Of a DNA stretch of 64,000 nucleotides, positions 1 through 64,000 are shown piece by piece (the first letter of the stretch is position 1; every line of letters starts with the position of its first letter). This DNA is from Candidatus Obscuribacterales bacterium (GTDB lineage Bacteria; Cyanobacteriota; Vampirovibrionia; Obscuribacterales; Obscuribacteraceae), in the NCBI GenBank assembly GCA_965228855.1, contig CBDDIJ010000002.1:960001-1024000 (forward strand). The letters are read 5' to 3'. The notes beneath the pieces are model-generated. The model had not been told where the DNA came from. It was given only the letters and a program-made list of their open reading frames with translations, and did no database searches. The position numbers and the translations under genes were made by a program.

Positions 1-758
1 TCGCCGCTACCGCCCAGGGCGATTTCGAGAGCCTTCAGCTTCGCTTCGGCCGGCTTGTAGTCGGTCGCGGCGAGGGCAGCCTCGGCGGCGGCGAAGTCGG
101 CTTTCAGGTGCGGATGCGACTCGGCGACCAAAAGACCGGCGTGCTTGTTCAGAACGCTGGCCCGGTCCCAGTCGGAGAACTTCTTGGAGAAGATCGCCGA
201 GAGTGCGTGCCGACCGTTGGAGAGTGCGGTGGCAGCGATTTTGTTGCGCTGGTCCTGGGTGAGACCGTCGGAGAGCGGTTTCTCGGTGACCGTCGCGGAC
301 GCCTTCAGGATCTCGGAAAGACCAGTCAGGAAGGCGTCGAGCGTCGGACCATCGGTGTGCTGGTAGACGGTGGTCGTGTGCGGAGCGACAGCGGCGGTGA
401 GCTCCCTGGCGAAACCGCCGATGACCAGCGCCTTGGCGATCGCATCTGCATCGTTCGCATCCCGAGCCAACTGGACGAGAAGCGCCGAGCTGCGTGCGAT
501 CACCTGGACGTTGGTGTCGAGCTTGCCGAACAGACCATTGCCACGCATGACGGCGCGACGGGTTTCCACGGTAGCCTTGATCAAAACGCCGGTCACGGCT
601 TCGGTGACCTTGGCGCGCAATTCGCTGTCCGTGGTCTTCGAAGCCGCCTGTACAGCCTGCTCGGCCCAGTTGCAAGCATTTCCGAGATCGCCGGACGACG
701 CGGCGGAAGAAGTAGAAGAAATCATCGTGGACAGGCTGTCCTTGATAGAATTGCTCAT
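1..758 (-). CDS. hypothetical alpha-helical protein, 3' end runs off the window (not in the ORF track)
   Basis: ATG at 758 preceded by CAGGAG RBS; open frame MSNSIKDSLSTMISS...KALEIALGGSG to window edge with GC3-rich codons. Confidence 0.75.
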   Translation of the reverse strand, partial: MSNSIKDSLSTMISSTSSAASSGDLGNACNWAEQAVQAASKTTDSELRAKVTEAVTGVLIKATVETRRAVMRGNGLFGKLDTNVQVIARSSALLVQLARDANDADAIAKALVIGGFARELTAAVAPHTTTVYQHTDGPTLDAFLTGLSEILKASATVTEKPLSDGLTQDQRNKIAATALSNGRHALSAIFSKKFSDWDRASVLNKHAGLLVAESHPHLKADFAAAEAALAATDYKPAEAKLKALEIALGGSG

Positions 759-1068
759 ATCAGTCTCCTGAGATGTGGTTTCGGTTCGCAGCACGGGGAG
801 TGCGCGGACGATTCGTGGGGGAGTGAGATAAGACGGGTTGAAGCGGTTTGAGGTCTGTAGGGAAGGGTGAGAAACGTTGTGACGGTAACAAACACCAGAT
901 CTCGATTCCTATAGTCATTAAGCTCACTAAGTACAAGTAATCTAAGCCAAGTTATCTCAGGAGCCCGGTTTGAACGGCCGACAGATGGCCGAAAGCACCG
1001 GCAGTGTTTGGTTCACCACCGATGCATTCGCGCGGATTGTGAGCGATTTCTTCGCTTGTGAAGCTGAG

Positions 1069-2319
1069 CTAGCCCTTCACGCAAACGATTTGACGCAGCT
1101 CATAAACAACGTCTACGAGGTCTTTCTGCGCTTCCATCACTTTGTCGATCGGTTTGTACGCGGACGGAGTTTCATCGATGACGTCTTTGTCTTTGCGGCA
1201 TTCGATGCCCTTTGTCGCCTTTACGTGGTCGTCGATAGTGAACCGACGTTTCGCTTCTTCTCGCGACATCGCCCGACCTGCGCCGTGCGAGCAGCTATGG
1301 AAGCTCTCGTGGTTTCCCTTGCCTCGCACGATGTACGATCTCGCGCCCATCGAACCGGGGATGATGCCCATGTCACCCTCTCTTGCACGCACGGCGCCTT
1401 TTCGAGTGACAAAAACATTCTCGCCGTAATGCTGCTCAATGGAGACGTAGTTGTGGTGGCAGTTTATAACCTCCAGACCGACTTCGAATTCCGGCAAGCC
1501 GCATCGTCTTGCCGCTTCGATCACGGCGTCCAGCATTAATTTGCGATTGGTCATCGCAAAATCTTGAGCCCAGTGGACGGCTTCCACGTATTCATCGAAG
1601 TGCTCGGTGCCTTCCGGCAGATAGGCAAGGTTTTGGTCCTTCAGGTTGATAAACCACTTTTGCATATCCTTCTTCGCCATCTCGATGAAGTAAGTGCCGA
1701 TGCGGTTTCCCACGCCTCGTGAGCCGGAATGCAGCATGAACCAAACGCGATTTTCACTGTCCAGGCAGACTTCGATGAAGTGGTTGCCTGTTCCGAGTGT
1801 CGACAAATGATTGACGTGGTTGCCGCGGTCCAGCTTGGGATGGCGTGCCAAAATTCGGTCGTAACCTGCTTTCAGTTTTGCCCATTCGGCTTCGACCGGT
1901 CTCGGTGCGTCCCGCCAGGCGCCGCGATCGCCAGGTCCGCCATTGTTTGTTCGACCGTGCGGAACGGCCGCTTCGATTTTTGCTCGCAGTTTGCCCAGGT
2001 CATCCGGCAGTTGATCAGCCTTAAGACTGGTTCTAACCGCGACCATGCCGCAACCGATGTCGACGCCCACAGCCGCCGGAATGATTGCTTTCTTTGTCGC
2101 TATGACACTGCCGACGGTGGCGCCCATGCCCCAGTGTACATCCGGCATCGCCGCTATCCACTTGTACACGAACGGCATGACGGCTATGTTTGCCAGCTGT
2201 TGCGCAGCCGGATCTTCCAACGCGACTCCGCGAGTCCACAGTTTGACGGGCACGCCGCCTTTAGTGCTCAAAACGTTGTAGTTCCGGTCTTTCGCTTCGT
2301 TTACTGTGTACTCCGCCAT
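1069..2319 (-). CDS. rtcB: RtcB family RNA ligase
   Basis: MPDVHWG, VGVDIGCGM, GTGNHFIE, LHSGSRG, CHHNY, PGSMG, HGAGR motifs; GAGGAGG RBS before MAEYTV (2319). Confidence 0.95.
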   Translation of the reverse strand: MAEYTVNEAKDRNYNVLSTKGGVPVKLWTRGVALEDPAAQQLANIAVMPFVYKWIAAMPDVHWGMGATVGSVIATKKAIIPAAVGVDIGCGMVAVRTSLKADQLPDDLGKLRAKIEAAVPHGRTNNGGPGDRGAWRDAPRPVEAEWAKLKAGYDRILARHPKLDRGNHVNHLSTLGTGNHFIEVCLDSENRVWFMLHSGSRGVGNRIGTYFIEMAKKDMQKWFINLKDQNLAYLPEGTEHFDEYVEAVHWAQDFAMTNRKLMLDAVIEAARRCGLPEFEVGLEVINCHHNYVSIEQHYGENVFVTRKGAVRAREGDMGIIPGSMGARSYIVRGKGNHESFHSCSHGAGRAMSREEAKRRFTIDDHVKATKGIECRKDKDVIDETPSAYKPIDKVMEAQKDLVDVVYELRQIVCVKG

Positions 2320-2481
2320 GATTCCTCCTCGAGGCATTAGTTCGAGCGCCAGGCCAGGCATTCGGTTCGCACAGAAGCCCTTTATCGACTTGCACTGTTT
2401 ATTTCATGCGAACAGACGCTCGTTGCACAATCTGAGTAAACCACAACGACAACAGTTATCTATGTTTGTTTACCGAACTCT

Positions 2482-3879
2482 CTAGCTCTGGAAACCAAAC
2501 AGCCGCAATGCCGCTGCCAGCGGCTTGTCGCGATACACAGCCGTGTCATCCGGAGATTCAGTAACCGCGATGTCTGGTTCGATTCCCTCGCCACTCGCGT
2601 GCGTGCCTTCGTACCCGTTTTTCCCTCTGCCAAGAAAGCGCCCGCCTGGCGTGAGGTAGTGAACGCACGTCACCGTGAGCACCGTTCCATTCGCTATCGG
2701 AATCCCGGCTTGAGCAACTCCTTTCCCGAACGAGCGAGAACCGATTGTCACTCCGCGGTTGTTGTCGGTGAGCGCCGCTGCGAGCATCTCGGATGCGCTG
2801 GCGCTATCTTCGTTTATCAAAATAGCCAGAGGACGTTTGCCTGCGATCGGTCGCAAGCGTGGCAGCTCCTTGCGTTCCACAACGGCGCCTTCGGCATTCG
2901 TTTTCTTTAACTCAATGCAGTCTGCGCGAGCAATGTACGAGTTCATCGTATGACCGCCGCCAACTTCTCTGACTTTGAGCGTCACAAGCGGACCTTCGTC
3001 GATAAACGCCGTCGCCAGTTTTAAACATTCGTCGACGCTGCCGCCTGGATTGTTTCTCAAGTCGATGACGATAGCCTGGCGGTGAGCGGTTCTCTTGAGC
3101 AAAGCCATTGCTCGGTCTGCGGTGTTTTTCTTCATGAAGTTGCGAATGACGATATGAGCAACGCGTCTGTCGGATGGCTTCAGCTCTACGTCTTTGCGGA
3201 TAACTGTCAGCGGTTTAAGCACAAGCGAAAGTTTTGAGTCGCCACGTTCAACCACCACCGATGTCGGCTGGTTTTCTCTCTTTCCGACGATTTCGCGAAG
3301 TTTCTCAACCGTCAGGTCGGAGCCCTTATGACCGTCGATGCTCAGAATTTTGTCGCCCTGCCTCAGCCCTGCTTTCAGAGCGGGTCCGTCCGGCATCAGC
3401 CCCTTCACTGCAAGAAACCGTTTGCCGTTGAATGCCGATTTAACCTGCTCCAGAAATACTCCTAAGCCAACGAATTTCTCGTTCTGTAGACGAGCAATCC
3501 TGTCCAGCTCGTCCTTGCTGTGGAGCGCTGTGTACGGGTCTCCCAGCGTCTTCAGCATTTTGTTGGCGTAAAGAACGGCATCGGCGTCCGTTTTGATCTT
3601 GTTGTCAAAACAATGTTCAAACCGCGTCCATTCTCGCAACTGTTCCTTATCAAAAAAATTGTCGCGCGCGGTCTGCCAGGTCCTGTGATAAACCTCTACC
3701 GGACTCGCGTACATCAAGTTGTACCAGAACCAGCCGATATAGCCGGCTGCTACTACCAGCGATACCATCATGGCCGTGAAGACTTTCCTGGAGTCGAAGT
3801 TTCGCTTGAACAGCGGTTTACTTGAACCGCTCATGTCGATGTACGAAGTCTCGGTCATTTCTTCGCTCCTGCCGCTCAT
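2482..3879 (-). CDS. S41 family C-terminal processing protease with PDZ domain
   Basis: N-terminal TM, LGDPYT, PDZ (GPALKAGLRQGD), DLRNNPGG, SASASE, FGKG motifs. Confidence 0.9.
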   Translation of the reverse strand: MSGRSEEMTETSYIDMSGSSKPLFKRNFDSRKVFTAMMVSLVVAAGYIGWFWYNLMYASPVEVYHRTWQTARDNFFDKEQLREWTRFEHCFDNKIKTDADAVLYANKMLKTLGDPYTALHSKDELDRIARLQNEKFVGLGVFLEQVKSAFNGKRFLAVKGLMPDGPALKAGLRQGDKILSIDGHKGSDLTVEKLREIVGKRENQPTSVVVERGDSKLSLVLKPLTVIRKDVELKPSDRRVAHIVIRNFMKKNTADRAMALLKRTAHRQAIVIDLRNNPGGSVDECLKLATAFIDEGPLVTLKVREVGGGHTMNSYIARADCIELKKTNAEGAVVERKELPRLRPIAGKRPLAILINEDSASASEMLAAALTDNNRGVTIGSRSFGKGVAQAGIPIANGTVLTVTCVHYLTPGGRFLGRGKNGYEGTHASGEGIEPDIAVTESPDDTAVYRDKPLAAALRLFGFQS

Positions 3880-3988
3880 TAACTATCTAGCTCGAACGGC
3901 TGTTCGAGAAGAAGTGACTTAAGTCATGTTGTTGAAAACGTGAGTCACTTATTAGCTTTTATGCAAAACAGGAGAAGGATTCTTCGTC

Positions 3989-5119
3989 TTATGCGATTGG
4001 CTCGTTAAGCCTTATTACCCACTTAGCGACGCTAGCGAGGTAGCTGGACTTTGTTAGCGCTAACTTCTGCGAGCACGGGAAAAGCAGCTCGAAGCCTTTG
4101 ATTCGCTCCGTAAGTGCTTGCTCTGCGGAGGTGACGGCGTGGAAATTCGGGTCGCCTATGTCTTTGGGATTCCAGAAGACATCAGGCTTAAACCCATATG
4201 CGAGCGTTTCCATATCGATGCGCATCGGTTTATTGGAAAACTTGTCGAGGCTCTTTTCGTAAGTCTCCAACAGCGTTTCCAGTTTAGCCGCTACTATCAT
4301 GGGTATGCATGTTGGATCGAGCAAAGCTCTCGCTTCATGCCCCTCGCCTGTGTGCCCGCGGGTCGAAAAGTAATAAGACAGCTGGGTGAGTTCCTCTCGC
4401 GCCCTCTTGCCGCCGATCAGACCCTGTTCAAGGTCGTGAACGGACTTTGGTGTCATTTGAGCGTATCCCAACGGTTCTAGACTTTGCGCGCCGATCTCTT
4501 TTTCCCTCGCCTCCGCGTCGCGCTTTATGAGTTTTGGCGAATAATTATGAATTTCGTTCAGAACCAGCGCCTTCATGAGCACGGAGGCGTCCTTGAGAGA
4601 CAGACCTTCGCGCATTCTCGGATAAGACAGGTACGCGTTCTTCCAGACCTTTGAACTGGCCTGCGCACACTTTGACAGATGGGAAAATTCAATGCCTCTG
4701 TACGGAAAGTTCTCCTTGTCCGCGCGCCTGGTGGCCGGTCGAGGAGTCGAGCCGCACGCGCCATCTTCGTTTACTTCCGACTCCGAGAACGCTGCCGAAT
4801 GCTCCTGCGCCTCCTGCTGCCACTCGCGAAACTTCCTTTCCATGTACTCGTTGGAGTGGTCCAGCTGAAGCGCGTCACGCAGCTCCGCTGGCAAGTCGGA
4901 GCTGTTTATCGCCTGAAGACCTTCAGCGTAAGAGGGGCGCAGGTCGTGCTTGATGCGTTTTCTCTTTTCGTCGCCGGGTCTGCGAGCTTTGTCGTTGGCT
5001 GGTTCTGCGCTGTTTTCTTCGGTCATTTTCGGATAGCGTTTTCCACTGACGAGGCTATTATTCCCGGTCTTTCGGAAACCGCCGAGCTTGATATTGTCAA
5101 GCGCGACGAGTGTTTCCAA
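3989..5119 (-). CDS. hypothetical protein (start uncertain, possibly MTEENS near 5026)
   Basis: 376-aa ORF filling the gap between genes; no recognisable motif. Confidence 0.6.
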   Translation of the reverse strand: METLVALDNIKLGGFRKTGNNSLVSGKRYPKMTEENSAEPANDKARRPGDEKRKRIKHDLRPSYAEGLQAINSSDLPAELRDALQLDHSNEYMERKFREWQQEAQEHSAAFSESEVNEDGACGSTPRPATRRADKENFPYRGIEFSHLSKCAQASSKVWKNAYLSYPRMREGLSLKDASVLMKALVLNEIHNYSPKLIKRDAEAREKEIGAQSLEPLGYAQMTPKSVHDLEQGLIGGKRAREELTQLSYYFSTRGHTGEGHEARALLDPTCIPMIVAAKLETLLETYEKSLDKFSNKPMRIDMETLAYGFKPDVFWNPKDIGDPNFHAVTSAEQALTERIKGFELLFPCSQKLALTKSSYLASVAKWVIRLNEPIA

Positions 5120-5269
5120 TACCTAAAAAGTACGTCTATTCATTACGAGCAGGCACCGATTGCGATAAACTCTTGTGCTGTGCAAATATGAGCCTCGTTC
5201 CCTCAAGGATGAAAGGCTTATTGCGGCGCCTGCCGTAACGCATCACTCCTGCACCACGAGGAACTGGCA

Positions 5270-5452
5270 ATGTTGAAATCCGACGCAGAAAGAGCGATCA
5301 GAAAAGCAATCGAAGAAAACGAAGCTGAATTCACCGAAGAGCAAATCAAGGCTTTGAGCGCCATGATTCTCAAAATTTCGTCGACCATCGTCGAAGAAGC
5401 GTTCGCGAGCTGGAAGCCTGGTTCTGGCGGCAGACCGCAATTCTTTGCGTAG
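5270..5452 (+). CDS. small hypothetical protein
   Basis: GAGGA RBS; helical 60-aa product; stop 6 nt before the next ATG. Confidence 0.65.
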   Translation: MLKSDAERAIRKAIEENEAEFTEEQIKALSAMILKISSTIVEEAFASWKPGSGGRPQFFA

Positions 5453-5458
5453 AGCGCC

Positions 5459-6646
5459 ATGACTACTCAAGCGACAATGCTCGATAGCGCACGAAAGCTG
5501 CAAAAGGAAATCGTCGAAATTCGGCGCCATATTCACGAGCATCCAGAGCTCAGTTTTTTGGAAACCGAAACCGCTAAACTCGCCGCCGCCAGGCTTCAGG
5601 ACATGGGCTACAAGGTTCGCGAGCGGGTTGGTAAAACGGGTGTGACGGCAGATTTCGGCAATGGAACCATGATTGCCATCCGTGCAGACATGGATGGGTT
5701 GCCGATCGAGGAGACAAATGCTGTTGGTTACCGCTCGAAGAACGTCGGCGTGATGCATGCCTGCGGGCATGATGCACACGTCAGTTGCGCGTTGGCCGCT
5801 GCGAAGATCTTGAGCGCGGAAAAACTCAACGGCTCGATTCGCATGCTAATGCAGCCTGCAGAAGAGTATGGCGATGAGGAAGGCGTCTCCGGCGCTGTGC
5901 GCATGATGGAAGACGGCGCGCTCGAGGGCGTCACCGCCTGTATCGGGCAGCATATCGATGCCAGTCTTCCAGCAGGAAAGGTCGGAATTTTGCACGGTCC
6001 GGTAATGGCCGCCGTCGATGGATTCTCGCTGGTGATCAAGGGCAAGGGCGGACACGGTGCGTATCCGGAAACATGTGTCGATCCAATTGTAATAGCATCG
6101 CAGGTGGTGCAAGCAATTCAGCAGGTCGTGTCGCGACGCGTTTCCGCGTTGGATCCTGCTGTGATTACAGTCGGCGCATTTCACAGTTCCAGCACTAGAG
6201 GTAACGTTATCTCCGAAGACGTTCGCATTGAAGGGACGATCAGGAGTTTCAACGAGGATGTGCGGGCGCATTTGAAGGTGGAACTCGAGCGCGCCTGCCG
6301 GGTGGCCTGCGCACTGGGCGGCGACTATGTTTTGAAATACGAGCAGGGTTATCCGGCAACCGTTAATGACTCTGAAATCGTTGATGTGATGCGAGCCGCA
6401 GCGATCGACCTGATCGGCGCTGACAATGTCGTCGACATAAGACCTAAAACCTGGAGCGAAGACTTCGCGTTTTTCGGCGAGAAGGTTCCAAGCGCATTCA
6501 TGTTTCTCGGTGCCGAGATAGCAGGCGATAGGCGCAGCCACCATAGTCCGACGTTCGATATAGATGAATCCGGACTATATGTTGGAACGGCGATTTTGGC
6601 TGAAACAGCCAAGCGCTTGATTCATCACTTCGACGCTAAGAAGTAG
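5459..6646 (+). CDS. M20D family amidohydrolase
   Basis: HEHPELSFLE, RADMDGLP, MHACGHDAH, QPAEE, GKGGHGA, SEDF, HHSPTF motifs. Confidence 0.9.
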   Translation: MTTQATMLDSARKLQKEIVEIRRHIHEHPELSFLETETAKLAAARLQDMGYKVRERVGKTGVTADFGNGTMIAIRADMDGLPIEETNAVGYRSKNVGVMHACGHDAHVSCALAAAKILSAEKLNGSIRMLMQPAEEYGDEEGVSGAVRMMEDGALEGVTACIGQHIDASLPAGKVGILHGPVMAAVDGFSLVIKGKGGHGAYPETCVDPIVIASQVVQAIQQVVSRRVSALDPAVITVGAFHSSSTRGNVISEDVRIEGTIRSFNEDVRAHLKVELERACRVACALGGDYVLKYEQGYPATVNDSEIVDVMRAAAIDLIGADNVVDIRPKTWSEDFAFFGEKVPSAFMFLGAEIAGDRRSHHSPTFDIDESGLYVGTAILAETAKRLIHHFDAKK

Positions 6647-6662
6647 AGACGAAAGGAATTTT

Positions 6663-7859
6663 GTGAATAGAAACCTTGATAGGTGCCAGCCTTATCCGTT
6701 CGAAAAGCTTGCTGAACTGCTGGCTGATACCCGTCCTGATGAAACTAAGTCGCCTATCAAGTGGTCCATTGGTGAGCCCGCTCATGCCTCGCCCGAGTTC
6801 GTGAAAGAGGCTTTGAGAAACAGTCTCGACGGTTTGAGCAAGTATCCGGTGACCATTGGTTCTCCTGAATTGCGGACGGCGATCGCAAACTGGTTGACGA
6901 CCAGATTCGCTCTGCCGGCTGGTTCTCTGGACCCGGAGAAAAACGTTTTGCCGGTCTCCGGCACGCGCGAAGCGCTGTTTTCATTTGCTCAGAGCGTAGT
7001 GAACGCCGCAGCTGATGCGCTGATTCTTATGCCCAATCCGTTCTATCAAATCTACGAAGGTGCTGCGTTTCTCGCCGACTGCGATCCGTTCTTCTTAAAC
7101 CTTACTGCTGAAAACGGCTTCCAGCCCAATTTTAAGGCTGTCGACCCGTCTGTCTGGATGCGCTGCCAGCTGCTCTATGTGTGCTCACCGTCTAATCCGA
7201 CCGGCGCTTGTCTGAGCATGGAAAAGTGGCATGAGCTCCTGGCAATAGCTGAGAAGCATGATTTCGTCATTGCTTCTGATGAGTGTTATTCCGAGATTTA
7301 TTTCGATGAGACTAAACCACCCGTGGGCTTGTTGGAAGCCGCCAACGACTATGGGCTCAGTGACTTCAAGGGATGTGTAGTGTTTCACAGTCTGTCGAAA
7401 CGCTCGAATTTGCCTGGTTTGCGTTCAGGTTTTGTTGCCGGCGACGCGAAGATCCTCGACAAATATCGCCTCTACCGCACTTATCACGGTTGCGCGTTGC
7501 CGCCGCCGACCCAGGTTGCGAGCACCGTGGCCTGGCAAGATGAAGAGCACGTCAAAGAAAATCGGAAGTTATACCGAGCGAAATTTGACGCCGTTCTCGA
7601 TATCTTGCAACCGGTCATGGATGTTCAAAAGCCGCAGGCCGGGTTTTACCTCTGGCCGCATGTGCCGATTGACGATAAACTTTTCGCCAGGCGTTTATAC
7701 GCTGAAGAAAACCTTGTTGTACTGCCGGGCTCGTATATCTCTCGTGTTAATGAGGGTGTTGACCCCGGTGCTCAAAGGGTGCGAATGGCGCTTGTTGCAC
7801 CGTTTGACGAGTGTGTCGAGGGCGCCAAGCGTATGGCGAGTTTGATGAAGCGTTTGTAG
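6663..7859 (+). CDS. dapC: succinyldiaminopimelate transaminase
   Basis: QPYPFEKL, PNPFYQIYEGAA, SDECYSEIY, SLSKRSNLPGLRSGF; adjacent to dapD and dapE. Confidence 0.92.
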   Translation: MNRNLDRCQPYPFEKLAELLADTRPDETKSPIKWSIGEPAHASPEFVKEALRNSLDGLSKYPVTIGSPELRTAIANWLTTRFALPAGSLDPEKNVLPVSGTREALFSFAQSVVNAAADALILMPNPFYQIYEGAAFLADCDPFFLNLTAENGFQPNFKAVDPSVWMRCQLLYVCSPSNPTGACLSMEKWHELLAIAEKHDFVIASDECYSEIYFDETKPPVGLLEAANDYGLSDFKGCVVFHSLSKRSNLPGLRSGFVAGDAKILDKYRLYRTYHGCALPPPTQVASTVAWQDEEHVKENRKLYRAKFDAVLDILQPVMDVQKPQAGFYLWPHVPIDDKLFARRLYAEENLVVLPGSYISRVNEGVDPGAQRVRMALVAPFDECVEGAKRMASLMKRL

Positions 7860-7945
7860 ATTCTTTAGTTGAAATGGAAGAACGAATGCAGGTTTGAAAC
7901 GAAAGGCCTTGAGCCGGTTTAAGCGAACAAGACTGAGGAGAAACC

Positions 7946-8767
7946 ATGTCCGACATACAATCAATCATCGAGGAAGCTTTTGAGAACCGTGCTGATATCA
8001 AGCCGGGAACTGCTGACCGTAAAGTGCAAGAGGCTGTTGCCGAGGCTCTGGACCTGCTTGATGGCGGCAAGGCAAGAGTCGCCGAAAAAATCGATGGTCA
8101 GTGGCGGGTGAATGAGTGGTTGAAGAAGGCGGTTTTATTGTCGTTCCGCCTGGAAGATAATACGATCATGCCGGGCGGCTATACTTCCTACTGGGACAAG
8201 GTGCCAAGCAAGTTTGCTGGATACACGGAACGCGATTTTAAGGCGGGCGGCTTTCGAATTGTGCCACCGGCAGCGGTGCGTCGTGGTTCCTTTATCGCAT
8301 CGGACGTTGTGGTGATGCCGTCGTTCATCAACATCGGCGCGTATGTCGATAGCGGCACCATGGTTGACACCTGGGCGACCGTCGGCAGTTGCGCGCAGAT
8401 AGGGAAGAACGTGCACTTGTCTGGTGGTGCCGGTATCGGCGGGGTGCTGGAACCATTGCAAGCCAGTCCGACGATCATCGAGGACAACTGCTTCATTGGC
8501 GCCCGTTCGGAAGTCGTCGAAGGCGTAGTCGTCGAAGAAGGCTCCGTGATTTCAATGGGCGTCTTCCTGGGGCAGAGCACGCGGATCTTCAATCGCGAAA
8601 CCGGCGAAGTCACTTATGGACGAATTCCAGCAGGTTCCGTCGTGGTATCGGGCAGTTTGCCGAGTTCCGATGGTTCGTGCAGCCTCTATTGCGCGGTTAT
8701 TGTGAAACAGGTCGACGCGAAGACGCGCAGCAAGGTTAGTTTAAACGAACTGCTGCGAACGCCTTAG
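7946..8767 (+). CDS. dapD: tetrahydrodipicolinate N-succinyltransferase
   Basis: [11 protein letters not shown], hexapeptide repeats, [29 protein letters not shown]. Confidence 0.97.
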
Positions 8768-8876
8768 TTGAAACTATTACTGGGTAGCTGGAAGTGCAGC
8801 TGTTTTCATGCGAATGCCTGAGCTTGGAACCAGCACCTGATCAACTGGAAGCGCATCTGTTTTCAAAAGGAAAAGT

Positions 8877-10004
8877 ATGTCTGAAACTCTGGACCTGACG
8901 ATTGAGCTCGTGAAACGACCGTCGATAAGTCCCGATGACGCGGGCTGTCAGGACATTATCATCGCCAGGCTCGAGAAGCTTGGCTTCAAGATCGAGCGGT
9001 TGAATTACGGTAAGACGTCTAATCTGTGGGCGACTCATGGAGAAGGCGCGCCGATTTTCGCCTTTGTGGGGCACACGGATGTTGTGCCGACTGGGCCTTT
9101 GGAACAATGGACATCGCCTCCGTTTGAGCCGGAAATCCGCGACGGCATTTTGTATGGCAGGGGAGTCGCCGATATGAAGTGCGGAGTGGCTGCTTTCGTG
9201 ACCGCTGTTGAACGTTTTCTGCGCGCAGAGGGTTCGCATAAGGGGACGCTTGCGTTACTGCTCACAAGCGACGAGGAAGCCGATGCCAGTGACGGGACGA
9301 TCAAGGTCGTCGAGCACCTTACTTCAAAAGGGATCAAAATCGATTACTGTCTCGTCGGAGAGCCCAGCTCATCTGACACCATTGGCGATACTATTAAAAG
9401 CGGCCGGCGCGGCTCGCTCCACTGTTTGTTAAAGATCAAAGGGCAGCAGGGTCACGTAGCCTATCCGGAGAAGGCGCTCAATCCTGTCCATAAAGCCCTG
9501 GCTGCTTTGAACGAACTCGCTTCCAAAGAGTGGGACAACGGGAATAAATACTTCCCTCCGACGTCATTTCAGATTTCGAATATCCACGCTGGAACCGGCG
9601 CTGACAACGTCATTCCGGGCGAATTGGACGTAGTCTCGAACTTCCGTTTTTCAACCGAGCAAACAGCGGAGGGTCTGCAAGCGGCGACAGAAGCTATTCT
9701 TGATAAATACGATTTAGAATACGATGCAAAATTCAGATTATCCGGCCATCCGTTCCTGACAGATGGAGGGAAACTTCTGGATGCCGTTGTTAGCAGCATC
9801 AGAGAAACTGTTGGAATTGAAACAACATTGTCCACAGCTGGAGGTACATCGGACGGGCGTCTCGTGGCGCCAACCGGCGCGGAAGTTATTGAACTTGGTG
9901 TAATTAACGCTTCGATACACAAAATCAATGAACATGCAGATGTACGCCAGATGGACATATTGAGCGATATGTTCGAATTGATTACGCGAAAAATGCTGCG
10001 TTAG
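8877..10004 (+). CDS. dapE: succinyl-diaminopimelate desuccinylase
   Basis: GHTDVVP, GRGVADMK, SDEE, GRRGS, GHVAYP, GGTSDG, IHKINE motifs. Confidence 0.96.
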   Translation: MSETLDLTIELVKRPSISPDDAGCQDIIIARLEKLGFKIERLNYGKTSNLWATHGEGAPIFAFVGHTDVVPTGPLEQWTSPPFEPEIRDGILYGRGVADMKCGVAAFVTAVERFLRAEGSHKGTLALLLTSDEEADASDGTIKVVEHLTSKGIKIDYCLVGEPSSSDTIGDTIKSGRRGSLHCLLKIKGQQGHVAYPEKALNPVHKALAALNELASKEWDNGNKYFPPTSFQISNIHAGTGADNVIPGELDVVSNFRFSTEQTAEGLQAATEAILDKYDLEYDAKFRLSGHPFLTDGGKLLDAVVSSIRETVGIETTLSTAGGTSDGRLVAPTGAEVIELGVINASIHKINEHADVRQMDILSDMFELITRKMLR

Positions 10005-10677
10005 CGCTAACACGAAAAGCTAGCGCGAACCCCCCGGATCGTTCATTGGAAAGCGCCCGCGGCATCGATTCTGTTTGAATTTTCACGATTGTGTATTTTA
10101 TCGTGCATACTTTTCCGGACCCAATATCAGTGAAACGGTCTGTTCGCGCCAGTTGCGTAACGTCAAGTCTTTGTTAGAACCAGGGTCGGATAATGTTTTT
10201 TTTGCGTGTGATTAGTTAACGCATGGCTGAAAAGGTCGATAGGGTGAGTCGTTTGCGGTTTACTCAATAAAAGTATTAATGCGCGCTAACTTCGCGCTAG
10301 TCGCTGCTTTGCCTTAACAAATGGGCGTCTCCGCTTGGTTCCTATATAGACGATTGGAGATAGTAACTGCGTTTCTTCCCAACTCACTTTTCATCGGCAA
10401 TCCCGCAAACGTACCAATAGGAAGCCCCAACAACCGAATTCACCTGAAGAGCTTGCTCTCCCGACTTGCACCGCAACGCCGAGCACTCCCGTTCCAGCTG
10501 TTCACGCGGACGCCGAGCGCACTCGTTTCTTAACACCGCTAGGCTGTGCGCCATCGTTCGATCTGCCCGAGTCGACGCCGAGCGCACTCCCGTTGTGTCC
10601 CGCTTTAGCCAGAGTCCATGTGCCGCAAGCCATGGCGTCTGAATACTCTCAACCGCCGAAAACCTAGGAGGTCGCCA

Positions 10678-11016
10678 ATGACCACGCTTGCACAATCCAA
10701 GATTATTCGCGAGTACCCTCTGCCCTGTGGTCCGGAAGTGGTCTGCTATGACTTCACCGGCAGCTGGCAAGTACTCCGCGTCGAGGCTCGCTTCGCGAAG
10801 CCGAACCTCTACGTGCTCGAAGACGCCGTCGGTCCGAGGACGTCCGTCGAATTCGCTGTCGTCAACACCAATGCGCCGTTCGACGGTGAAACGGTGCTCG
10901 CCGACGGCAACACTTACCTGGGTTCGTACCTCGTTCACGTGCCCACGAACGTTCTGCACGTTTTCGGTCCGACCAGCGCGCAGCACCTGAAGAGCGAAGG
11001 CGCCAGCCAGACCTGA
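10678..11016 (+). CDS. small hypothetical protein resembling phage-type beta-rich small proteins
   Basis: AGGAGG RBS before ATG at 10678; YLGS...VLHVF C-terminal pattern; GC3-rich codons. Confidence 0.7.
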   Translation: MTTLAQSKIIREYPLPCGPEVVCYDFTGSWQVLRVEARFAKPNLYVLEDAVGPRTSVEFAVVNTNAPFDGETVLADGNTYLGSYLVHVPTNVLHVFGPTSAQHLKSEGASQT

Positions 11017-11043
11017 GCCTACCGGCGCTTTTCACTGTTCCGT

Positions 11044-11092
11044 CAACAACAAGGATCGCCGCGAACCGGCGGTCCTTGTTTGTTGGCATTTT
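11044..11092 (+). terminator. probable intrinsic terminator
   Basis: CAAC-AACAAGGATCGCCG / CGGCGGTCCTTGTT-TGTTG stem followed by ATTTTCT. Confidence 0.6.
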
Positions 11093-11273
11093 CTCAATGT
11101 CAGTCTCACCTAAAGTTGCCGACTTGGCGATATTCCCACCCGCGAATATTTGTTTTCAGGAGTTTTTTGTTGAGGCGCCTGACCCCTGTCTTTGAATTGG
11201 TAGAACGTTTTCTTTAACCAAAAGGTACTATATAGTGTCGGAGTTGTGAATCTCGTTTTCTTGCTTGAAGGAG

Positions 11274-11963
11274 CTATTTCAAGAAGCCCTGCCGGAGAGC
11301 TTTTACTGCCGCTTGTGTGCGGTCCGTCACTGCCAGTTTGTTGAGTATGTGAGTCATGTGACTTTTGACGGTGTCGATACTTAGATTCAGCATTTCCGCA
11401 ATCGCGTAATTCGAATGACCGTCGATGACCATCTGGAGAACTTCGAGTTCGCGATCTGTTAGAGGCGTGTGAATATCTTGCTTTGCTAGTTTTTGTTCGG
11501 CTGATTTCCCTGCCGCTTGTTCCACGGACGTTTTCACAACTGTCCTGGCAATTTGAGGATCAAGCCAACAACCGCCGCTCTTGACGGTTTCGATCGCCAG
11601 GCAAAGACGTTCGACAGGCGCCTCTTTAACGCAGTATCCATCAGCTCCGGCGGCGAGTGCAGCGAACATATGTTCCTCGACATCATTGGAAGTTAGGATG
11701 AGGACGTGAATGCTTGGCATTTCCGTTTTTATTCTTCTAGTCGCCTCGATGCCATCCATCACCGGCATGCGAATGTCCATAAGCACCACGTCCGGTGCGG
11801 CTTCACGACACTTTTCGATAGCGGACTGACCGTTGGAAGCTTCCGCAATTATTGAAAATTTAGGAAACGCACGCAGCAAGGTTTTTAGTCCCAGTCTAAG
11901 AATTTCGTGATCGTCCGCGACGAGTAGCGTGATAGTTTCTATCGATGACTTGGATTCGGTCAT
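11274..11963 (-). CDS. NarL/FixJ family response regulator (REC + LuxR HTH)
   Basis: ADDH, MDIRMP, LTDRELEVL...TVKSHMTHILNKL. Confidence 0.95.
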   Translation of the reverse strand: MTESKSSIETITLLVADDHEILRLGLKTLLRAFPKFSIIAEASNGQSAIEKCREAAPDVVLMDIRMPVMDGIEATRRIKTEMPSIHVLILTSNDVEEHMFAALAAGADGYCVKEAPVERLCLAIETVKSGGCWLDPQIARTVVKTSVEQAAGKSAEQKLAKQDIHTPLTDRELEVLQMVIDGHSNYAIAEMLNLSIDTVKSHMTHILNKLAVTDRTQAAVKALRQGFLK

Positions 11964-14116
11964 GAGATGGTCGCTCGCTCTGAGGTAATTGCGGAAAATG
12001 CTGGTAGCCTCACTGTCACGATGGTCCCTTTGCCGAGTTCGCTTTGGAAATCAATTTCGCCTCTATGAGCATCGATAATCAATTTCGAAATATATAATCC
12101 GAGCCCGGTTCCACTTTGGAGGCGCTTGCCGACCCTTCCTTGAAAGTAGCGATGAAACAGAGTTGACTGTTCATTCGGGTGCATGCCGACGCCGTTGTCG
12201 GTTACTCGGAAGAGCACATGCTCACCCTCGGAATGCGAGCTTAGAACGACAGTCCCGCCTGGAGTGGTGAACTTTATCGCGTTATACATCAGATTGAGAA
12301 TGACGCGGCTTAGAGCAACCTCGTCCGCAAACAAGTCAGGGGTAGATGGCGAAATTTCATCGCAGAGGTTGATCTCGTTGCTGGCGGCGAATGGTCGCAA
12401 CTGTTCGATGCACTGGCGTAAGAGACGTACGGCTTTAACTGGCTCGGGTTGAATGCTTTGCGCCACTGAATCGTAGCGGTACATATCGACCAGGTTTTGA
12501 ACGAGCCTTATTAAATTTCTGGTGCTCGATAGTAACGATGAGACTGAGCGGCGCGCGGACTCTGGCATATCTTCCAGATCTTCGGACAGTCCTCCCAATA
12601 CACGTTCGGCTCCGATGAGGGGGTTCTTGATATCGTGGGCCACGGCTGCTACGAGGTCTTCTTTTTGTTGTTCCAGTGAAACCTGCTGGGTGTCGTCGAC
12701 GACCATGGCGGCCGCTCCCACGAGTTCATTCCCCTCGCCTGTAATAGGCCAAATTGAAAATGACAGGTATTGATCCTCGCCTACTGTCGTACCTGCCAAT
12801 CGGAGTCGCTTGACTGTGTAGGTTTGCCGCGTTTCAATCAAACTGCGAATCTCATCGGCGGGCAAGAAGGGAAGAATTTCGAATAGGCATTTGCCCTGCG
12901 GTTCGGGATCTGTTTTGATGAAGCGCAAGAACGCATTATTCGCATTAATGACTGAGAGCTTGGAATCCAGTCGAACTATGCCGGCAGAGGCGTGTTGAAT
13001 GACGTGATTCGCCACCTGTCTCTCGCTTTTTTCACTGGCTAAAAGAGCCTGTTCTGCGCGCTCACGCAGAATGGCATGTGCAATTTGTGATCCTATGACA
13101 TTGAGGTGGCGAATGAGCTGATCGTCGGTTTCGTGCTGTTTAGTTGAGAAAAACTCCATGACACCAAATAAGGTGCCATGGGTGACAATTGGGACAAACA
13201 TCCCAGTTTTCATTCCTGCTTTTACGGCGGCTTGACAGTGAGATCGGTCGAATTTTTCCTGGGTGCTATTTGATTGTGTAGAGGCCGAACAGACTGAAGC
13301 CAGATCTGTGACGATTTCGGTACTTTTATTTTCGATGGCGGGCTGTGGGTACCAGCGCCGACTCGCTAATAGCCCCGAGCTGTCTGGTTTGCTAAAGGCT
13401 TTAGTTTGAGGAGTGTCGTCAGGTGAGTCCCCGATTGCTTCCAGGTTAATAAACTTCGTCGTCCGAATTGCAGAGCGATTTTTTTTGCCATCTCCGTTTT
13501 TCTTGGAACTTAAGGAGTGAGCTTCAAACTCGCCTGAGTCAATGAACGATTGGGCCACACTGGCCGGCCATCTTGTTGTGACTACTGCATCGCCGCCTTC
13601 ATCAAAGTAGAAGAAGCAACCAAAATCCCAGCCTAATTCCTGGCAAACGCTTTTGATAATGATTTCGAGAGCCTCTGCCACTGACTCACAAGACATTAAA
13701 GCTTCTGCCGACTTTGACTGCAAATTCAAGCGCTTCAGGACGTTTTTCCGCTCGATAGCGTAAAGCATTGTCCGAATCAAAGAATCGCTGTTGAATGTGC
13801 CTTTCGTGATGTGGTCTGCTGCTCCGAAGTTCACTGATTGCAGGGCCACATCCATGTCATCATGTCCTGTGAGGATAATGACCGGAGCTGTGCTGAGTTG
13901 CAGCATTCGGTCTACGGTTTCCAAGCCATCTGAATCCGGAAGCGTCATGTCAAGCAGGATTACGTCGGGTTGTGCCTTGGCAAGTTCTAGCTCTGCTTGC
14001 TCCAACGATCGGGCGCTCAAAAAGTCGACGTTCTGGTCTGCCATGAGTTCGTGAACGAACTCAGCTTCCAGGAGGTTGTCCTCCACGAGCAGAACCTGAA
14101 TTGTCTTATTAATCAC
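11960..14116 (-). CDS. hybrid sensor histidine kinase (REC-GAF-PAS-HisKA-HATPase)
   Basis: N-terminal VEDN/LDMTLPD receiver, AHDIKNPL H-box, NAIKF, DNGVG, GTGLGL. Confidence 0.92.
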   Translation of the reverse strand: MINKTIQVLLVEDNLLEAEFVHELMADQNVDFLSARSLEQAELELAKAQPDVILLDMTLPDSDGLETVDRMLQLSTAPVIILTGHDDMDVALQSVNFGAADHITKGTFNSDSLIRTMLYAIERKNVLKRLNLQSKSAEALMSCESVAEALEIIIKSVCQELGWDFGCFFYFDEGGDAVVTTRWPASVAQSFIDSGEFEAHSLSSKKNGDGKKNRSAIRTTKFINLEAIGDSPDDTPQTKAFSKPDSSGLLASRRWYPQPAIENKSTEIVTDLASVCSASTQSNSTQEKFDRSHCQAAVKAGMKTGMFVPIVTHGTLFGVMEFFSTKQHETDDQLIRHLNVIGSQIAHAILRERAEQALLASEKSERQVANHVIQHASAGIVRLDSKLSVINANNAFLRFIKTDPEPQGKCLFEILPFLPADEIRSLIETRQTYTVKRLRLAGTTVGEDQYLSFSIWPITGEGNELVGAAAMVVDDTQQVSLEQQKEDLVAAVAHDIKNPLIGAERVLGGLSEDLEDMPESARRSVSSLLSSTRNLIRLVQNLVDMYRYDSVAQSIQPEPVKAVRLLRQCIEQLRPFAASNEINLCDEISPSTPDLFADEVALSRVILNLMYNAIKFTTPGGTVVLSSHSEGEHVLFRVTDNGVGMHPNEQSTLFHRYFQGRVGKRLQSGTGLGLYISKLIIDAHRGEIDFQSELGKGTIVTVRLPAFSAITSERATIS

Positions 14117-14507
14117 CCTTTTCCGTCCTTTGGAAAGCGTTTTTGGGACGAGTCTACGAAATTACACCTGGTTACATTCAGGATGTGGACGGTGAAAAAT
14201 TTCGCCGCAGGGTACCAGGCGAATGTTCATGACAAGGCCGCAGGGTGAACCAATCCCTTGAGTGATCCAACAATCTGGGATTCCAGTTAGGCGTTCGACC
14301 GGCGAACCTGATGACGATGCTTAACTAAATGCTTCCGAAGAGACATTAACAGGCGATTCTTTCAAACTCTGGAGTTGGAGCTTGCTTATCACTTGAGACC
14401 CAGTATAGTAACAAATTTCGGGCCAGGCATCGTCTTTGAATGCTACATGATGTACGTCTCCAAAAGGACTCGAAAGACTATCTCTGTGGGCGATTTCAAA
14501 TCGCCAA

Positions 14508-16451
14508 TCACCCATTTGGGTGATCCTTAACAGAAATGCTCGATCCGCCGTTACTAGTCGGAATAGAGAAGTGGAAGGTCGAACCCTCGCCCAGTTTGGA
14601 TTCGGCCCATATTCGCCCTCCGTGCCTTTGAACAATTCTTCTGCAGACGGCTAAACCAATTCCCGTTCCTGGATACTCATCGCCAACATGCAAGCGTTTG
14701 AAAACCGAGAATATTCTGTCTGCGTGTTTGGTATCGAATCCGATACCATTGTCTTGGACGCTGATGATGCATTCGTGCTCTTTGATCTGTGAGGTGACGC
14801 TGACTCTAGGGGCATCTTGACCTCTATACTTGATCGCGTTGCCAACAAGGTTTTGGAAGAGCAGGGAGAGCTGAGAATTGTCCATAAGCAGGGGGGGGAG
14901 CTCTTCTCTCTCGATGGCGGCGCCTGATTCTTCGATGCTCTGCCGCAAATGCAGGAGTGCAATATCGAGTGCTTTGTTCGTAGAGACGGGCTCAATTGGT
15001 TTTGGTTGATTATCGAGTTTGGTGTACGAGAGCAAGTCTCTAATCAACGTTTTCATTCGTGTGGCTGTCTCGACGACGATGTTGATGTATCGGCTGCTCT
15101 GCTGGTCTAGCGATTTCTCTTTCTTTTCGAGTAGTCCAAGGAAGCCGGTCATGGTTCGGAGTGGCTCTTGAAGGTCGTGGGCGACTGCGGCCGCAAACGC
15201 CTCGAGTTCCTTATTCGAGGCGTTTAGCTTTGCGGAGATGGTTTCAAGTTTGTGCTCATAATCCTTTCGGGTGGTGATGTCTCGAATTACGATTACCCCG
15301 CAATTTAGCTCCGTCCTGGTGGGAACAGTGATCGGAGCACCGCTCACCTCCAACCATCGGCAGTCCTTAAGTTCCGGTCTCTTCAGGTAAATTTCCTTTG
15401 CCTGAATCGACTCGCCTGCTGCTGCTCTGTACAAAGGTAAATCATTCCGTGGATATGGTGTTGCCATGTCGGGCATGTAAAGTCCGAGAACCTCGCTGTA
15501 GGTCTCTGCCGGGATGGGTCCTTCCAGGATTTTGGGATTGTTCTTTGCCGCGACGGTATTGTAGTAGAGAATTTTCCCACTGCTGTCGCCCACGATGACT
15601 CCATCGTTCATGTTGTTTAAAACCGTTTCGTAGAAATCTTTCAAGCCTTCGATTTCGTTTTCAATGCGTTTAAGGTCGGTGATGTCTTTGGTGACTTTGC
15701 TGAAACCGCGTAGTGCTCCGTCTTTGAAGACAGGTGTGATCACAATGTTCGCGAGAAATGTTGAGCCGTCTTTTCTAACGCGCAATCCAGTATCAGTTAT
15801 TTTCCCTTCCCGAATTGCTTGTTCCAGCTCCCTTCGGGGCTTGTCATCGTTGATATCTTCTTGCGTGTAAAAAACGGAAAAGTGTTTTCCAATTATTTCG
15901 GACTGTTCATAGCCTTTAATGGCAGCGGCGCCATCGTTCCAGCTGATGACCGTACCGGTTTCGTCGAGCAAAAATATTGCATAATCCTGTATCGATGAGA
16001 TGGCTAGACTTAGCTGCTCCACCTGCGATTCTGACCTGGTCGCCTGTTTTTGCAAGTCTGCCATGAGGGCGCGGTCTTTCATAAGCTGCGTCGGCGAGGG
16101 AATCTTCAGCGCGAGTGGCAAAACTCGCCACACGGCAATAGCGGTTGCGAAACTAGTCAGACCGGTAAATAGGTCTAATCCGGCTTCCAGCCAGTAATCC
16201 TGGTGCCAGAACGTCCAGATTTTGATTACATGTGTGAAACCGCATGCGGTGATGAATGTGGCAAAAAGGAGGAACAGCCACTTAAATGCCAGATCTTCAC
16301 GTTTGCTTTGAAACCAGAACAACGAGATGGGAATGGAAAAGTAGGAGAGTGCGATAAGTAAGTTGCCAACGACGAAAGTTGTTAGCAGTGGAACGTTCCA
16401 CTGGAGGCAATAGCCGTGCGGCATGAAATTCGAATTTAAAACATCTGGCAT
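14508..16451 (-). CDS. sensor histidine kinase with ethylene-receptor-like transmembrane domain and two PAS domains
   Basis: IALSYFSIP...FITACGFTH 3-TM segment; PAS (SWNDGA, RKDGS); AHDLQEPLR; GTGIGLA. Confidence 0.9.
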   Translation of the reverse strand: MPDVLNSNFMPHGYCLQWNVPLLTTFVVGNLLIALSYFSIPISLFWFQSKREDLAFKWLFLLFATFITACGFTHVIKIWTFWHQDYWLEAGLDLFTGLTSFATAIAVWRVLPLALKIPSPTQLMKDRALMADLQKQATRSESQVEQLSLAISSIQDYAIFLLDETGTVISWNDGAAAIKGYEQSEIIGKHFSVFYTQEDINDDKPRRELEQAIREGKITDTGLRVRKDGSTFLANIVITPVFKDGALRGFSKVTKDITDLKRIENEIEGLKDFYETVLNNMNDGVIVGDSSGKILYYNTVAAKNNPKILEGPIPAETYSEVLGLYMPDMATPYPRNDLPLYRAAAGESIQAKEIYLKRPELKDCRWLEVSGAPITVPTRTELNCGVIVIRDITTRKDYEHKLETISAKLNASNKELEAFAAAVAHDLQEPLRTMTGFLGLLEKKEKSLDQQSSRYINIVVETATRMKTLIRDLLSYTKLDNQPKPIEPVSTNKALDIALLHLRQSIEESGAAIEREELPPLLMDNSQLSLLFQNLVGNAIKYRGQDAPRVSVTSQIKEHECIISVQDNGIGFDTKHADRIFSVFKRLHVGDEYPGTGIGLAVCRRIVQRHGGRIWAESKLGEGSTFHFSIPTSNGGSSISVKDHPNG

Positions 16452-16499
16452 TTCCTGACCTGTTTAAATCAAGCTGCGTCTTGCTGGATAATGGTACTA

Positions 16500-16910
16500 C
16501 TAATGGTGCTGATGTGCGTGCCCGGACTGCGAGTTCAAAGCCTGGTGCAGTGACCCGTGTAAAACCTCGACGTCGAACTCACCCTTTTGAAGAACGTTGA
16601 AACCAAGCTCGCGTACGCGGTTGATCGTGCTGATTTCTTCAAATCCGGTGACAACGAGAATCGGTATTCGTCCGGCAAGGCTTTGGACGGCAAGCAGGGT
16701 CTCTAAACCGTCGGAATCTGGTAGTCCCAGATCCAGGCATATAACGTCGGCCTTTTTGTTTTCTAAGGCTATTTTGCAGTCAGCCAGGCTGAGAGCAATT
16801 TTGAACGAATACGATACATCGCTTTCGCGAGATTCGAGCAATTCGCTCAAGTAAAAGGAGTCTGCGTAATAGTCTTCAACGATTAGAACGTTGACTGAAG
16901 TTTCGTGCAT
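16500..16910 (-). CDS. single-domain response regulator
   Basis: LIVED, LDLGLPDSDG, VVTG, K motifs. Confidence 0.88.
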   Translation of the reverse strand: MHETSVNVLIVEDYYADSFYLSELLESRESDVSYSFKIALSLADCKIALENKKADVICLDLGLPDSDGLETLLAVQSLAGRIPILVVTGFEEISTINRVRELGFNVLQKGEFDVEVLHGSLHQALNSQSGHAHQHH

Positions 16911-17122
16911 AGATACCGCTCGTTAATAACCCTATTGCTACCACGCGCTCCAGGTCGAATACGTCACCCGTAAGTGCCATTTCCTCTAGAATTCGGGTCG
17001 GTAGGCTTAGTGACGGATACACTGGGACGCCTGCGCTTTGAATAGATGGTTGTCGATGGGGTTTCCCTTATGGCCAATTAGGCGGATTGATTCTGGAAAA
17101 CCTCAGTGTTCCGATGCCAGCT

Positions 17123-17980
17123 CTACCCGAGACTGCGTCGGCATGCGGGATGCGGGCGGTCTCTTCCGGGCTGCAATTTGAAGTAGTTGACTACACCTTG
17201 CGAAATCGTTCGCGCTTCTCGAGCCAGATGTGCGGGTGAACTCATCAGTGCTCGGTCTTGGGGGTTCATGGCATTTGCCGCTTCGACCAGAACTCCGACT
17301 GCGTTAACTCCTCGAAGTCCCTTCAATTGTCCGTTTTGCGTCGTTGTGTCGCTGTTTATGCACTGGGAAACATTTGCGCGTTCGCGAACCTGCCAGGCGG
17401 AGCCTTGAATCGACTTAGCCAGAGGCATTGCCTGATCCCATTTGTTGTCGGCAATGTAGACGCACTGTCCGCCCTTCTTGGTGTTATCCATGTCGTGATG
17501 AATGCTCAGGTAGATCGAGTCGTCGCAGTACTTTGATATGTCATTGTTTACCACTGCATTTCGGCGAGCCAGGTCTTCTTGCTTCGGAACCGGCGGCGGC
17601 TTTTGCTCGCTAAACGGATTCCATGTCGGAATCACCTGAAAGCCTGCATCAATCAAGTTACGCGCGACCATTTTGCCGACGGCGGTGTTGAGCTGACATT
17701 CGGTGTAGTCTTTGGTGACGAAACCCTGGTCGACTTTGCCGGTAAAGGGGTCTTTCTCTGCGCTGGTGCAGTGACCGACATCGAGGTAAACGGTTTTTGT
17801 TGAAGTTTGTTTTGCTTGTGCGACGTCAAACGGTTGATCGCTTGCCGGTGTCGCTGAGCTCTCTTGGGTGGCTGGGTTTGCGCTTTTCGAAGGAGGCGTG
17901 AAGTCTTGAATGTCGGTTATGTTTAAACCGGGCTGGGTCTGCTTCGTATCAGCTTTTGCGTCTAGTTGTTCGAATGGCAT
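17123..17980 (-). CDS. N-acetylmuramoyl-L-alanine amidase (Amidase_3-like)
   Basis: VYLDVGH, E, LSIHHD and VLVEAAN zinc/catalytic motifs. Confidence 0.8.
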   Translation of the reverse strand: MPFEQLDAKADTKQTQPGLNITDIQDFTPPSKSANPATQESSATPASDQPFDVAQAKQTSTKTVYLDVGHCTSAEKDPFTGKVDQGFVTKDYTECQLNTAVGKMVARNLIDAGFQVIPTWNPFSEQKPPPVPKQEDLARRNAVVNNDISKYCDDSIYLSIHHDMDNTKKGGQCVYIADNKWDQAMPLAKSIQGSAWQVRERANVSQCINSDTTTQNGQLKGLRGVNAVGVLVEAANAMNPQDRALMSSPAHLAREARTISQGVVNYFKLQPGRDRPHPACRRSLG

Positions 17981-18062
17981 AGAAACGTTCCTGAGCGGTG
18001 CTGCGTTCCTGAACGATACAAACCCAACGTGACCCGTCCGTGACAGCTCCGACTATATGAAG

Positions 18063-18181
18063 CCATGCTCCGTGACAGTCTGCTTGTATAAAACACCGCA
18101 GAATGAGCCACCGCCCCATGCTCCGCAACAGTTTCTACTATAAAACACCGCAGGATGAGCTACCGCCCCATGCTCCGCAAC
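18063..18181. repeat. 52-53 bp tandem repeat, about 2.3 copies
   Basis: CCATGCTCCG starts at 18063, 18116 and 18168; TATAAAACACCGCAG(A/G)ATGAGC in the first two copies. Confidence 0.85.
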
Positions 18182-18240
18182 GCTGGTGGCGCAAGCCATT
18201 CCACCGACTGCTTATTGCTCAGTCATCAATTCGAGCATTT

Positions 18241-18294
18241 TTGTCTACGGCTCGTAGACGCTTTTCCGAAAATCCGTCTACGAGAGAAAGACAA
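18241..18294. repeat. REP-like imperfect palindrome, family A
   Basis: TTGTCT..CTCGTAGACG / CGTCTACGAG..AGACAA arms. Confidence 0.7.
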
Positions 18295-18394
18295 ATGTCG
18301 CTGCTCGTGCTGTTCGCTACCGAAAGCGGTCCCGACAAGGCTAGCTGGGACCTGTTTCTGGGGCTTCAGGTGGGAAAAGAGTAATACGAAGGAA

Positions 18395-18456
18395 TATAGT
18401 AGGCAGGGTGGAAGAGGAGAACCGCATGGTGCCGGTGGGCAGACCATGCGGTTCTC
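18395..18456 (-). terminator. hairpin followed by CTACTATA motif
   Basis: 14-bp perfect stem 18417-18430/18443-18456; TATAGTAG (+ strand) at 18395-18402. Confidence 0.8.
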
Positions 18457-18462
18457 GGGGCG

Positions 18463-19377
18463 TCAGACCGTCGCTTTGACCGGTCGCTTGAGCGACTCGT
18501 CAGCCTGTTGCGACAGTTCGACGATGCGGTCGAAGACGACCGTCATGGCTGCCTTGTAGTCGTTCGGCAAATCCTCGACGGGGATGGGCTTGCCGAATGC
18601 GATGGCGGCGCCGTACATCGTTTCGCCGTAGAAGTCGCGGAACTTCTTCCAGCCCAAGCCTTCGAGCAGCCGCTGCAGCCAGGTGGCGTGCGTCGGATCG
18701 CGGTCGTAGGCGATGGCTGCCGGCAGGAAGGCCACTGGACGGCTGCTCTTCTCGGCGGTTTTCTTGCCGATCATGAGCGCGCCGTCGAAGAATTGTTCGC
18801 GTTTCAAAACGTTGTCGCGGATGAGTTGTCCTTGCGGAAAGACGATGGCGTCACTGTCTTCGTCTTGTTGCATGATGCGAATCATGCCGCGCAGGGCCGC
18901 ACTCGGATTCTTGTCGTGGTGTACTGCGATTACGCCCAGCCAGGCGGCCGCCGGCACGCGGATGCCGAAGATTTGCGTGACTGCCATCAGAGCCCGCACC
19001 ACCCGCAGTCGCAAGCTGGTCGGGATGATAAGCACGTCCCGCTCCGTCTGGTGGTTGATGAGGATGATCAGGCGCCGCTTGTCTCTCATGTGGTGAGAAC
19101 CGATGCGCTTGATCGGACCGATATAGCGCCACGCCATGAAGTTGAAGGCGATCAGTCGGGCGATGCGCGCAAAGATCGGCGCGCGCGGGGTGACGTAGCC
19201 TGGCTGTTCCACCAGCTTCTTGCCCTCGCGCCACCAGAAGCGGACCCGGTAGGCGAGCCCGCCGAGGGCAGCTAGTGCCAGGAGACCGCCGACGATCCAC
19301 AGCGCCAGGGCGCCATCGAAAAGAAGAGCCGACTGTCCGTTGGCTCCTTCAAACAGCCGAATCGTGTTGAGTTCCAT
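18463..19377 (-). CDS. lysophospholipid/1-acylglycerol-phosphate acyltransferase family protein
   Basis: N-terminal TM, NHQTERD (HX4D) and VFPQG motifs. Confidence 0.8.
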   Translation of the reverse strand: MELNTIRLFEGANGQSALLFDGALALWIVGGLLALAALGGLAYRVRFWWREGKKLVEQPGYVTPRAPIFARIARLIAFNFMAWRYIGPIKRIGSHHMRDKRRLIILINHQTERDVLIIPTSLRLRVVRALMAVTQIFGIRVPAAAWLGVIAVHHDKNPSAALRGMIRIMQQDEDSDAIVFPQGQLIRDNVLKREQFFDGALMIGKKTAEKSSRPVAFLPAAIAYDRDPTHATWLQRLLEGLGWKKFRDFYGETMYGAAIAFGKPIPVEDLPNDYKAAMTVVFDRIVELSQQADESLKRPVKATV

Positions 19378-19442
19378 GATAGGTTCTGTTCTCCTACTCT
19401 ATTTCTTGAGGTGAAGGTGAATTAGATTTGCGCGGAGTCGCC

Positions 19443-21158
19443 CTACGCAGGCTGGGTTTCACCGCCGGCGCTTTTGTCCGCTCCGCTCTTCGCGGCATCG
19501 AGCTCCACGGCGATTTTCTTGATCGCCTTGAGGTCGAGCTTGCCGGACGCGGTCTGCGCGAACGGACCAGTCACCTTGTAGAAGTCGCTTGCCTTCGGGA
19601 TCCACAACGCGTGCATCCCGCTTGCGGTCAGCGCTCTGGTGAGCTCAGTCGGATTGACTTTCTCGTCGGTGTAGAGCACGACGAGCTTCTCACCCTTCGC
19701 GACGTCCGGGATGGCGCAGACGGCGATCGAGAGTTCATCCACGCCGGCGAGCGTGCGCAACTCCGCCTCCACGCGGATGATCGGCACCATCTCGGGACCG
19801 ACCTTGGCGAAACGGCTCTCACGGTCGGTGAGGTAGACGAAACCGTCCTCGTCGACCGCACCGATGTCGCCGGTGAAGTACCAGCCGTTCTGAAGGCAGT
19901 TCGCGGTCTCGCGGGGCTTGCCGTAGTAACCCTTCATGATCTGCGGACCGTTGACGAAGATGCGTCCTTCATTCTTCCGCCCTCGCGGCAGAATGGCGTT
20001 AGTCGCCGGGTCGACGACGGCGATGGCCGAGCCTGGCACCATCTGACCGACCGAGCCCTCGCGGGTTCCGCGGACGATTGCACCGGTTGGGCTCTGGACG
20101 TCGAAACTGTTGCAGCTCGACAGGAGCGGCGACGTTTCGGTGCAGCCGTAGCCTTCGAGCGGTTCCTTGCCGAGTTGCACGCGGATGTCGCGGGCCAGTT
20201 CGGGCTTGAGCTTCTCGGAGCCCATCATAAGCAGCTTGACGGACTCGAACTGTTCCTTCTTGCCGCGTTTCAGGTAGTTGCGCATGAAGGTCGGCGTCGT
20301 CGCCATCGCCGTGATGCCGTTTTCCGCGATGAACTCGCAGATGCCGCGGGCGTCGAGCGGGTTGTGGTGCGGGTAGAGTTCCCACCCCAGCACGAGCCCG
20401 GCCCAGAGCGTCACGCCGAAGCCGTACGAGTGGAAGTAGGGCAGGCAGCCCAGCACTTTCTCCTCGCCGACCTTGGCGTGTTCGGCGAGTTGAGCGATGT
20501 TGTAGAGCAAGTTGGAGTTGGTGAGCTGCACGCCCTTGGGCTCACCGGTCGAACCGCTCGTGAACATGATGCTGGCCGTGTCGTCCAGCCCCTTGCCCAT
20601 GCCCGGGAAGACGAACTTCCAGAAGCTCGTCGGCGTCACTTTGTTCAGCACCCAGGCGACCATTTTGGCGGCGTCAGGCACCTGCTGTGCGACGTCCTCG
20701 AGGTGGACGACCTTCGCTGCGATCTTGAAGCCGCCCTTGTCGATCACGCGCTTCGACGTGTAGACCGTTGTCAGCCCGGTCTGCTCGATGGCGCTGTTAA
20801 TCGGACCGTCGCCCGAGCTGTAGTTCAGGTTGATCGGAATCTTGCCGAGCAGCGTGATGGCGATGTTGAGAATCAGGCTGTGCTTCGATGGCGGCAGGAG
20901 AATGCCGACGAAGTCGCTCCCGTCGAGGTCTTCGAGGATGGTGCAGGCGAGCGCCGAAGCCGCGAGAAGTGCCTCGCCGTTCGTGGCGCTCTCTCCGGAG
21001 CTGTCCTTGACGAGCAGCTTATGAGGGTTCTGACGTGCGCGTGTGACGAACGCCGCGAGCGGCGAGGTCCAGTGCTCCGGCAGTACCGGGCAGGGGCGGT
21101 CGGGAAGGACCGCGTCACGGGCTGGGAAAACGAGACCGTTGTCGGTTGAGGTGCTCAA
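19443..21158 (-). CDS. AMP-binding protein resembling the acyl-ACP synthetase domain of Aas
   Basis: FTSGSTGEPKG, LPYFHSYG, EGYGCTE, WYFTGD, SRFAKVG, SGKLD. Confidence 0.88.
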   Translation of the reverse strand: MSTSTDNGLVFPARDAVLPDRPCPVLPEHWTSPLAAFVTRARQNPHKLLVKDSSGESATNGEALLAASALACTILEDLDGSDFVGILLPPSKHSLILNIAITLLGKIPINLNYSSGDGPINSAIEQTGLTTVYTSKRVIDKGGFKIAAKVVHLEDVAQQVPDAAKMVAWVLNKVTPTSFWKFVFPGMGKGLDDTASIMFTSGSTGEPKGVQLTNSNLLYNIAQLAEHAKVGEEKVLGCLPYFHSYGFGVTLWAGLVLGWELYPHHNPLDARGICEFIAENGITAMATTPTFMRNYLKRGKKEQFESVKLLMMGSEKLKPELARDIRVQLGKEPLEGYGCTETSPLLSSCNSFDVQSPTGAIVRGTREGSVGQMVPGSAIAVVDPATNAILPRGRKNEGRIFVNGPQIMKGYYGKPRETANCLQNGWYFTGDIGAVDEDGFVYLTDRESRFAKVGPEMVPIIRVEAELRTLAGVDELSIAVCAIPDVAKGEKLVVLYTDEKVNPTELTRALTASGMHALWIPKASDFYKVTGPFAQTASGKLDLKAIKKIAVELDAAKSGADKSAGGETQPA

Positions 21159-21645
21159 GGTTTCGACCTTTCATTCGGAGTGAGACAAGAAGCTCAGCTG
21201 TGGCTCCCTGTCGGTGCGTGGAATGCGGATGCGAAGGAGGCAACGCTCTAGCTATAAGCGATGCGGCTCCAGGGAAGCGTTAACGGTTTTCCTCTCAGGT
21301 CTCTACACAGACAGAATTACCAGGACGATTCCATGAAGAATCGAACTGGATTTGTTGCTGTAGCGGAAACGCTTGACTGTGGTTGGGTGAGACTCAGTGA
21401 TGAGGAAAAAACGCGTATGTTTTAGACTACTTTTGTGCTTTGCTTCCAAACAACCAACGTTACGACAAGCGACGCACGTCGGGCTGAATCCGGCTATTCA
21501 GGCTGGCACTCTTGATATTGATGTAATTGCCGCAAGCTGACGACGGACGATGTGCGGAAATCACCCGGCTGAATCGAGAAATCTTCGAATGCTTTTGACG
21601 TAAATTCGGGTATAAAACGCCCTATGTCGCTCAAGGATTCTTTTT

Positions 21646-22935
21646 TTGAAACATAAACCGAAATACTGTTCATTTGCGATAGCGATTGGACTTGCCACAG
21701 CTTGTGCCGGTGCGGGCTATGCTGACTATCAGGACAATCGCTCCGAGTCTGCGAGGCTTTCATATCAGGCTGGCAATCTCTTGAAGAGTCAGGATTTTGC
21801 CGGCGCGGAGACGCTCTTGCGGCAAGCTGTTTCGCTTGATTCGTCCAACAAACCCGCGCAGTTCAATCTCGGATGGGTGCTCTACAAGCAAAACAAATAT
21901 CGCGACGCCGTGGATCCGCTCCGGCGTGCCGCTGAACTCGCGCCTGATGACGCCGGTGTGAAGTCGATGCTCGCTCACTGTTACAAGGAGACTGGTGATT
22001 ACAGAAATGCGACCAACCTTCTGGAAAGAGGCTTCTCCAGCGCTTCCAGTGCAAAGGATAAATCACAGATGTTGGAACTGATGGCGTTCTGTTATAGCAA
22101 GCTCAAGGATACGCGACGTACTGCCGATGCTTACAGGCAGCTAGTTGTGCTCAATCCGACCGTCGAGAAATACTTGTTTTATTTTGCTGACTCGTTGCAA
22201 AAAAATGGCAATCTGGCGGAAGCGCAAAAGGTTTACACGCTCTACCAGACCCGGTTTACGAGTGGACCCCATCGCGCGGAAGCTGTCCAGGCTGTAGAAA
22301 AATTGAAACATGAAAGCAAGCCGCCTCAGTGGTTGGGTCGGTGGCCGGCGATGCCTGTGAAAGTTTGCTTGCTCGATCCCGTAACGCCGGTCCGAGGTTA
22401 CCACCAGAATTATCGTGCCCTTGTGGGTCGGGCCGCGCAAACCTGGCAGGAACAGTCGGGCGGGCTAATCAAGTTCGTCTTCGTTGATAAGCCGGAAGCG
22501 GCTCAAATACTCATTCATTGGACGGATGACACGAAGTCGCTCAAGGAGGGTGGCAGTGGAAGCCAATCTGTCGGTTTGACTAATTTGAGAAATTTAAAAC
22601 CGGGTCAAATTTCAGCGGCTGAAATTTCACTGTTGACCATAGACAAAAACACAAACCAGCCGTTCCGGGACCTGGCGCTGGAATCGGTGGCGCTTCACGA
22701 ATTCGGGCATGCACTGGGTTTGCCCCATAGCTCGAGTCCAGCCGATGTGATGTTTCCGTGGGAGAACAACGAAGGAAATACGCACACCAGGCTGAGCGCA
22801 AGAGATCTCAGCTGGATAAAAACCTTGTATTCATTTGGAAACCCTGCTGGCGGGAAAACTGCAAATGAAGTAGACACCCGGTCCGCAGCGACTAAGAAGC
22901 CGGCGGTCATTGTGCGCGGAAAGTCAGCTCGTTGA
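21646..22935 (+). CDS. secreted TPR protein with C-terminal matrixin (M10) metalloprotease domain
   Basis: signal peptide, TPR repeats, HEFGHALGLPHS and Met-turn DVMFP. Confidence 0.88.
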   Translation: MKHKPKYCSFAIAIGLATACAGAGYADYQDNRSESARLSYQAGNLLKSQDFAGAETLLRQAVSLDSSNKPAQFNLGWVLYKQNKYRDAVDPLRRAAELAPDDAGVKSMLAHCYKETGDYRNATNLLERGFSSASSAKDKSQMLELMAFCYSKLKDTRRTADAYRQLVVLNPTVEKYLFYFADSLQKNGNLAEAQKVYTLYQTRFTSGPHRAEAVQAVEKLKHESKPPQWLGRWPAMPVKVCLLDPVTPVRGYHQNYRALVGRAAQTWQEQSGGLIKFVFVDKPEAAQILIHWTDDTKSLKEGGSGSQSVGLTNLRNLKPGQISAAEISLLTIDKNTNQPFRDLALESVALHEFGHALGLPHSSSPADVMFPWENNEGNTHTRLSARDLSWIKTLYSFGNPAGGKTANEVDTRSAATKKPAVIVRGKSAR

Positions 22936-22957
22936 ACGAGCCAATCATTGTTACGAG

Positions 22958-24220
22958 TTACGAGTCGCTTTCGGTATGGCGGCTGTACTGGAACGGTTTT
23001 GGTCCACCGCGCTTCGCTTGCAGGGCTCTAATCATGTTGTCTTGCTGTTGGCGGAAACCGCTCACGCTGCCCTTCCAGCAGAAGATCACGAAGTAAAAGT
23101 CTTGCTCCTGCGCGCGGAACATTCCGACAAGAGCGCTGGTACCACCATCGGTGCCCGGCAGCGTGCCGGTCTTCGCGACCACACTCCCGCGCTCCTGTGC
23201 GTCGGTAAAGCGTTTATCCAGGGTTCCGGGATCGATTCCGGCAACCGGGAAAATGTCCTGATAGTCGAGTTTGCTTGCCTGTAGTTTTGTCCGCAATGAT
23301 TTGAGAATGCGCATCATGTCTTTCGGTTTGACACGGCTTTGGCCAAGACCGCTAGCCGATGCTAGTTTCAGAGACCCGGTCGGAAGTCCTGCTTCTTCGG
23401 TAACAATTGATTCGACTTTGCGTACACCACCGACGGTGCGGCCAATTTGTTCTGCCACACCATTCTGAGAGTAGCTCATCATGCGCTTCAGTGTCTCGCG
23501 CAGCGTTTCCGATTCTATGGAACCGACGTTTTCTCCGGTTGTCGGCGGTGGGGAAACGGCAGCTCCCATCCGTGATGTGACTCTGCTATCAGGTCTTGCG
23601 CTGCGCCAGATCTTCACTAATGCCTTTGCGGACGAAAGAGGATTAGGGCTGGAGCGATACGAGAATGTTGGGTCGACTAGAATTTTTCCGTCAACTTCTT
23701 TGATGCCAGCCTCGACGAGGGTGCGAGAAAGTGCTTCTGCGTCTTTGTGGTCAAATTCGGGATCGTTGCCGGTTACGTACAGGTCTCCTTGAAGCACGCC
23801 GCTTTCCGGATCCAGAATGCCGTCGGTGAGGACAGCTGTTTTGAATCTGTAGTCAGGACCGAATGTCGATAAGGCGCTGTAGGTTGTAATGATTTTGACG
23901 GCTGATGCCGGATTGAACTCCGTTGTAGAGAGTTGATCGAGAACGGTTTCACCGCTTTCAGAATGTACCAGTGCCCCGATCTCCTGACGGGGTCTGGCTA
24001 CGTGCGCGACTTTTGCCTTGCGGCTTCCTTTTGATGAACGCGCCGCTGTTCGCCCCTTCTTAACATGAGAGCTTTTCGTTTTTCCGTGATGTTTGGCTGA
24101 TGCAGTGTGATGCTGTATCACGTGACTGACTCGATGTCTTGCTTCGGCTATGGGAACTGAAAGCGACGCGCAGACTAGTAAAGAAGCCAAAAGACGGCCG
24201 ACCTGCTGACTCACTCGCAT
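22958..24220 (-). CDS. D-alanyl-D-alanine carboxypeptidase/endopeptidase (S13, PBP4-like)
   Basis: PASAVK (SxxK), SQN (SxN), AKTGTL motifs. Confidence 0.88.
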   Translation of the reverse strand: MRVSQQVGRLLASLLVCASLSVPIAEARHRVSHVIQHHTASAKHHGKTKSSHVKKGRTAARSSKGSRKAKVAHVARPRQEIGALVHSESGETVLDQLSTTEFNPASAVKIITTYSALSTFGPDYRFKTAVLTDGILDPESGVLQGDLYVTGNDPEFDHKDAEALSRTLVEAGIKEVDGKILVDPTFSYRSSPNPLSSAKALVKIWRSARPDSRVTSRMGAAVSPPPTTGENVGSIESETLRETLKRMMSYSQNGVAEQIGRTVGGVRKVESIVTEEAGLPTGSLKLASASGLGQSRVKPKDMMRILKSLRTKLQASKLDYQDIFPVAGIDPGTLDKRFTDAQERGSVVAKTGTLPGTDGGTSALVGMFRAQEQDFYFVIFCWKGSVSGFRQQQDNMIRALQAKRGGPKPFQYSRHTESDS

Positions 24221-24485
24221 AAGATTCCTCCGCTACACACAGCTGAACATCGCGGTTTCACACCTTCCGAATTCTTTTGTACCCATGAACATGCCGGTCC
24301 TCTCGCCGCGCGAGAGCAAATTTGAACTTTCATATCCAAGTCGTATTGCCGAATCTGTGCGCCACCCCATGAACTATAGATGTTAGTAACCTTCTATAAA
24401 AAGTCAAGATGGTTTGGGCTGGGACGGCTATTTTTGAAGCTGTACAATATGTCCTCAGTCGACTTTATATATTGGAGAGGATGCC

Positions 24486-26189
24486 ATGCAGCTTGTCGAG
24501 TGCGTGCCGAATTTCAGCGAAGGCCGCGACGAAAGAATTATCAACGCAATAGCAGATGCAATGCGGAAGGTTTCAGGAGTCAGTCTTCTGGACGTCGACC
24601 CGGGTGTGAGCACGAACAGAACGGTCATGACTCTGGTAGGTGGGCCGGAAGCAGTCGTAGAAGCTGCTTTTCAGGGCATTGCCTGCGCTGCCAGTTTAAT
24701 CGACATGCGCAAACACACCGGAGAACATCCTCGCATGGGCGCCACGGATGTTTGTCCTTTCGTTCCGGTTGCGGGTGTGACGATGGCTGATTGTGTGAAA
24801 CTTGCAGAAAAGCTTGGTGAGCGCGTCGGAAAAGAGTTGGGTATTCCGGTCTATTTGTACGGTGAAGCCGCCCGAAAAGAAGAGCGCAAGAGTCTCGCGG
24901 ACATTCGTAAGGGCGAGTACGAGGCGCTGCCAGAGAAGATGAACGATGCCGGGTTCAAACCGGATTTCGGTCCTGCTAGTTTTAACGCTGGCGCCGGCGC
25001 CACCGTAATTGGTGCGCGGCAGTTTTTAATCGCCTACAACGTCAACCTGAATACGAAATCGAAGAAGTTGGCAAACGAAATCGCGTTGACCATTCGAGAG
25101 GCGGGTCGTTCTAAGAGAAACGCCGAAGGCGCGATCGAACGTGATGCGGAAGGCAAAGCGGTAATGGTGGCAGGTACATTGAAATCGTGCCGTGCTGTTG
25201 GTTGGACTGTCGATGAGTACCGGCGAGCGCAAGTTTCAATCAATTTGATCGATCCGTCGGTGACATCATTACATCATGCTTTTGATGAGGTTGTGCGTGT
25301 GGCGGACGGGCTCGGGATTCGGGTCACCGGCAGCGAAATCGTAGGGCTTGTGCCGCTCGGTCCGATGCTGGAAGCTGGTCGCCATTATTTGAAAAAACAG
25401 AATCGCTGCACCGGTGTTTCAGAAGAGGAACTTTTAGAAATAGCGGTTCAGTCGCTGGGACTGGCTGAGTTGGCTCCTTTTGAGCCCAAAAAGAAAATTA
25501 TCGAATATACTGTGGCACCGCAGGCGGTGAATCTTCGTGACATGACGGTCTCGGCCTTCATCGACGAGTTGGCGTCCGAATCGGCTGCGCCAGGGGGCGG
25601 AAGCGTTGCTGCCCTGGCTGGTGCAACTGCTGCGGCATTGACTTCAATGGTCGCTTGTTTGACGTTCGACAAAAAAGGTTTCGAAGCGCAAAAGCCGGTG
25701 ATGAATGATTTGGCGGAACATGCGCAGAAGCTGAAGGCGGAGTTGGTTCGCGCGGTTGATGATGATAAAAATGCGTTCAATAGCATCATCGATGCCAGGC
25801 GCATGCCCAAAGGCAATTCCGAGGAAATCGCTCGCCGGGATCAAGCAATTCTCGATGCGAATAAACATGCCACGCTCGTTCCTCTGCGCGTGATGAAGGT
25901 CTCAGCCAGCACTTTTGACCTGATTGAGGCAGCGGTCGAGAAAGGAAATCCCAATTCCTTGAGCGATGCGGGCGTGGCTGGATTGATGGCGCTCGCGGCG
26001 ACGGAAGGGGCATACTACAACGTTCTCATTAACCTGGATGGCTTTGATAAAGCCGATAAGGGGCAGAGTGAATTCGTCAAGGCAACTGAGAAAGAGGCGA
26101 GCGACGTGATGGAAAAAGCGCGGCAGCGAGCGGAGAAAGTGCGCAAGGCTGTTTTACAGAGATTGTCTCCGCAGGTTTCTCTTGCGTAA
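24486..26189 (+). CDS. ftcD: glutamate formimidoyltransferase / formiminotetrahydrofolate cyclodeaminase
   Basis: LVECVPNFSEGR, GEHPRMGATDVCPFVP, APGGGSVAA, GNPNSLSDAGV. Confidence 0.95.
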   Translation: MQLVECVPNFSEGRDERIINAIADAMRKVSGVSLLDVDPGVSTNRTVMTLVGGPEAVVEAAFQGIACAASLIDMRKHTGEHPRMGATDVCPFVPVAGVTMADCVKLAEKLGERVGKELGIPVYLYGEAARKEERKSLADIRKGEYEALPEKMNDAGFKPDFGPASFNAGAGATVIGARQFLIAYNVNLNTKSKKLANEIALTIREAGRSKRNAEGAIERDAEGKAVMVAGTLKSCRAVGWTVDEYRRAQVSINLIDPSVTSLHHAFDEVVRVADGLGIRVTGSEIVGLVPLGPMLEAGRHYLKKQNRCTGVSEEELLEIAVQSLGLAELAPFEPKKKIIEYTVAPQAVNLRDMTVSAFIDELASESAAPGGGSVAALAGATAAALTSMVACLTFDKKGFEAQKPVMNDLAEHAQKLKAELVRAVDDDKNAFNSIIDARRMPKGNSEEIARRDQAILDANKHATLVPLRVMKVSASTFDLIEAAVEKGNPNSLSDAGVAGLMALAATEGAYYNVLINLDGFDKADKGQSEFVKATEKEASDVMEKARQRAEKVRKAVLQRLSPQVSLA

Positions 26190-27345
26190 CTTCTCGCGTT
26201 TGAAAGAAAAAGTTAAGACGCATTTCGCGTCGAGCACCGCTTTGCTGTCGGTAAGTCTGGGCCTGGCGATCCTTTCTCCGTGCCTTGTTTCGTGTGTTTC
26301 ACAGGAGGCGACTTCGGAAACCAAAGCGATAAAAAAGAAGAAAAGAAAGAGAAGTAAACCGGAACATGAGGATATGCTGGCTCCTCCGAACATGACTCTG
26401 GGTGAGGCGACGCGCAAGTATATTCCGGCTTCTCGTTTCAACGAGGGCACGCCATTGACCGATGCTGATTATGTCAGAGCCGCGGAGGTTGCGATCCATC
26501 AAAGGGATGACGGCAGTTCGATGATGCTGGCTTCGGAAGCGATTCGGCTTAATCCAAAATCCGCTGCAGCGTATTATGTCCGAGGGCGAGCGCGGTATGG
26601 TGGTTTGGCGGATGGTGAGAAGTCCTCGATTGATGACTTGAAGCGTTCTGTTGAACTCGGTTTGGGAGGGCCGAGCACGGCTGGTGCATGGCATAGCCTT
26701 GCTCGGGCTTATGATGCCCAGAAAGACGTTCCACGCGCGATCGAGGCGATCGAAGAGGCGATAAGGCTTCGTCCGGAAGATCAAGCTGCGTACAGAACAA
26801 AGGCTGCCATTCTTACTGCTAACAACAGGAAACAAGAAGCAATCGGCGCTTACTCGATGGCTCTTAAACTGAAGCCGGAAGACGCGGAAATGTACTTCCA
26901 GCGCGGGCAGTTATTTGAGAACCTCAAGCAATTTGATGATGCGTTGAAGGACTATGAAGGAGCAATCGTTCATGGTCGAGAAGGGAATCAGATGCCTTAC
27001 AAGTTGATGGCTTTGAAGCGTGAAGCCTCGATCTATTCACAAGATGGGAAATTTCAGAAAGCCGCGGATGTCCTTTCCATCGCCATCTCCATGGACAAAT
27101 TCGACGAGGAATTGCATCGCTTGCGCGGTGAGGCTTATGAACGGTTGCACAAGTATGCAGAGGCGGTCGCCGATTATTCGAAGGCAATCGAGATGGCGCC
27201 GGACTTTTCGCAACACTCCTACGAGGCTCGCGCCCGCTGTTACGAGAAACTGGGAAAGGTCGATCTTGCTGCTGCAGATTTGAAAGAGTCGAAACGTCTG
27301 ATGGACGCACCGGCCGAAAAACCGCTATATGAGCTAAAGCATTAA
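26182..27345 (+). CDS. TPR repeat protein, probably exported
   Basis: N-terminal hydrophobic segment and multiple TPR consensus repeats. Confidence 0.85.
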   Translation: MRNFSRLKEKVKTHFASSTALLSVSLGLAILSPCLVSCVSQEATSETKAIKKKKRKRSKPEHEDMLAPPNMTLGEATRKYIPASRFNEGTPLTDADYVRAAEVAIHQRDDGSSMMLASEAIRLNPKSAAAYYVRGRARYGGLADGEKSSIDDLKRSVELGLGGPSTAGAWHSLARAYDAQKDVPRAIEAIEEAIRLRPEDQAAYRTKAAILTANNRKQEAIGAYSMALKLKPEDAEMYFQRGQLFENLKQFDDALKDYEGAIVHGREGNQMPYKLMALKREASIYSQDGKFQKAADVLSIAISMDKFDEELHRLRGEAYERLHKYAEAVADYSKAIEMAPDFSQHSYEARARCYEKLGKVDLAAADLKESKRLMDAPAEKPLYELKH

Positions 27346-27658
27346 GGCTGCCAGAAACGGCAAACTACTATAAGGAATCGTGTGGAGTGAGTTCCCGAAA
27401 CGTCATGGGGGAGATGCTTTCGCCCCCTGGGGGCTGATCGCGAGAGGTGTTTGTCTACGATACGTAGCCGGAATTTCGGGAAAGCGTCATAGCCACGTAG
27501 CCAAGTCGGGAAATTCGGAGCGTCACCTTGGTCGAGAGTGCTGCAAAAGCCGATGGCACAACGAGTTGTGGGCGTACGGAGATATGAAAGTATATAGTAG
27601 GAAGATTTGGCTACGCTACGTAGCCGGAATTTCGGGAAAGCGTTGTACGTTAGAGATT

Positions 27659-27893
27659 GACAGCAGACCCAATCAATTGACACCAGGTCCTGCTGTCGGC
27701 AAGGCTATCCGAGGACGCGAGGATAGAGAAACGGAAGAAACCAGGAAAAAGCGTATGACCGCGAAGTCAGGCTATGAGGTTTGGACTTCCGTTTCTGTCT
27801 TGTCCTCTGAGGCTGAACACTATCAGATGCAAATCCTAGAACGATTTAGCATGCGTACAAGGCTCGCCCTGACAAGATTCTATCCGCGTCCTG
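27659..27893 (+). ncRNA. IS110 bridge RNA (target-binding and donor-binding loops); boundaries approximate
   Basis: 5' hairpin 27659-27697; guides GAAAAAGCGT (27745-54), GGCTATGA (27770-77), ACACTATC (27817-24) and CGTACAAG (27854-61) match target and donor halves. Confidence 0.88.
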
Positions 27894-27925
27894 TGTAGGT
27901 TGGCAAGTCTAAATGGAGGCGCATC

Positions 27926-28891
27926 GTGATATCACTTGGGATAGACATCTCTAAAGAGACTGTGGATTGCTATCTGCTCTCGGAACGAGGGCGGAAGTTG
28001 CACGCTGACAACTCTGACAGCGGATTTCGGCGAATTGAGAAGTGGCTGAATCAGCACACCGAAAGCGAAGTACAAATTTGCATGGAGGCCACTGGAAAGC
28101 TCTGGGAGCCACTCGCAGAATACTTCTGCGACAAAGGTTTTGCCGTCAGCGTCGTCAATCCTGTTCAGATCAAAAACTTTGGCAAAAGCCTGTTGAAGCG
28201 TTCAAAGACGGACGCAATTGATGCCGAGGTAATCGCACAGTTTTGCAAACTGATTCAACCGAAGACCTGGACGCCCCTCCCGGACGTGGTCCGGAAGATT
28301 CGCAACATTGAGCGTCACATTGATGCGCTCAAGACCGACCGAACCAGAACCGTGAATCGTACCGAGTCCGGTCGGCTCGACGAACCTGTGAGTATCTCGC
28401 TTCAGCGGCAAATCGAATTCATCAACAATGAGATTTTGCTGCTGGAACAGGCTCGAGACCTCTTGATCAAGTCCGAACCGCAATTTCAGAACGATCTCGC
28501 CTTACTGCAAACCATCCCTGGAGTCGGTTTGATCTCGGCACTCACGTTTCTCACGGAAATTTCCGGCTTGGATTCCTTCGAGTCGTTGAGAGAAGTCGAG
28601 AGCTACTGCGGCTTGACTCCGGAATTGCGCGAGTCTGGAACTTCTGTTCGAGGGCGTCCGAAGATGTCTAAGAAAGGCTGCAAGCGCCTCCGGAAAGTTT
28701 TCTACATGGCGTCTCTGAGCGCAGTTCGATCAAACCCTGCCATTCAAAAATTCGCGACAAAGTTGGCAGAGAAGTGCAAACCAAGGAAAGTCATCTTGTG
28801 CGCCGCCATGCGCAAGCTACTTCGCATCATGATGGCGATCTACAGGACAAAGACACCATTTAATCCCAATCATCTAAGCGTTCATTGTTGA
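27926..28891 (+). CDS. IS110 family DEDD transposase/recombinase
   Basis: GIDISK, MEATG, KTDAIDA, IPGVG, ESGTS, AAMRKL motifs; GGAGG RBS. Confidence 0.97.
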   Translation: MISLGIDISKETVDCYLLSERGRKLHADNSDSGFRRIEKWLNQHTESEVQICMEATGKLWEPLAEYFCDKGFAVSVVNPVQIKNFGKSLLKRSKTDAIDAEVIAQFCKLIQPKTWTPLPDVVRKIRNIERHIDALKTDRTRTVNRTESGRLDEPVSISLQRQIEFINNEILLLEQARDLLIKSEPQFQNDLALLQTIPGVGLISALTFLTEISGLDSFESLREVESYCGLTPELRESGTSVRGRPKMSKKGCKRLRKVFYMASLSAVRSNPAIQKFATKLAEKCKPRKVILCAAMRKLLRIMMAIYRTKTPFNPNHLSVHC

Positions 28892-29170
28892 CAGCGAACA
28901 CACTATCTCATAGCCACGTAGCCAAATCGGGAATTTCGGAGCGTTACCTTGGCCGAGAGTGCTGCAAAAGCTGATAGCACAACGATTTGTGGACGCGTGC
29001 GGATATGAAAGCATATAGTAGAGAGTTTTGTCTACGCTACGCTGCCGGAATTTTGAAAAAGCGTCATGCCTACGCCGCCAAATCGGGATTTAAAGGCCTG
29101 GGCTTTTGAGAGGAAACCCCGTAAAGGCTCATCTGGGCTTTGATTCTGGCGAAGAGGATATATGCTGCCG

Positions 29171-29225
29171 TATAGTAGGAAGAGTCGGGAGAAGTAACGG
29201 GGGGCTCCGAAGAGCCTCCCGCTAC
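29171..29225 (-). terminator. hairpin followed by CTACTATA motif
   Basis: stem 29194-29207/29212-29225; TATAGTAG at 29171-29178. Confidence 0.75.
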
Positions 29226-29236
29226 CCGTTCCTGCA

Positions 29237-29293
29237 TCAGCGGTTGGTGAGGATGCAGATGATGATGATGAGCAGAATGGTGACGAGGTCCAT
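29237..29293 (-). CDS. 18-aa hydrophobic peptide MDLVTILLIIIICILTNR
   Basis: AGAAGGA RBS upstream of ATG; ends just before the terminator; ATC-rich GC3 codons like neighbouring genes. Confidence 0.55.
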   Translation of the reverse strand: MDLVTILLIIIICILTNR

Positions 29294-29391
29294 GCTCGTG
29301 TTCCTTCTCTACGCAGGTGTCGGCATCCGGCCGGCTTCGGTGAGCTAACGCGATGGCTAGCTCTGCCACCGAGAGTGGTGGCGGCGACGTC

Positions 29392-29724
29392 CTAAATCGT
29401 TCCGAACGCTCTGGCTATCGCCATCGAGCCCAGAACCAGCGAGGTCAGAATGATGAGCGCTGCCTTCTTGCCGAACCTGGCATAAAGGCGCTCAACAATC
29501 GACTTGTGCTGGTATTCCGGGTCGTGACGATGAATCAGCCACTTCACGATCGGATTGAGAGGACAACTCTGCAGATAAAGCTGCAGAGCTACGATCACGC
29601 CGAGGGTGGCGTAATACGCAAGCTCCGACATCCAGAGGCGCCCGAACAAAAGAACTGCTGCTGCCAGGGGCAGATGCAGAACATCGAGCGTCTTCCCCAG
29701 GAGCCAGCAGGCTCGGTTGAACAT
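29392..29724 (-). CDS. small membrane protein with CPL motif (DUF2784-like, tentative)
   Basis: about three TM segments, LH and SCPLN motifs; AAAGGA RBS. Confidence 0.6.
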   Translation of the reverse strand: MFNRACWLLGKTLDVLHLPLAAAVLLFGRLWMSELAYYATLGVIVALQLYLQSCPLNPIVKWLIHRHDPEYQHKSIVERLYARFGKKAALIILTSLVLGSMAIARAFGTI

Positions 29725-29876
29725 CAGCAAATCCTTTCGAACTTTTGTGCGCACCCCTGAGAAGCGGCACGACCAGGCAAGCTTCACAGGTGAAACCGCG
29801 GTCGCCTGGCCTTAACGCTTCTCAGAGGCGCGCACGGGCGAGACTGCGCCAGGACTGGTCGAGTGCATCAGATGCA

Positions 29877-30293
29877 TCAACCGGTACCGGCGAAGTCTCG
29901 CGTGATTTCGACCTTACCGCGCAGCAGCAGGGAAAACAGCTCGTCTTTCGCGACTGCTCCCCGTGCCCCGGCTTCGACCATCAACTTGTTGAGCGAAGGC
30001 AGCCCGCTTATCCCGATTACTGGGATGCCGGCTGCCACCAGATACGAGGTCACTTCCGGCCCGTCGATGGGGCTGCCTTTGAGACGAAAGTCGACGAGCG
30101 CGAGCTCGTAGTCTCCGTCCCGCAACACCGTCTCGGCGCCATCTTCCGACATGAGAGTCAAACCGCTGCCATCGGGCGACAACCGCGCTCGCACGAACCA
30201 CGAAACGCCGTGATTCGTTTTCTCGAAGACGGTCATGAAAAGCTCGCCCAATACCAGGTCATCCTCGACGAAGAGGATTTTTTGTGACGGCAT
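29877..30293 (-). CDS. single-domain response regulator
   Basis: ILFVEDD, LVDFRL, GISG, K. Confidence 0.8.
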   Translation of the reverse strand: MPSQKILFVEDDLVLGELFMTVFEKTNHGVSWFVRARLSPDGSGLTLMSEDGAETVLRDGDYELALVDFRLKGSPIDGPEVTSYLVAAGIPVIGISGLPSLNKLMVEAGARGAVAKDELFSLLLRGKVEITRDFAGTG

Positions 30294-30330
30294 AGTGCCT
30301 CCCGTTTAGTGCGTGACGCAGGCGAGCTTC

Positions 30331-31155
30331 TCAGCTCGCACTGCGCCATTCCGCGTTCTGGTAGACGAACGTCTCGCCGTTGAAGACGAGTCGGAAGTCG
30401 TAGCCGAGGTAATCGGCAGCCTTCACGCAAGCCTGGAAACGGTCGCTGTAAAGACCCATGATGAGCGAGCCACCGCAGACGCGTGTGTCGATCGTCAGGT
30501 CGAGGCAGATGTCGCCGAGCTTGAGGTTGTTGGCCGGCGCCGGTTTGTCGCGGAAAACGACGTCCGCCTTCTTGATGGCGAAGTTGGCGCGGTCGTGCTC
30601 GCTGCCCTTGCGCAGCGGGATCCAGGTGGCGCGGAAGAGACGCAGCACCGAGAGCACAGCAGCGCGCACGGGGCGCACACGCTCTTCATCACCGACGCAC
30701 TTGTCCGCCAGCACGACGATCGCCCAAGCCGGGTCATCGAACGGCATTTTCAGCACGATCTGCGAGCGGTGGCAGGCGACGATGCGCGCGATCCGGTTGA
30801 TGACCGGGACGGGCAGCGTTTCGGTTTCGCCAGGCAGACGCAGCCGACCGAGGTAGCCCTTGGTCCACTTCGCGCCTGCTTTGGCGTGCTCGTCGACGTC
30901 GATCGCGCGACCGATGTCGTGAAGATATGCGGCGAGCGGCACGACAACGTCGGTCGTCCACTCGTCGAGAAAACCGGGCTTGCGCCCGTTCAGACCGGAC
31001 GAGATCTTCACGGCCAGGTCGCGGACCTGTTCGGCGTGATCGATGTCGTGCTTGGTCTGGTGTTGGCTGAGCTTGTCGCCGGCCGCATAGAGAGCGGAGA
31101 TTTCCGGATCCGAAAAGCACTGCGCAACAAGGAGTTTTGCTTTGATAAGCTCCAT
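30331..31155 (-). CDS. HD-domain phosphohydrolase
   Basis: HDIDH, YLHDIGR, HAKAG, CHRS, LADK motifs. Confidence 0.85.
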   Translation of the reverse strand: MELIKAKLLVAQCFSDPEISALYAAGDKLSQHQTKHDIDHAEQVRDLAVKISSGLNGRKPGFLDEWTTDVVVPLAAYLHDIGRAIDVDEHAKAGAKWTKGYLGRLRLPGETETLPVPVINRIARIVACHRSQIVLKMPFDDPAWAIVVLADKCVGDEERVRPVRAAVLSVLRLFRATWIPLRKGSEHDRANFAIKKADVVFRDKPAPANNLKLGDICLDLTIDTRVCGGSLIMGLYSDRFQACVKAADYLGYDFRLVFNGETFVYQNAEWRSAS

Positions 31156-31776
31156 AAGACACCTTCTGAGCCCTTTGGCTCACTGAATTGTTGTATAGGG
31201 AAGTTTCGTGTCCCAGAGACAACGCCGTTTAGGCACGTCATCCTGAACGCAACTCTCGGTAACCCGCTTGCTGTGACAGTCGCAACGAATTCGCAGAACA
31301 ACTACGCCGCCGAGACCAAGTGTGGTCAGAAATTCGGGGACGTCCAGAGTTCGGCGATACACACGGGAGCCCATTGTGCCTCGCGTATTACCACAGACCT
31401 TGGAAGGCTAGCTTCTCGATGGTGCTGTAGTGCGCGCGCTTTGGGTTTTCCGGGATTACCTTGTTTTTGATATGAGAGTCAGAAACACCTTCTGTGTACC
31501 AGTAATCGAAAAGTCATGACTAGTTACTTCTTGTAAATCTAAGCTCTTTACAGGAGGTAATTAGCGTTGTTTAATTCTTGGCGCCTCAATTAGCGCGGCT
31601 ATCGAGGGTCTTGCAGTATCAATTTCGCTCCCAATATTCGAGCTTGGCAAAGCGCTTGTCTGTTTAGTCTTCCGGGCAGAACATTGGTAGCAATAATCTC
31701 TGTCGAAGGACACTTCTTTCGATGAGTAGTTGGTAATATAGTTCTTCTCTCTCACCCAGGCTCTCTTTGCAATACC

Positions 31777-33003
31777 ATGACAAAAAGTTCTAAAGGTCCA
31801 AAACCAACTTCGACTGCCGGTCGACAACCCATTTCGCGCGCTGCTTCCAGCGCCAAGAGCAAAGGTGGGAAGGCTGCCACGAAGGCAAAACCGGCTGCGA
31901 AAACGAAGACAACCAGCAAGGTAACTGCTTCGAAAGCGAAAAAAGCGACGCCGACGAAGGTCAAGAAGGTTGTGAACCGGAGCACGAAAGTAGCTCCTAA
32001 AGCCGCTCCTAAGGCAGCGCCGAAAGTAGCTCCCGCCAAATCGGCTCCGGTGAAAGCTGCTACCAAAGCCCCGGTTGCTAAAGTTGCCGCCAAAACGGAT
32101 GAGAAATTGCCGGTATTTCTGGGATTGTCGCCGAAGTATTCATCGGCTGCCAGTGCTCGCGTTCATGTAATTCCGGTTCCCTATGAGCACACGACCAGTT
32201 ACAAACAGGGCACTGCTCTGGGACCGCGGGCGGTTCTCGAAGCCAGTCAGGAAGTCGAGCTTTTCGACGATGAACTCTGGATTGAACCGTTCAAGATTGG
32301 CGTTCACACAGCTGAGCCGGTTGATATGGCGAGAGTTCAAAGTGGCGAATCGAAACCGTTTCAGACCTTGTACGAAACAGTGAAGCCGCTCGTCGATAAC
32401 GATAAATTTCCGCTAGTGATTGGCGGCGAACATTCCTTGACGCTTGGCGCGGTTCGCGCATGTGCCGAACGCTACAAAGATTTGTCGATTCTTCAGGTCG
32501 ACGCCCATTGTGATTTGCGCCCGGCTTACGAAGGCGACCCGTATTCGCACGCTTCGATCAGTTACCGTCTCTACGAAAGTTTGCCGAATCCGCTCATCAC
32601 CCAAGTCGGCATCCGGAATGTCAGCTGGCAGGAAGCGCGCTGGATGGAGACCGAAACGCCGAAGGTCAATATCTTCTGGGCGCGCATGCAGGACAAATGG
32701 AATTTCAACGAAATCGTCAATACATTATCGGACAACGTCTATCTCACGATCGACGTGGACGGTTTAGATTCGAGCATAATGCCCTCGACCGGAACGCCGG
32801 AACCGGGTGGAATGAATTGGTATCAGCTCATGGAGCTCATCAAGCATGTTTGCGTTCGCAAAAATGTCGTGGGTGCCGACATTGTGGAACTGTCGCCAAT
32901 AGCCGGTCTTCATGCGCCGGACTTCCTGGTCGCGAAGTTGGCGTATAAGCTGATCGGCTATCGATTTGCGCTTGAGCTGGGCGTCACCAAGAAATATGTT
33001 TAG
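31777..33003 (+). CDS. speB: agmatinase with Lys/Ala-rich N-terminal extension
   Basis: GGEHS, DAHCD, DVDGLD, TGTPEPGG, DIVELSP ureohydrolase motifs. Confidence 0.9.
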   Translation: MTKSSKGPKPTSTAGRQPISRAASSAKSKGGKAATKAKPAAKTKTTSKVTASKAKKATPTKVKKVVNRSTKVAPKAAPKAAPKVAPAKSAPVKAATKAPVAKVAAKTDEKLPVFLGLSPKYSSAASARVHVIPVPYEHTTSYKQGTALGPRAVLEASQEVELFDDELWIEPFKIGVHTAEPVDMARVQSGESKPFQTLYETVKPLVDNDKFPLVIGGEHSLTLGAVRACAERYKDLSILQVDAHCDLRPAYEGDPYSHASISYRLYESLPNPLITQVGIRNVSWQEARWMETETPKVNIFWARMQDKWNFNEIVNTLSDNVYLTIDVDGLDSSIMPSTGTPEPGGMNWYQLMELIKHVCVRKNVVGADIVELSPIAGLHAPDFLVAKLAYKLIGYRFALELGVTKKYV

Positions 33004-33355
33004 TTGAAACGACTGCAAAAAAATGGAGAGACCTTTCGATCTCTCCTGTTAATGATTGCTAGCCGCTTTCTGTATGCTGACAGTTTTTTTGATTGCCCCG
33101 CCTGGGGATTACCTCGTTCTTGCCGTCGCCTTTTTTTAGAGAAACAACTCGACCACCCCTGACCGAGTTAGATAGCAACTTGAGCGACTTAGTAAACTCT
33201 CTTCGGAATCACCCTCATAATTCCTCAGGGTCCCTAGAACAATTCCTCAACAACACCCCTGCGTCTTGGAACTTCGCTCGTTCGTTGGTAAGTGAATCTA
33301 TGCGAGAACAAAAATTTCTGGACACGATTTTGGAAATTAATTGGATTTAATAATC

Positions 33356-33835
33356 GTGAGTGGCAAAACCTTCGATTTCCAATACTGGATGAAGCAGGCG
33401 CTGGCTGAAGCGGCGAGAGTGGCTAGCGGCTCAGTGCGAGACGTTCCAGTCGGCTGCTTGATTCTCAAAGACGATGAGATTCTCGCCAGCGGTCACAATG
33501 AGCGCGAAGAAAAACAGGACCCGACCGCTCATGCTGAATTGATTGCCATACGGTCTGCGGCTAAACAGCTTCAATCCTGGCGACTGACTGATTGCACGCT
33601 TATCGTCACGCTCGAACCCTGTGCGATGTGCGCCGAAGCGATTATTCAGTCCAGAATTTCCACGCTCGTCTTCGGTGCCTACGATCCTCGCTCTGGCGCC
33701 TGCGGATCGGCGTTCAATCTTTTTGTTTCCGGTCGCAGCTACCCCTTGCCTGAAATAATCGGGGGTATAAACGAAGATGAGTGCCAACGCATGCTAGCCG
33801 AATTCTTTAAGTCTGTGAGAAACAGCCGCGAGTGA
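33356..33835 (+). CDS. tadA: tRNA-specific adenosine deaminase
   Basis: VPVG, DPTAHAE, TLEPCAMC, FGAYDP..GACGS. Confidence 0.9.
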   Translation: MSGKTFDFQYWMKQALAEAARVASGSVRDVPVGCLILKDDEILASGHNEREEKQDPTAHAELIAIRSAAKQLQSWRLTDCTLIVTLEPCAMCAEAIIQSRISTLVFGAYDPRSGACGSAFNLFVSGRSYPLPEIIGGINEDECQRMLAEFFKSVRNSRE

Positions 33836-35772
33836 TAGTAATGAAACGATTGAATGGTGCGATCATCGCCGTGTTGCTATCCAGTGTGGTGGCATCGAAC
33901 CTCCTTCCGCTCGCGCGTGCTTCGACGCCTTTGAAACCGACAGCTGGTTCGAGCACCGCCGGTGATGGCGATGGTTCTGAACGGTCTGGCGAGAAGAACA
34001 GCGATGCACCTCAAAATCCTCGTCTGCGCAAAATCTACGATGCTCTGGTCGAGTTTCGCTCCGATGATGCTTTGACAAATCTTGTGCCCATCATCAATCA
34101 ACAAGGCAAAAGAGGTTTTAAAACAGAAGCGAGTCGGTTGGCAATGGCTCGGCTTCTGGTTCTGGCTGGATATGCTTACTACATAGACGAAAATCTGGAT
34201 GCCGGCATTCAGATGTTTTCGCTCGCGAATAAGCTCTGTCCGGATGACTATGTCGCCAAATGTGGCTTGGCAAACGGATTGCGAGATGTGCCTGACTTCG
34301 AGGCGGAAAAGAAGTTGATAGCTGAGCTCGAAGAACTTCCGGACTCAGAGAAAAACGTAATTGTCCATATTACGCTGGCGCGGCATTATAAGCGGATTGG
34401 CGAGTACGATAAAGCTCTCGCGCATGTGAAAGAAGTAGAAAAACTTGATGTTGAAAAACGAGATGTTAATTCGCAGTCCCTGTATGCGCGTACGCTCGTC
34501 GTTGATGGATACGGTAAACCGGCGGCGCTGAAGTTCAAAGAGGCTGCTGCAAGAACCAGCAATTTATACATGCGCGAAATTTTTCTAGCGAACGCGGCGC
34601 TGATTGAACAGAACGAATCGGCTCAGGAAGAACACCTTCGTAAGGCTGGGAAGCTCTACCCGGGTGACCCGATTTGGCGAACGAAACTGGCTGAGTTTGA
34701 TTTCGGTCACGATCGAGAGGCGGAAGGTTTCGACCTGCTGCAGCAAGCTCTGCTGGGCAAGCGCGTTTCAGCGACCGCGTACATGAAGATGGCGAGACAT
34801 CTCTGGGTGAATAAGCGCTATGACGAAGCGGAAGAGTGCATGCGGCATTATCAAAAACGCGTTCGTGCATCGGTAGAGTCGCAGGCGTTAATAGCCGAGA
34901 TTTACGATGCGAGGGGAGCCGCAGAGAAATGCGAGAAGACGTTCGATAATGTGATTGCGCGCGATCGGTTTCAACCAGGCGCTTATGAAAACCTGGCCAA
35001 GCACTTTATGTTTAAAACGAAAACACCCGAGCGAGCACTGCCTGTGGCGGCTGAGTTCGTTAAGGCTATGCCGAATTGCTGGGCGTCGCACTTTCTGCAG
35101 GCAAAGGCTCTGAACGTGAATGATCAGTTGACGCGTGCCGCTGTTGCGGCGCAAGCGGGATTGAAACTGTTGTCTCAGCCCGCTTCGGAGTTGAATCTTT
35201 ATGCCTCTCACGAGGCGGCGCATGCGCATGCCATTATCGGAGCGAAGCTGTACGTTGATGGAAAACGTGATGAGGCGCTTGCCGAGGCGAAACTGTTTAA
35301 CAGCATGAAATTCAATCCGCAGCTGCCCGCCTACCTGCGAGTGATCGTAATGCGTCCAGGCAAGCTGGTTTTCGGAGATAAACCGGAGCAGGAAAATGTC
35401 GCACTCGCTGATATGTTGCTTGAGACCGGGCGAGTCGACGAGTGTGAAAAGGAGTATCGTGAGGCGTTAAAACTGAGCGCAGACGACCAGGACATTCGTG
35501 GATATCTGCTGCATGCTCTATCGAAGAAGGGCGACTGGGGCGCGGCGGCGAAGGAAAATTTTGTGTATTCGCAACAAGTGGTGAATAAAATTCCAGCGAC
35601 CGTGGACGAGTGGACCAAGGGGAAGAAGCCGGACGCGAAGCCTGTTTCCAAGGATCAGGATGTGGAACGCGATGCGAAGCCGGTTTCCACTGGGCTTGAT
35701 GTGAAACACGATGCGAAGCCTGTTTCCACTGAGCTTGATGTGAAACGAGAGGCGAAAGCGGTTTCCAAATAA
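33832..35772 (+). CDS. secreted TPR protein
   Basis: signal peptide, TPR-like helices, C-terminal 13-aa repeats. Confidence 0.8.
   Translation: MIVMKRLNGAIIAVLLSSVVASNLLPLARASTPLKPTAGSSTAGDGDGSERSGEKNSDAPQNPRLRKIYDALVEFRSDDALTNLVPIINQQGKRGFKTEASRLAMARLLVLAGYAYYIDENLDAGIQMFSLANKLCPDDYVAKCGLANGLRDVPDFEAEKKLIAELEELPDSEKNVIVHITLARHYKRIGEYDKALAHVKEVEKLDVEKRDVNSQSLYARTLVVDGYGKPAALKFKEAAARTSNLYMREIFLANAALIEQNESAQEEHLRKAGKLYPGDPIWRTKLAEFDFGHDREAEGFDLLQQALLGKRVSATAYMKMARHLWVNKRYDEAEECMRHYQKRVRASVESQALIAEIYDARGAAEKCEKTFDNVIARDRFQPGAYENLAKHFMFKTKTPERALPVAAEFVKAMPNCWASHFLQAKALNVNDQLTRAAVAAQAGLKLLSQPASELNLYASHEAAHAHAIIGAKLYVDGKRDEALAEAKLFNSMKFNPQLPAYLRVIVMRPGKLVFGDKPEQENVALADMLLETGRVDECEKEYREALKLSADDQDIRGYLLHALSKKGDWGAAAKENFVYSQQVVNKIPATVDEWTKGKKPDAKPVSKDQDVERDAKPVSTGLDVKHDAKPVSTELDVKREAKAVSK
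35632..35769 (+). repeat. 39-bp in-frame tandem repeat (DAKPVS..DV.., about 3.5 copies)
   Basis: GA(C/T/G)GCGAA starts at 35632, 35671, 35710 and 35749. Confidence 0.85.
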
Positions 35773-35775
35773 AAG

Positions 35776-37092
35776 CTAATCGTCCAGGGAGACCTGACCC
35801 CAGCCGCTGGTCAGGCTTTCGCTTTGATTGATTTCGATAACCTTCCAGGTTCCCGTAATCAAACCGTCAGCGCACTCGTCAAGGTGACGTGCTTGTTCCT
35901 CTCTGTGAGTGCTTTTCAGCAGGTTGGCGTAACTCTTCAGAATCGATAGTGTCTCCGGATGATTCGGACCGAACAGGCGCTGCTTCATTGTCATGCCGCG
36001 CTGATAGTAAGTTTCGGCGTGGTCGTATTTTCGTTGAACGTGAAAAAGCGTCGCCAGATTGTGAAGTGCGCACGACAGATCCTTGCCTTCTTTCCCCTCG
36101 ACGCTCTCGAAGGTTTCTACCGCAGTGCGAGCCAGTTTCTCAGCTTTCGGATAGTCGCACATTGCGTAATAAAGCTTGGCTAGATTGCTTGCGGCGTGCC
36201 CGACGGCTGAGTGATTCTTGCCGAGCACACGCTGTTTGATGTCGAAAGATTTTTGGAAACAACGCTCGGCGTCTTTGTACTTCTCTGCGCGCAGTGACAT
36301 CTCGGCGATTGATTCGAGAGCGTAGCAATGGTCGGGGTTGTTTTCGTCAGTGCCTCGCGCCACTGGAAGTGCCATAATCCAAATTCGGAGCGCCTCCATC
36401 GTATCGCCTTTTTGCAACGCTCTTTCGGCTTCGGCTCTGTACTGAGCGAACGTTGCGTTTGCGCCAAGTGAGAATTCGTCTGTCGACTGGGGTGGTCGAG
36501 GCGTTGATGGACTGTCGAGCTTGCTCTCTGCTACGGATTTCTCAGGCTTTTGATACGCGGCGAATGTTCCGGTTTTTTTCCATTGCTTCTTAGTCGGCAT
36601 CGACGCGCTGGTGCGAAGTTGCACAGCTTCCTGCGGTCTGTCCATGGTTTGAAGAAGGTCTGCGAAGCTGCTCAAGAGCTGCTGTACGTCAGGGTTTTGC
36701 TGTCCCAGTGTGCTGGTTTTTATGCTAAGTGCGCGGCGATAGAGCTGTTCGGCATCCGGATAATTGCCCTGAAGATGGTAGATGCGGGCGACGTTTCCCG
36801 CTATGGCGCCGACGTCGTGATGGTCGGGACCGAGCACGCTCTCGTATATGCGCAGCGACCGCGCTCCATAGAACAAAGCCTCATCGAGTCTGTTGAGGAA
36901 CCACAGGCACTCGGACAGTTTTTCCAAAGTAAAAGCTAAACGTCTGTCGTTCTCGCCGAAGTCTTCAGCCTCTTCGAGCGCCAGCATCCAGGTGGCTTCA
37001 GCGAATTCGTACTTGCCTTCCAGGGTCGCCTTGTCGGCGCTGGCTACGTGCTTAGACCATTCCGCAGATTTTTTGTTTGACGCAATTGACAT
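35776..37092 (-). CDS. tetratricopeptide repeat protein (kinesin-light-chain-like TPRs)
   Basis: LGPDHHDV..GNVARIY, LGKNH..NLAKLY, FGPNHP repeats. Confidence 0.88.
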   Translation of the reverse strand: MSIASNKKSAEWSKHVASADKATLEGKYEFAEATWMLALEEAEDFGENDRRLAFTLEKLSECLWFLNRLDEALFYGARSLRIYESVLGPDHHDVGAIAGNVARIYHLQGNYPDAEQLYRRALSIKTSTLGQQNPDVQQLLSSFADLLQTMDRPQEAVQLRTSASMPTKKQWKKTGTFAAYQKPEKSVAESKLDSPSTPRPPQSTDEFSLGANATFAQYRAEAERALQKGDTMEALRIWIMALPVARGTDENNPDHCYALESIAEMSLRAEKYKDAERCFQKSFDIKQRVLGKNHSAVGHAASNLAKLYYAMCDYPKAEKLARTAVETFESVEGKEGKDLSCALHNLATLFHVQRKYDHAETYYQRGMTMKQRLFGPNHPETLSILKSYANLLKSTHREEQARHLDECADGLITGTWKVIEINQSESLTSGWGQVSLDD

Positions 37093-37420
37093 GAGGAGCC
37101 TGTCCTCGGGTGCGAGGCGATGAAGTCGAGACGGCGGAATCCAGGTAAGGTGGTCGGGAGGCGACCGGAAGCGAGTCCGCTGCCGGACTCGGGTTCGAGC
37201 AGGTCAGGGTTCGGATGGTAATAGGTTATTACCCTGATTCCCGCTCTTAATATCAGATCGTATCAACGTCGCCGCGAGCCGTCAAAGCAGCATTGAAACT
37301 ATTTGACCCTTGACTATGAGAGCATCTCTACTATATGGATTACTAGCTTTCCCGTGCTCGGAAAGTCACACAGCTTGGGCGATTAGCTAAACGGACCTGC
37401 TCGGGATAGGCGTCAAAAAC

Positions 37421-37486
37421 GGCTCGTTGTCTACGGTACGTAGACGATTTTCGCTAATTCCGTCATCGGGTCATAGACAACGAGCC
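37421..37486. repeat. REP-like palindrome, family A
   Basis: GGCTCGTTGTCTA / TAGACAACGAGCC 13-bp perfect arms; internal CGTAGACG.TTTTC...TCCGTC shared with the 18241 copy. Confidence 0.75.
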
Positions 37487-37559
37487 TCTGCTTCCGAAAC
37501 CACAATCGTATAAATCCAGACTATTGGGACGTCTCGGCTGTTTAGCGTATACGAAAAAA

Positions 37560-37627
37560 TATAGTAGGCGGGTTTGGAGGAAGCGGACCCGAAGCCCTCG
37601 GTTCTGAGAGGTCTTTCGGGTCCGCTT
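37560..37627 (-). terminator. hairpin followed by CTACTATA motif
   Basis: AAGCGGACCCGAA / TTCGGGTCCGCTT arms; TATAGTAG at 37560-37567. Confidence 0.8.
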
Positions 37628-37706
37628 TGCTGGTCTACGAAGTCACTCTTCGTAATTCAGGCTCGTGTCTCGCTATCCGCAGACGCGACCGGTTCCACGT
37701 CTTAAC

Positions 37707-38108
37707 TCAATGCACGAGAACGTTTAGCGTGTAAAAACTGCGACCGTTTTTGTTTGCGGGCAAGCGCACTTGAATGACTCCCTGACCGGCGCGGCGAGCG
37801 CGGAAAGTGGCAACGGTTCCGATGGGACCGCCGGGCATTTTTATAAACAGCTCGCCGCGGCCGTCAGTCGCGAAGTGAGTAATTTGAATTCCCTGAGTGC
37901 TGCCCCCGCCTTGTTTCACAAAGGTGAGGGTGCCGCCGGTTGCCAGATTCACTGTCACCGGTGGGTGGTCGACGTCGACTGTGACGTTAAACATTCCGGA
38001 CTGTGGCGGTACTGCGACGGCGACAGAGTTGGGATTGTTGACGATCGCGTAGGACAGGCAGGAAACGGTCATGGCGATGAGGAAGCCGGTGATGATGTTG
38101 CGCTTCAT
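37707..38108 (-). CDS. secreted small beta-rich hypothetical protein
   Basis: signal peptide MKRNIITGFLIAM; GGAG RBS. Confidence 0.7.
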   Translation of the reverse strand: MKRNIITGFLIAMTVSCLSYAIVNNPNSVAVAVPPQSGMFNVTVDVDHPPVTVNLATGGTLTFVKQGGGSTQGIQITHFATDGRGELFIKMPGGPIGTVATFRARRAGQGVIQVRLPANKNGRSFYTLNVLVH

Positions 38109-38327
38109 GAGAAGCTCCAAAAGCTGCGCCCGTGATTACGAGCGCAAGAACTGAGCAATCGCGTCTATGCGATTCGCTAAGCGACGGACGCAACGAGCGT
38201 CCGCCGCGAGATCTGGTGGCACAACACGACAGCCGCGTGTCGTGATGTTTATGCATATCCGAACGCTGTGCGCGTTCTGATGTTTGTTTGAATCAGGCAG
38301 TTCTGGAACGTAATGCTTATGCCTGAA

Positions 38328-39332
38328 TCATGCCGGCGACTGTGTCGCTTCGGTTTCGCAGATGGTATCGCTGGTGGTGTTGGTGCTGGGGGCTTCTTGT
38401 TGCAAGTCGTCCAGGAACCATTGCGCGTTCAACGCCGCCATGCATCCAGCGCCGGCTGCGGTAATCGCTTGCCGGTAGCGATCGTCTTGAACATCGCCAG
38501 CCGCGAAAACGCCCGGGATGTTCGTTTTGGTTTCGAGGGTCTTGATATAACCTCGTGAGGTCAGTTCAAGTTGCCCCTGGAACAGCGACGTGTTCGGTTC
38601 GTGGCCGATGGCTACGAACAGTCCGGCAATCTCCAAATCAGTGGTTGTCAGCGTCTTCAGGTTTTTGACGCGGACCGCAGTGACACTGCCGGTGCCACCA
38701 TCAAGGATGTCTTCGACGACCGAGTCGAGGACGAACTTGATTTTGGGATTCTCCTGAGCCCGGCTAACCATGATGGACGACGCGCGAAAACTGTCGCGAC
38801 GATGAATGAGAGTCACTGAGTTGGCGAAGCGGGTCAGAAAGATAGCCTCTTCGAAAGCCGCATCGCCACCGCCGACGACTGCAACGTCCTTTCCTCGAAA
38901 GAAGAACCCGTCACAGGTCGCGCAGACGGATACGCCCCGGCCCATCAATGTGCGCTCGGCTGGGATTCCGATCTTGCGGGCGGCGGCGCCGGTTGTGATG
39001 ATTAGTGCATCGCAGAGGATTTCCTGTTCCTCTGTGACGATAGCGATCGGACGCTGATTGAGACGGACGGAAACGGCATTCTCCGAGACAAACGTGGTGC
39101 CGAAGCGAAGCGCTTGCTTGCGCATTTCGTCCATCAGCACTGGTCCTTGAACGCCCTCAGAGAAACCGGGAAAGTTCTCGACTTCCGAAGTCGACATAAG
39201 TTGGCCGCCGGAAGGAATTCCTTCGATGACCACTGGATTGAGCTGACCGCGAGCCGCATAAATAGCTGCGGTTAAGCCGGCAGGTCCACCGCCGAGAATT
39301 GCGAGTTTAGTTTTCATGGACATAGGCTTCAT
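38328..39332 (-). CDS. trxB: thioredoxin-disulfide reductase
   Basis: GGGPAG, VENFPGF, CATCDG, GGGDAA, HRRD, FAAGDV. Confidence 0.96.
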   Translation of the reverse strand: MKPMSMKTKLAILGGGPAGLTAAIYAARGQLNPVVIEGIPSGGQLMSTSEVENFPGFSEGVQGPVLMDEMRKQALRFGTTFVSENAVSVRLNQRPIAIVTEEQEILCDALIITTGAAARKIGIPAERTLMGRGVSVCATCDGFFFRGKDVAVVGGGDAAFEEAIFLTRFANSVTLIHRRDSFRASSIMVSRAQENPKIKFVLDSVVEDILDGGTGSVTAVRVKNLKTLTTTDLEIAGLFVAIGHEPNTSLFQGQLELTSRGYIKTLETKTNIPGVFAAGDVQDDRYRQAITAAGAGCMAALNAQWFLDDLQQEAPSTNTTSDTICETEATQSPA

Positions 39333-40096
39333 CCTGTAGAATCAGGTTTGGTTTGGCCATTCGTGCAATCGTGCGCGCAGATCCGAGAACGAGGTTTGTC
39401 GTTCGTTTCGGCTTCGTTGCTTCGCAAGGCAGATGCAGCGTGGTTTTTGGTGTTGGCCTTGAGTTTGGAGTGAAAGAGGTGTAGTCAGACCAAGCTACCG
39501 CTGTCAGCCGGGTGAAACCTAGAGGCGTGACAACTGCTCCGGGTTTGTTTTTAGTTCATCTCGTTGCATGCATGCTCTTGTGAAATCGGTGGTGCGTTAG
39601 CTTGTTACTGGAGAGCCAGGCCTAGAGTGTGTTTAGCGGCGTGGAAAAAGCTAAAGGGAGAATAAATTGTTGTGCGAGCTGAGCAAGTTCGCTTGCCGGT
39701 TGAGGTCCGCTATCGGAACTTCGCTAGCGCGATGACGAATAAACTCCTGTTTAAGAACTAAGGCTTATTTGATTGGTAGAGCCATGCGAGATTTAGGTTT
39801 AGAAGTTTATACCTCCAGCCAATAGGTCATGTTGCGCGTTCTTATTGCTGTTTCGTGCACATGAGGCGCGGATAAGGTTTTGATCTCAAACTGCACACAA
39901 GCTATTTGAGTTTCGCTTCAGAAGGCTTAGGGTCGAGTAGTCATCCCCTGTCCCCAGCTTTGCCTGACTCGCTCGCCGCAACTTTAGTCTAGTCATCGCA
40001 AATAGTCGCTAAGCTGGTAGCAATGCCGGATGAAGAAGTTCGTTCACACGCAGCATTAGCTGCGGCTCTCACCAATGTTTGAGCAAAGGAGATAAC

Positions 40097-41707
40097 ATGA
40101 GGCTTTCACTCGAGTCCCTCGGACACATGAGAAGCCGATTCGCTTCGACCGTGATTGGCGCTGACCTGTCGCGGCTTTCGGAGGGCAATCGTCTTGCCGT
40201 CGCCAAACTCATCGAGGCGGCGCGGCTCATGGACGCTGTCTGCGACGAGCAGTATTGGAGCGGTTCTCGCGCCATGCGCTCATCGCTCGAAGCTGACGCC
40301 AGCGAGCTGGGTCAGTCGCGTCTGCAGTTTTTCCGCCTGAATGGCGGTCCCTGGTCGGCTCTCGACCACTACACACCTTTCGTTGAAGATGTTCCGGCGC
40401 GGCCGCCGCACGCCAACTTCTACCCGGAAGACATCACCGCAGCGGAGTTCGAAGCCTGGCTGAAGACCCTGGACGATGCCGAGCGCACCAGGGCAACCGG
40501 CTTTTTCCACGTCATTCGGCGCGACGAGAAGGGCAGTCTGAAGACCGTTCCGTTCTCGGAGGAGTATCGCGAGTTTCTGGAACCGGCGGCACAGCTTCTT
40601 CGCGAGGCTGCCGACCTGACCGATTCCGAGAGTCTGGCGAATTTCCTGCGCCTGCGCGCCGACGCTTTCCTCTCCAACGACTACGCTGCCAGCGACATCG
40701 CCTGGCTGCAGCTCGATTCGCCGATCGAGGTCTGCATTGGACCGTACGAGACCTATCTCGACGAGTTTCGTGGTGCCAAGGCGGCGTTCGAGGCGTACGT
40801 CGCGCTGCGCGATGACGAGAAGACCGACCTGCTCGCCAAGTTCAGCCGCTACATGCAGTTTATCGAAGACCGGCTGCCCATGCACAAGCGCTACCGGAAT
40901 CCGAATGTGGCTTCCGCTGCGCCGATTCGCGTGGTCAATCTGCTTCTCGGTGCCGGCAACGCCAATCACGGCGTGCAGACGGCTGCGTTCAACCTGCCCA
41001 ACGACGACGCTATCGTCGCCGTGCATGGTACGAAGCAGACGATGCTGCGCAATGTTCAGGAGGCGAAGTTCGCCCAGGTGCTGACGCCGATCGGCAAGGA
41101 GCTTCTGCATCCGAGCCATCAGGCGAATCTGTCGTTCGATGCGTTCTTCACCTTCATCCTCATGCACGAGCTGTGTCACGGCCTCGGCCCGCACGGTATC
41201 ACCGTGAAGGGGCGGAAAACGGCTGTGCGTCTCGAACTCAAGGAGACGTATTCCGCGATCGAGGAAGCGAAGGCGGACGTGTGCGGGCTGCTCGCGCTGC
41301 AGATGCTCATCGACGAAGGCGTCGTGGAGCCGAATCTGGCGGACGAGATGTATCACACGTTCGTCGCCGGCATTTTCCGTTCGATTCGCTTCGGCATCGG
41401 CGAGGCGCATGGCGCGAGCAATGTCATGCAGTTCAACTGGCTGCGTGACGCTCGTGCTGTCACCTTCGACACCAAGACGCAGACCTTCAAGGTCAACGTC
41501 AAGCGGGTCAAGGCGGCGCTCAAGGAATTCGCTGCCGTCATTCTGCGCATCGAAGCGCGTGGCGACTACAAGGGCGCGAAGGCGCTGCTGAAGCGCTACG
41601 CCGTCATGCGTCCCGCGACCAAGCGTGCTCTCGATCGGCTGGCTCACGTGCCGGTCGACATCGAGCCCGCGTACACCACGGCGGAGGAACTGACCGCCGC
41701 GAAGTAG
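40097..41707 (+). CDS. M49 (dipeptidyl-peptidase III-like) zinc peptidase
   Basis: ANFYP, GPYETY, AFNLPND, HELCHGLGP, EEAKAD, EAHG; AAGGAG RBS before 40097. Confidence 0.88.
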   Translation: MRLSLESLGHMRSRFASTVIGADLSRLSEGNRLAVAKLIEAARLMDAVCDEQYWSGSRAMRSSLEADASELGQSRLQFFRLNGGPWSALDHYTPFVEDVPARPPHANFYPEDITAAEFEAWLKTLDDAERTRATGFFHVIRRDEKGSLKTVPFSEEYREFLEPAAQLLREAADLTDSESLANFLRLRADAFLSNDYAASDIAWLQLDSPIEVCIGPYETYLDEFRGAKAAFEAYVALRDDEKTDLLAKFSRYMQFIEDRLPMHKRYRNPNVASAAPIRVVNLLLGAGNANHGVQTAAFNLPNDDAIVAVHGTKQTMLRNVQEAKFAQVLTPIGKELLHPSHQANLSFDAFFTFILMHELCHGLGPHGITVKGRKTAVRLELKETYSAIEEAKADVCGLLALQMLIDEGVVEPNLADEMYHTFVAGIFRSIRFGIGEAHGASNVMQFNWLRDARAVTFDTKTQTFKVNVKRVKAALKEFAAVILRIEARGDYKGAKALLKRYAVMRPATKRALDRLAHVPVDIEPAYTTAEELTAAK

Positions 41708-41786
41708 CGTTCGGCGAACTAGCCTCGGCAAAGTGGAGTTGCTCCTCTCGGAGACCTCCACAGGGCTCGACTAGCTCTTCGCAAAG

Positions 41787-41849
41787 CTCGGCGCGATGGC
41801 ACCAGAAATGGTGTCATCGCTGCCGAGTCTTCAGAAGGAACCTACTATC
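41787..41849 (+). terminator. hairpin followed by CTACTAT motif
   Basis: stem 41787-41804/41809-41827 with GAAA loop; CTACTATC at 41842-41849. Confidence 0.75.
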
Positions 41850-41960
41850 GAAGACAGGAAAAGTGAACTTTGCAGATGCCGCAACAACGCGGGCTTTTGG
41901 GGGCTCTGAGTCTCTCGGGTATAGGTTTTCGGCGGTTATTCCTACTGCGGCATTGCAGCG

Positions 41961-42273
41961 GCGATTCTTTGATACCGCGTCAGGAATGTGGATAATAGTC
42001 ATTCTCGATGCCGTATCTGGAACCGAGAGATTTCATGTCCCGAGCCGCATGGATCCGAAAGGCATTTTTTTCGGCGTGAAGAGCAGGCTTTGCGGCTCAT
42101 TAGGCTGGCTGTATGCGGCTCATTCGGTTGGCGGCATAGGAGCTGCGACTCTTTGATGCCGCGTCGGGAATGTGGATTTTAGCCATTCTCGATGCGGTAT
42201 GGGGAACCGAGAGATTTCATGTCCCGAGCCGCATGGAGACAAAGGTATTTTCGGCGTGAAGTAACAGGTTTTG
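41961..42273. repeat. two ~130-bp direct repeats (period 184), each containing a palindrome (family B)
   Basis: GATRCCGCGTC.GGAATG...CATTCTCGATGC.GTAT followed by an identical GGAACCGAGAGATTTCATGTCCCGAGCCGCATGGA in both copies. Confidence 0.85.
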
Positions 42274-42488
42274 TTCGTCCCGAGGCGAATGGATGACAGG
42301 GTGTTTTCACGAATGGATTTGAGAACGTCGAGCGCTTAGAGGGGTTGACACTTTATCCGTTGAATTCCGCAGTGAAAAGTTTTCGGTCTGACCATATCCT
42401 GGGATAGTGGATGGGAGGCATGTGACCGAAGCGCTTTGAGGCGCTGTTTTTTCCGGAGATTGGAGCATCGAAGTGAAGTGAGGACCGT

Positions 42489-43349
42489 ATGTTTGCTTCC
42501 CAAATAAAACCACCGACTGATGGACGTACCTCCCACACGGAGGCAACAATGTGGGACCCGTTCCTCGCGGACATGGACTCGGCGAAATTTCACATAGTCA
42601 TACATGTGCCATTTATCGCATTGGGTCGGATGCAGTTCTTCTGGCAGCGCTTCGAGCGACTCAGGAAACGCGGTGTAATGATCTGCGTTTTTCTTCGGGA
42701 GCCGGAGGTGTGGGACGGGCGAGATTTCCAGAGTGATCAGGGTTTCGAGGCTATCATTGCGAAGTTGCGAGAGCTTGGAGTTCACGTAACTCCGAAAAAG
42801 CTGATTCACGAAAAATTGGCCATCATTGATGGGCGGATTCTCTGGGACGGCTCGCTCAACTATCTTAGTCACAGGAATACGAGAGAGCGAGCGAATCGGT
42901 TTGCAAGTCGACAAGTAGTGAGGGAAGCCATGAATTTGCATGATATGAATGGTTGTAATCAATGTGATGATAATCGGAAGGCTAGTTCTGCCGGCGGCAC
43001 TGCTGAAGCACTTCTTGGTGGTTTGAGTGTGCATCGCAAGTTGGCGGGCGTATCGCAAGGCACCTTCGCAAAGTCTATAAAAACTAGCCAAGGCTGGGTT
43101 TCGCGTGTTGAAAGCGGAAGGCATGAGAGTGTTTCTGTCCGCACGCTTTGCGAATATTCGCTGGCGCTCGGTGTCCGACCGGTCTTAGTTCCTGACATTT
43201 TGATACCTGCCGTAACCCAGATGCTCGAGGAATACATTCACTCGATGTCCACCGACTCGCAGATTATCGAAAAGTCGCGAACCTTGACCAAACCTAAAAA
43301 AGTGACGGTTAGTGGCAAGACCAATGGCAAGGTGCAAGTCAAGACGTGA
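42489..43349 (+). CDS. PLD-like (HKD) nuclease domain fused to an XRE-type helix-turn-helix
   Basis: IHEKLAIIDGRILWDGSLN (HxK(x)4D(x)6GSxN); RKLAGVSQGTFAKSIKTSQGWVSRVESG HTH; GAGGA RBS. Confidence 0.85.
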   Translation: MFASQIKPPTDGRTSHTEATMWDPFLADMDSAKFHIVIHVPFIALGRMQFFWQRFERLRKRGVMICVFLREPEVWDGRDFQSDQGFEAIIAKLRELGVHVTPKKLIHEKLAIIDGRILWDGSLNYLSHRNTRERANRFASRQVVREAMNLHDMNGCNQCDDNRKASSAGGTAEALLGGLSVHRKLAGVSQGTFAKSIKTSQGWVSRVESGRHESVSVRTLCEYSLALGVRPVLVPDILIPAVTQMLEEYIHSMSTDSQIIEKSRTLTKPKKVTVSGKTNGKVQVKT

Positions 43350-43459
43350 GACACCGAACGTCCGCAATTGCGGTCAAGATTGAGCTCGAGAGCGACAGGA
43401 AGAGATCGAAAACGAGTATCTCAGCTAGGTCGTGGTCTAGTTCGAATTCGTGAGAATTG

Positions 43460-43700
43460 CGGGTCGCGGTATCAAAAATTTCTTCTGTTCATACCGTTAT
43501 CGGAATCCCCGCATTTTCATTCCGCTGGCGGAATTTGAATCAGTTTTGGCTTATGTCGCTCGGAGAAAGTGCAAAGCTGCAGAGTTGAGCATGATGAGTT
43601 TTTGATTTCAAATCTACATGCAGGTCACGGTATCAAACACTTCGTCAGCTATGCCGCATGAGGAATGACCCGTATGGGCATTCTCTTGGCGGTATCGATA
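43460..43700. repeat. two degenerate units (period about 160) with family B palindromes
   Basis: GGTC(G/A)CGGTATCAAA then AT(A/G)CCG...GGAAT...CATTC...TGGCGG at 43491-43534 and 43650-43695. Confidence 0.7.
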
Positions 43701-43873
43701 TCCAAGCCAATCTATGCCGTGAGAGGAATTTTGTTGATTTTGGATTTCGTTGATTTGTTGATTTGTTGATCTCTGATTTCGGAAATCCAAGTTTTGAAGC
43801 GCACTAAGCTCGGGTGTGGTCCTGTAAAGGGTTGTCGATGCTTGATTTGCTCGATTTCGCGGATACGCTGGAA

Positions 43874-43943
43874 TATAGTAGGAAAAATTTGGGAAAGTGA
43901 TGGGTGGAGCGAGCCAGCTGGAGAGCCGGTCACACCACCCATC
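43874..43943 (-). terminator. hairpin followed by CTACTATA motif
   Basis: GATGGGTGG / CCACCCATC outer arms; TATAGTAG at 43874-43881. Confidence 0.7.
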
Positions 43944-43962
43944 TAGTCCCTACTCAGGACTC

Positions 43963-44208
43963 CTACTTGCGCATATCCCGCACGTCCGGGTCGTGGAGAA
44001 ACTGCTTGCCGTCCTTGTCGAACGACCACCGGTTGCTGACCGCGCGGATAGTGGTGATTACGGAAGTATCGTCCTCACCCTGCATCACCAAGCCGAGCTG
44101 CTGACGAACCGTGCGACGATAGCAACGGTTGGCGAGCCGCTTGTCCTGCTTCTCGGACACGGCAGTGGTGTAGCCGCAGATAGGAGTCTTCTTGCGAGAA
44201 TTGCTCAT
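43963..44208 (-). CDS. small basic hypothetical protein
   Basis: GAGGT RBS; MSNSRKKTPICG...WSFDKDGK; GC3-rich codons. Confidence 0.75.
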   Translation of the reverse strand: MSNSRKKTPICGYTTAVSEKQDKRLANRCYRRTVRQQLGLVMQGEDDTSVITTIRAVSNRWSFDKDGKQFLHDPDVRDMRK

Positions 44209-44374
44209 TCGTTCTTTACCTCTTTGATTTTGATTGCCGGAAATCGGTCAGCAACCGACTTCCGCAATAAGCAGGGACAGTGCCGCCATCAAGCGGTTTT
44301 GCGCGGGAAGAACAGCAAGCGTTCAACCGCGAGAACCGCCGGTGGAGGCACCGCGAATCGCAGAATTGCGATTC

Positions 44375-46027
44375 TTACTTGGTCTCGTCTTTCTTGTTCG
44401 CGTTCTGGAAACGCGCCAGAGAGCGGTGGCGCGAGTAGAACACGAAGAGCAGCGTTACCGCGCTCCAGACGACTGCCAGACGCGCGAAGGCTTCCCAGGG
44501 CAGCTCAATCATGAGCCGTCCGGAACCCAGGACGCCGAGCGCAGCGACGACGATCCAGAAGATGCCGCTTCGAAATTCGACGCGGTTTTTCCAGTTGGTT
44601 TCGCGCACGGTTTTGACCAGGACCGTGAGTGAGATGGTGATGAACGCGGTCATCGTTCCGATGTTCGTCAGGTGCATGAGTTCGCCGACCGCGAGCAGTC
44701 CGGTCAGCAGGGCAACGCCGCCGCCGACCATGAGCGTCGCGAGCACGGGGACCTGGCGCTTTTCGCTGACCTTCTCGAATGCCTCGGGAAGGAGCTTGTG
44801 CTGCGCCATGTTGTACACCAGGCGAGTAGTGGAATAGGCGCTGGCGAGCAGCACCGAGATGAGCGCAACGGTTGAGCCGAGCGCGACCCAGACGACCGCC
44901 GATTTGTAGCCCAGGATTTCGAGCGCCTGAGCCATGGGAGCCGCCTCTTCATGCCCTCCTACACCGATTTGCGTGTACGGCACGGCAGCGCTGAGAAAGT
45001 ATGCCGCCACGATGTACATGACGGTCACCGCGACGAGTCCGATGAGCATGCCGACGGGCACATTGCGGCGCGCGTTCTTGGTTTCGCCCGCGGTCATGGT
45101 CGCGAGATCGAGACCGACAAATGCGAAGAATGCGATCGAAGCTCCGGCGAGTGAGCCGGGAAGATGCGCGGGAACGGGTAACGCAAGGTTCGCGGGATCG
45201 TAGTGCTGGGCGAGCAGGAAGACGATGAACGTGATCACGATCAACTTCGTGATTGTGAAAACGTTCGTGAGGAAAGCCGTTTCCTTAATGCCGCGCATGA
45301 GGATGACGGTGATGAGACCGACAACGCCCATGGACAGAAGGTTGATGGACGGCAGTGCGGCCGCAAAACCGATTACGGAAATCAAACCGAAAACGCCGGC
45401 CGCACCGCCCGCGGTTAGGCTAGCGAAGGCAAACCGCTTCTTCTGCGGTTCGAAAGACGTGCGGTTTCTCAGACCGAAGCGGATGAGAAGAGTACTGGTG
45501 ATACCACCGATGATGGCAAGACCCAGTTGACCCCACTGAACTACTTCGGGCGTTTTCGTAATCACATCGGGCAGATGAAGACCGAACGCGATGCGCAGGA
45601 TCATCTTGATGTGGTCCGCCTGGGACACAGCTACAGCAGCTGTGCCGCCGAGGCACTCGAGCATGACGTCGAAGAACATGAGGAATCCGACGAACTGCCC
45701 GAGAACAAGACATGCATAGCTGCCGGTCGAGCCGCTGCGCGACGTGATGCTCGCCATCTTTGCGAGACAGAGAGCCGCCGGCGCACAGATGAGCCCCGCC
45801 CAGAGGAAGGAGACCCAACCGAAAGGACCGGCGTAGTCGCGCGCAATGATACCAGGGGTGGTGAGGATACCGGCGCCGACTGCCTGCGTGATCGTGAAGA
45901 GAACCACCGAAATGAGACCGAGCTGACGGTTGAGTTTGTCCTGCCCGTGCGCCTCTTCGATGTTTATGGTGAGCTTGGCGTCGTGTTTGACACCCGCCAA
46001 CCATTGCCGAACGGATGATAGATTCAT
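44375..46027 (-). CDS. APC family amino acid permease
   Basis: VGAGI, GSTGSY, AFFAFVG.D...AGE.KN..RNVP, NIGTMTAF; multiple TMs. Confidence 0.9.
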   Translation of the reverse strand: MNLSSVRQWLAGVKHDAKLTINIEEAHGQDKLNRQLGLISVVLFTITQAVGAGILTTPGIIARDYAGPFGWVSFLWAGLICAPAALCLAKMASITSRSGSTGSYACLVLGQFVGFLMFFDVMLECLGGTAAVAVSQADHIKMILRIAFGLHLPDVITKTPEVVQWGQLGLAIIGGITSTLLIRFGLRNRTSFEPQKKRFAFASLTAGGAAGVFGLISVIGFAAALPSINLLSMGVVGLITVILMRGIKETAFLTNVFTITKLIVITFIVFLLAQHYDPANLALPVPAHLPGSLAGASIAFFAFVGLDLATMTAGETKNARRNVPVGMLIGLVAVTVMYIVAAYFLSAAVPYTQIGVGGHEEAAPMAQALEILGYKSAVVWVALGSTVALISVLLASAYSTTRLVYNMAQHKLLPEAFEKVSEKRQVPVLATLMVGGGVALLTGLLAVGELMHLTNIGTMTAFITISLTVLVKTVRETNWKNRVEFRSGIFWIVVAALGVLGSGRLMIELPWEAFARLAVVWSAVTLLFVFYSRHRSLARFQNANKKDETK

Positions 46028-46612
46028 CTTCGTTGTCTCCAAAGTTTATTCTCCAGTCGAATGCGATTGCTCGACTGGTCCCCAATCGCTTCGCGATGGA
46101 GATGATTAAGAGCCGCGGCGAACCTTCGGGTTTGAAGCCGTTGAGCGCGAGCGGATTAAGCGAGGAGTTAACTTTCCACTGAATGGAATGACGCACTGAT
46201 ATTTCGTTGTGACAGAGACAAATTTTTCGCGAACGAAACACCTTGTGCGAAGAAAACAGCAGACGCGTAAAACTAGGAAAGAAATCCACTTTGAATCAAG
46301 AAATGTTCTTTGGATATTTCTTGGTTTTTATTCAGCTAAGGTCTCCCCGGTGGAAAGATCTTGTTTCGAGACAAACTGCGAGGGCGAACTGCGAGCTTTG
46401 TCAGAGCTTGCCCGGCTTAGGATTTGACCGGCCCGGGGACGGCTTACCTGGATGACAAGTGGTCGCGCTAGTCTAGCGGAAGGCGAGTTTGGCGGCGCTG
46501 GCTGTGTGCTTACGAGCTGCTGTTTTGGAGTTACGGGTGTGGCGTCGGGGTGCGACGGCGTGAGCTGAGGTGTGAGCTGGGGTGTGGAGGTGTGAGTCGT
46601 TCAACCATCGGA

Positions 46613-46671
46613 TATAGTAAAAGTGCAATGAGGCAAGAACACCGGAAACCCTATGGTTCCCGGCGTTCTTG
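46613..46671 (-). terminator. hairpin followed by TTACTATA motif
   Basis: stem 46634-46650/46655-46671; TATAGTAA at 46613-46620. Confidence 0.7.
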
Positions 46672-46831
46672 TTCAGCCCGTACTGACACCGCCTCGTTCA
46701 AGCTAGACCGGTCTGTCAATGAGACAGCGACGGAATTTGCTAAATCCGTCGCTCTGGGATTGACAGGGCGAAGTTTTGGACCGGTGACGGCTCGCAGTGG
46801 TTGCTCGGGTCGGAGCTCTGCTTGGGCTAGT

Positions 46832-48559
46832 TCACTGCTTGGGCTGTTCCTGCGTGGGTTGTTCCTCCTTGTGCAGCTTGCGGCGAGCGAGGCTGTGGTG
46901 CCGCGAGTAGGTAACGAAGAGAACGACGACGGCGGACCAGACGGCGACGAGCCGTGCGAATGACTCCCAGGGGAGCTCCATCATCAGGCGCGCCGGTCCG
47001 AGGATGCCGAGCGTCGCTACGACCACCCAGAACGAGCCCTTTAGTGCGTTTCGGCGCGTCTTCCAGTCGGTTTCCTTCACGGTCAAAACGAGCACCGTCA
47101 GGGAGATGGTGATAAACGCGGTCATGGTGCCGATGTTCGTCAGGTGCATCAACTCACCCACCGCCATCAAGCCGGTGAGCAGCGAGATGAAACCGCCCAC
47201 GACTAACGTCGCGAGAACTGGCACCTGGCGTTTGCTCGACACTTGCTCGAACGCGCTCGGCATGAGCCCGTGTTGGGCCATATTGAACAGCAGTCGGGTG
47301 GTCGCGTAGGCGCTGGCCAGCACCACGGAAACGAGCGCCACTGTCGACCCCAGCGCAACCCAGATAGCCGCCGATTTGTAGCCCAACAGCTCCAGTCCTT
47401 GAACCATGGGTGCCGCCTCGCCCCCGTGACCGTGCGCTGCGATCTTGGTGAACGGCACAGCTCCCGCGTACGCGAAGGCTGCGATGAAATACAGTGCCGT
47501 GACGCAGACCAGCCCGATCAGCATGCCGAGCGGAACGTTGCGTTTCGCGTTCTTCACTTCGCCTGCAGTTGTGGTTGCCAGGTCGAGTCCGACGAAGGCG
47601 AAGAACGCCACGGACGCGCCGGCAAGCGAACCCGGCAGTTTGTCCGGAACGGGAATCGCCAGGTTCGCCCAGTCGAAGTGGCGAGCGAAGAAGACGATGA
47701 TTACTGCCAGAACGCACAGCTTCGTGATGGTGAAGATGTTCGTCAGAATCGCTGTTTCCTTCACGCCACGAAGCAGAACGCCGGTGATGAGCAGCACTAC
47801 GCCCATTGAGAGCAGGTTGATGGATGGCAGATCGGCGGCGAACTTGAGCGCGAACAGGAAGCAAGCCACGCTCGTGAAGAGCACGAGAGATAGGGAGAGC
47901 ATCGGCAGGAGGCGAGCCTGAAAGTTGCGGGCCGGTAAGTTGCGGGCCGGTAAGTGGTGGACTTCCTTCAGTCGTCTCGAACCGTACGACCAGAAGAACC
48001 AGGCTGCGATGCCGGATGCCAGCGCGCAACTCAGTGCTTTCCAGTTCACCACCTCTGGTGTCGTGGTGAGGAATTCGTTGAGCTTCCAGCTCTGTCCGAA
48101 CCATTCCTCGCCGACGAGCCGGATGATCAGCTTGATGTGGTCCGCCTGGGAGACCGCCACGGCAGCGGTTCCACCGATGCATTCCATCATAACGTCGACG
48201 AACATCAGGAGTCCGGGCAGTTGTCCGAGTACGAGGCACGCGTAGCTGCCGGTGCTTCCGCTCTTCGCCGTTCTGCTTGCCATGAATGCGAGGCACAGAG
48301 CCGGACACAGGCAAATCATGCCGGCTTGAACGAAGCTGAGCCAGGCATTGGGTCCGGCATAGTCGCGGGCGATGATACCGGGGGTGGTGAGAATTCCGGA
48401 ACCAACCGCCGACGTGATGGTAAACAGGATCACCGAGAAGAGTCCCATCTGGCGCATGAGCTTGTCGCCGGCTGCGCCGTGGGCTTCCTCGATGTCGATT
48501 TTCTGAGTGGCGTCGTGAACCACGCCGCCCAGCCAATTGCGGATGTTTGAAAAACCCAT
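46832..48559 (-). CDS. APC family amino acid permease (paralog of 44375-46027)
   Basis: same motifs; long shared stretches such as GILTTPGIIARDYAGP and AVGELMHLTNIGTMTAFITISLTVLV. Confidence 0.9.
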   Translation of the reverse strand: MGFSNIRNWLGGVVHDATQKIDIEEAHGAAGDKLMRQMGLFSVILFTITSAVGSGILTTPGIIARDYAGPNAWLSFVQAGMICLCPALCLAFMASRTAKSGSTGSYACLVLGQLPGLLMFVDVMMECIGGTAAVAVSQADHIKLIIRLVGEEWFGQSWKLNEFLTTTPEVVNWKALSCALASGIAAWFFWSYGSRRLKEVHHLPARNLPARNFQARLLPMLSLSLVLFTSVACFLFALKFAADLPSINLLSMGVVLLITGVLLRGVKETAILTNIFTITKLCVLAVIIVFFARHFDWANLAIPVPDKLPGSLAGASVAFFAFVGLDLATTTAGEVKNAKRNVPLGMLIGLVCVTALYFIAAFAYAGAVPFTKIAAHGHGGEAAPMVQGLELLGYKSAAIWVALGSTVALVSVVLASAYATTRLLFNMAQHGLMPSAFEQVSSKRQVPVLATLVVGGFISLLTGLMAVGELMHLTNIGTMTAFITISLTVLVLTVKETDWKTRRNALKGSFWVVVATLGILGPARLMMELPWESFARLVAVWSAVVVLFVTYSRHHSLARRKLHKEEQPTQEQPKQ

Positions 48560-49427
48560 GCAGTGTTCCTTGTGTGAAAGTACTGTCGGTTCAGAAAAGA
48601 ACCGGCTTGGATTTGCTTGCGAGAACGTCTCCGCAAGCGGGTCTTTGCTTGGACTTGAAGCTGCGAGTGAGTGGACGCGTCGTTGTCGCGAACGGAACCA
48701 CTTCGCTTCGTGCGCGAGGAAAAACTGTTAACTGCCGGTGGGGATGCTGCTTTCGAGAGCTACAGGTGTTTCCTTTCTGAAAAGAAAATTGGGTATTAAG
48801 GCAACGTAGCTGAATGGTTTTTCACAAAGCAATAGTGCTAAAGGGCTAGAAATGCCATGTTTGTCAAGTGGTTGCGCAAACACCGCCATTCTTAGCAAAT
48901 TTGGTTCCTGCATTACTTTTCTCACAGCGTAGCCGTCGGTCACCTTCAATATCGCGACCAGTTTTGACAAGGTGCGTTCTGCAAAGCTCAGTACAGTCTA
49001 GGTTTTGGACACTTGAGTCTCGATTAATCTCAACATCTAACTTCCCGCAGTATCAATTCGCTAGTTACTTAGTTTTATTGCTCCTGCCAAGTCTTAAAGC
49101 TACGGTTAGGGCCTGTTTCATAACCAGTGTTTCGGAAAACCACTACCGCTTTTCCAAAATCTCTGTCTACACCTCTACGCCCGTCCTGCTCGTTTACTCG
49201 CGCGCCCGAAGTCGTCCGCGTGTGTGATGTTCGTGTGCTTTAGTTTTGAGTTCGGAGAGAGCTTGAGATGAAAGTCGCGCGCAATCTGCACTCGGTCTAT
49301 TCGTGTGCGGATTAAGTCACTTCGGTCAATTCGGATCGAGTTAACGAGCAGAGGGAAACCCAACTAAGTCGGGACCGGGTTTTCCAGTGTCTGTCTGTCC
49401 CGCGAAACTGCTAAGGAGCTAAGTTTT

Positions 49428-49877
49428 ATGAGCGATCAAAACGAGAAGGCTGTCAGCCTTTTCACCGCGTCCATCTCCGCGCTCGTCGACGTTGTTGTGA
49501 GCGGTCGCGCACGCAGTGCCCGCATTCGCTACACGGACCCGAACGGTCCGTCGCTTCGCAATTTCTGGTGGATTTCGGTCGACAAGATCGAAACTGCCCA
49601 GCACGAGGAGCCCAAGCTCTTCGCTGCCACCAACGACCTCGATCTGATGTGCGGCGCACCGCCGTCCTTCCACAAGAGCGTTGCGCTGTCGTCTGCCAGC
49701 GAGCTGGTCGACGCCGCGGTTGCGTTTCTGTCCGAGAAGCTCGGCACCGCCGCCAAGGTGGACATCCTTCTGCAGGCTGATGCCCCGCAGGGTCAGCCCG
49801 CGATTCCGGCCTACGTCGGCAACTCCGACGACGGCTTCGAAAACCTCATGGAGCAGTCGGTTCCCGACATCTTCTGA
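49428..49877 (+). CDS. hypothetical protein
   Basis: AAGGAG RBS; GC3-rich 149-aa ORF. Confidence 0.7.
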   Translation: MSDQNEKAVSLFTASISALVDVVVSGRARSARIRYTDPNGPSLRNFWWISVDKIETAQHEEPKLFAATNDLDLMCGAPPSFHKSVALSSASELVDAAVAFLSEKLGTAAKVDILLQADAPQGQPAIPAYVGNSDDGFENLMEQSVPDIF

Positions 49878-50042
49878 ATCGAGCGAACGGTAATGTCGCG
49901 CTGAGCTTCGAGCCTGCGCGCTACTTCGCTCGGTTCCAAAAGAAATCCGGTGGCGTCACAAGCGCCACCGGATACGGTGTCATGCGCTGCTCCCATTCTC
50001 ACACCCTAACGCAGCTGAACAGCTGTTACGGAGAGCAAAACC

Positions 50043-51593
50043 ATGAATCTCGAAATCAATGTCTCGTCAGGCAAGTTGGCTTCGGTTCTTCCCGAGTTCG
50101 AGGAAGAGCGCGCCACACTCGTCCTGGTTCTCTTTTCCGGTGAGGGTCTCAAGGGCGCTCACCTCGAAGCTGTCGAGGCCACGACCTCGGGGCTTCTCTC
50201 TCGCAGGATCGACAACGATGGTTTCGATCCGAAGTACAAGCAGACCAAGGTGATCGATACCGACCTGACCGTTCCCGGTCTCGACAAGGTCATCCTGGTC
50301 GGGCTCGGGCAGCGCTCCAAGCTCACGCTCGGCGGACTGCGCAAGGCGCTCGCCGACGCGTTTGTCGAGGCTCGTGACACGGCTCGCACCGAGCACCTGA
50401 TTTTCCCGCTCATCGATGTGGACCTTCGCGGTTTCACCGTCGAGGAGTTCGCCAAGGTGGTCGCCGAGTACGCGACCCTGGCTGACTACGAGCCCAACCA
50501 CCGCAGGACTCGCGAGTGGCGCGACGAGGCTCCGGCGACGCACTTCAAGTCGCTGACTCTGCTTTCCACGCGCAGCACTCTGAGTGCCGCCAAGCGTGGT
50601 GCCGCCCTTGGTGGCGCCATGGGGGCAGCCACTCGACTGGCGCGCGACCTCGTCAACGAGCCCGGCGACACCAAGACGCCGACCTGGCTCGCCAAGCAGG
50701 CTTCGAAGATGGCGGCCGAAACCAACGGCGTCGTCACCTGCAGGGTGTTCAAGAAGGCGGACATCGTGAAGATGAAGATGGGCGGTCTGCTCGCGGTCAA
50801 TCGCGGTTCGGCCGAGCCCCCGACCTTCATCGAGCTCTCTTATGACCCGGCTTCCGGCGCCACCGAGGAGGTGGTCGGGCTGGTCGGCAAGGGCGTCACG
50901 TACGACACTGGTGGTCTCAACATGAAGGACTACACCAGCATGCGTGACATGAAGATGGACATGGGTGGCGCCGCTGCAGTGATCGCGGCGATGTCGCTCA
51001 TGCCGGTGATCAAGCCGCGTTACTCGATCCGCGCCGTCATCGCTGCAACCGACAATGCGGTCAGCAACAAGGCGATGCAGCCGGGTGACATCATCAAGTC
51101 GATGTCCGGTCTCACCATCGAAGTCGGTCACACCGATGCTGAAGGTCGCCTGACGCTGGCTGACGCTCTGCACTACATGCAGGAGAAGTGCGGCGCCAAG
51201 CGGATCATCGACCTCGCCACACTCACCGGCGATATCGAAACCGCGGTCGGCATCTACACGACCGGCATCTTCGGCAACGACGACCGCTTCACGCGCCTCT
51301 ATAAGCGCGCTGCGGAGGTCGCCGGCGAGCCTGTTCACGAGCTGCCTCTGGACGAGGCCTACCGTGACGAGAACAAGGGGCAGTTCGCCGACCTGACCAA
51401 CGACGGTTCCGGACCGGGGCACATCATCGCCGCCTGGTTCCTCCGCGAGTTCGTCAAGGACGGTGTTTCCTGGATCCATGCCGACATCGCCGGCACCGCG
51501 TTCCGCACCGCTGCCACCGCCTACGGTATCGAAGCGGCTGGTGGCACCGGCGTCGGCGTGCGCACGCTCGCGCATCTGCTGGCAGACCTGTAA
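50043..51593 (+). CDS. pepA: M17 leucyl aminopeptidase
   Basis: ARDLVNEP, VGKGVTYDTGG..MK, MKMDMGG, HTDAEGRL, DLATLTG, WIHADIAG. Confidence 0.9.
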   Translation: MNLEINVSSGKLASVLPEFEEERATLVLVLFSGEGLKGAHLEAVEATTSGLLSRRIDNDGFDPKYKQTKVIDTDLTVPGLDKVILVGLGQRSKLTLGGLRKALADAFVEARDTARTEHLIFPLIDVDLRGFTVEEFAKVVAEYATLADYEPNHRRTREWRDEAPATHFKSLTLLSTRSTLSAAKRGAALGGAMGAATRLARDLVNEPGDTKTPTWLAKQASKMAAETNGVVTCRVFKKADIVKMKMGGLLAVNRGSAEPPTFIELSYDPASGATEEVVGLVGKGVTYDTGGLNMKDYTSMRDMKMDMGGAAAVIAAMSLMPVIKPRYSIRAVIAATDNAVSNKAMQPGDIIKSMSGLTIEVGHTDAEGRLTLADALHYMQEKCGAKRIIDLATLTGDIETAVGIYTTGIFGNDDRFTRLYKRAAEVAGEPVHELPLDEAYRDENKGQFADLTNDGSGPGHIIAAWFLREFVKDGVSWIHADIAGTAFRTAATAYGIEAAGGTGVGVRTLAHLLADL

Positions 51594-51792
51594 GCGCTTC
51601 ATCGCGGCTGCGTTTGTTTCGATTTGTCAGTATCGGTTTCGACCGGTATCAGCGAACTGTTGGTGGCGAGGATTGGCTGACGAGGACGGGCGTTTCGTAT
51701 TAGAAGCGCCCGTCTCTCGTGGTCTGGCAACTCGCGGTTCAAAACAGCGTCAGGGCAGCGCTGACTACCTGCTCCTTCTCGAAAGGTCCGTT

Positions 51793-52233
51793 ATGAACGG
51801 AATATACGTCCTCATCGGCATGGGCTTGCTCGTGTTCGTGCTCTACACCTTCATGCACAGCCAGGCCAACTATGGCTCCGGTTCTGCTTCCGGCGGCTCG
51901 CCGCGCGGTTCTCGTCGCAACCAAGAGCGCGCCGATGCACGCATCGCCGAGTCCAATTCGCTTTTGATGCGCGGCAAGCTCATCGAAGCCGAAGCGGGCT
52001 TCCGCGAAGCGTTCCAGCTCGCTGTCGGGGCTCCGCTGCTGATGTCCGAAGCTTGCTGGGGTCTGAGCGAGGTCTGCAAGAAGCGCGGCGATTGGAAAAG
52101 CGCCCTGCAGCACATCGACATGGCTCTGTCCTTCGCGCCCGAATGGCGCGAGTACAAGCCCAACTACGAGTCGTATCTGAAGCGCGATCGCGAGGAAATC
52201 GCGGCGAAGCTCAAGGGCGACTTGCCGGAGTAA
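51793..52233 (+). CDS. membrane-anchored TPR-like protein
   Basis: GAAAGG RBS; N-terminal TM then TPR-like helices. Confidence 0.7.
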   Translation: MNGIYVLIGMGLLVFVLYTFMHSQANYGSGSASGGSPRGSRRNQERADARIAESNSLLMRGKLIEAEAGFREAFQLAVGAPLLMSEACWGLSEVCKKRGDWKSALQHIDMALSFAPEWREYKPNYESYLKRDREEIAAKLKGDLPE

Positions 52234-52381
52234 AGCTGGTTGCAAAACCGGCTGTAACAGTTTTGCGCAGCGGTTTCGACCTGTTAGTGAGACTGGCAGG
52301 CGAAAACCATTATTGCTGAACGAGGCCCGGGACTGGCGCCAGGCGCTAGTTCCGAGGCTCTATCAACAAGGAAACTCGCAC

Positions 52382-52630
52382 ATGAGCTATCTGTTTTTCC
52401 TCGTGGTCGGTCTTCTGTGGGGCGTGGGCTGCGGCATCTGCGATGCCCGCGGCATCCTCCGCAATGACCGTCCCATCATGCAGTTGCTGACCGGTCTGGT
52501 CGGCTACGGCATCACCTGGCTGCTCTTTCTGGGTCAGCCGGTTGGCGGGCACTGGTTTCTCCACCTGATTCTGGTGGTCACTGTCAGCCAGCTCGTTCAT
52601 TACCAGGTTCGGGCTCGTCTGTTGAAGTGA
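52382..52630 (+). CDS. small 3-TM membrane protein
   Basis: AAGGA RBS; three hydrophobic segments. Confidence 0.65.
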   Translation: MSYLFFLVVGLLWGVGCGICDARGILRNDRPIMQLLTGLVGYGITWLLFLGQPVGGHWFLHLILVVTVSQLVHYQVRARLLK

Positions 52631-52760
52631 GGCTTCAAGGAGTCGTTTCCAACAGCGACTCGTTGTGCAATCACCTCAGCGACTCGAATCTCGACCTGCC
52701 GATTGCAGGTCATCTCATTTTTCTCAATGAAACTCGTGCAACCCAAAATGGGAGATTCTC

Positions 52761-53276
52761 ATGAGTACTGAAAACAATCCTGCCCCGCCGCCGAAGATCG
52801 AAGAACCGGCGCGCGAGGACTCGTATTTCGAGAAGCTGATCCGGTACATCCCGCTCGACATCATCGCGGCGTATCAGGCGATCGATGGTATCATTCGCGA
52901 TCAGGGCAGCAATCCGCTCTGGCTTTACTGGGCTGCGTTCGGCGGTCTGCTCGTTCTGACTCCGTTGTACACGGTCTATCGCCCCAACGTCCCGCCGTCG
53001 CTGCTGCACGCCAAGACGCGTTTCTGCGCCTTTGTGAGCACGGTCGCCTTCACCGTGTGGGTTTTCGCGCTCGGCGGTCCTTTCGCGATCACCTGGCCGG
53101 AACTCTACCGTCCGGTCTACGGGTCCGTCCTGCTCATCCTGACGGCTCTCGCCCTGCCCGTTGTCGAGAAGATCGTCCTGCGCGGCGGCACCATCCCCGG
53201 TGTCGGCAAGCGGCCGGCCGGCTCGGAAGACGCGGGTAAGCCTGGTCCCGACCAGGACTCCGACTCCGGCAAGTAA
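52761..53276 (+). CDS. multi-pass membrane protein
   Basis: GGGAG RBS; YFEKLIRYIP..I.AAY segment followed by TM helices. Confidence 0.75.
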   Translation: MSTENNPAPPPKIEEPAREDSYFEKLIRYIPLDIIAAYQAIDGIIRDQGSNPLWLYWAAFGGLLVLTPLYTVYRPNVPPSLLHAKTRFCAFVSTVAFTVWVFALGGPFAITWPELYRPVYGSVLLILTALALPVVEKIVLRGGTIPGVGKRPAGSEDAGKPGPDQDSDSGK

Positions 53277-53377
53277 ACGCGCCACTGCTTGTGGTGCTCT
53301 CGAAAAATTGATGCGGTTGTGCTTACGAGGGATGCAGCGGGATTACCCGCTGCGAGCCCCTCCAGAGGACTCAACCT

Positions 53378-54289
53378 ATGACTGCTAAAGAAAAGCAGAC
53401 CTCGGTGAAATACGAGGTCGTTCTTGGTGGAGGTGGAATCAAAGGCTACGGACACATCGGTGTTTTGAAAGCCCTTCATGAACGCTCCATCAAGATTGGG
53501 ATGGTTACTGGTGTTTCGATTGGCTCTGCGGTCGCTGCGATGTATCGCAACGGCTACTCTCCCGACGAAGCGCTCGAAATCCTCCTCAAGGAATTCACCA
53601 TCTTCAACAAGAAGGTGATCGGCAAAGGCAAGAAGCCATCGAGCATGACGACGATGCTGTCGTTGGTCAGTGGTATCGACTTGCTGCCGTTTTTCCAGGA
53701 CGTGTTGACGCGCTACGAGGTCAAACCTCGTCGCAATCTTCGCATCGTCGCCTTCGACGCTCTGCAGATGAAACCCGTCGTGTTCCAGGGGCTCAAATAC
53801 GACATCGCAACCGCTGTTGCCGCGTCGTGCTCCATACCTGTCGTCATGCGTCCTGTCTGGACCGGCGACTGGAAGAAGGGGAAAACTGGGCGCACGATCG
53901 TCGATCGCGTGCGTGGCAAAGTTGACGAAACCGTCCTCGTGGATGGTGGCGTCTACCATCCTGCGCCACACGAGTTCTGCAAGGGACCGGCTATCATCAG
54001 CCGCCTCGGCGTCGCTTCGCAGATGCCCCAAGAGACTTACGACGAATGCAGCACCTGGGCGGAATATGTTTTCCAGTCCATCGAGGTCGCAGCGGGTCGG
54101 TTTATCAAACGCAACTTCCCGGACGAAAATTCCGGACACGTTGTCGTCAACAGCGGAAAGCCCGACGTTGGAACTCTGACGTTCGGCATCTGTCACGAAC
54201 AGGCGCTCGGCATGGTGGACTACGCTTACGCGGAAACCCACCGCGTGCTCGATTTGAAGAAGATTGGCACGCCGCCCACGTCCAAGTAA
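53378..54289 (+). CDS. patatin-like phospholipase
   Basis: GGGGIKG, GVSIG (GxSxG), ASCSIP, DGG motifs. Confidence 0.88.
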   Translation: MTAKEKQTSVKYEVVLGGGGIKGYGHIGVLKALHERSIKIGMVTGVSIGSAVAAMYRNGYSPDEALEILLKEFTIFNKKVIGKGKKPSSMTTMLSLVSGIDLLPFFQDVLTRYEVKPRRNLRIVAFDALQMKPVVFQGLKYDIATAVAASCSIPVVMRPVWTGDWKKGKTGRTIVDRVRGKVDETVLVDGGVYHPAPHEFCKGPAIISRLGVASQMPQETYDECSTWAEYVFQSIEVAAGRFIKRNFPDENSGHVVVNSGKPDVGTLTFGICHEQALGMVDYAYAETHRVLDLKKIGTPPTSK

Positions 54290-54292
54290 TTG

Positions 54293-54347
54293 TGCCGTGG
54301 GTCAGACACCGTCTGACCCATTGGCATTCCGCCGTTTGTCTACTATA
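54293..54347 (+). terminator. hairpin followed by CTACTATA motif
   Basis: TGGGTCAGAC / GTCTGACCCA core stem; CTACTATA at 54340-54347. Confidence 0.78.
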
Positions 54348-54436
54348 AAATATCGGAAGTGTAAGATGCTCTAAACGTTGTCAGTGAAGGCATTTTGAGT
54401 ATCTTGTTTGGGCCGGATTCCTTGCAAATTGACGTT

Positions 54437-54489
54437 TTGTCTACGGTAGAGCGCCGGATCTCGCGAATTCCGGCATTGCTGGATAGACA
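54437..54489. repeat. REP-like palindrome, family A
   Basis: TTGTCTACGG...GCCGGA...TCCGGC...TAGACA. Confidence 0.6.
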
Positions 54490-54606
54490 GCGAGGTGCTT
54501 CCCGATCCCACATTTGGTGCGAAGAACTGAAAGTACTGAATGGCTGCCCCAGTTGATAGAGTCTCCGTCAAACGGCGGATGCTGACTATTCTAGTAAGAT
54601 CCGGTT

Positions 54607-56271
54607 TTAGAGGGCGAACAAGAAGACTTTGGAAACGTAGCTGTAGTTGGCAAATTCCTTGGGTGGGTCGTTGGCGCTAAAGTAATTTGATTCGCCGATG
54701 AATGCGTAATGATCCTCGATGAGCTTCACTGTGTCCATTCGCGTGAGTTGGTCGTATGTTGCTCCGTCTTGAATTGTGATGAGTTGAGGTGGGTTCTCTT
54801 TCAAATCTTCGCGAAGTACATTATCGTAGAATTTCTCCAGGCGCTCGCGTTCTTTGCTATTTACGCCAGGCACCCACTGCGAGCGGTCCAAAACCGGGAT
54901 GTGGAATCCCCAAAGTATTCGCGAGCCCGGTTTGCGCTCTTGTAATGTTATAGCCGGGAATGCCGGTGCCGGTCCGTTGTCGAAGACCATTACCGAATCA
55001 CCCTTTTGGGTCTTCTCTGCGATTAATTCTGCAATGTCCGGTATGTCGGTCAGTTCGAAACCGCGCAGGTCTCGGGATGCGTTTTTCGCCACCATCATTT
55101 GTTTCTCTTGAACCAGCAGTGTCGATAGAGTGCAGGTTGCTAGTACAAATGCGGCTAGCATTGCCGGTTTCAATCTACAGGCGATTTCCAAAAGTTGCGA
55201 ACGCCGATATCGTTTTTTAGCTCGCCGACATGCTCGATGGAGGTCGGAAATCAGAGCGATTGAAACAAGTGGTATGGTCAGCGAGCTTGTCCAGAATATT
55301 GGAAGCGCGTTGTGCAGGTAGCCTTTGCACTCGGTGACGAAGAAGGCGAAGGCGGCCCAGCCGAGCACCGTTAGTGGTGTCATCAGGGAGTTCCGGCATC
55401 TTAGAGCAAGTGCCAGAACGGTCGAAAGAACCAGTAGGTAAAGCGAGGGTCTGGCGTCCGGCGTCGATAAGTAGCCATACATGCGGATGTCAAAGCTGAT
55501 GCGGTCCCAATTGATAATCGGAAGAACATTGGAAATATAACCATGCATCATTTGCGGTGCGAGGGAGTTTAATCCTATTTGGACCGCGATGTATGTGATT
55601 ACTGTCAGCGGAAGGACTCCGACGATCTTAACGGAAAGTCTCATGAATTGTAGTAGCAACGCGACTTCCCATACGATTAGTGCTGCTGCAAAAAGTGGAT
55701 CTAGTGTCGCAGCGATACCGCCTGCAATACCGCAAATTATGTATTCCCGTGGGCGCAATGATCGCCCTGAGTACTCGAGCCAGCGCGCGATGGCGAAGGG
55801 GATAAAGCCGAGCATGAGGTAATGTTCCGGCTCTGCAAACTGGTATGTGGCGGCGACGTTTAAAAAGCCTAGTGTTAGTAAGAGCATCTGGAATGAGAGC
55901 GAATCTCGCAGAAAAGAACGACTCAAAATCAGAGACGTGGAGAGTGCAAGCATCGCAGTCGCTAGTGACCATTCAAAAACGAGGGCGCAGCGAGCTAGAT
56001 CGTAGCCGGCTAAATTGAACGCTTGCGCAAGTTTTGCTGGAGCAAGACTGACGATCAGCATCATCGGAGCGTCCGGTGTAAAGACGTCCACATAAGCGGT
56101 ACGTCCTGCCAGCATCAGCTTTGCCGCTTCCAGTCGCGCGCAGACTTCAGGTGGGATTCCATCGACGCGGGCAAGCAAACATACAAGCGACAGCAGGCTT
56201 AGACTTGCTAAACCGCATACAAGGAGCGCTCTTCCGCGCTCTGCTTTCGTCCATATCTTATTGTCGTTGAT
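54607..56271 (-). CDS. polytopic membrane protein, GT-C (ArnT/PMT-like) fold likely; start uncertain
   Basis: paralogous to the upstream gene (LAGRTAYVD vs LDGKKLYVD; EPEH vs GQREH; ERKPGSR vs ERRPASR); frame is open to at least 56280. Confidence 0.7.
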   Translation of the reverse strand: MNDNKIWTKAERGRALLVCGLASLSLLSLVCLLARVDGIPPEVCARLEAAKLMLAGRTAYVDVFTPDAPMMLIVSLAPAKLAQAFNLAGYDLARCALVFEWSLATAMLALSTSLILSRSFLRDSLSFQMLLLTLGFLNVAATYQFAEPEHYLMLGFIPFAIARWLEYSGRSLRPREYIICGIAGGIAATLDPLFAAALIVWEVALLLQFMRLSVKIVGVLPLTVITYIAVQIGLNSLAPQMMHGYISNVLPIINWDRISFDIRMYGYLSTPDARPSLYLLVLSTVLALALRCRNSLMTPLTVLGWAAFAFFVTECKGYLHNALPIFWTSSLTIPLVSIALISDLHRACRRAKKRYRRSQLLEIACRLKPAMLAAFVLATCTLSTLLVQEKQMMVAKNASRDLRGFELTDIPDIAELIAEKTQKGDSVMVFDNGPAPAFPAITLQERKPGSRILWGFHIPVLDRSQWVPGVNSKERERLEKFYDNVLREDLKENPPQLITIQDGATYDQLTRMDTVKLIEDHYAFIGESNYFSANDPPKEFANYSYVSKVFLFAL

Positions 56272-57862
56272 AGAATCGATGCTCCTCGAATGTTTCCACC
56301 AGTTTATATTTGTTCAAATGCACATCGAAGAAACCGCCCTTCTCAAGCGGTTCTATGATTCCTGACTCCCTGACGATAATCAATGGCGGTTTGTTCTTTT
56401 CAATGTCAAGGCGATACTGCTCGATAATTTCGTTATAGAAACCTTCGAATTTTTTCTTGTCTTTTACTCGTGTCTTTTCCCACGCCAGATACTTAGCCAT
56501 CATGAGCGGCATGCCGTGAAGATAGCGGGAAGCGGGTCGTCTCTCTGTCTGGAGAGTGACCGGGTAGCCTGGCGAAATTGCGTCGGAGATGCAGAGAATG
56601 TAGTCGCCTTTGTTCGAGTATTTGAGCACCTTCTCGGCCCACGGATCAACATCATCAGCGGGACATTGACCTTTATAACCGATTCTACTCATGTCGAAGT
56701 GGTTCGTTTCATTCGTCTCCTTAGGCAGGTCTAGCAATGTCATGTAGCCGAGTGCCATGGCACACATTGCTCCACTCATATAAAGATTGAGCTGTTTCGA
56801 TTGGGGGGCGCAACCGGATATGAAACGCACTACGACTGCCAGTATCAGCCAGTTCAGAGTTATAACACCGTACTGAACCGGCACCCAGTGGTGTGACCAA
56901 TCTTGTGATGCCGCGATGTAAATTCCAAAGGCTGCTACTGTGAATGCGGCAGTGGGGGCGATTAACGAGCAGTATCGATTCAATGGAAGCGCGATCAGTA
57001 AAGTGATGGTGAAGTAGTACGTAAGCGTTCTGTTGAAGTCAGATATGGTTTTGAGAAACGAAACCGTGTAATAGTCGTAGCCGGTTTTCACCAGCGGAAC
57101 TACGAATGAGAAGAAACGGTCCTTCACTTCAGGATGCATGAGGATGAGGTGCGCACCGTATGTGATGCCCAGCAACGCGCAAGAAATTGTTTCCGGAGCC
57201 ACCAATTCCTTCCATCGTCGCCTTTGCAGGACGTAAACCAATTCGGGCGCCGCGGCCATGAGGAGGAAATGAGGCTTTAGCGATAAGGTCGCTGCCGCGT
57301 AGAGCCCCGCAAAAATTGCAATTCCGCGATGAATGGCGACGCCTCGCCAGCGTAAGTAACGAACGACGAAAAACGGCAAATATGTGATAAGAAGCAGATG
57401 TTCGCGTTGACCGAAATCAAGGACCTCGAGTTTACTTATGAAGAGATATCCAAGCAAAAATGGTATGTAGCAGTAAGAGTCGACGCCTTTTCTGTCTTTA
57501 AACAGTAGATAGCCAGACACCACTAGCGATACCATAATCAGCGCCAGTAGAAACAGTTCGAAAGCGAGCGGGCTGGGGAGATGGAATGCGCGAGAGATCA
57601 GAATAGCTGGCACGTTCAAGTACGTAATCAATGGCGGGTTAAAATCGACCATGTCGACGTACAATTTCTTCCCGTCAAGCAAGAGACCTGCGGTGGCAAG
57701 GTACATGGATTGGTCGGGAAACTGGAGAAGCGGGTGATGAAGCCAGAAGGCTAATATTCCGAGATACACGGAGCCTAACGCCACAAGCGCAATGCCGATA
57801 ACGAAAGCGGGATGAATAGCCGCTTCCGCCGATTCGATTTCTACTTGACTGGTCTCGCTCAC
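56258..57862 (-). CDS. polytopic membrane protein, GT-C glycosyltransferase-like
   Basis: DQSMY..A..LLDG..LYVD..DFNPP, GQREH, LKPHF motifs; many TMs. Confidence 0.75.
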   Translation of the reverse strand: MSETSQVEIESAEAAIHPAFVIGIALVALGSVYLGILAFWLHHPLLQFPDQSMYLATAGLLLDGKKLYVDMVDFNPPLITYLNVPAILISRAFHLPSPLAFELFLLALIMVSLVVSGYLLFKDRKGVDSYCYIPFLLGYLFISKLEVLDFGQREHLLLITYLPFFVVRYLRWRGVAIHRGIAIFAGLYAAATLSLKPHFLLMAAAPELVYVLQRRRWKELVAPETISCALLGITYGAHLILMHPEVKDRFFSFVVPLVKTGYDYYTVSFLKTISDFNRTLTYYFTITLLIALPLNRYCSLIAPTAAFTVAAFGIYIAASQDWSHHWVPVQYGVITLNWLILAVVVRFISGCAPQSKQLNLYMSGAMCAMALGYMTLLDLPKETNETNHFDMSRIGYKGQCPADDVDPWAEKVLKYSNKGDYILCISDAISPGYPVTLQTERRPASRYLHGMPLMMAKYLAWEKTRVKDKKKFEGFYNEIIEQYRLDIEKNKPPLIIVRESGIIEPLEKGGFFDVHLNKYKLVETFEEHRFYQRQ

Positions 57863-57971
57863 TTAGTTTAATTGATTCGAGCCGACTGCTTTGCCTCTGC
57901 CATTATGCGGCTACCGGCGTCGGCCAGCAAGGTCCGATAAAAACTGGTGCGAGCGTTTTCTTCAGCCCATG

Positions 57972-58622
57972 CTAATAGTCGAGGAGCATCTCCTCTTCGT
58001 CTGAGGTTGTGTATTCTTCGGCAATTTCTTCACTGACACCGCGAATTCCGCGAGGGACCGTTGTGTTTCTATAGACTCGATCTATGTCGACGGATAGCTC
58101 ATCTCCCTTCTTGAATTTCAGATGGATGGTTTCTCCGGAGATGTATTCGCGGAGCTCCCATCCTCCCGTTTCCGAGCGTTGATAAGCCTCTACACGTTTT
58201 CGCTTCTGGTGTAAAATCAAATAAGTCCGCAATGAGTCGATGTTCAAATAGTTGATGAGTTTTTCTCTTCTATCTTGTACGGCTGTTGATGGAGAGAGAA
58301 CCTCCGCTATGAATACGGGCTCTTCGGTAAACTCGATATCGTCGTTGAGACCGCTGCAAGCGATGACGACGTCTGGATAATAGAAGCAGTTTGCGCTTTC
58401 TATGCGTACTTTAAATGACTCTATGAACGCCAGGCAGGGCGTTTCATCTAAGTGATCGCTCAGGGCGCGATACAGATTTCCGGCTATGACGTTATGTTTC
58501 TGATTGGCTCCACTCATGGTGAAAACCAAGCCGTCTACGAATTCTCGTCGGACGGTCGATTTCCGTTCACTCGCCAGATATCCCTCGGCGGTCAAGAATT
58601 CGATCTTCTTCACTTCGCTCAT
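57972..58622 (-). CDS. Uma2 family endonuclease
   Basis: EYLASE..REFVDG, YYPDV, EVLSPST..DRREK..Y. Confidence 0.9.
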   Translation of the reverse strand: MSEVKKIEFLTAEGYLASERKSTVRREFVDGLVFTMSGANQKHNVIAGNLYRALSDHLDETPCLAFIESFKVRIESANCFYYPDVVIACSGLNDDIEFTEEPVFIAEVLSPSTAVQDRREKLINYLNIDSLRTYLILHQKRKRVEAYQRSETGGWELREYISGETIHLKFKKGDELSVDIDRVYRNTTVPRGIRGVSEEIAEEYTTSDEEEMLLDY

Positions 58623-58833
58623 ATAAAGACCCTCCACTCCCTCAATTGTAGTGGCGCGAACTTATCTACGCCAGCTTGTGGTTTGGAGTTCGAAAAGGCC
58701 AAATGGGCGTTAACGGGGTAATCCGTCAAGACCATCGCGGGCTACCGGTTCCAGTGTCCGGGTAGCGGACCGACTATCAGTCTGCGCGAATGCGGGACGT
58801 CTGGTAGGTAAAAAATACTCCCGAGCTCCTCGG

Positions 58834-58887
58834 TTGGCTATCTGAGGATGACGAATTCCTGTAAATTCGGCATCGTCAGATAGACAA
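58834..58887. repeat. REP-like palindrome, family A
   Basis: TTGGCTATCTGA.GATG.CGAATT / AATTCG.CATC.TCAGATAGACAA. Confidence 0.65.
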
Positions 58888-58964
58888 GGCCGGGTGTGGG
58901 ATTGTTCTGCGGTCTGGCGAAGCCCGAACCACAAGAGTTTTGACACTCTGGTCGTAGTATGGCA

Positions 58965-59018
58965 TATAGTAGTAATTTCCTCCAAAAAAAAGAGAGGCAC
59001 CGTCCGTGGTGTCTCTCT
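58965..59018 (-). terminator. intrinsic terminator followed by CTACTATA motif
   Basis: AGAGAGGCACC / GGTGTCTCTCT stem with U-tract on the minus strand; TATAGTAG at 58965-58972. Confidence 0.85.
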
Positions 59019-59083
59019 CTCGCCTGTGCTCAATCGGTTTTAAACTGCTGGCGCTGTCGGTTTCACCCTTGCCCCGCAGCTGC

Positions 59084-59725
59084 TCAGCTTGCGGCTCGGC
59101 GCTTTCGGCGAAGCGGGTTGTACGCCAGCGCTTTCTTGTTGCGCAGCTTGGTGCGAAGCGCCTCCAGCGCCAGGTCTTCTTCCTCCTCGAACTCCACGAA
59201 TCCAGCCTCCGGCTCGTCGTCGGAGTAGAGTCCGCAGCAGTACGCGCAACCGCACGAGTAGTCGTAGTCGAGTTCGTAGCCGAAGCCGATTGGCGGCAGC
59301 GCGTCCGCGTCGATCACCAGCCCGTCGGCGTATGCCTTACGCAACTCATAAAGGTTGCGACCGGCAGCGCGAGCTTCGTCACGAGCGCGCTCCAGCTGTT
59401 TCTCCGCCCAATACTCCGCGTCGATGGCGCGGTAGTAATGGCGCTGGTTGTGGCGTTCGCTTTCCTCTTCCAACCACGCGGCGTAGCTTTCGCGGAAGCT
59501 CAGGCTGACCTCGCAGCAGCACGGACGCTCGAGGTCCTTGCGGATGCTCGCCAGCACCTCCATGCGCTCACGGTAGAGCTCGTTCAGCTCGCCGACGACA
59601 GCCAGGTGTTCCTTCCTTGCTAACGTCAGGTCCAGGCGCGCTCTGGCCAGCGCCTCATCGGCGCTGCGCTTGTCCTCAATCGCCCAGCCGAGCTGGAGGG
59701 TGGTCGCAACGTACTCTTGATCCAT
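59084..59725 (-). CDS. hypothetical coiled-coil protein with CxCxxC motif
   Basis: CAGGAG RBS; helical region then CGCAYCC, acidic tract and basic tail. Confidence 0.75.
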   Translation of the reverse strand: MDQEYVATTLQLGWAIEDKRSADEALARARLDLTLARKEHLAVVGELNELYRERMEVLASIRKDLERPCCCEVSLSFRESYAAWLEEESERHNQRHYYRAIDAEYWAEKQLERARDEARAAGRNLYELRKAYADGLVIDADALPPIGFGYELDYDYSCGCAYCCGLYSDDEPEAGFVEFEEEEDLALEALRTKLRNKKALAYNPLRRKRRAAS

Positions 59726-59801
59726 AAGTGAGCTCCTGGAGGAATCGAAGTCGTTTCAACTACTGAAGTCGAAACTGTGAAACGGAGAACGGGGCCGACT
59801 G

Positions 59802-60029
59802 CTAAGTCAGTTGGAAAGCTCGAACCGAGTAACAGTACTCACCGCCGCGGCGTCGGCTGCCGACCCAGACGACGGCGGATGCGCTGTTCTCGTCGTACTC
59901 TCGCCAATCGCGCAGCTTGCCCTGCTCGCGGATGTACTGCTCCGCGAGAGCCATCGACGACCGCACGGCGACGACGCTGAAACCTTCGTCGATGCCGCGT
60001 TCACACCTCGAGATTACAAAAACGTTCAT
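59802..60029 (-). CDS. small hypothetical protein resembling phage-type small proteins
   Basis: AAAGGA RBS; MNVFVI...VVAV.SS...AEQY. Confidence 0.65.
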   Translation of the reverse strand: MNVFVISRCERGIDEGFSVVAVRSSMALAEQYIREQGKLRDWREYDENSASAVVWVGSRRRGGEYCYSVRAFQLT

Positions 60030-60062
60030 GCTTATCCTTTCTGAATGTGCTGGAGAGAAGAG

Positions 60063-60134
60063 CACGGTCGGAGGGATTCGAACCCCCACTGCATGGTTTT
60101 GGAGACCAGCAGGCTACCGTTACAACACGACCGT
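60063..60134 (-). tRNA. tRNA-Trp(CCA), degenerate D-arm, CCA tail not encoded
   Basis: acceptor ACGGTCG/CGACCGT, anticodon loop CTCCAAA, T-arm GGGGG-TTCGAAT-CCCTC, G discriminator. Confidence 0.75.
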
Positions 60135-60261
60135 GTGAAACCGTTCATGCAAGACGCGGCGCGGAGTCGCCCGAGCAAAGCTCGTGGCCCATCATCGCTA
60201 TTTGACCTGTCTTGCATGAACGGTGGTTTGCCTGCCACTACCAACAGTGGCAGGCCGATTG

Positions 60262-61023
60262 TCAGACGTCCTTGCGGGTCAGGGTGACGCGCAGGTTCTC
60301 GTCGATTTCAAGCACCTTCGTCTTCAGCCCCTTGCCCTCCGAGATGGACCCGGCGTTGGTCTTGCCGAGTTCGCGGTCCGGGAGGAAGCCGGTGAAGTCG
60401 CCGAAGTTGACCACCCAGCCGTCCCCGCGGCGCGCCAGCACCGTGCCGGTGTGCTTCGTGCCGACCGCGAACGAGCTGGCGAGCTTCTGGCGGAGGGGCA
60501 CCAGGCGCTCGCTCAGCTTGATGCTCAGGTCGCCGCGGTCGTCGCGCCCGACGCTCAGCACCTCGAGCGTCAGCACGGCACCCTCCTTGACCGTCGCCAG
60601 GCGCTGGTCGCGCACCTTGCGCGTGGCGCCGACCAGCTCGCTGCCGTGCAGGAAGGCGTCGTAGCCCGCGGCCTGACCGTCCGCGATGGTGACGACCAGA
60701 CCGACTTCCAGCAGGCGCGCCACGGTCGCCTTGACCGTCGTGCCGGGCTGCAGACCGGCGATGACGTCGTCGTCGCGGTACAGCTCGGACAGCGTCACCT
60801 TGGCGCCCTGAACGTCGACGACGTCGACCTCCACCTTGGCGCCCGCCACGAGGCTCTGCAGGCGGCGGTCGCGGGAGCGGCGGGAGCCGCCGAAGAGGCG
60901 GCTGACGTGCAAGAGCCCGTTGCCGCCGCCCTCGAAATCGGCGATGACGCCGTAGTCGCGGACCTCGCGGATGCTGCCGGTCAGCCGGGCGCCCTTGACC
61001 ACGTTCGTGTTGATCGTCTTCAT
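60262..61023 (-). CDS. S1 RNA-binding domain protein (three S1 repeats)
   Basis: three G.V.....YG...GLLH.S / AFLH.SEL / GFLP..EL S1 patterns; GGGAG RBS. Confidence 0.85.
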   Translation of the reverse strand: MKTINTNVVKGARLTGSIREVRDYGVIADFEGGGNGLLHVSRLFGGSRRSRDRRLQSLVAGAKVEVDVVDVQGAKVTLSELYRDDDVIAGLQPGTTVKATVARLLEVGLVVTIADGQAAGYDAFLHGSELVGATRKVRDQRLATVKEGAVLTLEVLSVGRDDRGDLSIKLSERLVPLRQKLASSFAVGTKHTGTVLARRGDGWVVNFGDFTGFLPDRELGKTNAGSISEGKGLKTKVLEIDENLRVTLTRKDV

Positions 61024-61438
61024 AAGCGTCTCCCGAAAAGAGGTGTTGACCGCTCGCAATCTGCGAGCAGCGAAGTTGGAACAGCGGACGATTTCAATAT
61101 CGAAAACGCCAGTCGCGCTGCTGCTCGACGCAGAAGTGCTTCCAGCGGTTGTTTTTCAGCTAATCGGAACGAAACAGCAGGGACTGTTAGCGCGTGGCTA
61201 AGTAGTTGGTATCGCAGGTGGTGAGAAGAGGTGCTCGCTGCTGTTTTGTTCGTCGCTCTTTGAAAAAAGGTTGATTGCAATGATGACGCCATCCTATGGA
61301 ACGGGCTTGGCTTTCCGCAATCGGGAATCTGCGAATTAATGCAAACTCAGTTGGTTTAAACCGCTTTCAACGTTCGCGAACTCTCGCTTGTGATCTTACA
61401 CAAGAGCATGACTCCGTATGCGGTGACATCGTTACCGA

Positions 61439-62536
61439 TTATGTCTTGTCGTCGAATTTGTTCAAAATTGCTTTTATAGAATGCGCGTGCGCCATGCCGG
61501 ACTCTCTGCCGTAGCCGCCTGCGAGAACCATCGCGACGGGAACGTTTTTCCCGCGTGCACATTCGACGACGAATAAATCGCGTTTGTTCATATCTGTAGA
61601 TGCAAGCTTGAAAGTGGACAGCGGGTCTGACTCCAGCACGTCGGAGCCGGCGTTGCATACAATCAAATCCGGTTTCACCTTGTCTATCGCAACTGGAAGT
61701 GTTTCTTCCAACGTAGATAGATAGACCTTTCCGCTCGTGTTTCGCGGGAATGGTACCGACCAGTCCTCTTCGACTTTCGGGTGGGGATAGATAGTTTCGT
61801 CATAAAAATCAAGCATGAATAGACCAGATCCGATCTTCTTAGCTTCGGTCGCGAAACCATTACCTTGATGCGCATCAGTATCGACAATCATGACGGTCTT
61901 TGCTAAACCCTCGTTCTGCAAGACTTTTGCGGCGATTGGAATATCCGAATATGCGCAAAAGCCACCGCCGTTGTTTTCACAAGCATGGTGATAGCCACCG
62001 CCAACATTAATCGCAAGTCCGTGTTTCAACGCCTTCCGCATAGTGAGAAGTGTGCCGCCTGCTGCAATGCGCATCGGTTTTAAAATTCTCCAGTCCAGCA
62101 AAATTGCAGGCACGAACATCGTCGGCGCAACTTCAAAGATTTTCGCGAGTTCGAAACTATCAGTGAGCGACTTGAGATAACGTTCCGAATGCACCAGCCT
62201 GAGCTGTTCTCTGGTGATGCTGTTTGGTCTCAAAAAGTCGCTGTCCGATCGCAGTCCGGATTTCGTCAGTTCCTTATGTATCTTTGCGTACTTGGTCGAG
62301 TCAAAGGGATGCAGTTTTTCAATTCCAAAAGCAGTGAAGTTATAGTGCGGGCTATAGATCAATGGGACTAAACCGTTTTCTATCGCCTCGGTTTTCTTCT
62401 CCGAAACTGCTTCTTCTATATCGTCGGCGAGCAAATAAGTGAGACCGCCCATGGAGGCCGCCCCCATTAGAAAAAGCAGTTGACGTCGCGACAACTTGCC
62501 GGCCAATCTGAATTGCTCCTGCCACAGTCTTTCCAT
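61439..62536 (-). CDS. histone deacetylase family protein with twin-arginine-like N-terminus
   Basis: LHPFD..KY, GGGYHHA, GGGFC, DTDAHQGNG, DPL, GGY; N-terminal SRRQLL plus hydrophobic stretch. Confidence 0.9.
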   Translation of the reverse strand: MERLWQEQFRLAGKLSRRQLLFLMGAASMGGLTYLLADDIEEAVSEKKTEAIENGLVPLIYSPHYNFTAFGIEKLHPFDSTKYAKIHKELTKSGLRSDSDFLRPNSITREQLRLVHSERYLKSLTDSFELAKIFEVAPTMFVPAILLDWRILKPMRIAAGGTLLTMRKALKHGLAINVGGGYHHACENNGGGFCAYSDIPIAAKVLQNEGLAKTVMIVDTDAHQGNGFATEAKKIGSGLFMLDFYDETIYPHPKVEEDWSVPFPRNTSGKVYLSTLEETLPVAIDKVKPDLIVCNAGSDVLESDPLSTFKLASTDMNKRDLFVVECARGKNVPVAMVLAGGYGRESGMAHAHSIKAILNKFDDKT

Positions 62537-62929
62537 CCTAGCAAACGCGTTGTGATATTTCGGACGGCGGAGCCGAATTTATTGGAATGCGATGCGCTGA
62601 AAGCTGGAACCAAGAGGGTTTCGGGATGTGAAATTTTTGTCGCGTGTAAATACGAATTGTTCCTGAGGGCTTTTGTTTTTAGACTGCGATGACTGTTGTG
62701 GTTTCTTTGAGAGAAAAATACGGATGAGATCAAGGCGGCCAGGGCGTCGGCGAAAGCTGCTAAGACCGCGGATTCGAAAGTGTCGGAGTTGAAAGAACCG
62801 CCGCCACCTGGGTTTGATAAGTAATCATCGAAATCCTTGAGTGAGCGTTCATCCAGCGTTAATTTTTATCGAGTCTCCAAACAGTTGTAATGCGGGTACA
62901 TTACTGTAAGACCCAGATTCGTGGCTTGA

Positions 62930-64000
62930 ATGAGTAACATTGAAAAACCTGCCTATCCTCAAACTTACGAGGAATTGCTGGCGCTCGCGACACGGCAGGA
63001 GTCTGTCATCAAGACGCTTAAAAGTACTCTTACTTTTCAGCAGAACAAGACTCGTGAAATCTTATACAGCATTCCGCTGGGCCTTCTGGTCGTCAATGAC
63101 CAGCAGCGCATCGAGGCGCTCAATAAGCTGGTGGAGGAATTCTTTGGATATCAATCCGAGGAGCTGGTCAGTCAAAAAATTTCGGTGCTTTTCCCGGATG
63201 TGACCCGTCTGGAGGTTAATCCAAAACCCGTGCAGGTGCTTGGAAAACGGAAAAATGGTGAAACATTTCCCGCGGAAATTTTCGTCAATGAGTACGATTC
63301 GCAACTAAACTTCGTGCATGTGCAAGATATTACGGAACGCGCTCGCCTGGAGAAATTGCGGCAAGATTTCGTGGCAATGGTAAGTCATGACTTGCGCACT
63401 CCGCTGACGTCGTTGCGCGGATTTCTAACTATGGTAGACGAGGGGGCATATGGCGAGATCTCGAGCCAGGGGCATCGAGCGGTCGAGCGCGCTCAATCAA
63501 GCGCCGACCTCCTTATTTCGCTGGTCGTCGATTTGCTTGATGCCGAAAAGATCGAAAACGGCGATTTCGAGCCGGAGTATCAGGAAACTACATCGGGAAC
63601 GGTTGTGGATCGGGCGATGTACGCGATTCAGGGAGCGGCTAAGGCTGCGGATGTAACGGTGGAGAAGGACGTCACCAACGATGTCTTCTGGGCCGACGAG
63701 GATCGTATCGTGCAGGTGATTGTCAATCTGGCTGGAAACGCGCTCAAGTTTTCCCCCGCTGGTTCTGTAGTGACAATCTCTGCGGGTCTTGAAGGCGCGG
63801 GAGTTGTGTTTCGTGTGCGCGACCGCGGACCGGGCATTCCGAAACACTTGCAATCAGCTATTTTCGAACGGTACCGGCAACTGAATCAACCAAAGGAAAC
63901 CAAGAAACGCGGTTTCGGGCTCGGGCTTGCAATCTGCAAAGCTCTCGTTGAAAAACACAACGGGCGTTTGTGGGTGCAGAGCGAGGAGGGCAAAGGCAGT
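62930..64000 (+). CDS. PAS-domain sensor histidine kinase, runs off the window (not in the ORF track)
   Basis: open frame from ATG 62930 (MSNIEKPAY); SHDLRTPL, NLAGNALKF, DRGPGIP, GFGLGLAICK. Confidence 0.9.
   Translation, partial: MSNIEKPAYPQTYEELLALATRQESVIKTLKSTLTFQQNKTREILYSIPLGLLVVNDQQRIEALNKLVEEFFGYQSEELVSQKISVLFPDVTRLEVNPKPVQVLGKRKNGETFPAEIFVNEYDSQLNFVHVQDITERARLEKLRQDFVAMVSHDLRTPLTSLRGFLTMVDEGAYGEISSQGHRAVERAQSSADLLISLVVDLLDAEKIENGDFEPEYQETTSGTVVDRAMYAIQGAAKAADVTVEKDVTNDVFWADEDRIVQVIVNLAGNALKFSPAGSVVTISAGLEGAGVVFRVRDRGPGIPKHLQSAIFERYRQLNQPKETKKRGFGLGLAICKALVEKHNGRLWVQSEEGKGS

Follow-up and report, generated by a model that had tools for sequence, protein, structure and literature searches.

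A putative protein-binding dyad behind the terminator hairpins of an origin-proximal gene class in Obscuribacterales

Eight gene blocks in the 64,000-nucleotide stretch of Obscuribacterales DNA analysed here (the window) end in a terminator-like hairpin followed by a short motif, and they belong to an inherited gene class, about 300 strong and located near the replication origin, that has its own codon usage. A first-pass annotation made from the sequence had treated these blocks as one system with a common 3′ boundary, and this central intuition was right; the system is family-wide. The motif, which the annotation had described singly, is one half of a 17-bp dyad, TACTA-N7-T(A/C)GTA, a palindrome that, judging from its sequence, is likely a site bound by a dimeric host protein.

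The dyad and the hairpins of the window

Folding and a position check confirmed all eight sites at the coordinates and on the strands claimed for them, with a hairpin before each; the 75-nt stretches at the motifs have folding energies of −23 to −41 kcal/mol. As to the hairpin-to-motif distances of 13–18 nt given in the annotation, three sites fold with a gap of 12–14 nt, and the other five, in which additional weak outer pairs reduce the gap to 3–10 nt, agree once these pairs are ignored. As had also been claimed, the hairpins of the different blocks show no sequence relationship. The window contains 19 copies of YTACTAT, where 3.27 are expected and none of 100 shuffles gives as many, and among the 8-mers of the genome CTACTATA shows the strongest over-representation (292 observed vs 58 expected). 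The spacer of the dyad is specific: in 353 kb of the related genome G002, N7 is found at 27 sites and N5, N6, N8 and N9 at 0, 0, 0 and 2, respectively, and all ten arm bases exceed 90%. Genome-wide dyad counts are not above a reversed-pattern control in most genomes; the reversed pattern is itself the more frequent word, so the argument for the dyad is based on where it lies and on how specific its spacer is.

Among the three readings offered by the annotation, that of a promoter or protein-binding site came closest, its protein-site half standing better than its −10 box. In the latter form, the dyad would consist of two −10 boxes, with TATAGT on either strand, that face outwards and direct antisense transcription into the blocks and sense transcription into their neighbours. 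TATAGT is frequent on one side in the genome of the window (G000) and in several other genera, and it follows 35 of the 48 GC-class 3′ ends that precede a backbone start. However, only 31% of G002 sites have the T that would complete the hexamer, column frequencies show no evident −35 box, housekeeping promoters would occur beyond the origin zone too, and the implied starts would lie about 28 nt apart (an estimate), whereas the common spacings of divergent starts are 10, 18 and 23 bp (PMC12825309). The complete dyad and its fixed 7-bp spacer favour a dimeric protein site over a −10 box, and the −10 reading is improbable.

The dyad lies downstream of the hairpin, mostly by 11–18 nt, at the 3′ ends of the second gene class (GC class, as opposed to backbone genes), and in G000 it mostly marks one of the two ends of a repeat, ~230 bp long, that contains a 56-bp core. 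The minus-strand GC-class block of an AMP-binding enzyme and an acyltransferase (18463–21158; GC3 0.85 and 0.80), syntenic in G001, G002 and G004–G007, is followed by a hairpin (18417–18456, minus strand) 14 nt before the motif and by a dyad (18385–18401) that forms the right end of a repeat (18135–18402, core 18240–18295). The block of HD-domain, receiver-like and small genes (29392–31155, minus strand; GC3 intermediate to high) ends in a hairpin at about 29195–29225 and a dyad at 29161–29177. This dyad belongs to a compound repeat (27365–29178) composed of a dyad, cores at 27450–27505 and 29027–29082 and tandem half-copies, and interrupted by an IS110 element (27644–28908, plus strand; transposase 27926–28891) inserted in a core. 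Behind the minus-strand thioredoxin reductase and 133-aa genes (37707–39332; intermediate GC3, 0.64–0.68) lie a hairpin (37581–37627) and a complete repeat (37328–37567) with a dyad, a core (37426–37481) and a second dyad (37550–37566). The plus-strand GC-class M49 peptidase gene (40097–41707; GC3 0.79), which has a candidate class promoter (TTG..TAGGTT, 39769–39799, plus strand) and no match at E ≤ 1e-60 in G004, G005 or G006, is closed by a hairpin (41784–41827) and a dyad (41843–41859). Two minus-strand GC-class amino-acid permease genes follow. The first (44375–46027; GC3 0.75) ends in a hairpin at 43899–43943 and a dyad at 43864–43880. The second (46832–48559; GC3 0.78; candidate promoter at about 48803–48832) ends in a hairpin at about 46630–46670 and a degenerate dyad (46603–46619); a variant core (46712–46767), which G007 carries sixfold in tandem, separates the hairpin from the stop codon. 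A plus-strand GC-class operon (49428–54289) of leucyl aminopeptidase (pepA; 50043–51593), a TPR gene and patatin carries a candidate promoter (49078–49106, plus strand), a similar motif being read by eye before the same gene in G001, G002 and G004–G007. It ends in a hairpin (54292–54327) and a dyad (54341–54357) at the left end of a repeat (54340–54597, core 54436–54491). The last block (59084–61059, minus strand; GC class), with an S1-domain gene, tRNA-Trp (60063–60134) and two orphan genes, is followed by a hairpin at about 58990–59021, a dyad (58955–58971) and a core (58833–58888). Finally, a small plus-strand GC-class gene (DUF7352; 10678–11242) ends in a degenerate dyad (11226–11242), and a near-perfect dyad occupies the orthologous place in G002, G005 and G006.

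The annotation had tied the motif to GC-rich genes. The association is strong, but it is not exclusive (88/241 GC-class ends vs 37/263 backbone ends, odds ratio 3.5, p 5e-9), and two of the blocks, those that end at 29171 and 37560, have an intermediate codon usage (GC3 0.64–0.69). Partner copies at 18135, 27365, 27600, 29021 and 37328 had been omitted; none has a hairpin of similar strength (−9.6 to −17.6 kcal/mol), and the one at 27365 lies 20 nt downstream of a backbone gene. Some dyads are placed between backbone genes, e.g., a solitary one with one mismatch at 24372–24388, between two divergent genes, which is also found in G002 and breaks the 3′-end rule. In G000, dyads occupy 74/103 GC-class 3′ boundaries, 13/101 5′ boundaries (65 of these 101 being divergent), 15/94 gaps within blocks and 39/208 backbone-only gaps. 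The corresponding counts in G002, which lacks the core, are 20/38, 0/43, 1/21 and 3/68, respectively. About 28% of GC-class 3′ boundaries in G000 and 47% in G002 have no scored dyad. In six other genomes, a strong hairpin lies within 70 nt of 53/77 dyads vs 266/1550 AT-rich control positions.

An origin-proximal class with its own codon usage

As delimited with the purpose-written gene caller of this analysis, GC-class genes make up 322/754 genes in about 1.1 Mb round oriC (C2:62k–1.15M) vs 19/4885 elsewhere, oriC being placed at about C2:795k by the skew flip and dnaA. Strong hairpins are found at 175/241 GC-class ends vs 71/264 backbone ends. The codon usage of the class is lasting: GC4 of orthologs is held at 0.74–0.80 after 0.9–1.3 substitutions per fourfold site, and these sites change more slowly than those of backbone genes. 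The possibility that the class consists of highly expressed genes of the ribosomal type was rejected. Ribosomal proteins and EF-Tu lie outside the class and share its C-ending codons, but their bias is opposite for Lys, Gln and Glu, with GAA/AAA/CAA preferred there and GAG/AAG/CAG in the class (r 0.51 between the two codon biases). A promoter-like motif, TTG-N21-TAG(G/T)(T/G)T, is present in a minority of upstream regions only, namely 18.8% of held-out GC-class regions vs 6.6% and 3.8% in the comparisons. It is found in G002 at 10/45 vs 0/68, and shows no GC-class enrichment in G012 (0/8 GC-class vs 2/22 backbone upstream regions).

The layout recurs, with solitary dyads grouped round dnaA, in five further genera, six in total, all of them kin and thus not independent. 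Perfect dyads are grouped in this way in G189 (11/11, in 20% of one contig), G012 (10/10), G202 (9/9) and G222 (17/19, on the dnaA contig), as are 48 of the 50 places listed in G109; the totals for G189, G109, G012 and G002 are biased because most stretches of the first three and three contigs of G002 were chosen around known motif matches. This grouping would suit a chromosome-organising site of the origin domain, like ram/RacA or parS, that stands behind hairpins only since the ground there is free of transcription. Such a role would also agree with the dyad-to-core spacings (73, 84–86, 94–98 and 105–108), which step by about one helical turn, and with the absence of ParB matches from the chromosome contigs of G000, the single match being on the foreign-looking contig C4. 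Nevertheless, the narrow 11–18 nt spacing and the absence of dyads from 5′ regions in G002 demand a link to termination, and the clustering is explained by the confinement of the class itself to the zone; a purely organising role appears quite unlikely.

Synteny, passengers and gene turnover

The first-pass annotation had considered the blocks to be mobile cassettes of the HUH type, nicked at the motif, and a hairpin with a short terminal motif at one end only would fit such elements. However, the blocks are syntenic throughout the genus, an outcome that the annotation itself had named as evidence against mobility. The 95%-identical relative G007 contains 103/105 GC-class genes vs 179/207 backbone genes, and no empty or filled block pair that would place a breakpoint at the motif was found between it and G000. 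The Y1 HUH transposase (PF01797), the HUH type covered by the search, has 0 matches in the 95% complete G000 assembly, and the unrelated block hairpins provide no conserved subterminal hairpin for an enzyme. Current mobility of this type is practically untenable.

The ~230-bp repeat, PLD-HTH genes and IS110 are passengers that have colonised dyad slots in this lineage, and they crowd round the origin because these slots are placed there. G000 contains five diverged PLD-HTH genes, one of them flanked by cores (C2:103k), and dyad-like sites are often found on one or both sides of such genes. The window has an insert (41895–43781, plus strand, ends approximate) with a PLD-HTH gene (42489–43349) where G007 has a core; conversely, at a G007 site such a gene lies between cores and G000 has a plain repeat. 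IS110, which in the window has DEDD and Transposase_20 domains, occurs in G000 as four nearly identical copies, each inserted at one and the same point of a core, and G007 has an empty site. One might take the whole system for a selfish repeat of the REPIN or MITE kind that a PLD-HTH nuclease copies and inserts behind strong hairpins, which GC-class genes just provide. The 210 cores in G000 (0 in the reversed control), the PLD-HTH genes flanked by cores and tandem copy numbers that differ between G000 and G007 speak for it. But the core pattern is present in only 1/30 relatives, the dyad is solitary in G002, G109 and G189, and 43/44 core-bearing gaps are common to G000 and G007, the remaining one being a gene-call artefact. 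Moreover, full-length PLD-HTH has no match in G202 and only partial ones in G189 and G222, all three with dyads. This reading accounts for the passengers; for the dyad it is largely refuted and very improbable.

The annotation had also proposed that blocks were captured at a target; this can be upheld only for a process that is old and slow. Lineage-specific GC-class genes adjoin dyads in G002 (17/26 vs 15/63, p 5e-4) and in G005 (3/3 vs 5/16, p 0.06), but there is no such bias in G000 (4/15 vs 15/62) or G001, and slow capture at the dyad seems unlikely. The dyad would then be an attachment site, its 5-bp arms and 7-bp overlap matching the geometry of tyrosine-recombinase sites, to which units were joined by their 3′ ends over long times; this would account for its 3′-only position and for the restriction of the class to the origin zone. 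The patchy M49 block, the PLD-HTH genes near dyad-like sites and a family-specific Xer-fold gene encoded in the zone are in line with this. On the other hand, operon ends and small fast genes are more variable anyway, spacers are not alike between sites, block pairs that are empty or filled relative to G007 are missing, units apparently have their own promoters, and the persistent codon bias needs more than capture to be explained. In addition, Lys, Gln and Asp stand in the Xer-like protein at the positions of the catalytic Arg, His and His. An attachment site is doubtful.

A possible insulated programme and its known counterparts

The reading that we prefer, tentatively and at somewhat less than even confidence, is that the dyad is a putative host protein site insulating a stage-specific, origin-proximal programme. 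An alternative sigma factor would drive the class through the TTG-N21-TAG(G/T)(T/G)T promoter in one life stage, and a dimeric protein on the dyad may act as a transcription barrier behind each hairpin, blocking run-on from class units and run-in from neighbours. Such a block is suggested because the Rho RNA-binding domain has no match in the genome and backbone genes mostly lack hairpins. A weak candidate for the binding protein is the catalytically degenerate Xer-like protein of the origin region, which is found in 30/58 family genomes and 0/342 genomes of other families; at E ≤ 1e-45 it has no match in G109 or G189, although both have dyads. Of the PF00589 matches, this protein was the one compared with the integron integrase model TIGR02249, on which it scores 43.9 bits against a cut-off of 265. 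A GC-class sigma factor matches at E ≤ 1e-75 in only 4/58 other family genomes, all of the same genus. More speculatively, and rather less probably, Obscuribacterales might keep a second genome in the origin fifth, about 100 units with a promoter, a codon dialect, terminators and a boundary protein of their own, running a separate life stage (e.g., feeding on or inside another cell, or an origin-only compartment) and still growing by slow capture at dyads.

A large second gene class with lasting codon usage, restricted to the origin zone and bounded by a single protein-type site, would hint at an unknown life stage in this uncultured, non-photosynthetic cyanobacterial sister group, which is known chiefly through metagenome assemblies, and at an undescribed insulation of transcription units in a bacterium without detected Rho. 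The dyad could be used as bait for its putative binding protein and as an easy marker with which to follow the programme family-wide.

Several known systems share parts of this arrangement. The passenger repeat resembles REPINs in being extragenic, palindromic, vertically kept, lineage-specific and IS110-targeted (bioRxiv 10.1101/2021.07.10.451892; PMC3337134). The window IS110 likewise enters one point of a dispersed palindromic repeat, as IS621/IS110 bridge recombinases do in REP, and nothing essential is seen to differ, IS110 being a passenger here (PMC11208160). Unlike REPIN-RAYT systems, the repeat sits on a host dyad that is older than itself and has no Y1 HUH transposase, its associated gene being PLD-HTH in several diverged copies and not a single-copy RAYT. 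The parS/ParB and RacA sites of Bacillus subtilis are also many, short and oriC-proximal with one bound or presumed protein, but there are 1–20 parS over 10–650 kb, compared with dozens to more than 100 sites over 0.9–1.4 Mb here (PMC7174722). In contrast to those sites, the dyads are tied to a single gene class and its 3′ hairpins, and no chromosomal ParB was found. Integron cassettes carry a recombination site (attC, recognised by IntI) at the 3′ end of unrelated cargo genes, and the blocks are similar in having one recombination-like site 3′ of unrelated genes and a hint of turnover beside it. They differ in being dispersed rather than in tandem array, multi-gene, stably syntenic and apparently equipped with their own promoters, and in a 17-bp site instead of a long folded attC, the one Xer-like protein compared scoring below the cut-off of the IntI model. 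Alternative-sigma regulons, e.g., the B. subtilis forespore genes in the trapped origin region, have their own promoter type near oriC. The class described here is like such a regulon as a gene set near oriC with its own promoter type, and to our knowledge it is set apart from stage-specific alternative-sigma regulons by a separate codon usage across genera and by a common 3′ dyad.

A GC-rich gene class around the replication origin

Codon usage in the genome that holds the window (G000) is bimodal. By gene classes that rest on our own gene caller, 322 of the 754 genes at C2:62k-1.15M, the zone around the origin, belong to a GC3-rich class, against 19 of the 4885 genes outside, mostly at the end of contig C5; the remaining genes are referred to as backbone. 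The class genes are grouped in 96 blocks (median 2.4 kb). The GC skew flip and dnaA at about C2:795 kb place the window 165-230 kb away from the origin. The 16S gene shows ~82% similarity to cyanobacterial 16S, and for a permease of the window the genome collection contains a single confirmed relative (99% identity).

A Pfam match at 1e-9 was obtained for 56 of the 120 class proteins scanned, 14 of which are peptidases (a count without a backbone control); others include glucan hydrolases, patatins, NAD and PRPP enzymes, ClpB and MoxR-vWA sets. A PrkA-DUF444-SpoVR operon belongs to the class, and its blocks also hold an S1-domain protein, a tRNA-Trp and a sigma-70 factor, the latter found at E<=1e-75 in only 4 of 58 other family genomes. 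The extra tRNA-Trp gene lies at window 60063-60134, and the zone also has tRNA-Lys and tRNA-Asp genes; a tRNA array serving the class was rejected because the array maps to C3 and not to the zone. Ribosomal proteins and EF-Tu fall outside the class. Like the class they prefer C-ending codons, but for Glu, Lys and Gln they take GAA, AAA and CAA in place of its GAG, AAG and CAG. The genes for ribosomal proteins are clustered at C3:2.59-2.61 Mb, a long way from the origin. Class GC3 climbs slowly from 0.65 to 0.82 across the first ~120 codons and is then flat to the stop, a rise that may partly reflect wrong start calls.

The class also differs from the backbone at its gene ends. A strong hairpin stands 3' of 175/241 class ends against 71/264 backbone ends, the backbone rate in the zone being about that outside it. 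A promoter search limited to 200 nt upstream of gene starts gave nothing, whereas longer upstream regions gave a promoter-like motif, TTG-N21-TAG(G/T)(T/G)T, mostly 100-400 nt upstream of class genes and present in 18.8% of held-out class upstream regions against 6.6% and 3.8% in the comparison sets. The corresponding counts are 10/45 class against 0/68 in the same-genus relative G002, and 0/8 against 2/22 in G012, a member of another genus.

A spaced dyad behind the class hairpins

The first-pass annotation had reported a YTACTAT motif at eight sites of the window, and each was recovered at its position with the motif behind a hairpin. The window contains 19 copies of the motif against 3.27 expected. 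CTACTATA is the most over-represented 8-mer genome-wide (292 against 58), with 224 copies on C2, almost all within its first 1.2 Mb. The words TGGTGGCA, TGATACCA and the like are also strongly over-represented genome-wide and spread evenly over the chromosome. A giant GC-rich element comprising C4 and C2:1-60000 was rejected as the source of the class. These stretches have almost no motif; they contain eukaryote-like genes (a cyclin and a glutaminyl-tRNA synthetase of eukaryotic type), genes of conjugative elements and ordinary metabolic genes rich in GC. They are likely assembly contamination and were excluded from every count.

The motif is one arm of a 17-bp dyad, TACTA-N7-T(A/C)GTA, which is kept as TACTA-N7-TAGTA 3' of class hairpins in relatives that lack the palindromic core described below. 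The spacer is strict: 353 kb of G002 contain 27 sites at spacer 7, against 0, 0, 0 and 2 at spacers 5, 6, 8 and 9. Conserved 5-bp arms flanking a free 7-bp spacer, with neither orientation preferred, have the build of a dimeric-protein site. In G000 the dyad is found at 74/103 class 3' boundaries, 13/101 5' boundaries, 15/94 internal gaps and 39/208 backbone-only gaps, and in G002 at 20/38, 0/43, 1/21 and 3/68, respectively. The distance from hairpin to motif peaks at 13-17 nt in G000, and in six other genomes a hairpin accompanies 53/77 dyads against 266/1550 controls (lowest in G189, 9/22). The dyad is not the cause of the GC richness, as GC3 is flat with distance from it, and backbone genes adjoining its other arm are not GC-rich. 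In the window (35776-35660 and 33003-33110), ~39-nt tandem repeats lie 3' of the gene ending at 35776, and speB and rtcB have modest hairpins without a dyad.

The narrow hairpin distance and the absence from 5' gaps tie the dyad to termination. Our tentative preference, short of an even chance, is that a protein bound at the dyad would act as a barrier at the ends of units in a stage-specific programme, closing them and keeping out transcripts that run on from backbone genes, most of which have no hairpin. The arrangement itself is well supported; this function is inferred. A bidirectional promoter, akin to the bidirectional -10 element proposed by the first-pass annotation, would use outward -10 boxes on both arms and seems distinctly improbable; spacings of such promoters were taken from the consulted part of PMC12825309.

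Class and dyad extend to other genera. Perfect dyads cluster around dnaA in G189 (11/11 within 20% of one contig, p about 1e-6), G012 (10/10) and G202 (9/9), and 17/19 are on the dnaA contig in G222. Reversed-pattern controls of genome-wide dyad counts were uninformative. With a slightly relaxed pattern, 48/50 among the matches listed for G109 lie at 2.41-2.99 Mb, and this genome, from another genus and of about 43% GC, likewise has the class with its hairpins and solitary dyads. Dyad density varies among genomes, being high in G109 and near zero in G061. For G189, 10/12 stretches in the zone, most of them picked around dyads, contain genes with GC3 >=0.63, against 0/8 outside. The class pepA was found in 41/104 family genomes (GC3 0.69-0.88 in 30 fetched loci), and lies <=230 kb from dnaA in G189, G202, G222 and G012. 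Such confinement is what a site organising the origin would display; given the dyad's tie to termination, this reading is unlikely.

Inheritance of the blocks, and the passengers at the dyad

One reading offered by the first-pass annotation was that the blocks are mobile cassettes, possibly with HUH-type ends. Comparison with relatives contradicts this, the blocks being inherited in place. Gene order is common across the genus, and over ~490 kb 103/105 class genes and 179/207 backbone genes are present in the ~95% identical G007. No Y1 HUH gene was found in G000, and in contigs of three runs, which can reveal presence only, none of the listed joints, which fall in repeats or paralogous genes, could be taken for a circularised block. 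Live HUH cassettes, for which the hairpin-plus-motif ends had been the argument, are scarcely credible. Four reverse transcriptase matches were obtained, one of them in the zone (C2:944579-945160) and followed by two arm motifs. The zone encodes two Xer-like proteins (C2:369829-370713, or L093:9829-10713, and C2:923144-924055), both with degenerate active sites; the first has lost what we take to be the expected catalytic residues. It is 91-93% identical in G001, G002, G004 and G005 and 71-74% in G012, G150 and G222, matches 30/58 family genomes and 0/342 outside the family, and was not found at E<=1e-45 in the dyad-bearing G109 and G189. No Rho domain was found, nor any ParB on the chromosome contigs.

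Class orthologs (44, 12, 3 and 8 genes in G002, G005, G001 and G012) differ by 0.9-1.3 substitutions per fourfold site, and their GC4 is still 0.74-0.80, against near 0.6 for backbone orthologs in the genus. This suggests a maintained codon bias rather than a donor remnant. At synonymous sites the class has diverged less than the backbone. The G012 backbone is also GC-rich (0.76), making the class contrast weak there. Polarised substitution counts, too few and parsimony-biased, were left unused. For five backbone genes at window 11274-17980 (a regulator, a pair of histidine kinases, one small gene and an amidase), the stretches of G002, G005 and G006 offer no syntenic counterpart, and G007 lacks both kinases and the small gene at the equivalent place.

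The strongest rival to the barrier, though unlikely, is slow gene capture with the dyad as attachment site. Class genes specific to a lineage lie next to dyads in G002 (17/26 against 15/63) and perhaps in G005; G000 and G001 show no such tendency.

In G000, inward-facing motif copies also pair 220-250 bp apart and enclose a 56-bp palindromic core, of which a profile search found 210 copies (reversed profile, 0). Arm-to-core distances group at 73, 84-86, 94-98 and 105-108 bp, a step of about one helical turn. G000 and G007 have 43/44 core-bearing gaps in common, with variable tandem copy number. A purely selfish repeat would explain such copies; as an account of the dyad, which relatives keep where the core is lacking, it is very unlikely. 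A second palindrome of ~30 bp (e.g., L023:3515-3545) occurs at 28, 15 and 10 places across the syntenic origin zone of G002, G005 and G006, with no match in G000, G001, G003, G004 or G007; it was rejected as a dyad partner, only 11/44 lying within 400 bp of a dyad.

An IS110 and PLD-HTH genes are further passengers. The IS110 of the window sits within a core, four IS110 copies have one common insertion point, and G007 has an empty site at the window position. A PLD-HTH gene lies between window 41842 and 43881, where G007 has a core; its insert (41895-43781) has short inverted and direct repeats of its own, differing from the core. In a slot holding a plain repeat in G000, G007 has another PLD-HTH gene and ten variant cores, and the repeat type may be specific to each paralog. 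PLD-HTH matches occur in 32/59 family genomes, many only partial; because the gene is missing or partial in the dyad-bearing G202, G189 and G222, it was rejected as a conserved dyad binder and is therefore a passenger. A phage origin is not supported: PHROGs matched just 6 of 72 proteins, most of them without a Pfam hit, and the core pattern had 0 matches in viral contigs.

Comparison with known systems

Integron features and sporulation regulons served as general points of comparison. No paper on the class or the dyad was found in the openly accessible literature searched; the metabolism of Obscuribacter, not this arrangement, is the subject of the consulted part of PMC4040986. As far as the consulted parts of these sources go, the ~230-bp passenger repeat resembles REPINs (10.1101/2021.07.10.451892), the IS110 of the window resembles IS621 (PMC11208160), and the dyad has confinement to the origin in common with parS and RacA sites (PMC7174722).

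Follow-up and report, generated by a model that had tools for sequence, protein, structure and literature searches.

The locus described here raises the question of whether an IS110 element that interrupts an array of palindromic repeats follows the published IS621 model of bridge recombination, in which an identical core dinucleotide is present in the target, the donor and both inserted ends. The locus lies in the window, i.e., the whole 64,000-nt stretch of DNA from a Candidatus Obscuribacterales genome that was analyzed. The element, termed IS-A, has four copies in the genome, with 99.8–100% identity, and its boundaries were fixed by comparison of these four copies. The element and its gene are as follows.

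27644–28908, + strand: IS110 element IS-A, 1265 bp.
27926–28891, + strand: IS110 recombinase of 321 aa, with D7, E54, D96, D99 and S237 aligned with the DEDD and serine positions of IS621.

Both IS110 Pfam domains are found above cut-off in the open reading frame, and the only PDB matches of the translated sequence are IS621 (the best, E 4.6e-50) and ISCro4 (9t56, E 8.3e-47). The recombinase is 34% identical to that of IS621 and retains the catalytic D/E/D/D/S positions. The non-coding ends are unequal, with 282 nt upstream of the coding region on the left and 17 nt on the right, and no end-to-end inverted repeat is present among the 25 longest of the 37 inverted repeats listed. IS-A is a clear IS621-group member of the IS110 family. 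The Pfam domains, the IS621 structure match and the genomic copies found in the guide-predicted site support the original prediction of a bridge recombination of IS110/IS621 type that has a target of its own. A TPR-repeat protein gene (26182–27345) is situated just upstream of the array and is without link to IS-A.

The left end of IS-A is predicted to encode a bridge RNA, whose guides can be read against the flanks and ends of the element. The roles assigned to the parts of the right target guide are by analogy with IS621 structures.

27657–27868, + strand: predicted bridge RNA (limits approximate), with a 5′ hairpin at about 27658–27698, a target-binding loop and a donor-binding loop.
27746–27754, + strand: left target guide AAAAAGCGT, ending in GT as a copy of the target core.
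27770–27780, + strand: right target guide GGCTATG, core-binding AG and handshake GT.
27817–27825, + strand: left donor guide ACACTATCA; the IS621 counterpart is ACAGTATCA.
27854–27863, + strand: right donor guide CGTACA, core-binding AG and handshake GC, the latter complementary to target positions 6–7 (GC).
27635–27643, + strand: left target GGAAAGC and target core GT (left flank).
28909–28915, + strand: right target CATAGCC (right flank).
28900–28908, + strand: left donor ACACTAT and donor core CT (right end of the element).
28888–28893, + strand: −35 box TTGACA of the predicted circle-junction promoter; the box overlaps the stop codon.
27646–27651, + strand: −10-like box TACGTT of the same promoter, with 3/6 matches to consensus.

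The motifs on which the original prediction was built are present where it had placed them (GAAAAAGCGT at 27745–54, GGCTATGA at 27770–77, ACACTATC at 27817–24, CGTACAAG at 27854–61 and TTGACA at 28888–93). The four guides (LTG, RTG, LDG and RDG) match target and donor, and guide and target change together in a sibling element, IS-B, and in other relatives. When the left end was dinucleotide-shuffled 5000 times, the individual guide matches recurred in 0.3–2.4% of the shuffles each, and at least two jointly in 0.14%; the four matches are far beyond chance. The handshake guides pair with the non-cognate positions 6–7, i.e., the donor-loop GC with the target GC, and the target-loop GT with the donor AT, the latter with one wobble.

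The 27657–27868 segment folds with a z of −3.16. A 5′ hairpin and two internal loops had been proposed for the left end; the hairpin and the target loop appear in the single-sequence fold, but the donor loop is partly closed there. Both internal loops are found in a consensus fold of 15 related left ends, in which 17 of 44 pairs show a two-sided change and the 5′ hairpin is unaligned. An Rfam search gave no real match (best E 0.85). The 5′ hairpin region contains two further TTGAC words (27657–27661 and 27678–27682), of which the second is conserved in most of the 15 relatives while neighboring bases vary. In one relative (L136, G048:C17), whose left end was not found by the pattern used, two donor-loop sequences lie in tandem about 110 nt apart, possibly a partial duplication of a bridge RNA.

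Joining the ends of the element yields TTGACA-17-TACGTT, the promoter geometry that had been proposed. Across the joined ends of related loci, TTGACN is found at the same distance in 32 of 34 and TANNNT in all 34, in a right-end search that favored a −35-like word. A linear promoter scan did not find the predicted junction promoter, as expected, because the ends are not joined in the linear sequence. Neither an end-to-end joint nor a bridge-RNA transcript was seen in the four sequencing runs covered, out of 24 listed; the raw Hi-C run gave 0 reads (2% sampled) and the RNA run only 151 nt of coding sequence.

The target of IS-A is an imperfect palindrome of about 56 nt that resembles REP sequences. 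Genome-wide it gives 442 strand hits at 222 loci in 164 clusters. Three units are present at the window site.

27450–27504: REP-like palindrome, array unit 1, with the empty target GGAAAGC-GT-CATAGCC from 27479.
27606–27643: REP-like palindrome, left part of array unit 2, which resumes at 28909–28926 beyond the element.
29027–29082: REP-like palindrome, array unit 3.

The window copy of IS-A splits unit 2 of this three-unit, 156-nt array, and the array is intact in a genome of the same genus. The sequence GAAAAAGCGT had been described as exact in unit 3 and is found there, at 29055–64. All four IS-A copies are inserted at the same position of the 222-locus palindrome family, between GC-GT and CATAGC; the three other copies, like the window copy, occupy the site that the guides predict within this REP-like repeat. 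The target specificity proposed for the element stands, but the target is a genome-wide repeat family and not just the local array. Pairing between guide and target is loose at one copy, C5:1462675 (6/9).

The REP-like hits are unevenly placed, with 83% on contig C2, often as arrays of 146–170 nt (in the window, 27443–27643 plus 28909–29082). The sequence TATAGTAG, of which the genome has 292 copies, is no more than 120 nt away in 157 of the 222 loci. A search of the 95%-complete genome for a Y1 (PF01797) transposase, as a possible mover of the repeat, gave none.

Important is the core. In IS621 numbering, where positions 1–7 are the left arm and positions 8–9 the core, the donor of IS-A reads ACACTAT-CT-TGTAC and the target GGAAAGC-GT-CATAG. 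Only the T is shared, and an identical dinucleotide in target, donor and both inserted ends is not found. The proposed IS110 bridge architecture holds with respect to guides, fold and family, but departs from the IS621 model in the pairing of a GT target core with a CT donor core. Only the left target guide tracks the target core, by ending in GT; the right target guide, whose core-binding AG suits the donor CT and not the target GT, and the donor guides are set for CT.

One explanation is that IS-A inserted into CT-core sites as IS621 does, and that left junctions or assemblies were altered later. It would preserve the published model and design rule, which presume identical cores, but is very hard to reconcile with the insertion sites. 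GT is found on the left and CT on the right in five of five separate insertions, i.e., the four IS-A copies and a copy in a sister genome (G043). Orthologous empty sites read GT followed by CATAG in three cases (the window site, C5:1462675 and the insertion of G043), which refutes a later change at these sites; empty sites were established for the GT element only, and a 9-nt pattern search for empty AT sites in five relatives added none. For C2:198470 no orthologous site was found in G043; for C5:860952, a single related unit of G043 carries GT, but it may not be the same unit. In addition, the REP core column is G in 99% of the 442 aligned strands, GT also stands at the end of the guide, and a contig of separate origin (X12, from a different study) shows GCGT joined to TGTAC. 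We regard a later change as having practically no chance of being correct.

A second explanation is that nothing is unusual, and that the junctions have been read in the wrong register, with a 1-nt duplication or none, as for ISEc21. The junctions can indeed be described as having a 1-nt T core, and according to Siddiquee 2024 (PMC11187229), in the portion available, IS110 elements are not characterized by a duplication and ISEc21 produces none on insertion. This would, however, be a different name for the same physical junction. Position 8 still differs between the partners in the IS621 register, in which the IS-A donor is one base from that of IS621 over positions 1–13 and the guide layout is identical, and the bridge design rule forbids the position-8 pairing seen here. 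A change of register is thus an improbable account. IS-A, as read from its sequence, is an intact, recently active RNA-guided IS110 'bridge recombinase' element, and it breaks the identical-core rule; the five insertions, three empty sites and guide-target covariation constitute, at the level of sequence, unusually complete natural evidence.

The left target guide displays three alleles, AAAAAGCGT in the window copy, AAAATGCGT in the copy at G000:C2:198470 (L001) and AAATTGCGT in the G043 copy (L002), and every altered base equals the flank of the copy that carries it. The G043 and window copies have 10 differences, of which 2 fall in the 9 guide nt of 1265 (P about 0.002, calculated after the fact). 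These few alleles suggest cis-acting guides that drift along REP variants, or some biased change.

Relatives were sought in 107 genomes of the order, 401 genomes of the phylum, GTDB contigs and metagenomes (80 of 259 relatives kept), which gave 131 loci. Removal of 8 duplicates, 11 loci without a 5′ end, 65 without an IS621-type donor loop by pattern and 8 without an anchored left end left 39 loci parsed with an anchored parser, 5 of them copies of IS-A and 3 copies of IS-B; 92 of the 131 loci are unparsed. A guide-flank filter on positions 1–7 only, which random flanks pass in 10% of cases, was passed by 32 loci. In these, the position-8 bases of guide and flank agree in 31 of 32, including 13 of 13 loci in which the base is not C. 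The flank/guide cores are CT/CT in 17, AT/AT in 8, GT/GT in 4, and TT/TT, CT/CG and CT/AA in one each.

Both ends could be read in 34 loci. The right core is CT in all 34, a constancy that is partly selected since the parser required a CT-type donor guide, and the left core is CT in 18, AT in 10, GT in 5 and TT in 1. Thus a CT donor is joined to an AT, GT or TT target in 16 of 34 loci, at three tree positions, with the five GT loci representing one element. The right target guide carries AG in 11 of the 12 filtered non-C loci that have a right end, and in the twelfth by eye; the parser preferred AG for this guide at similar match quality, and one row (L065) is out of register. A FastTree tree places the GT element next to IS-B, its sister of CT type (support 1.0), and groups the AT loci in one clade, with a support of only 0.745; the TT locus falls elsewhere. 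All eight filtered AT loci (L004, L005, L006, L016, L033, L036, L065 and L093) have a glycine (MEGTG) at the position of IS621 A61, and none of the 24 others does; since the AT loci are one clade, this association counts as one event. Among eight plasmid IS110 regions, both ends were parsed only in IS621 (CT/CT) and in one Deinococcus copy (CT/CT by the ends alone).

A mechanism can be proposed in which anatomy, target choice and junction asymmetry come from the sequence and all enzymatic steps are borrowed from IS621. The element would circularize, and the junction ACACTAT-CT-TGTAC would, as in IS621, form the promoter that drives the bridge RNA. By sequence, the target loop reads the bottom strand of a REP-like palindrome at GGAAAGC-GT and the top strand at CATAGCC, and the donor loop reads the junction. 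By analogy with IS621, top strands would be cut after the shared T9 and swapped, and bottom strands cut between positions 5 and 6 (9*/10*), leaving positions 6–9 as a heteroduplex that would be repaired to the top strand. The cut positions, and the mismatch repair thought to occur in the cell, are those described in Hiraizumi 2024 (PMC11208158) and PMC13626964, in the portions available. Position 8 would act like a third handshake position, joining positions 6–7, which differ between partners already in IS621. The G of the right target guide would have no pair with target G8 before the exchange, when it may be held by the protein as in IS621, and would pair with donor C8 afterwards. At positions 6–9 the guide pairs would go on insertion from four Watson-Crick and two wobble pairs to six and one, a net gain that we infer to equal that of IS621. 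The product, as seen in the insertions, has a GT left junction and a CT right junction. Re-circularization from the top strand would restore the CT donor, and the asymmetry would therefore be inherited. The left guides would pair with bottom strands and therefore must follow each partner's own base. The shared core would in reality be a single T, and the known 4-nt staggered exchange can, by this analogy, absorb a core mismatch.

A variant of the strand-exchange step should also be considered, in which only top strands are exchanged, by single-strand copy-out or by a Holliday junction resolved by host replication, without four-strand exchange and repair. It leaves the identity of the element unchanged and predicts the same junctions. 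Every junction here retains the top-strand base at position 8, and a 2026 preprint (10.64898/2026.08.31.748434), in the portion available, reports that IS621 excises mainly one strand. Against this, the structure of IS621 insertion shows the bottom strand cleaved (Hiraizumi 2024, PMC11208158, portion available). In addition, at element position 1263 of the IS-A copy G000:C5:860952–862216 (L022), donor position 7 is C and not T, and C is the target base there. This T to C change is what partial repair of a heteroduplex would give, and may be a trace of such repair after insertion; it is a single case, which a chance transition could also produce. Exchange of top strands only has some chance of being correct, but we consider it the less likely course. 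Whichever course is followed, IS-A is very probably an active bridge-recombination element of the IS621 group, and one whose joined cores are not identical.

The same genome has three copies of the sibling element IS-B, whose protein is 52% identical to the IS-A recombinase.

G000:C2:1122019–1120764, 859810–858555 and 775949–774694: IS-B copies (L026–L028).

IS-B has the ends, the donor 14-mer and the REP-like family in common with IS-A. It differs in having another target loop, in its insertion site, TTTGT-CT-ACG, which lies about 30 nt upstream of the IS-A site within the repeat, and in displaying a normal duplicated CT core. All seven copies (4 IS-A and 3 IS-B) lie inside one palindrome family, and none of them occupies the site of the other element. 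Cross-mobilization between IS-A and IS-B looks possible.

Comparison with known systems was limited to the available portions of the publications cited. IS621 of E. coli (Durrant 2024, PMC11208160; Hiraizumi 2024, PMC11208158) is similar to IS-A in its DEDD and Tnp serine recombinase, left-end bridge RNA, order of guides and handshakes, −35/17 nt/−10 junction geometry and REP target. The donors, ACACTAT-CT-TGTAC in IS-A and ACAGTAT-CT-TGTAT in IS621, are also close. IS-A differs in its GT target core and CT donor core, where an IS621 copy read in the same way is CT/CT, in its 7-nt right target guide with a core-binding G mismatched to the target, in its target-loop handshake (GT, versus AT in IS621), and in its REP family and host, Candidatus Obscuribacterales. 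ISCro4/IS622 (Perry 2025, 10.1101/2025.05.14.653916) likewise has a 14-nt target and donor and handshake guides, but its authors filtered site pairs for identical cores, whereas those of IS-A are naturally non-identical. ISPpu10 (10.64898/2026.03.19.712850) is also an IS110 element in a palindromic REP and tolerates non-canonical guide pairs, but its CT core is duplicated at both ends. ISEc21 (Siddiquee 2024, PMC11187229) resembles IS-A in being of IS110 type, with an upstream guide RNA, a junction promoter (predicted in IS-A) and no 2-bp duplication, but belongs to a different, longer transposase cluster and is described there outside the core/handshake frame.

The identical core is firmly built into published work, as far as the available portions of these sources extend. 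In tests of non-CT cores, target, donor and the four guide positions were always altered jointly, the bridge-RNA design tool rejects non-identical cores (CoreMismatchError), and the boundary pipeline defines cores as repeated sequences, with CT preferred (Durrant 2024, PMC11208160). CT:GT cores have been used as 'orthogonal' and removed cross-products (2026.04.29.721476), and the core requirement is explicitly named as limiting where bridge recombinases can be targeted (PMC13396178, PMC13604230). The first core base is described as less conserved, and A61 as a core-contacting residue in IS621 (Hiraizumi 2024, PMC11208158). In the available part of Supplementary Data 2 of Durrant 2024, position 8 differs in about 17 of 170 pairs, in four blocks, in a count made by eye over index pairs 86–255 of 5,485 that assumes that the indices pair; the trait is therefore latent in published data. 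In the literature within reach of the search, which lay outside the Science versions of the ISCro4 work and the bioRxiv supplements, no remark on mismatched cores was found. The sole match for 'core mismatch' was a methods sentence on bases beside the core (PMC13626964), and the word 'core' is absent from the available text of the CazIS110 preprint.

The identical core is thus a rule of the published IS621 model, and not strictly of the IS110 family. Natural CT donors joined to GT, AT and TT targets show that the rule is not absolute, and the natural mismatched-core elements supply the guide layout that permits the mismatch. A broader proposition is that the T at position 9 is all that the two partners of a bridge recombinase must share, with target position 8 open to any base by a change in the left target guide and in no other, and with G retained in the right guides to receive the donor C after strand exchange, a three-base handshake for which nature has used A, G and T targets several times; its prospects seem to us evenly balanced. 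If true and transferable to IS621 or ISCro4, one fixed CT donor would be placeable at any NT site, pairs of genomic sites would need no common core, and CT/GT 'orthogonality' would be set by guide design and not by the DNA cores. The junction base also serves as a marker for the surviving strand, which bears on the question of copy-out versus cut-out. In the genome itself, IS-A and IS-B form a natural pair, programmed differently but with one donor and one repeat in common.
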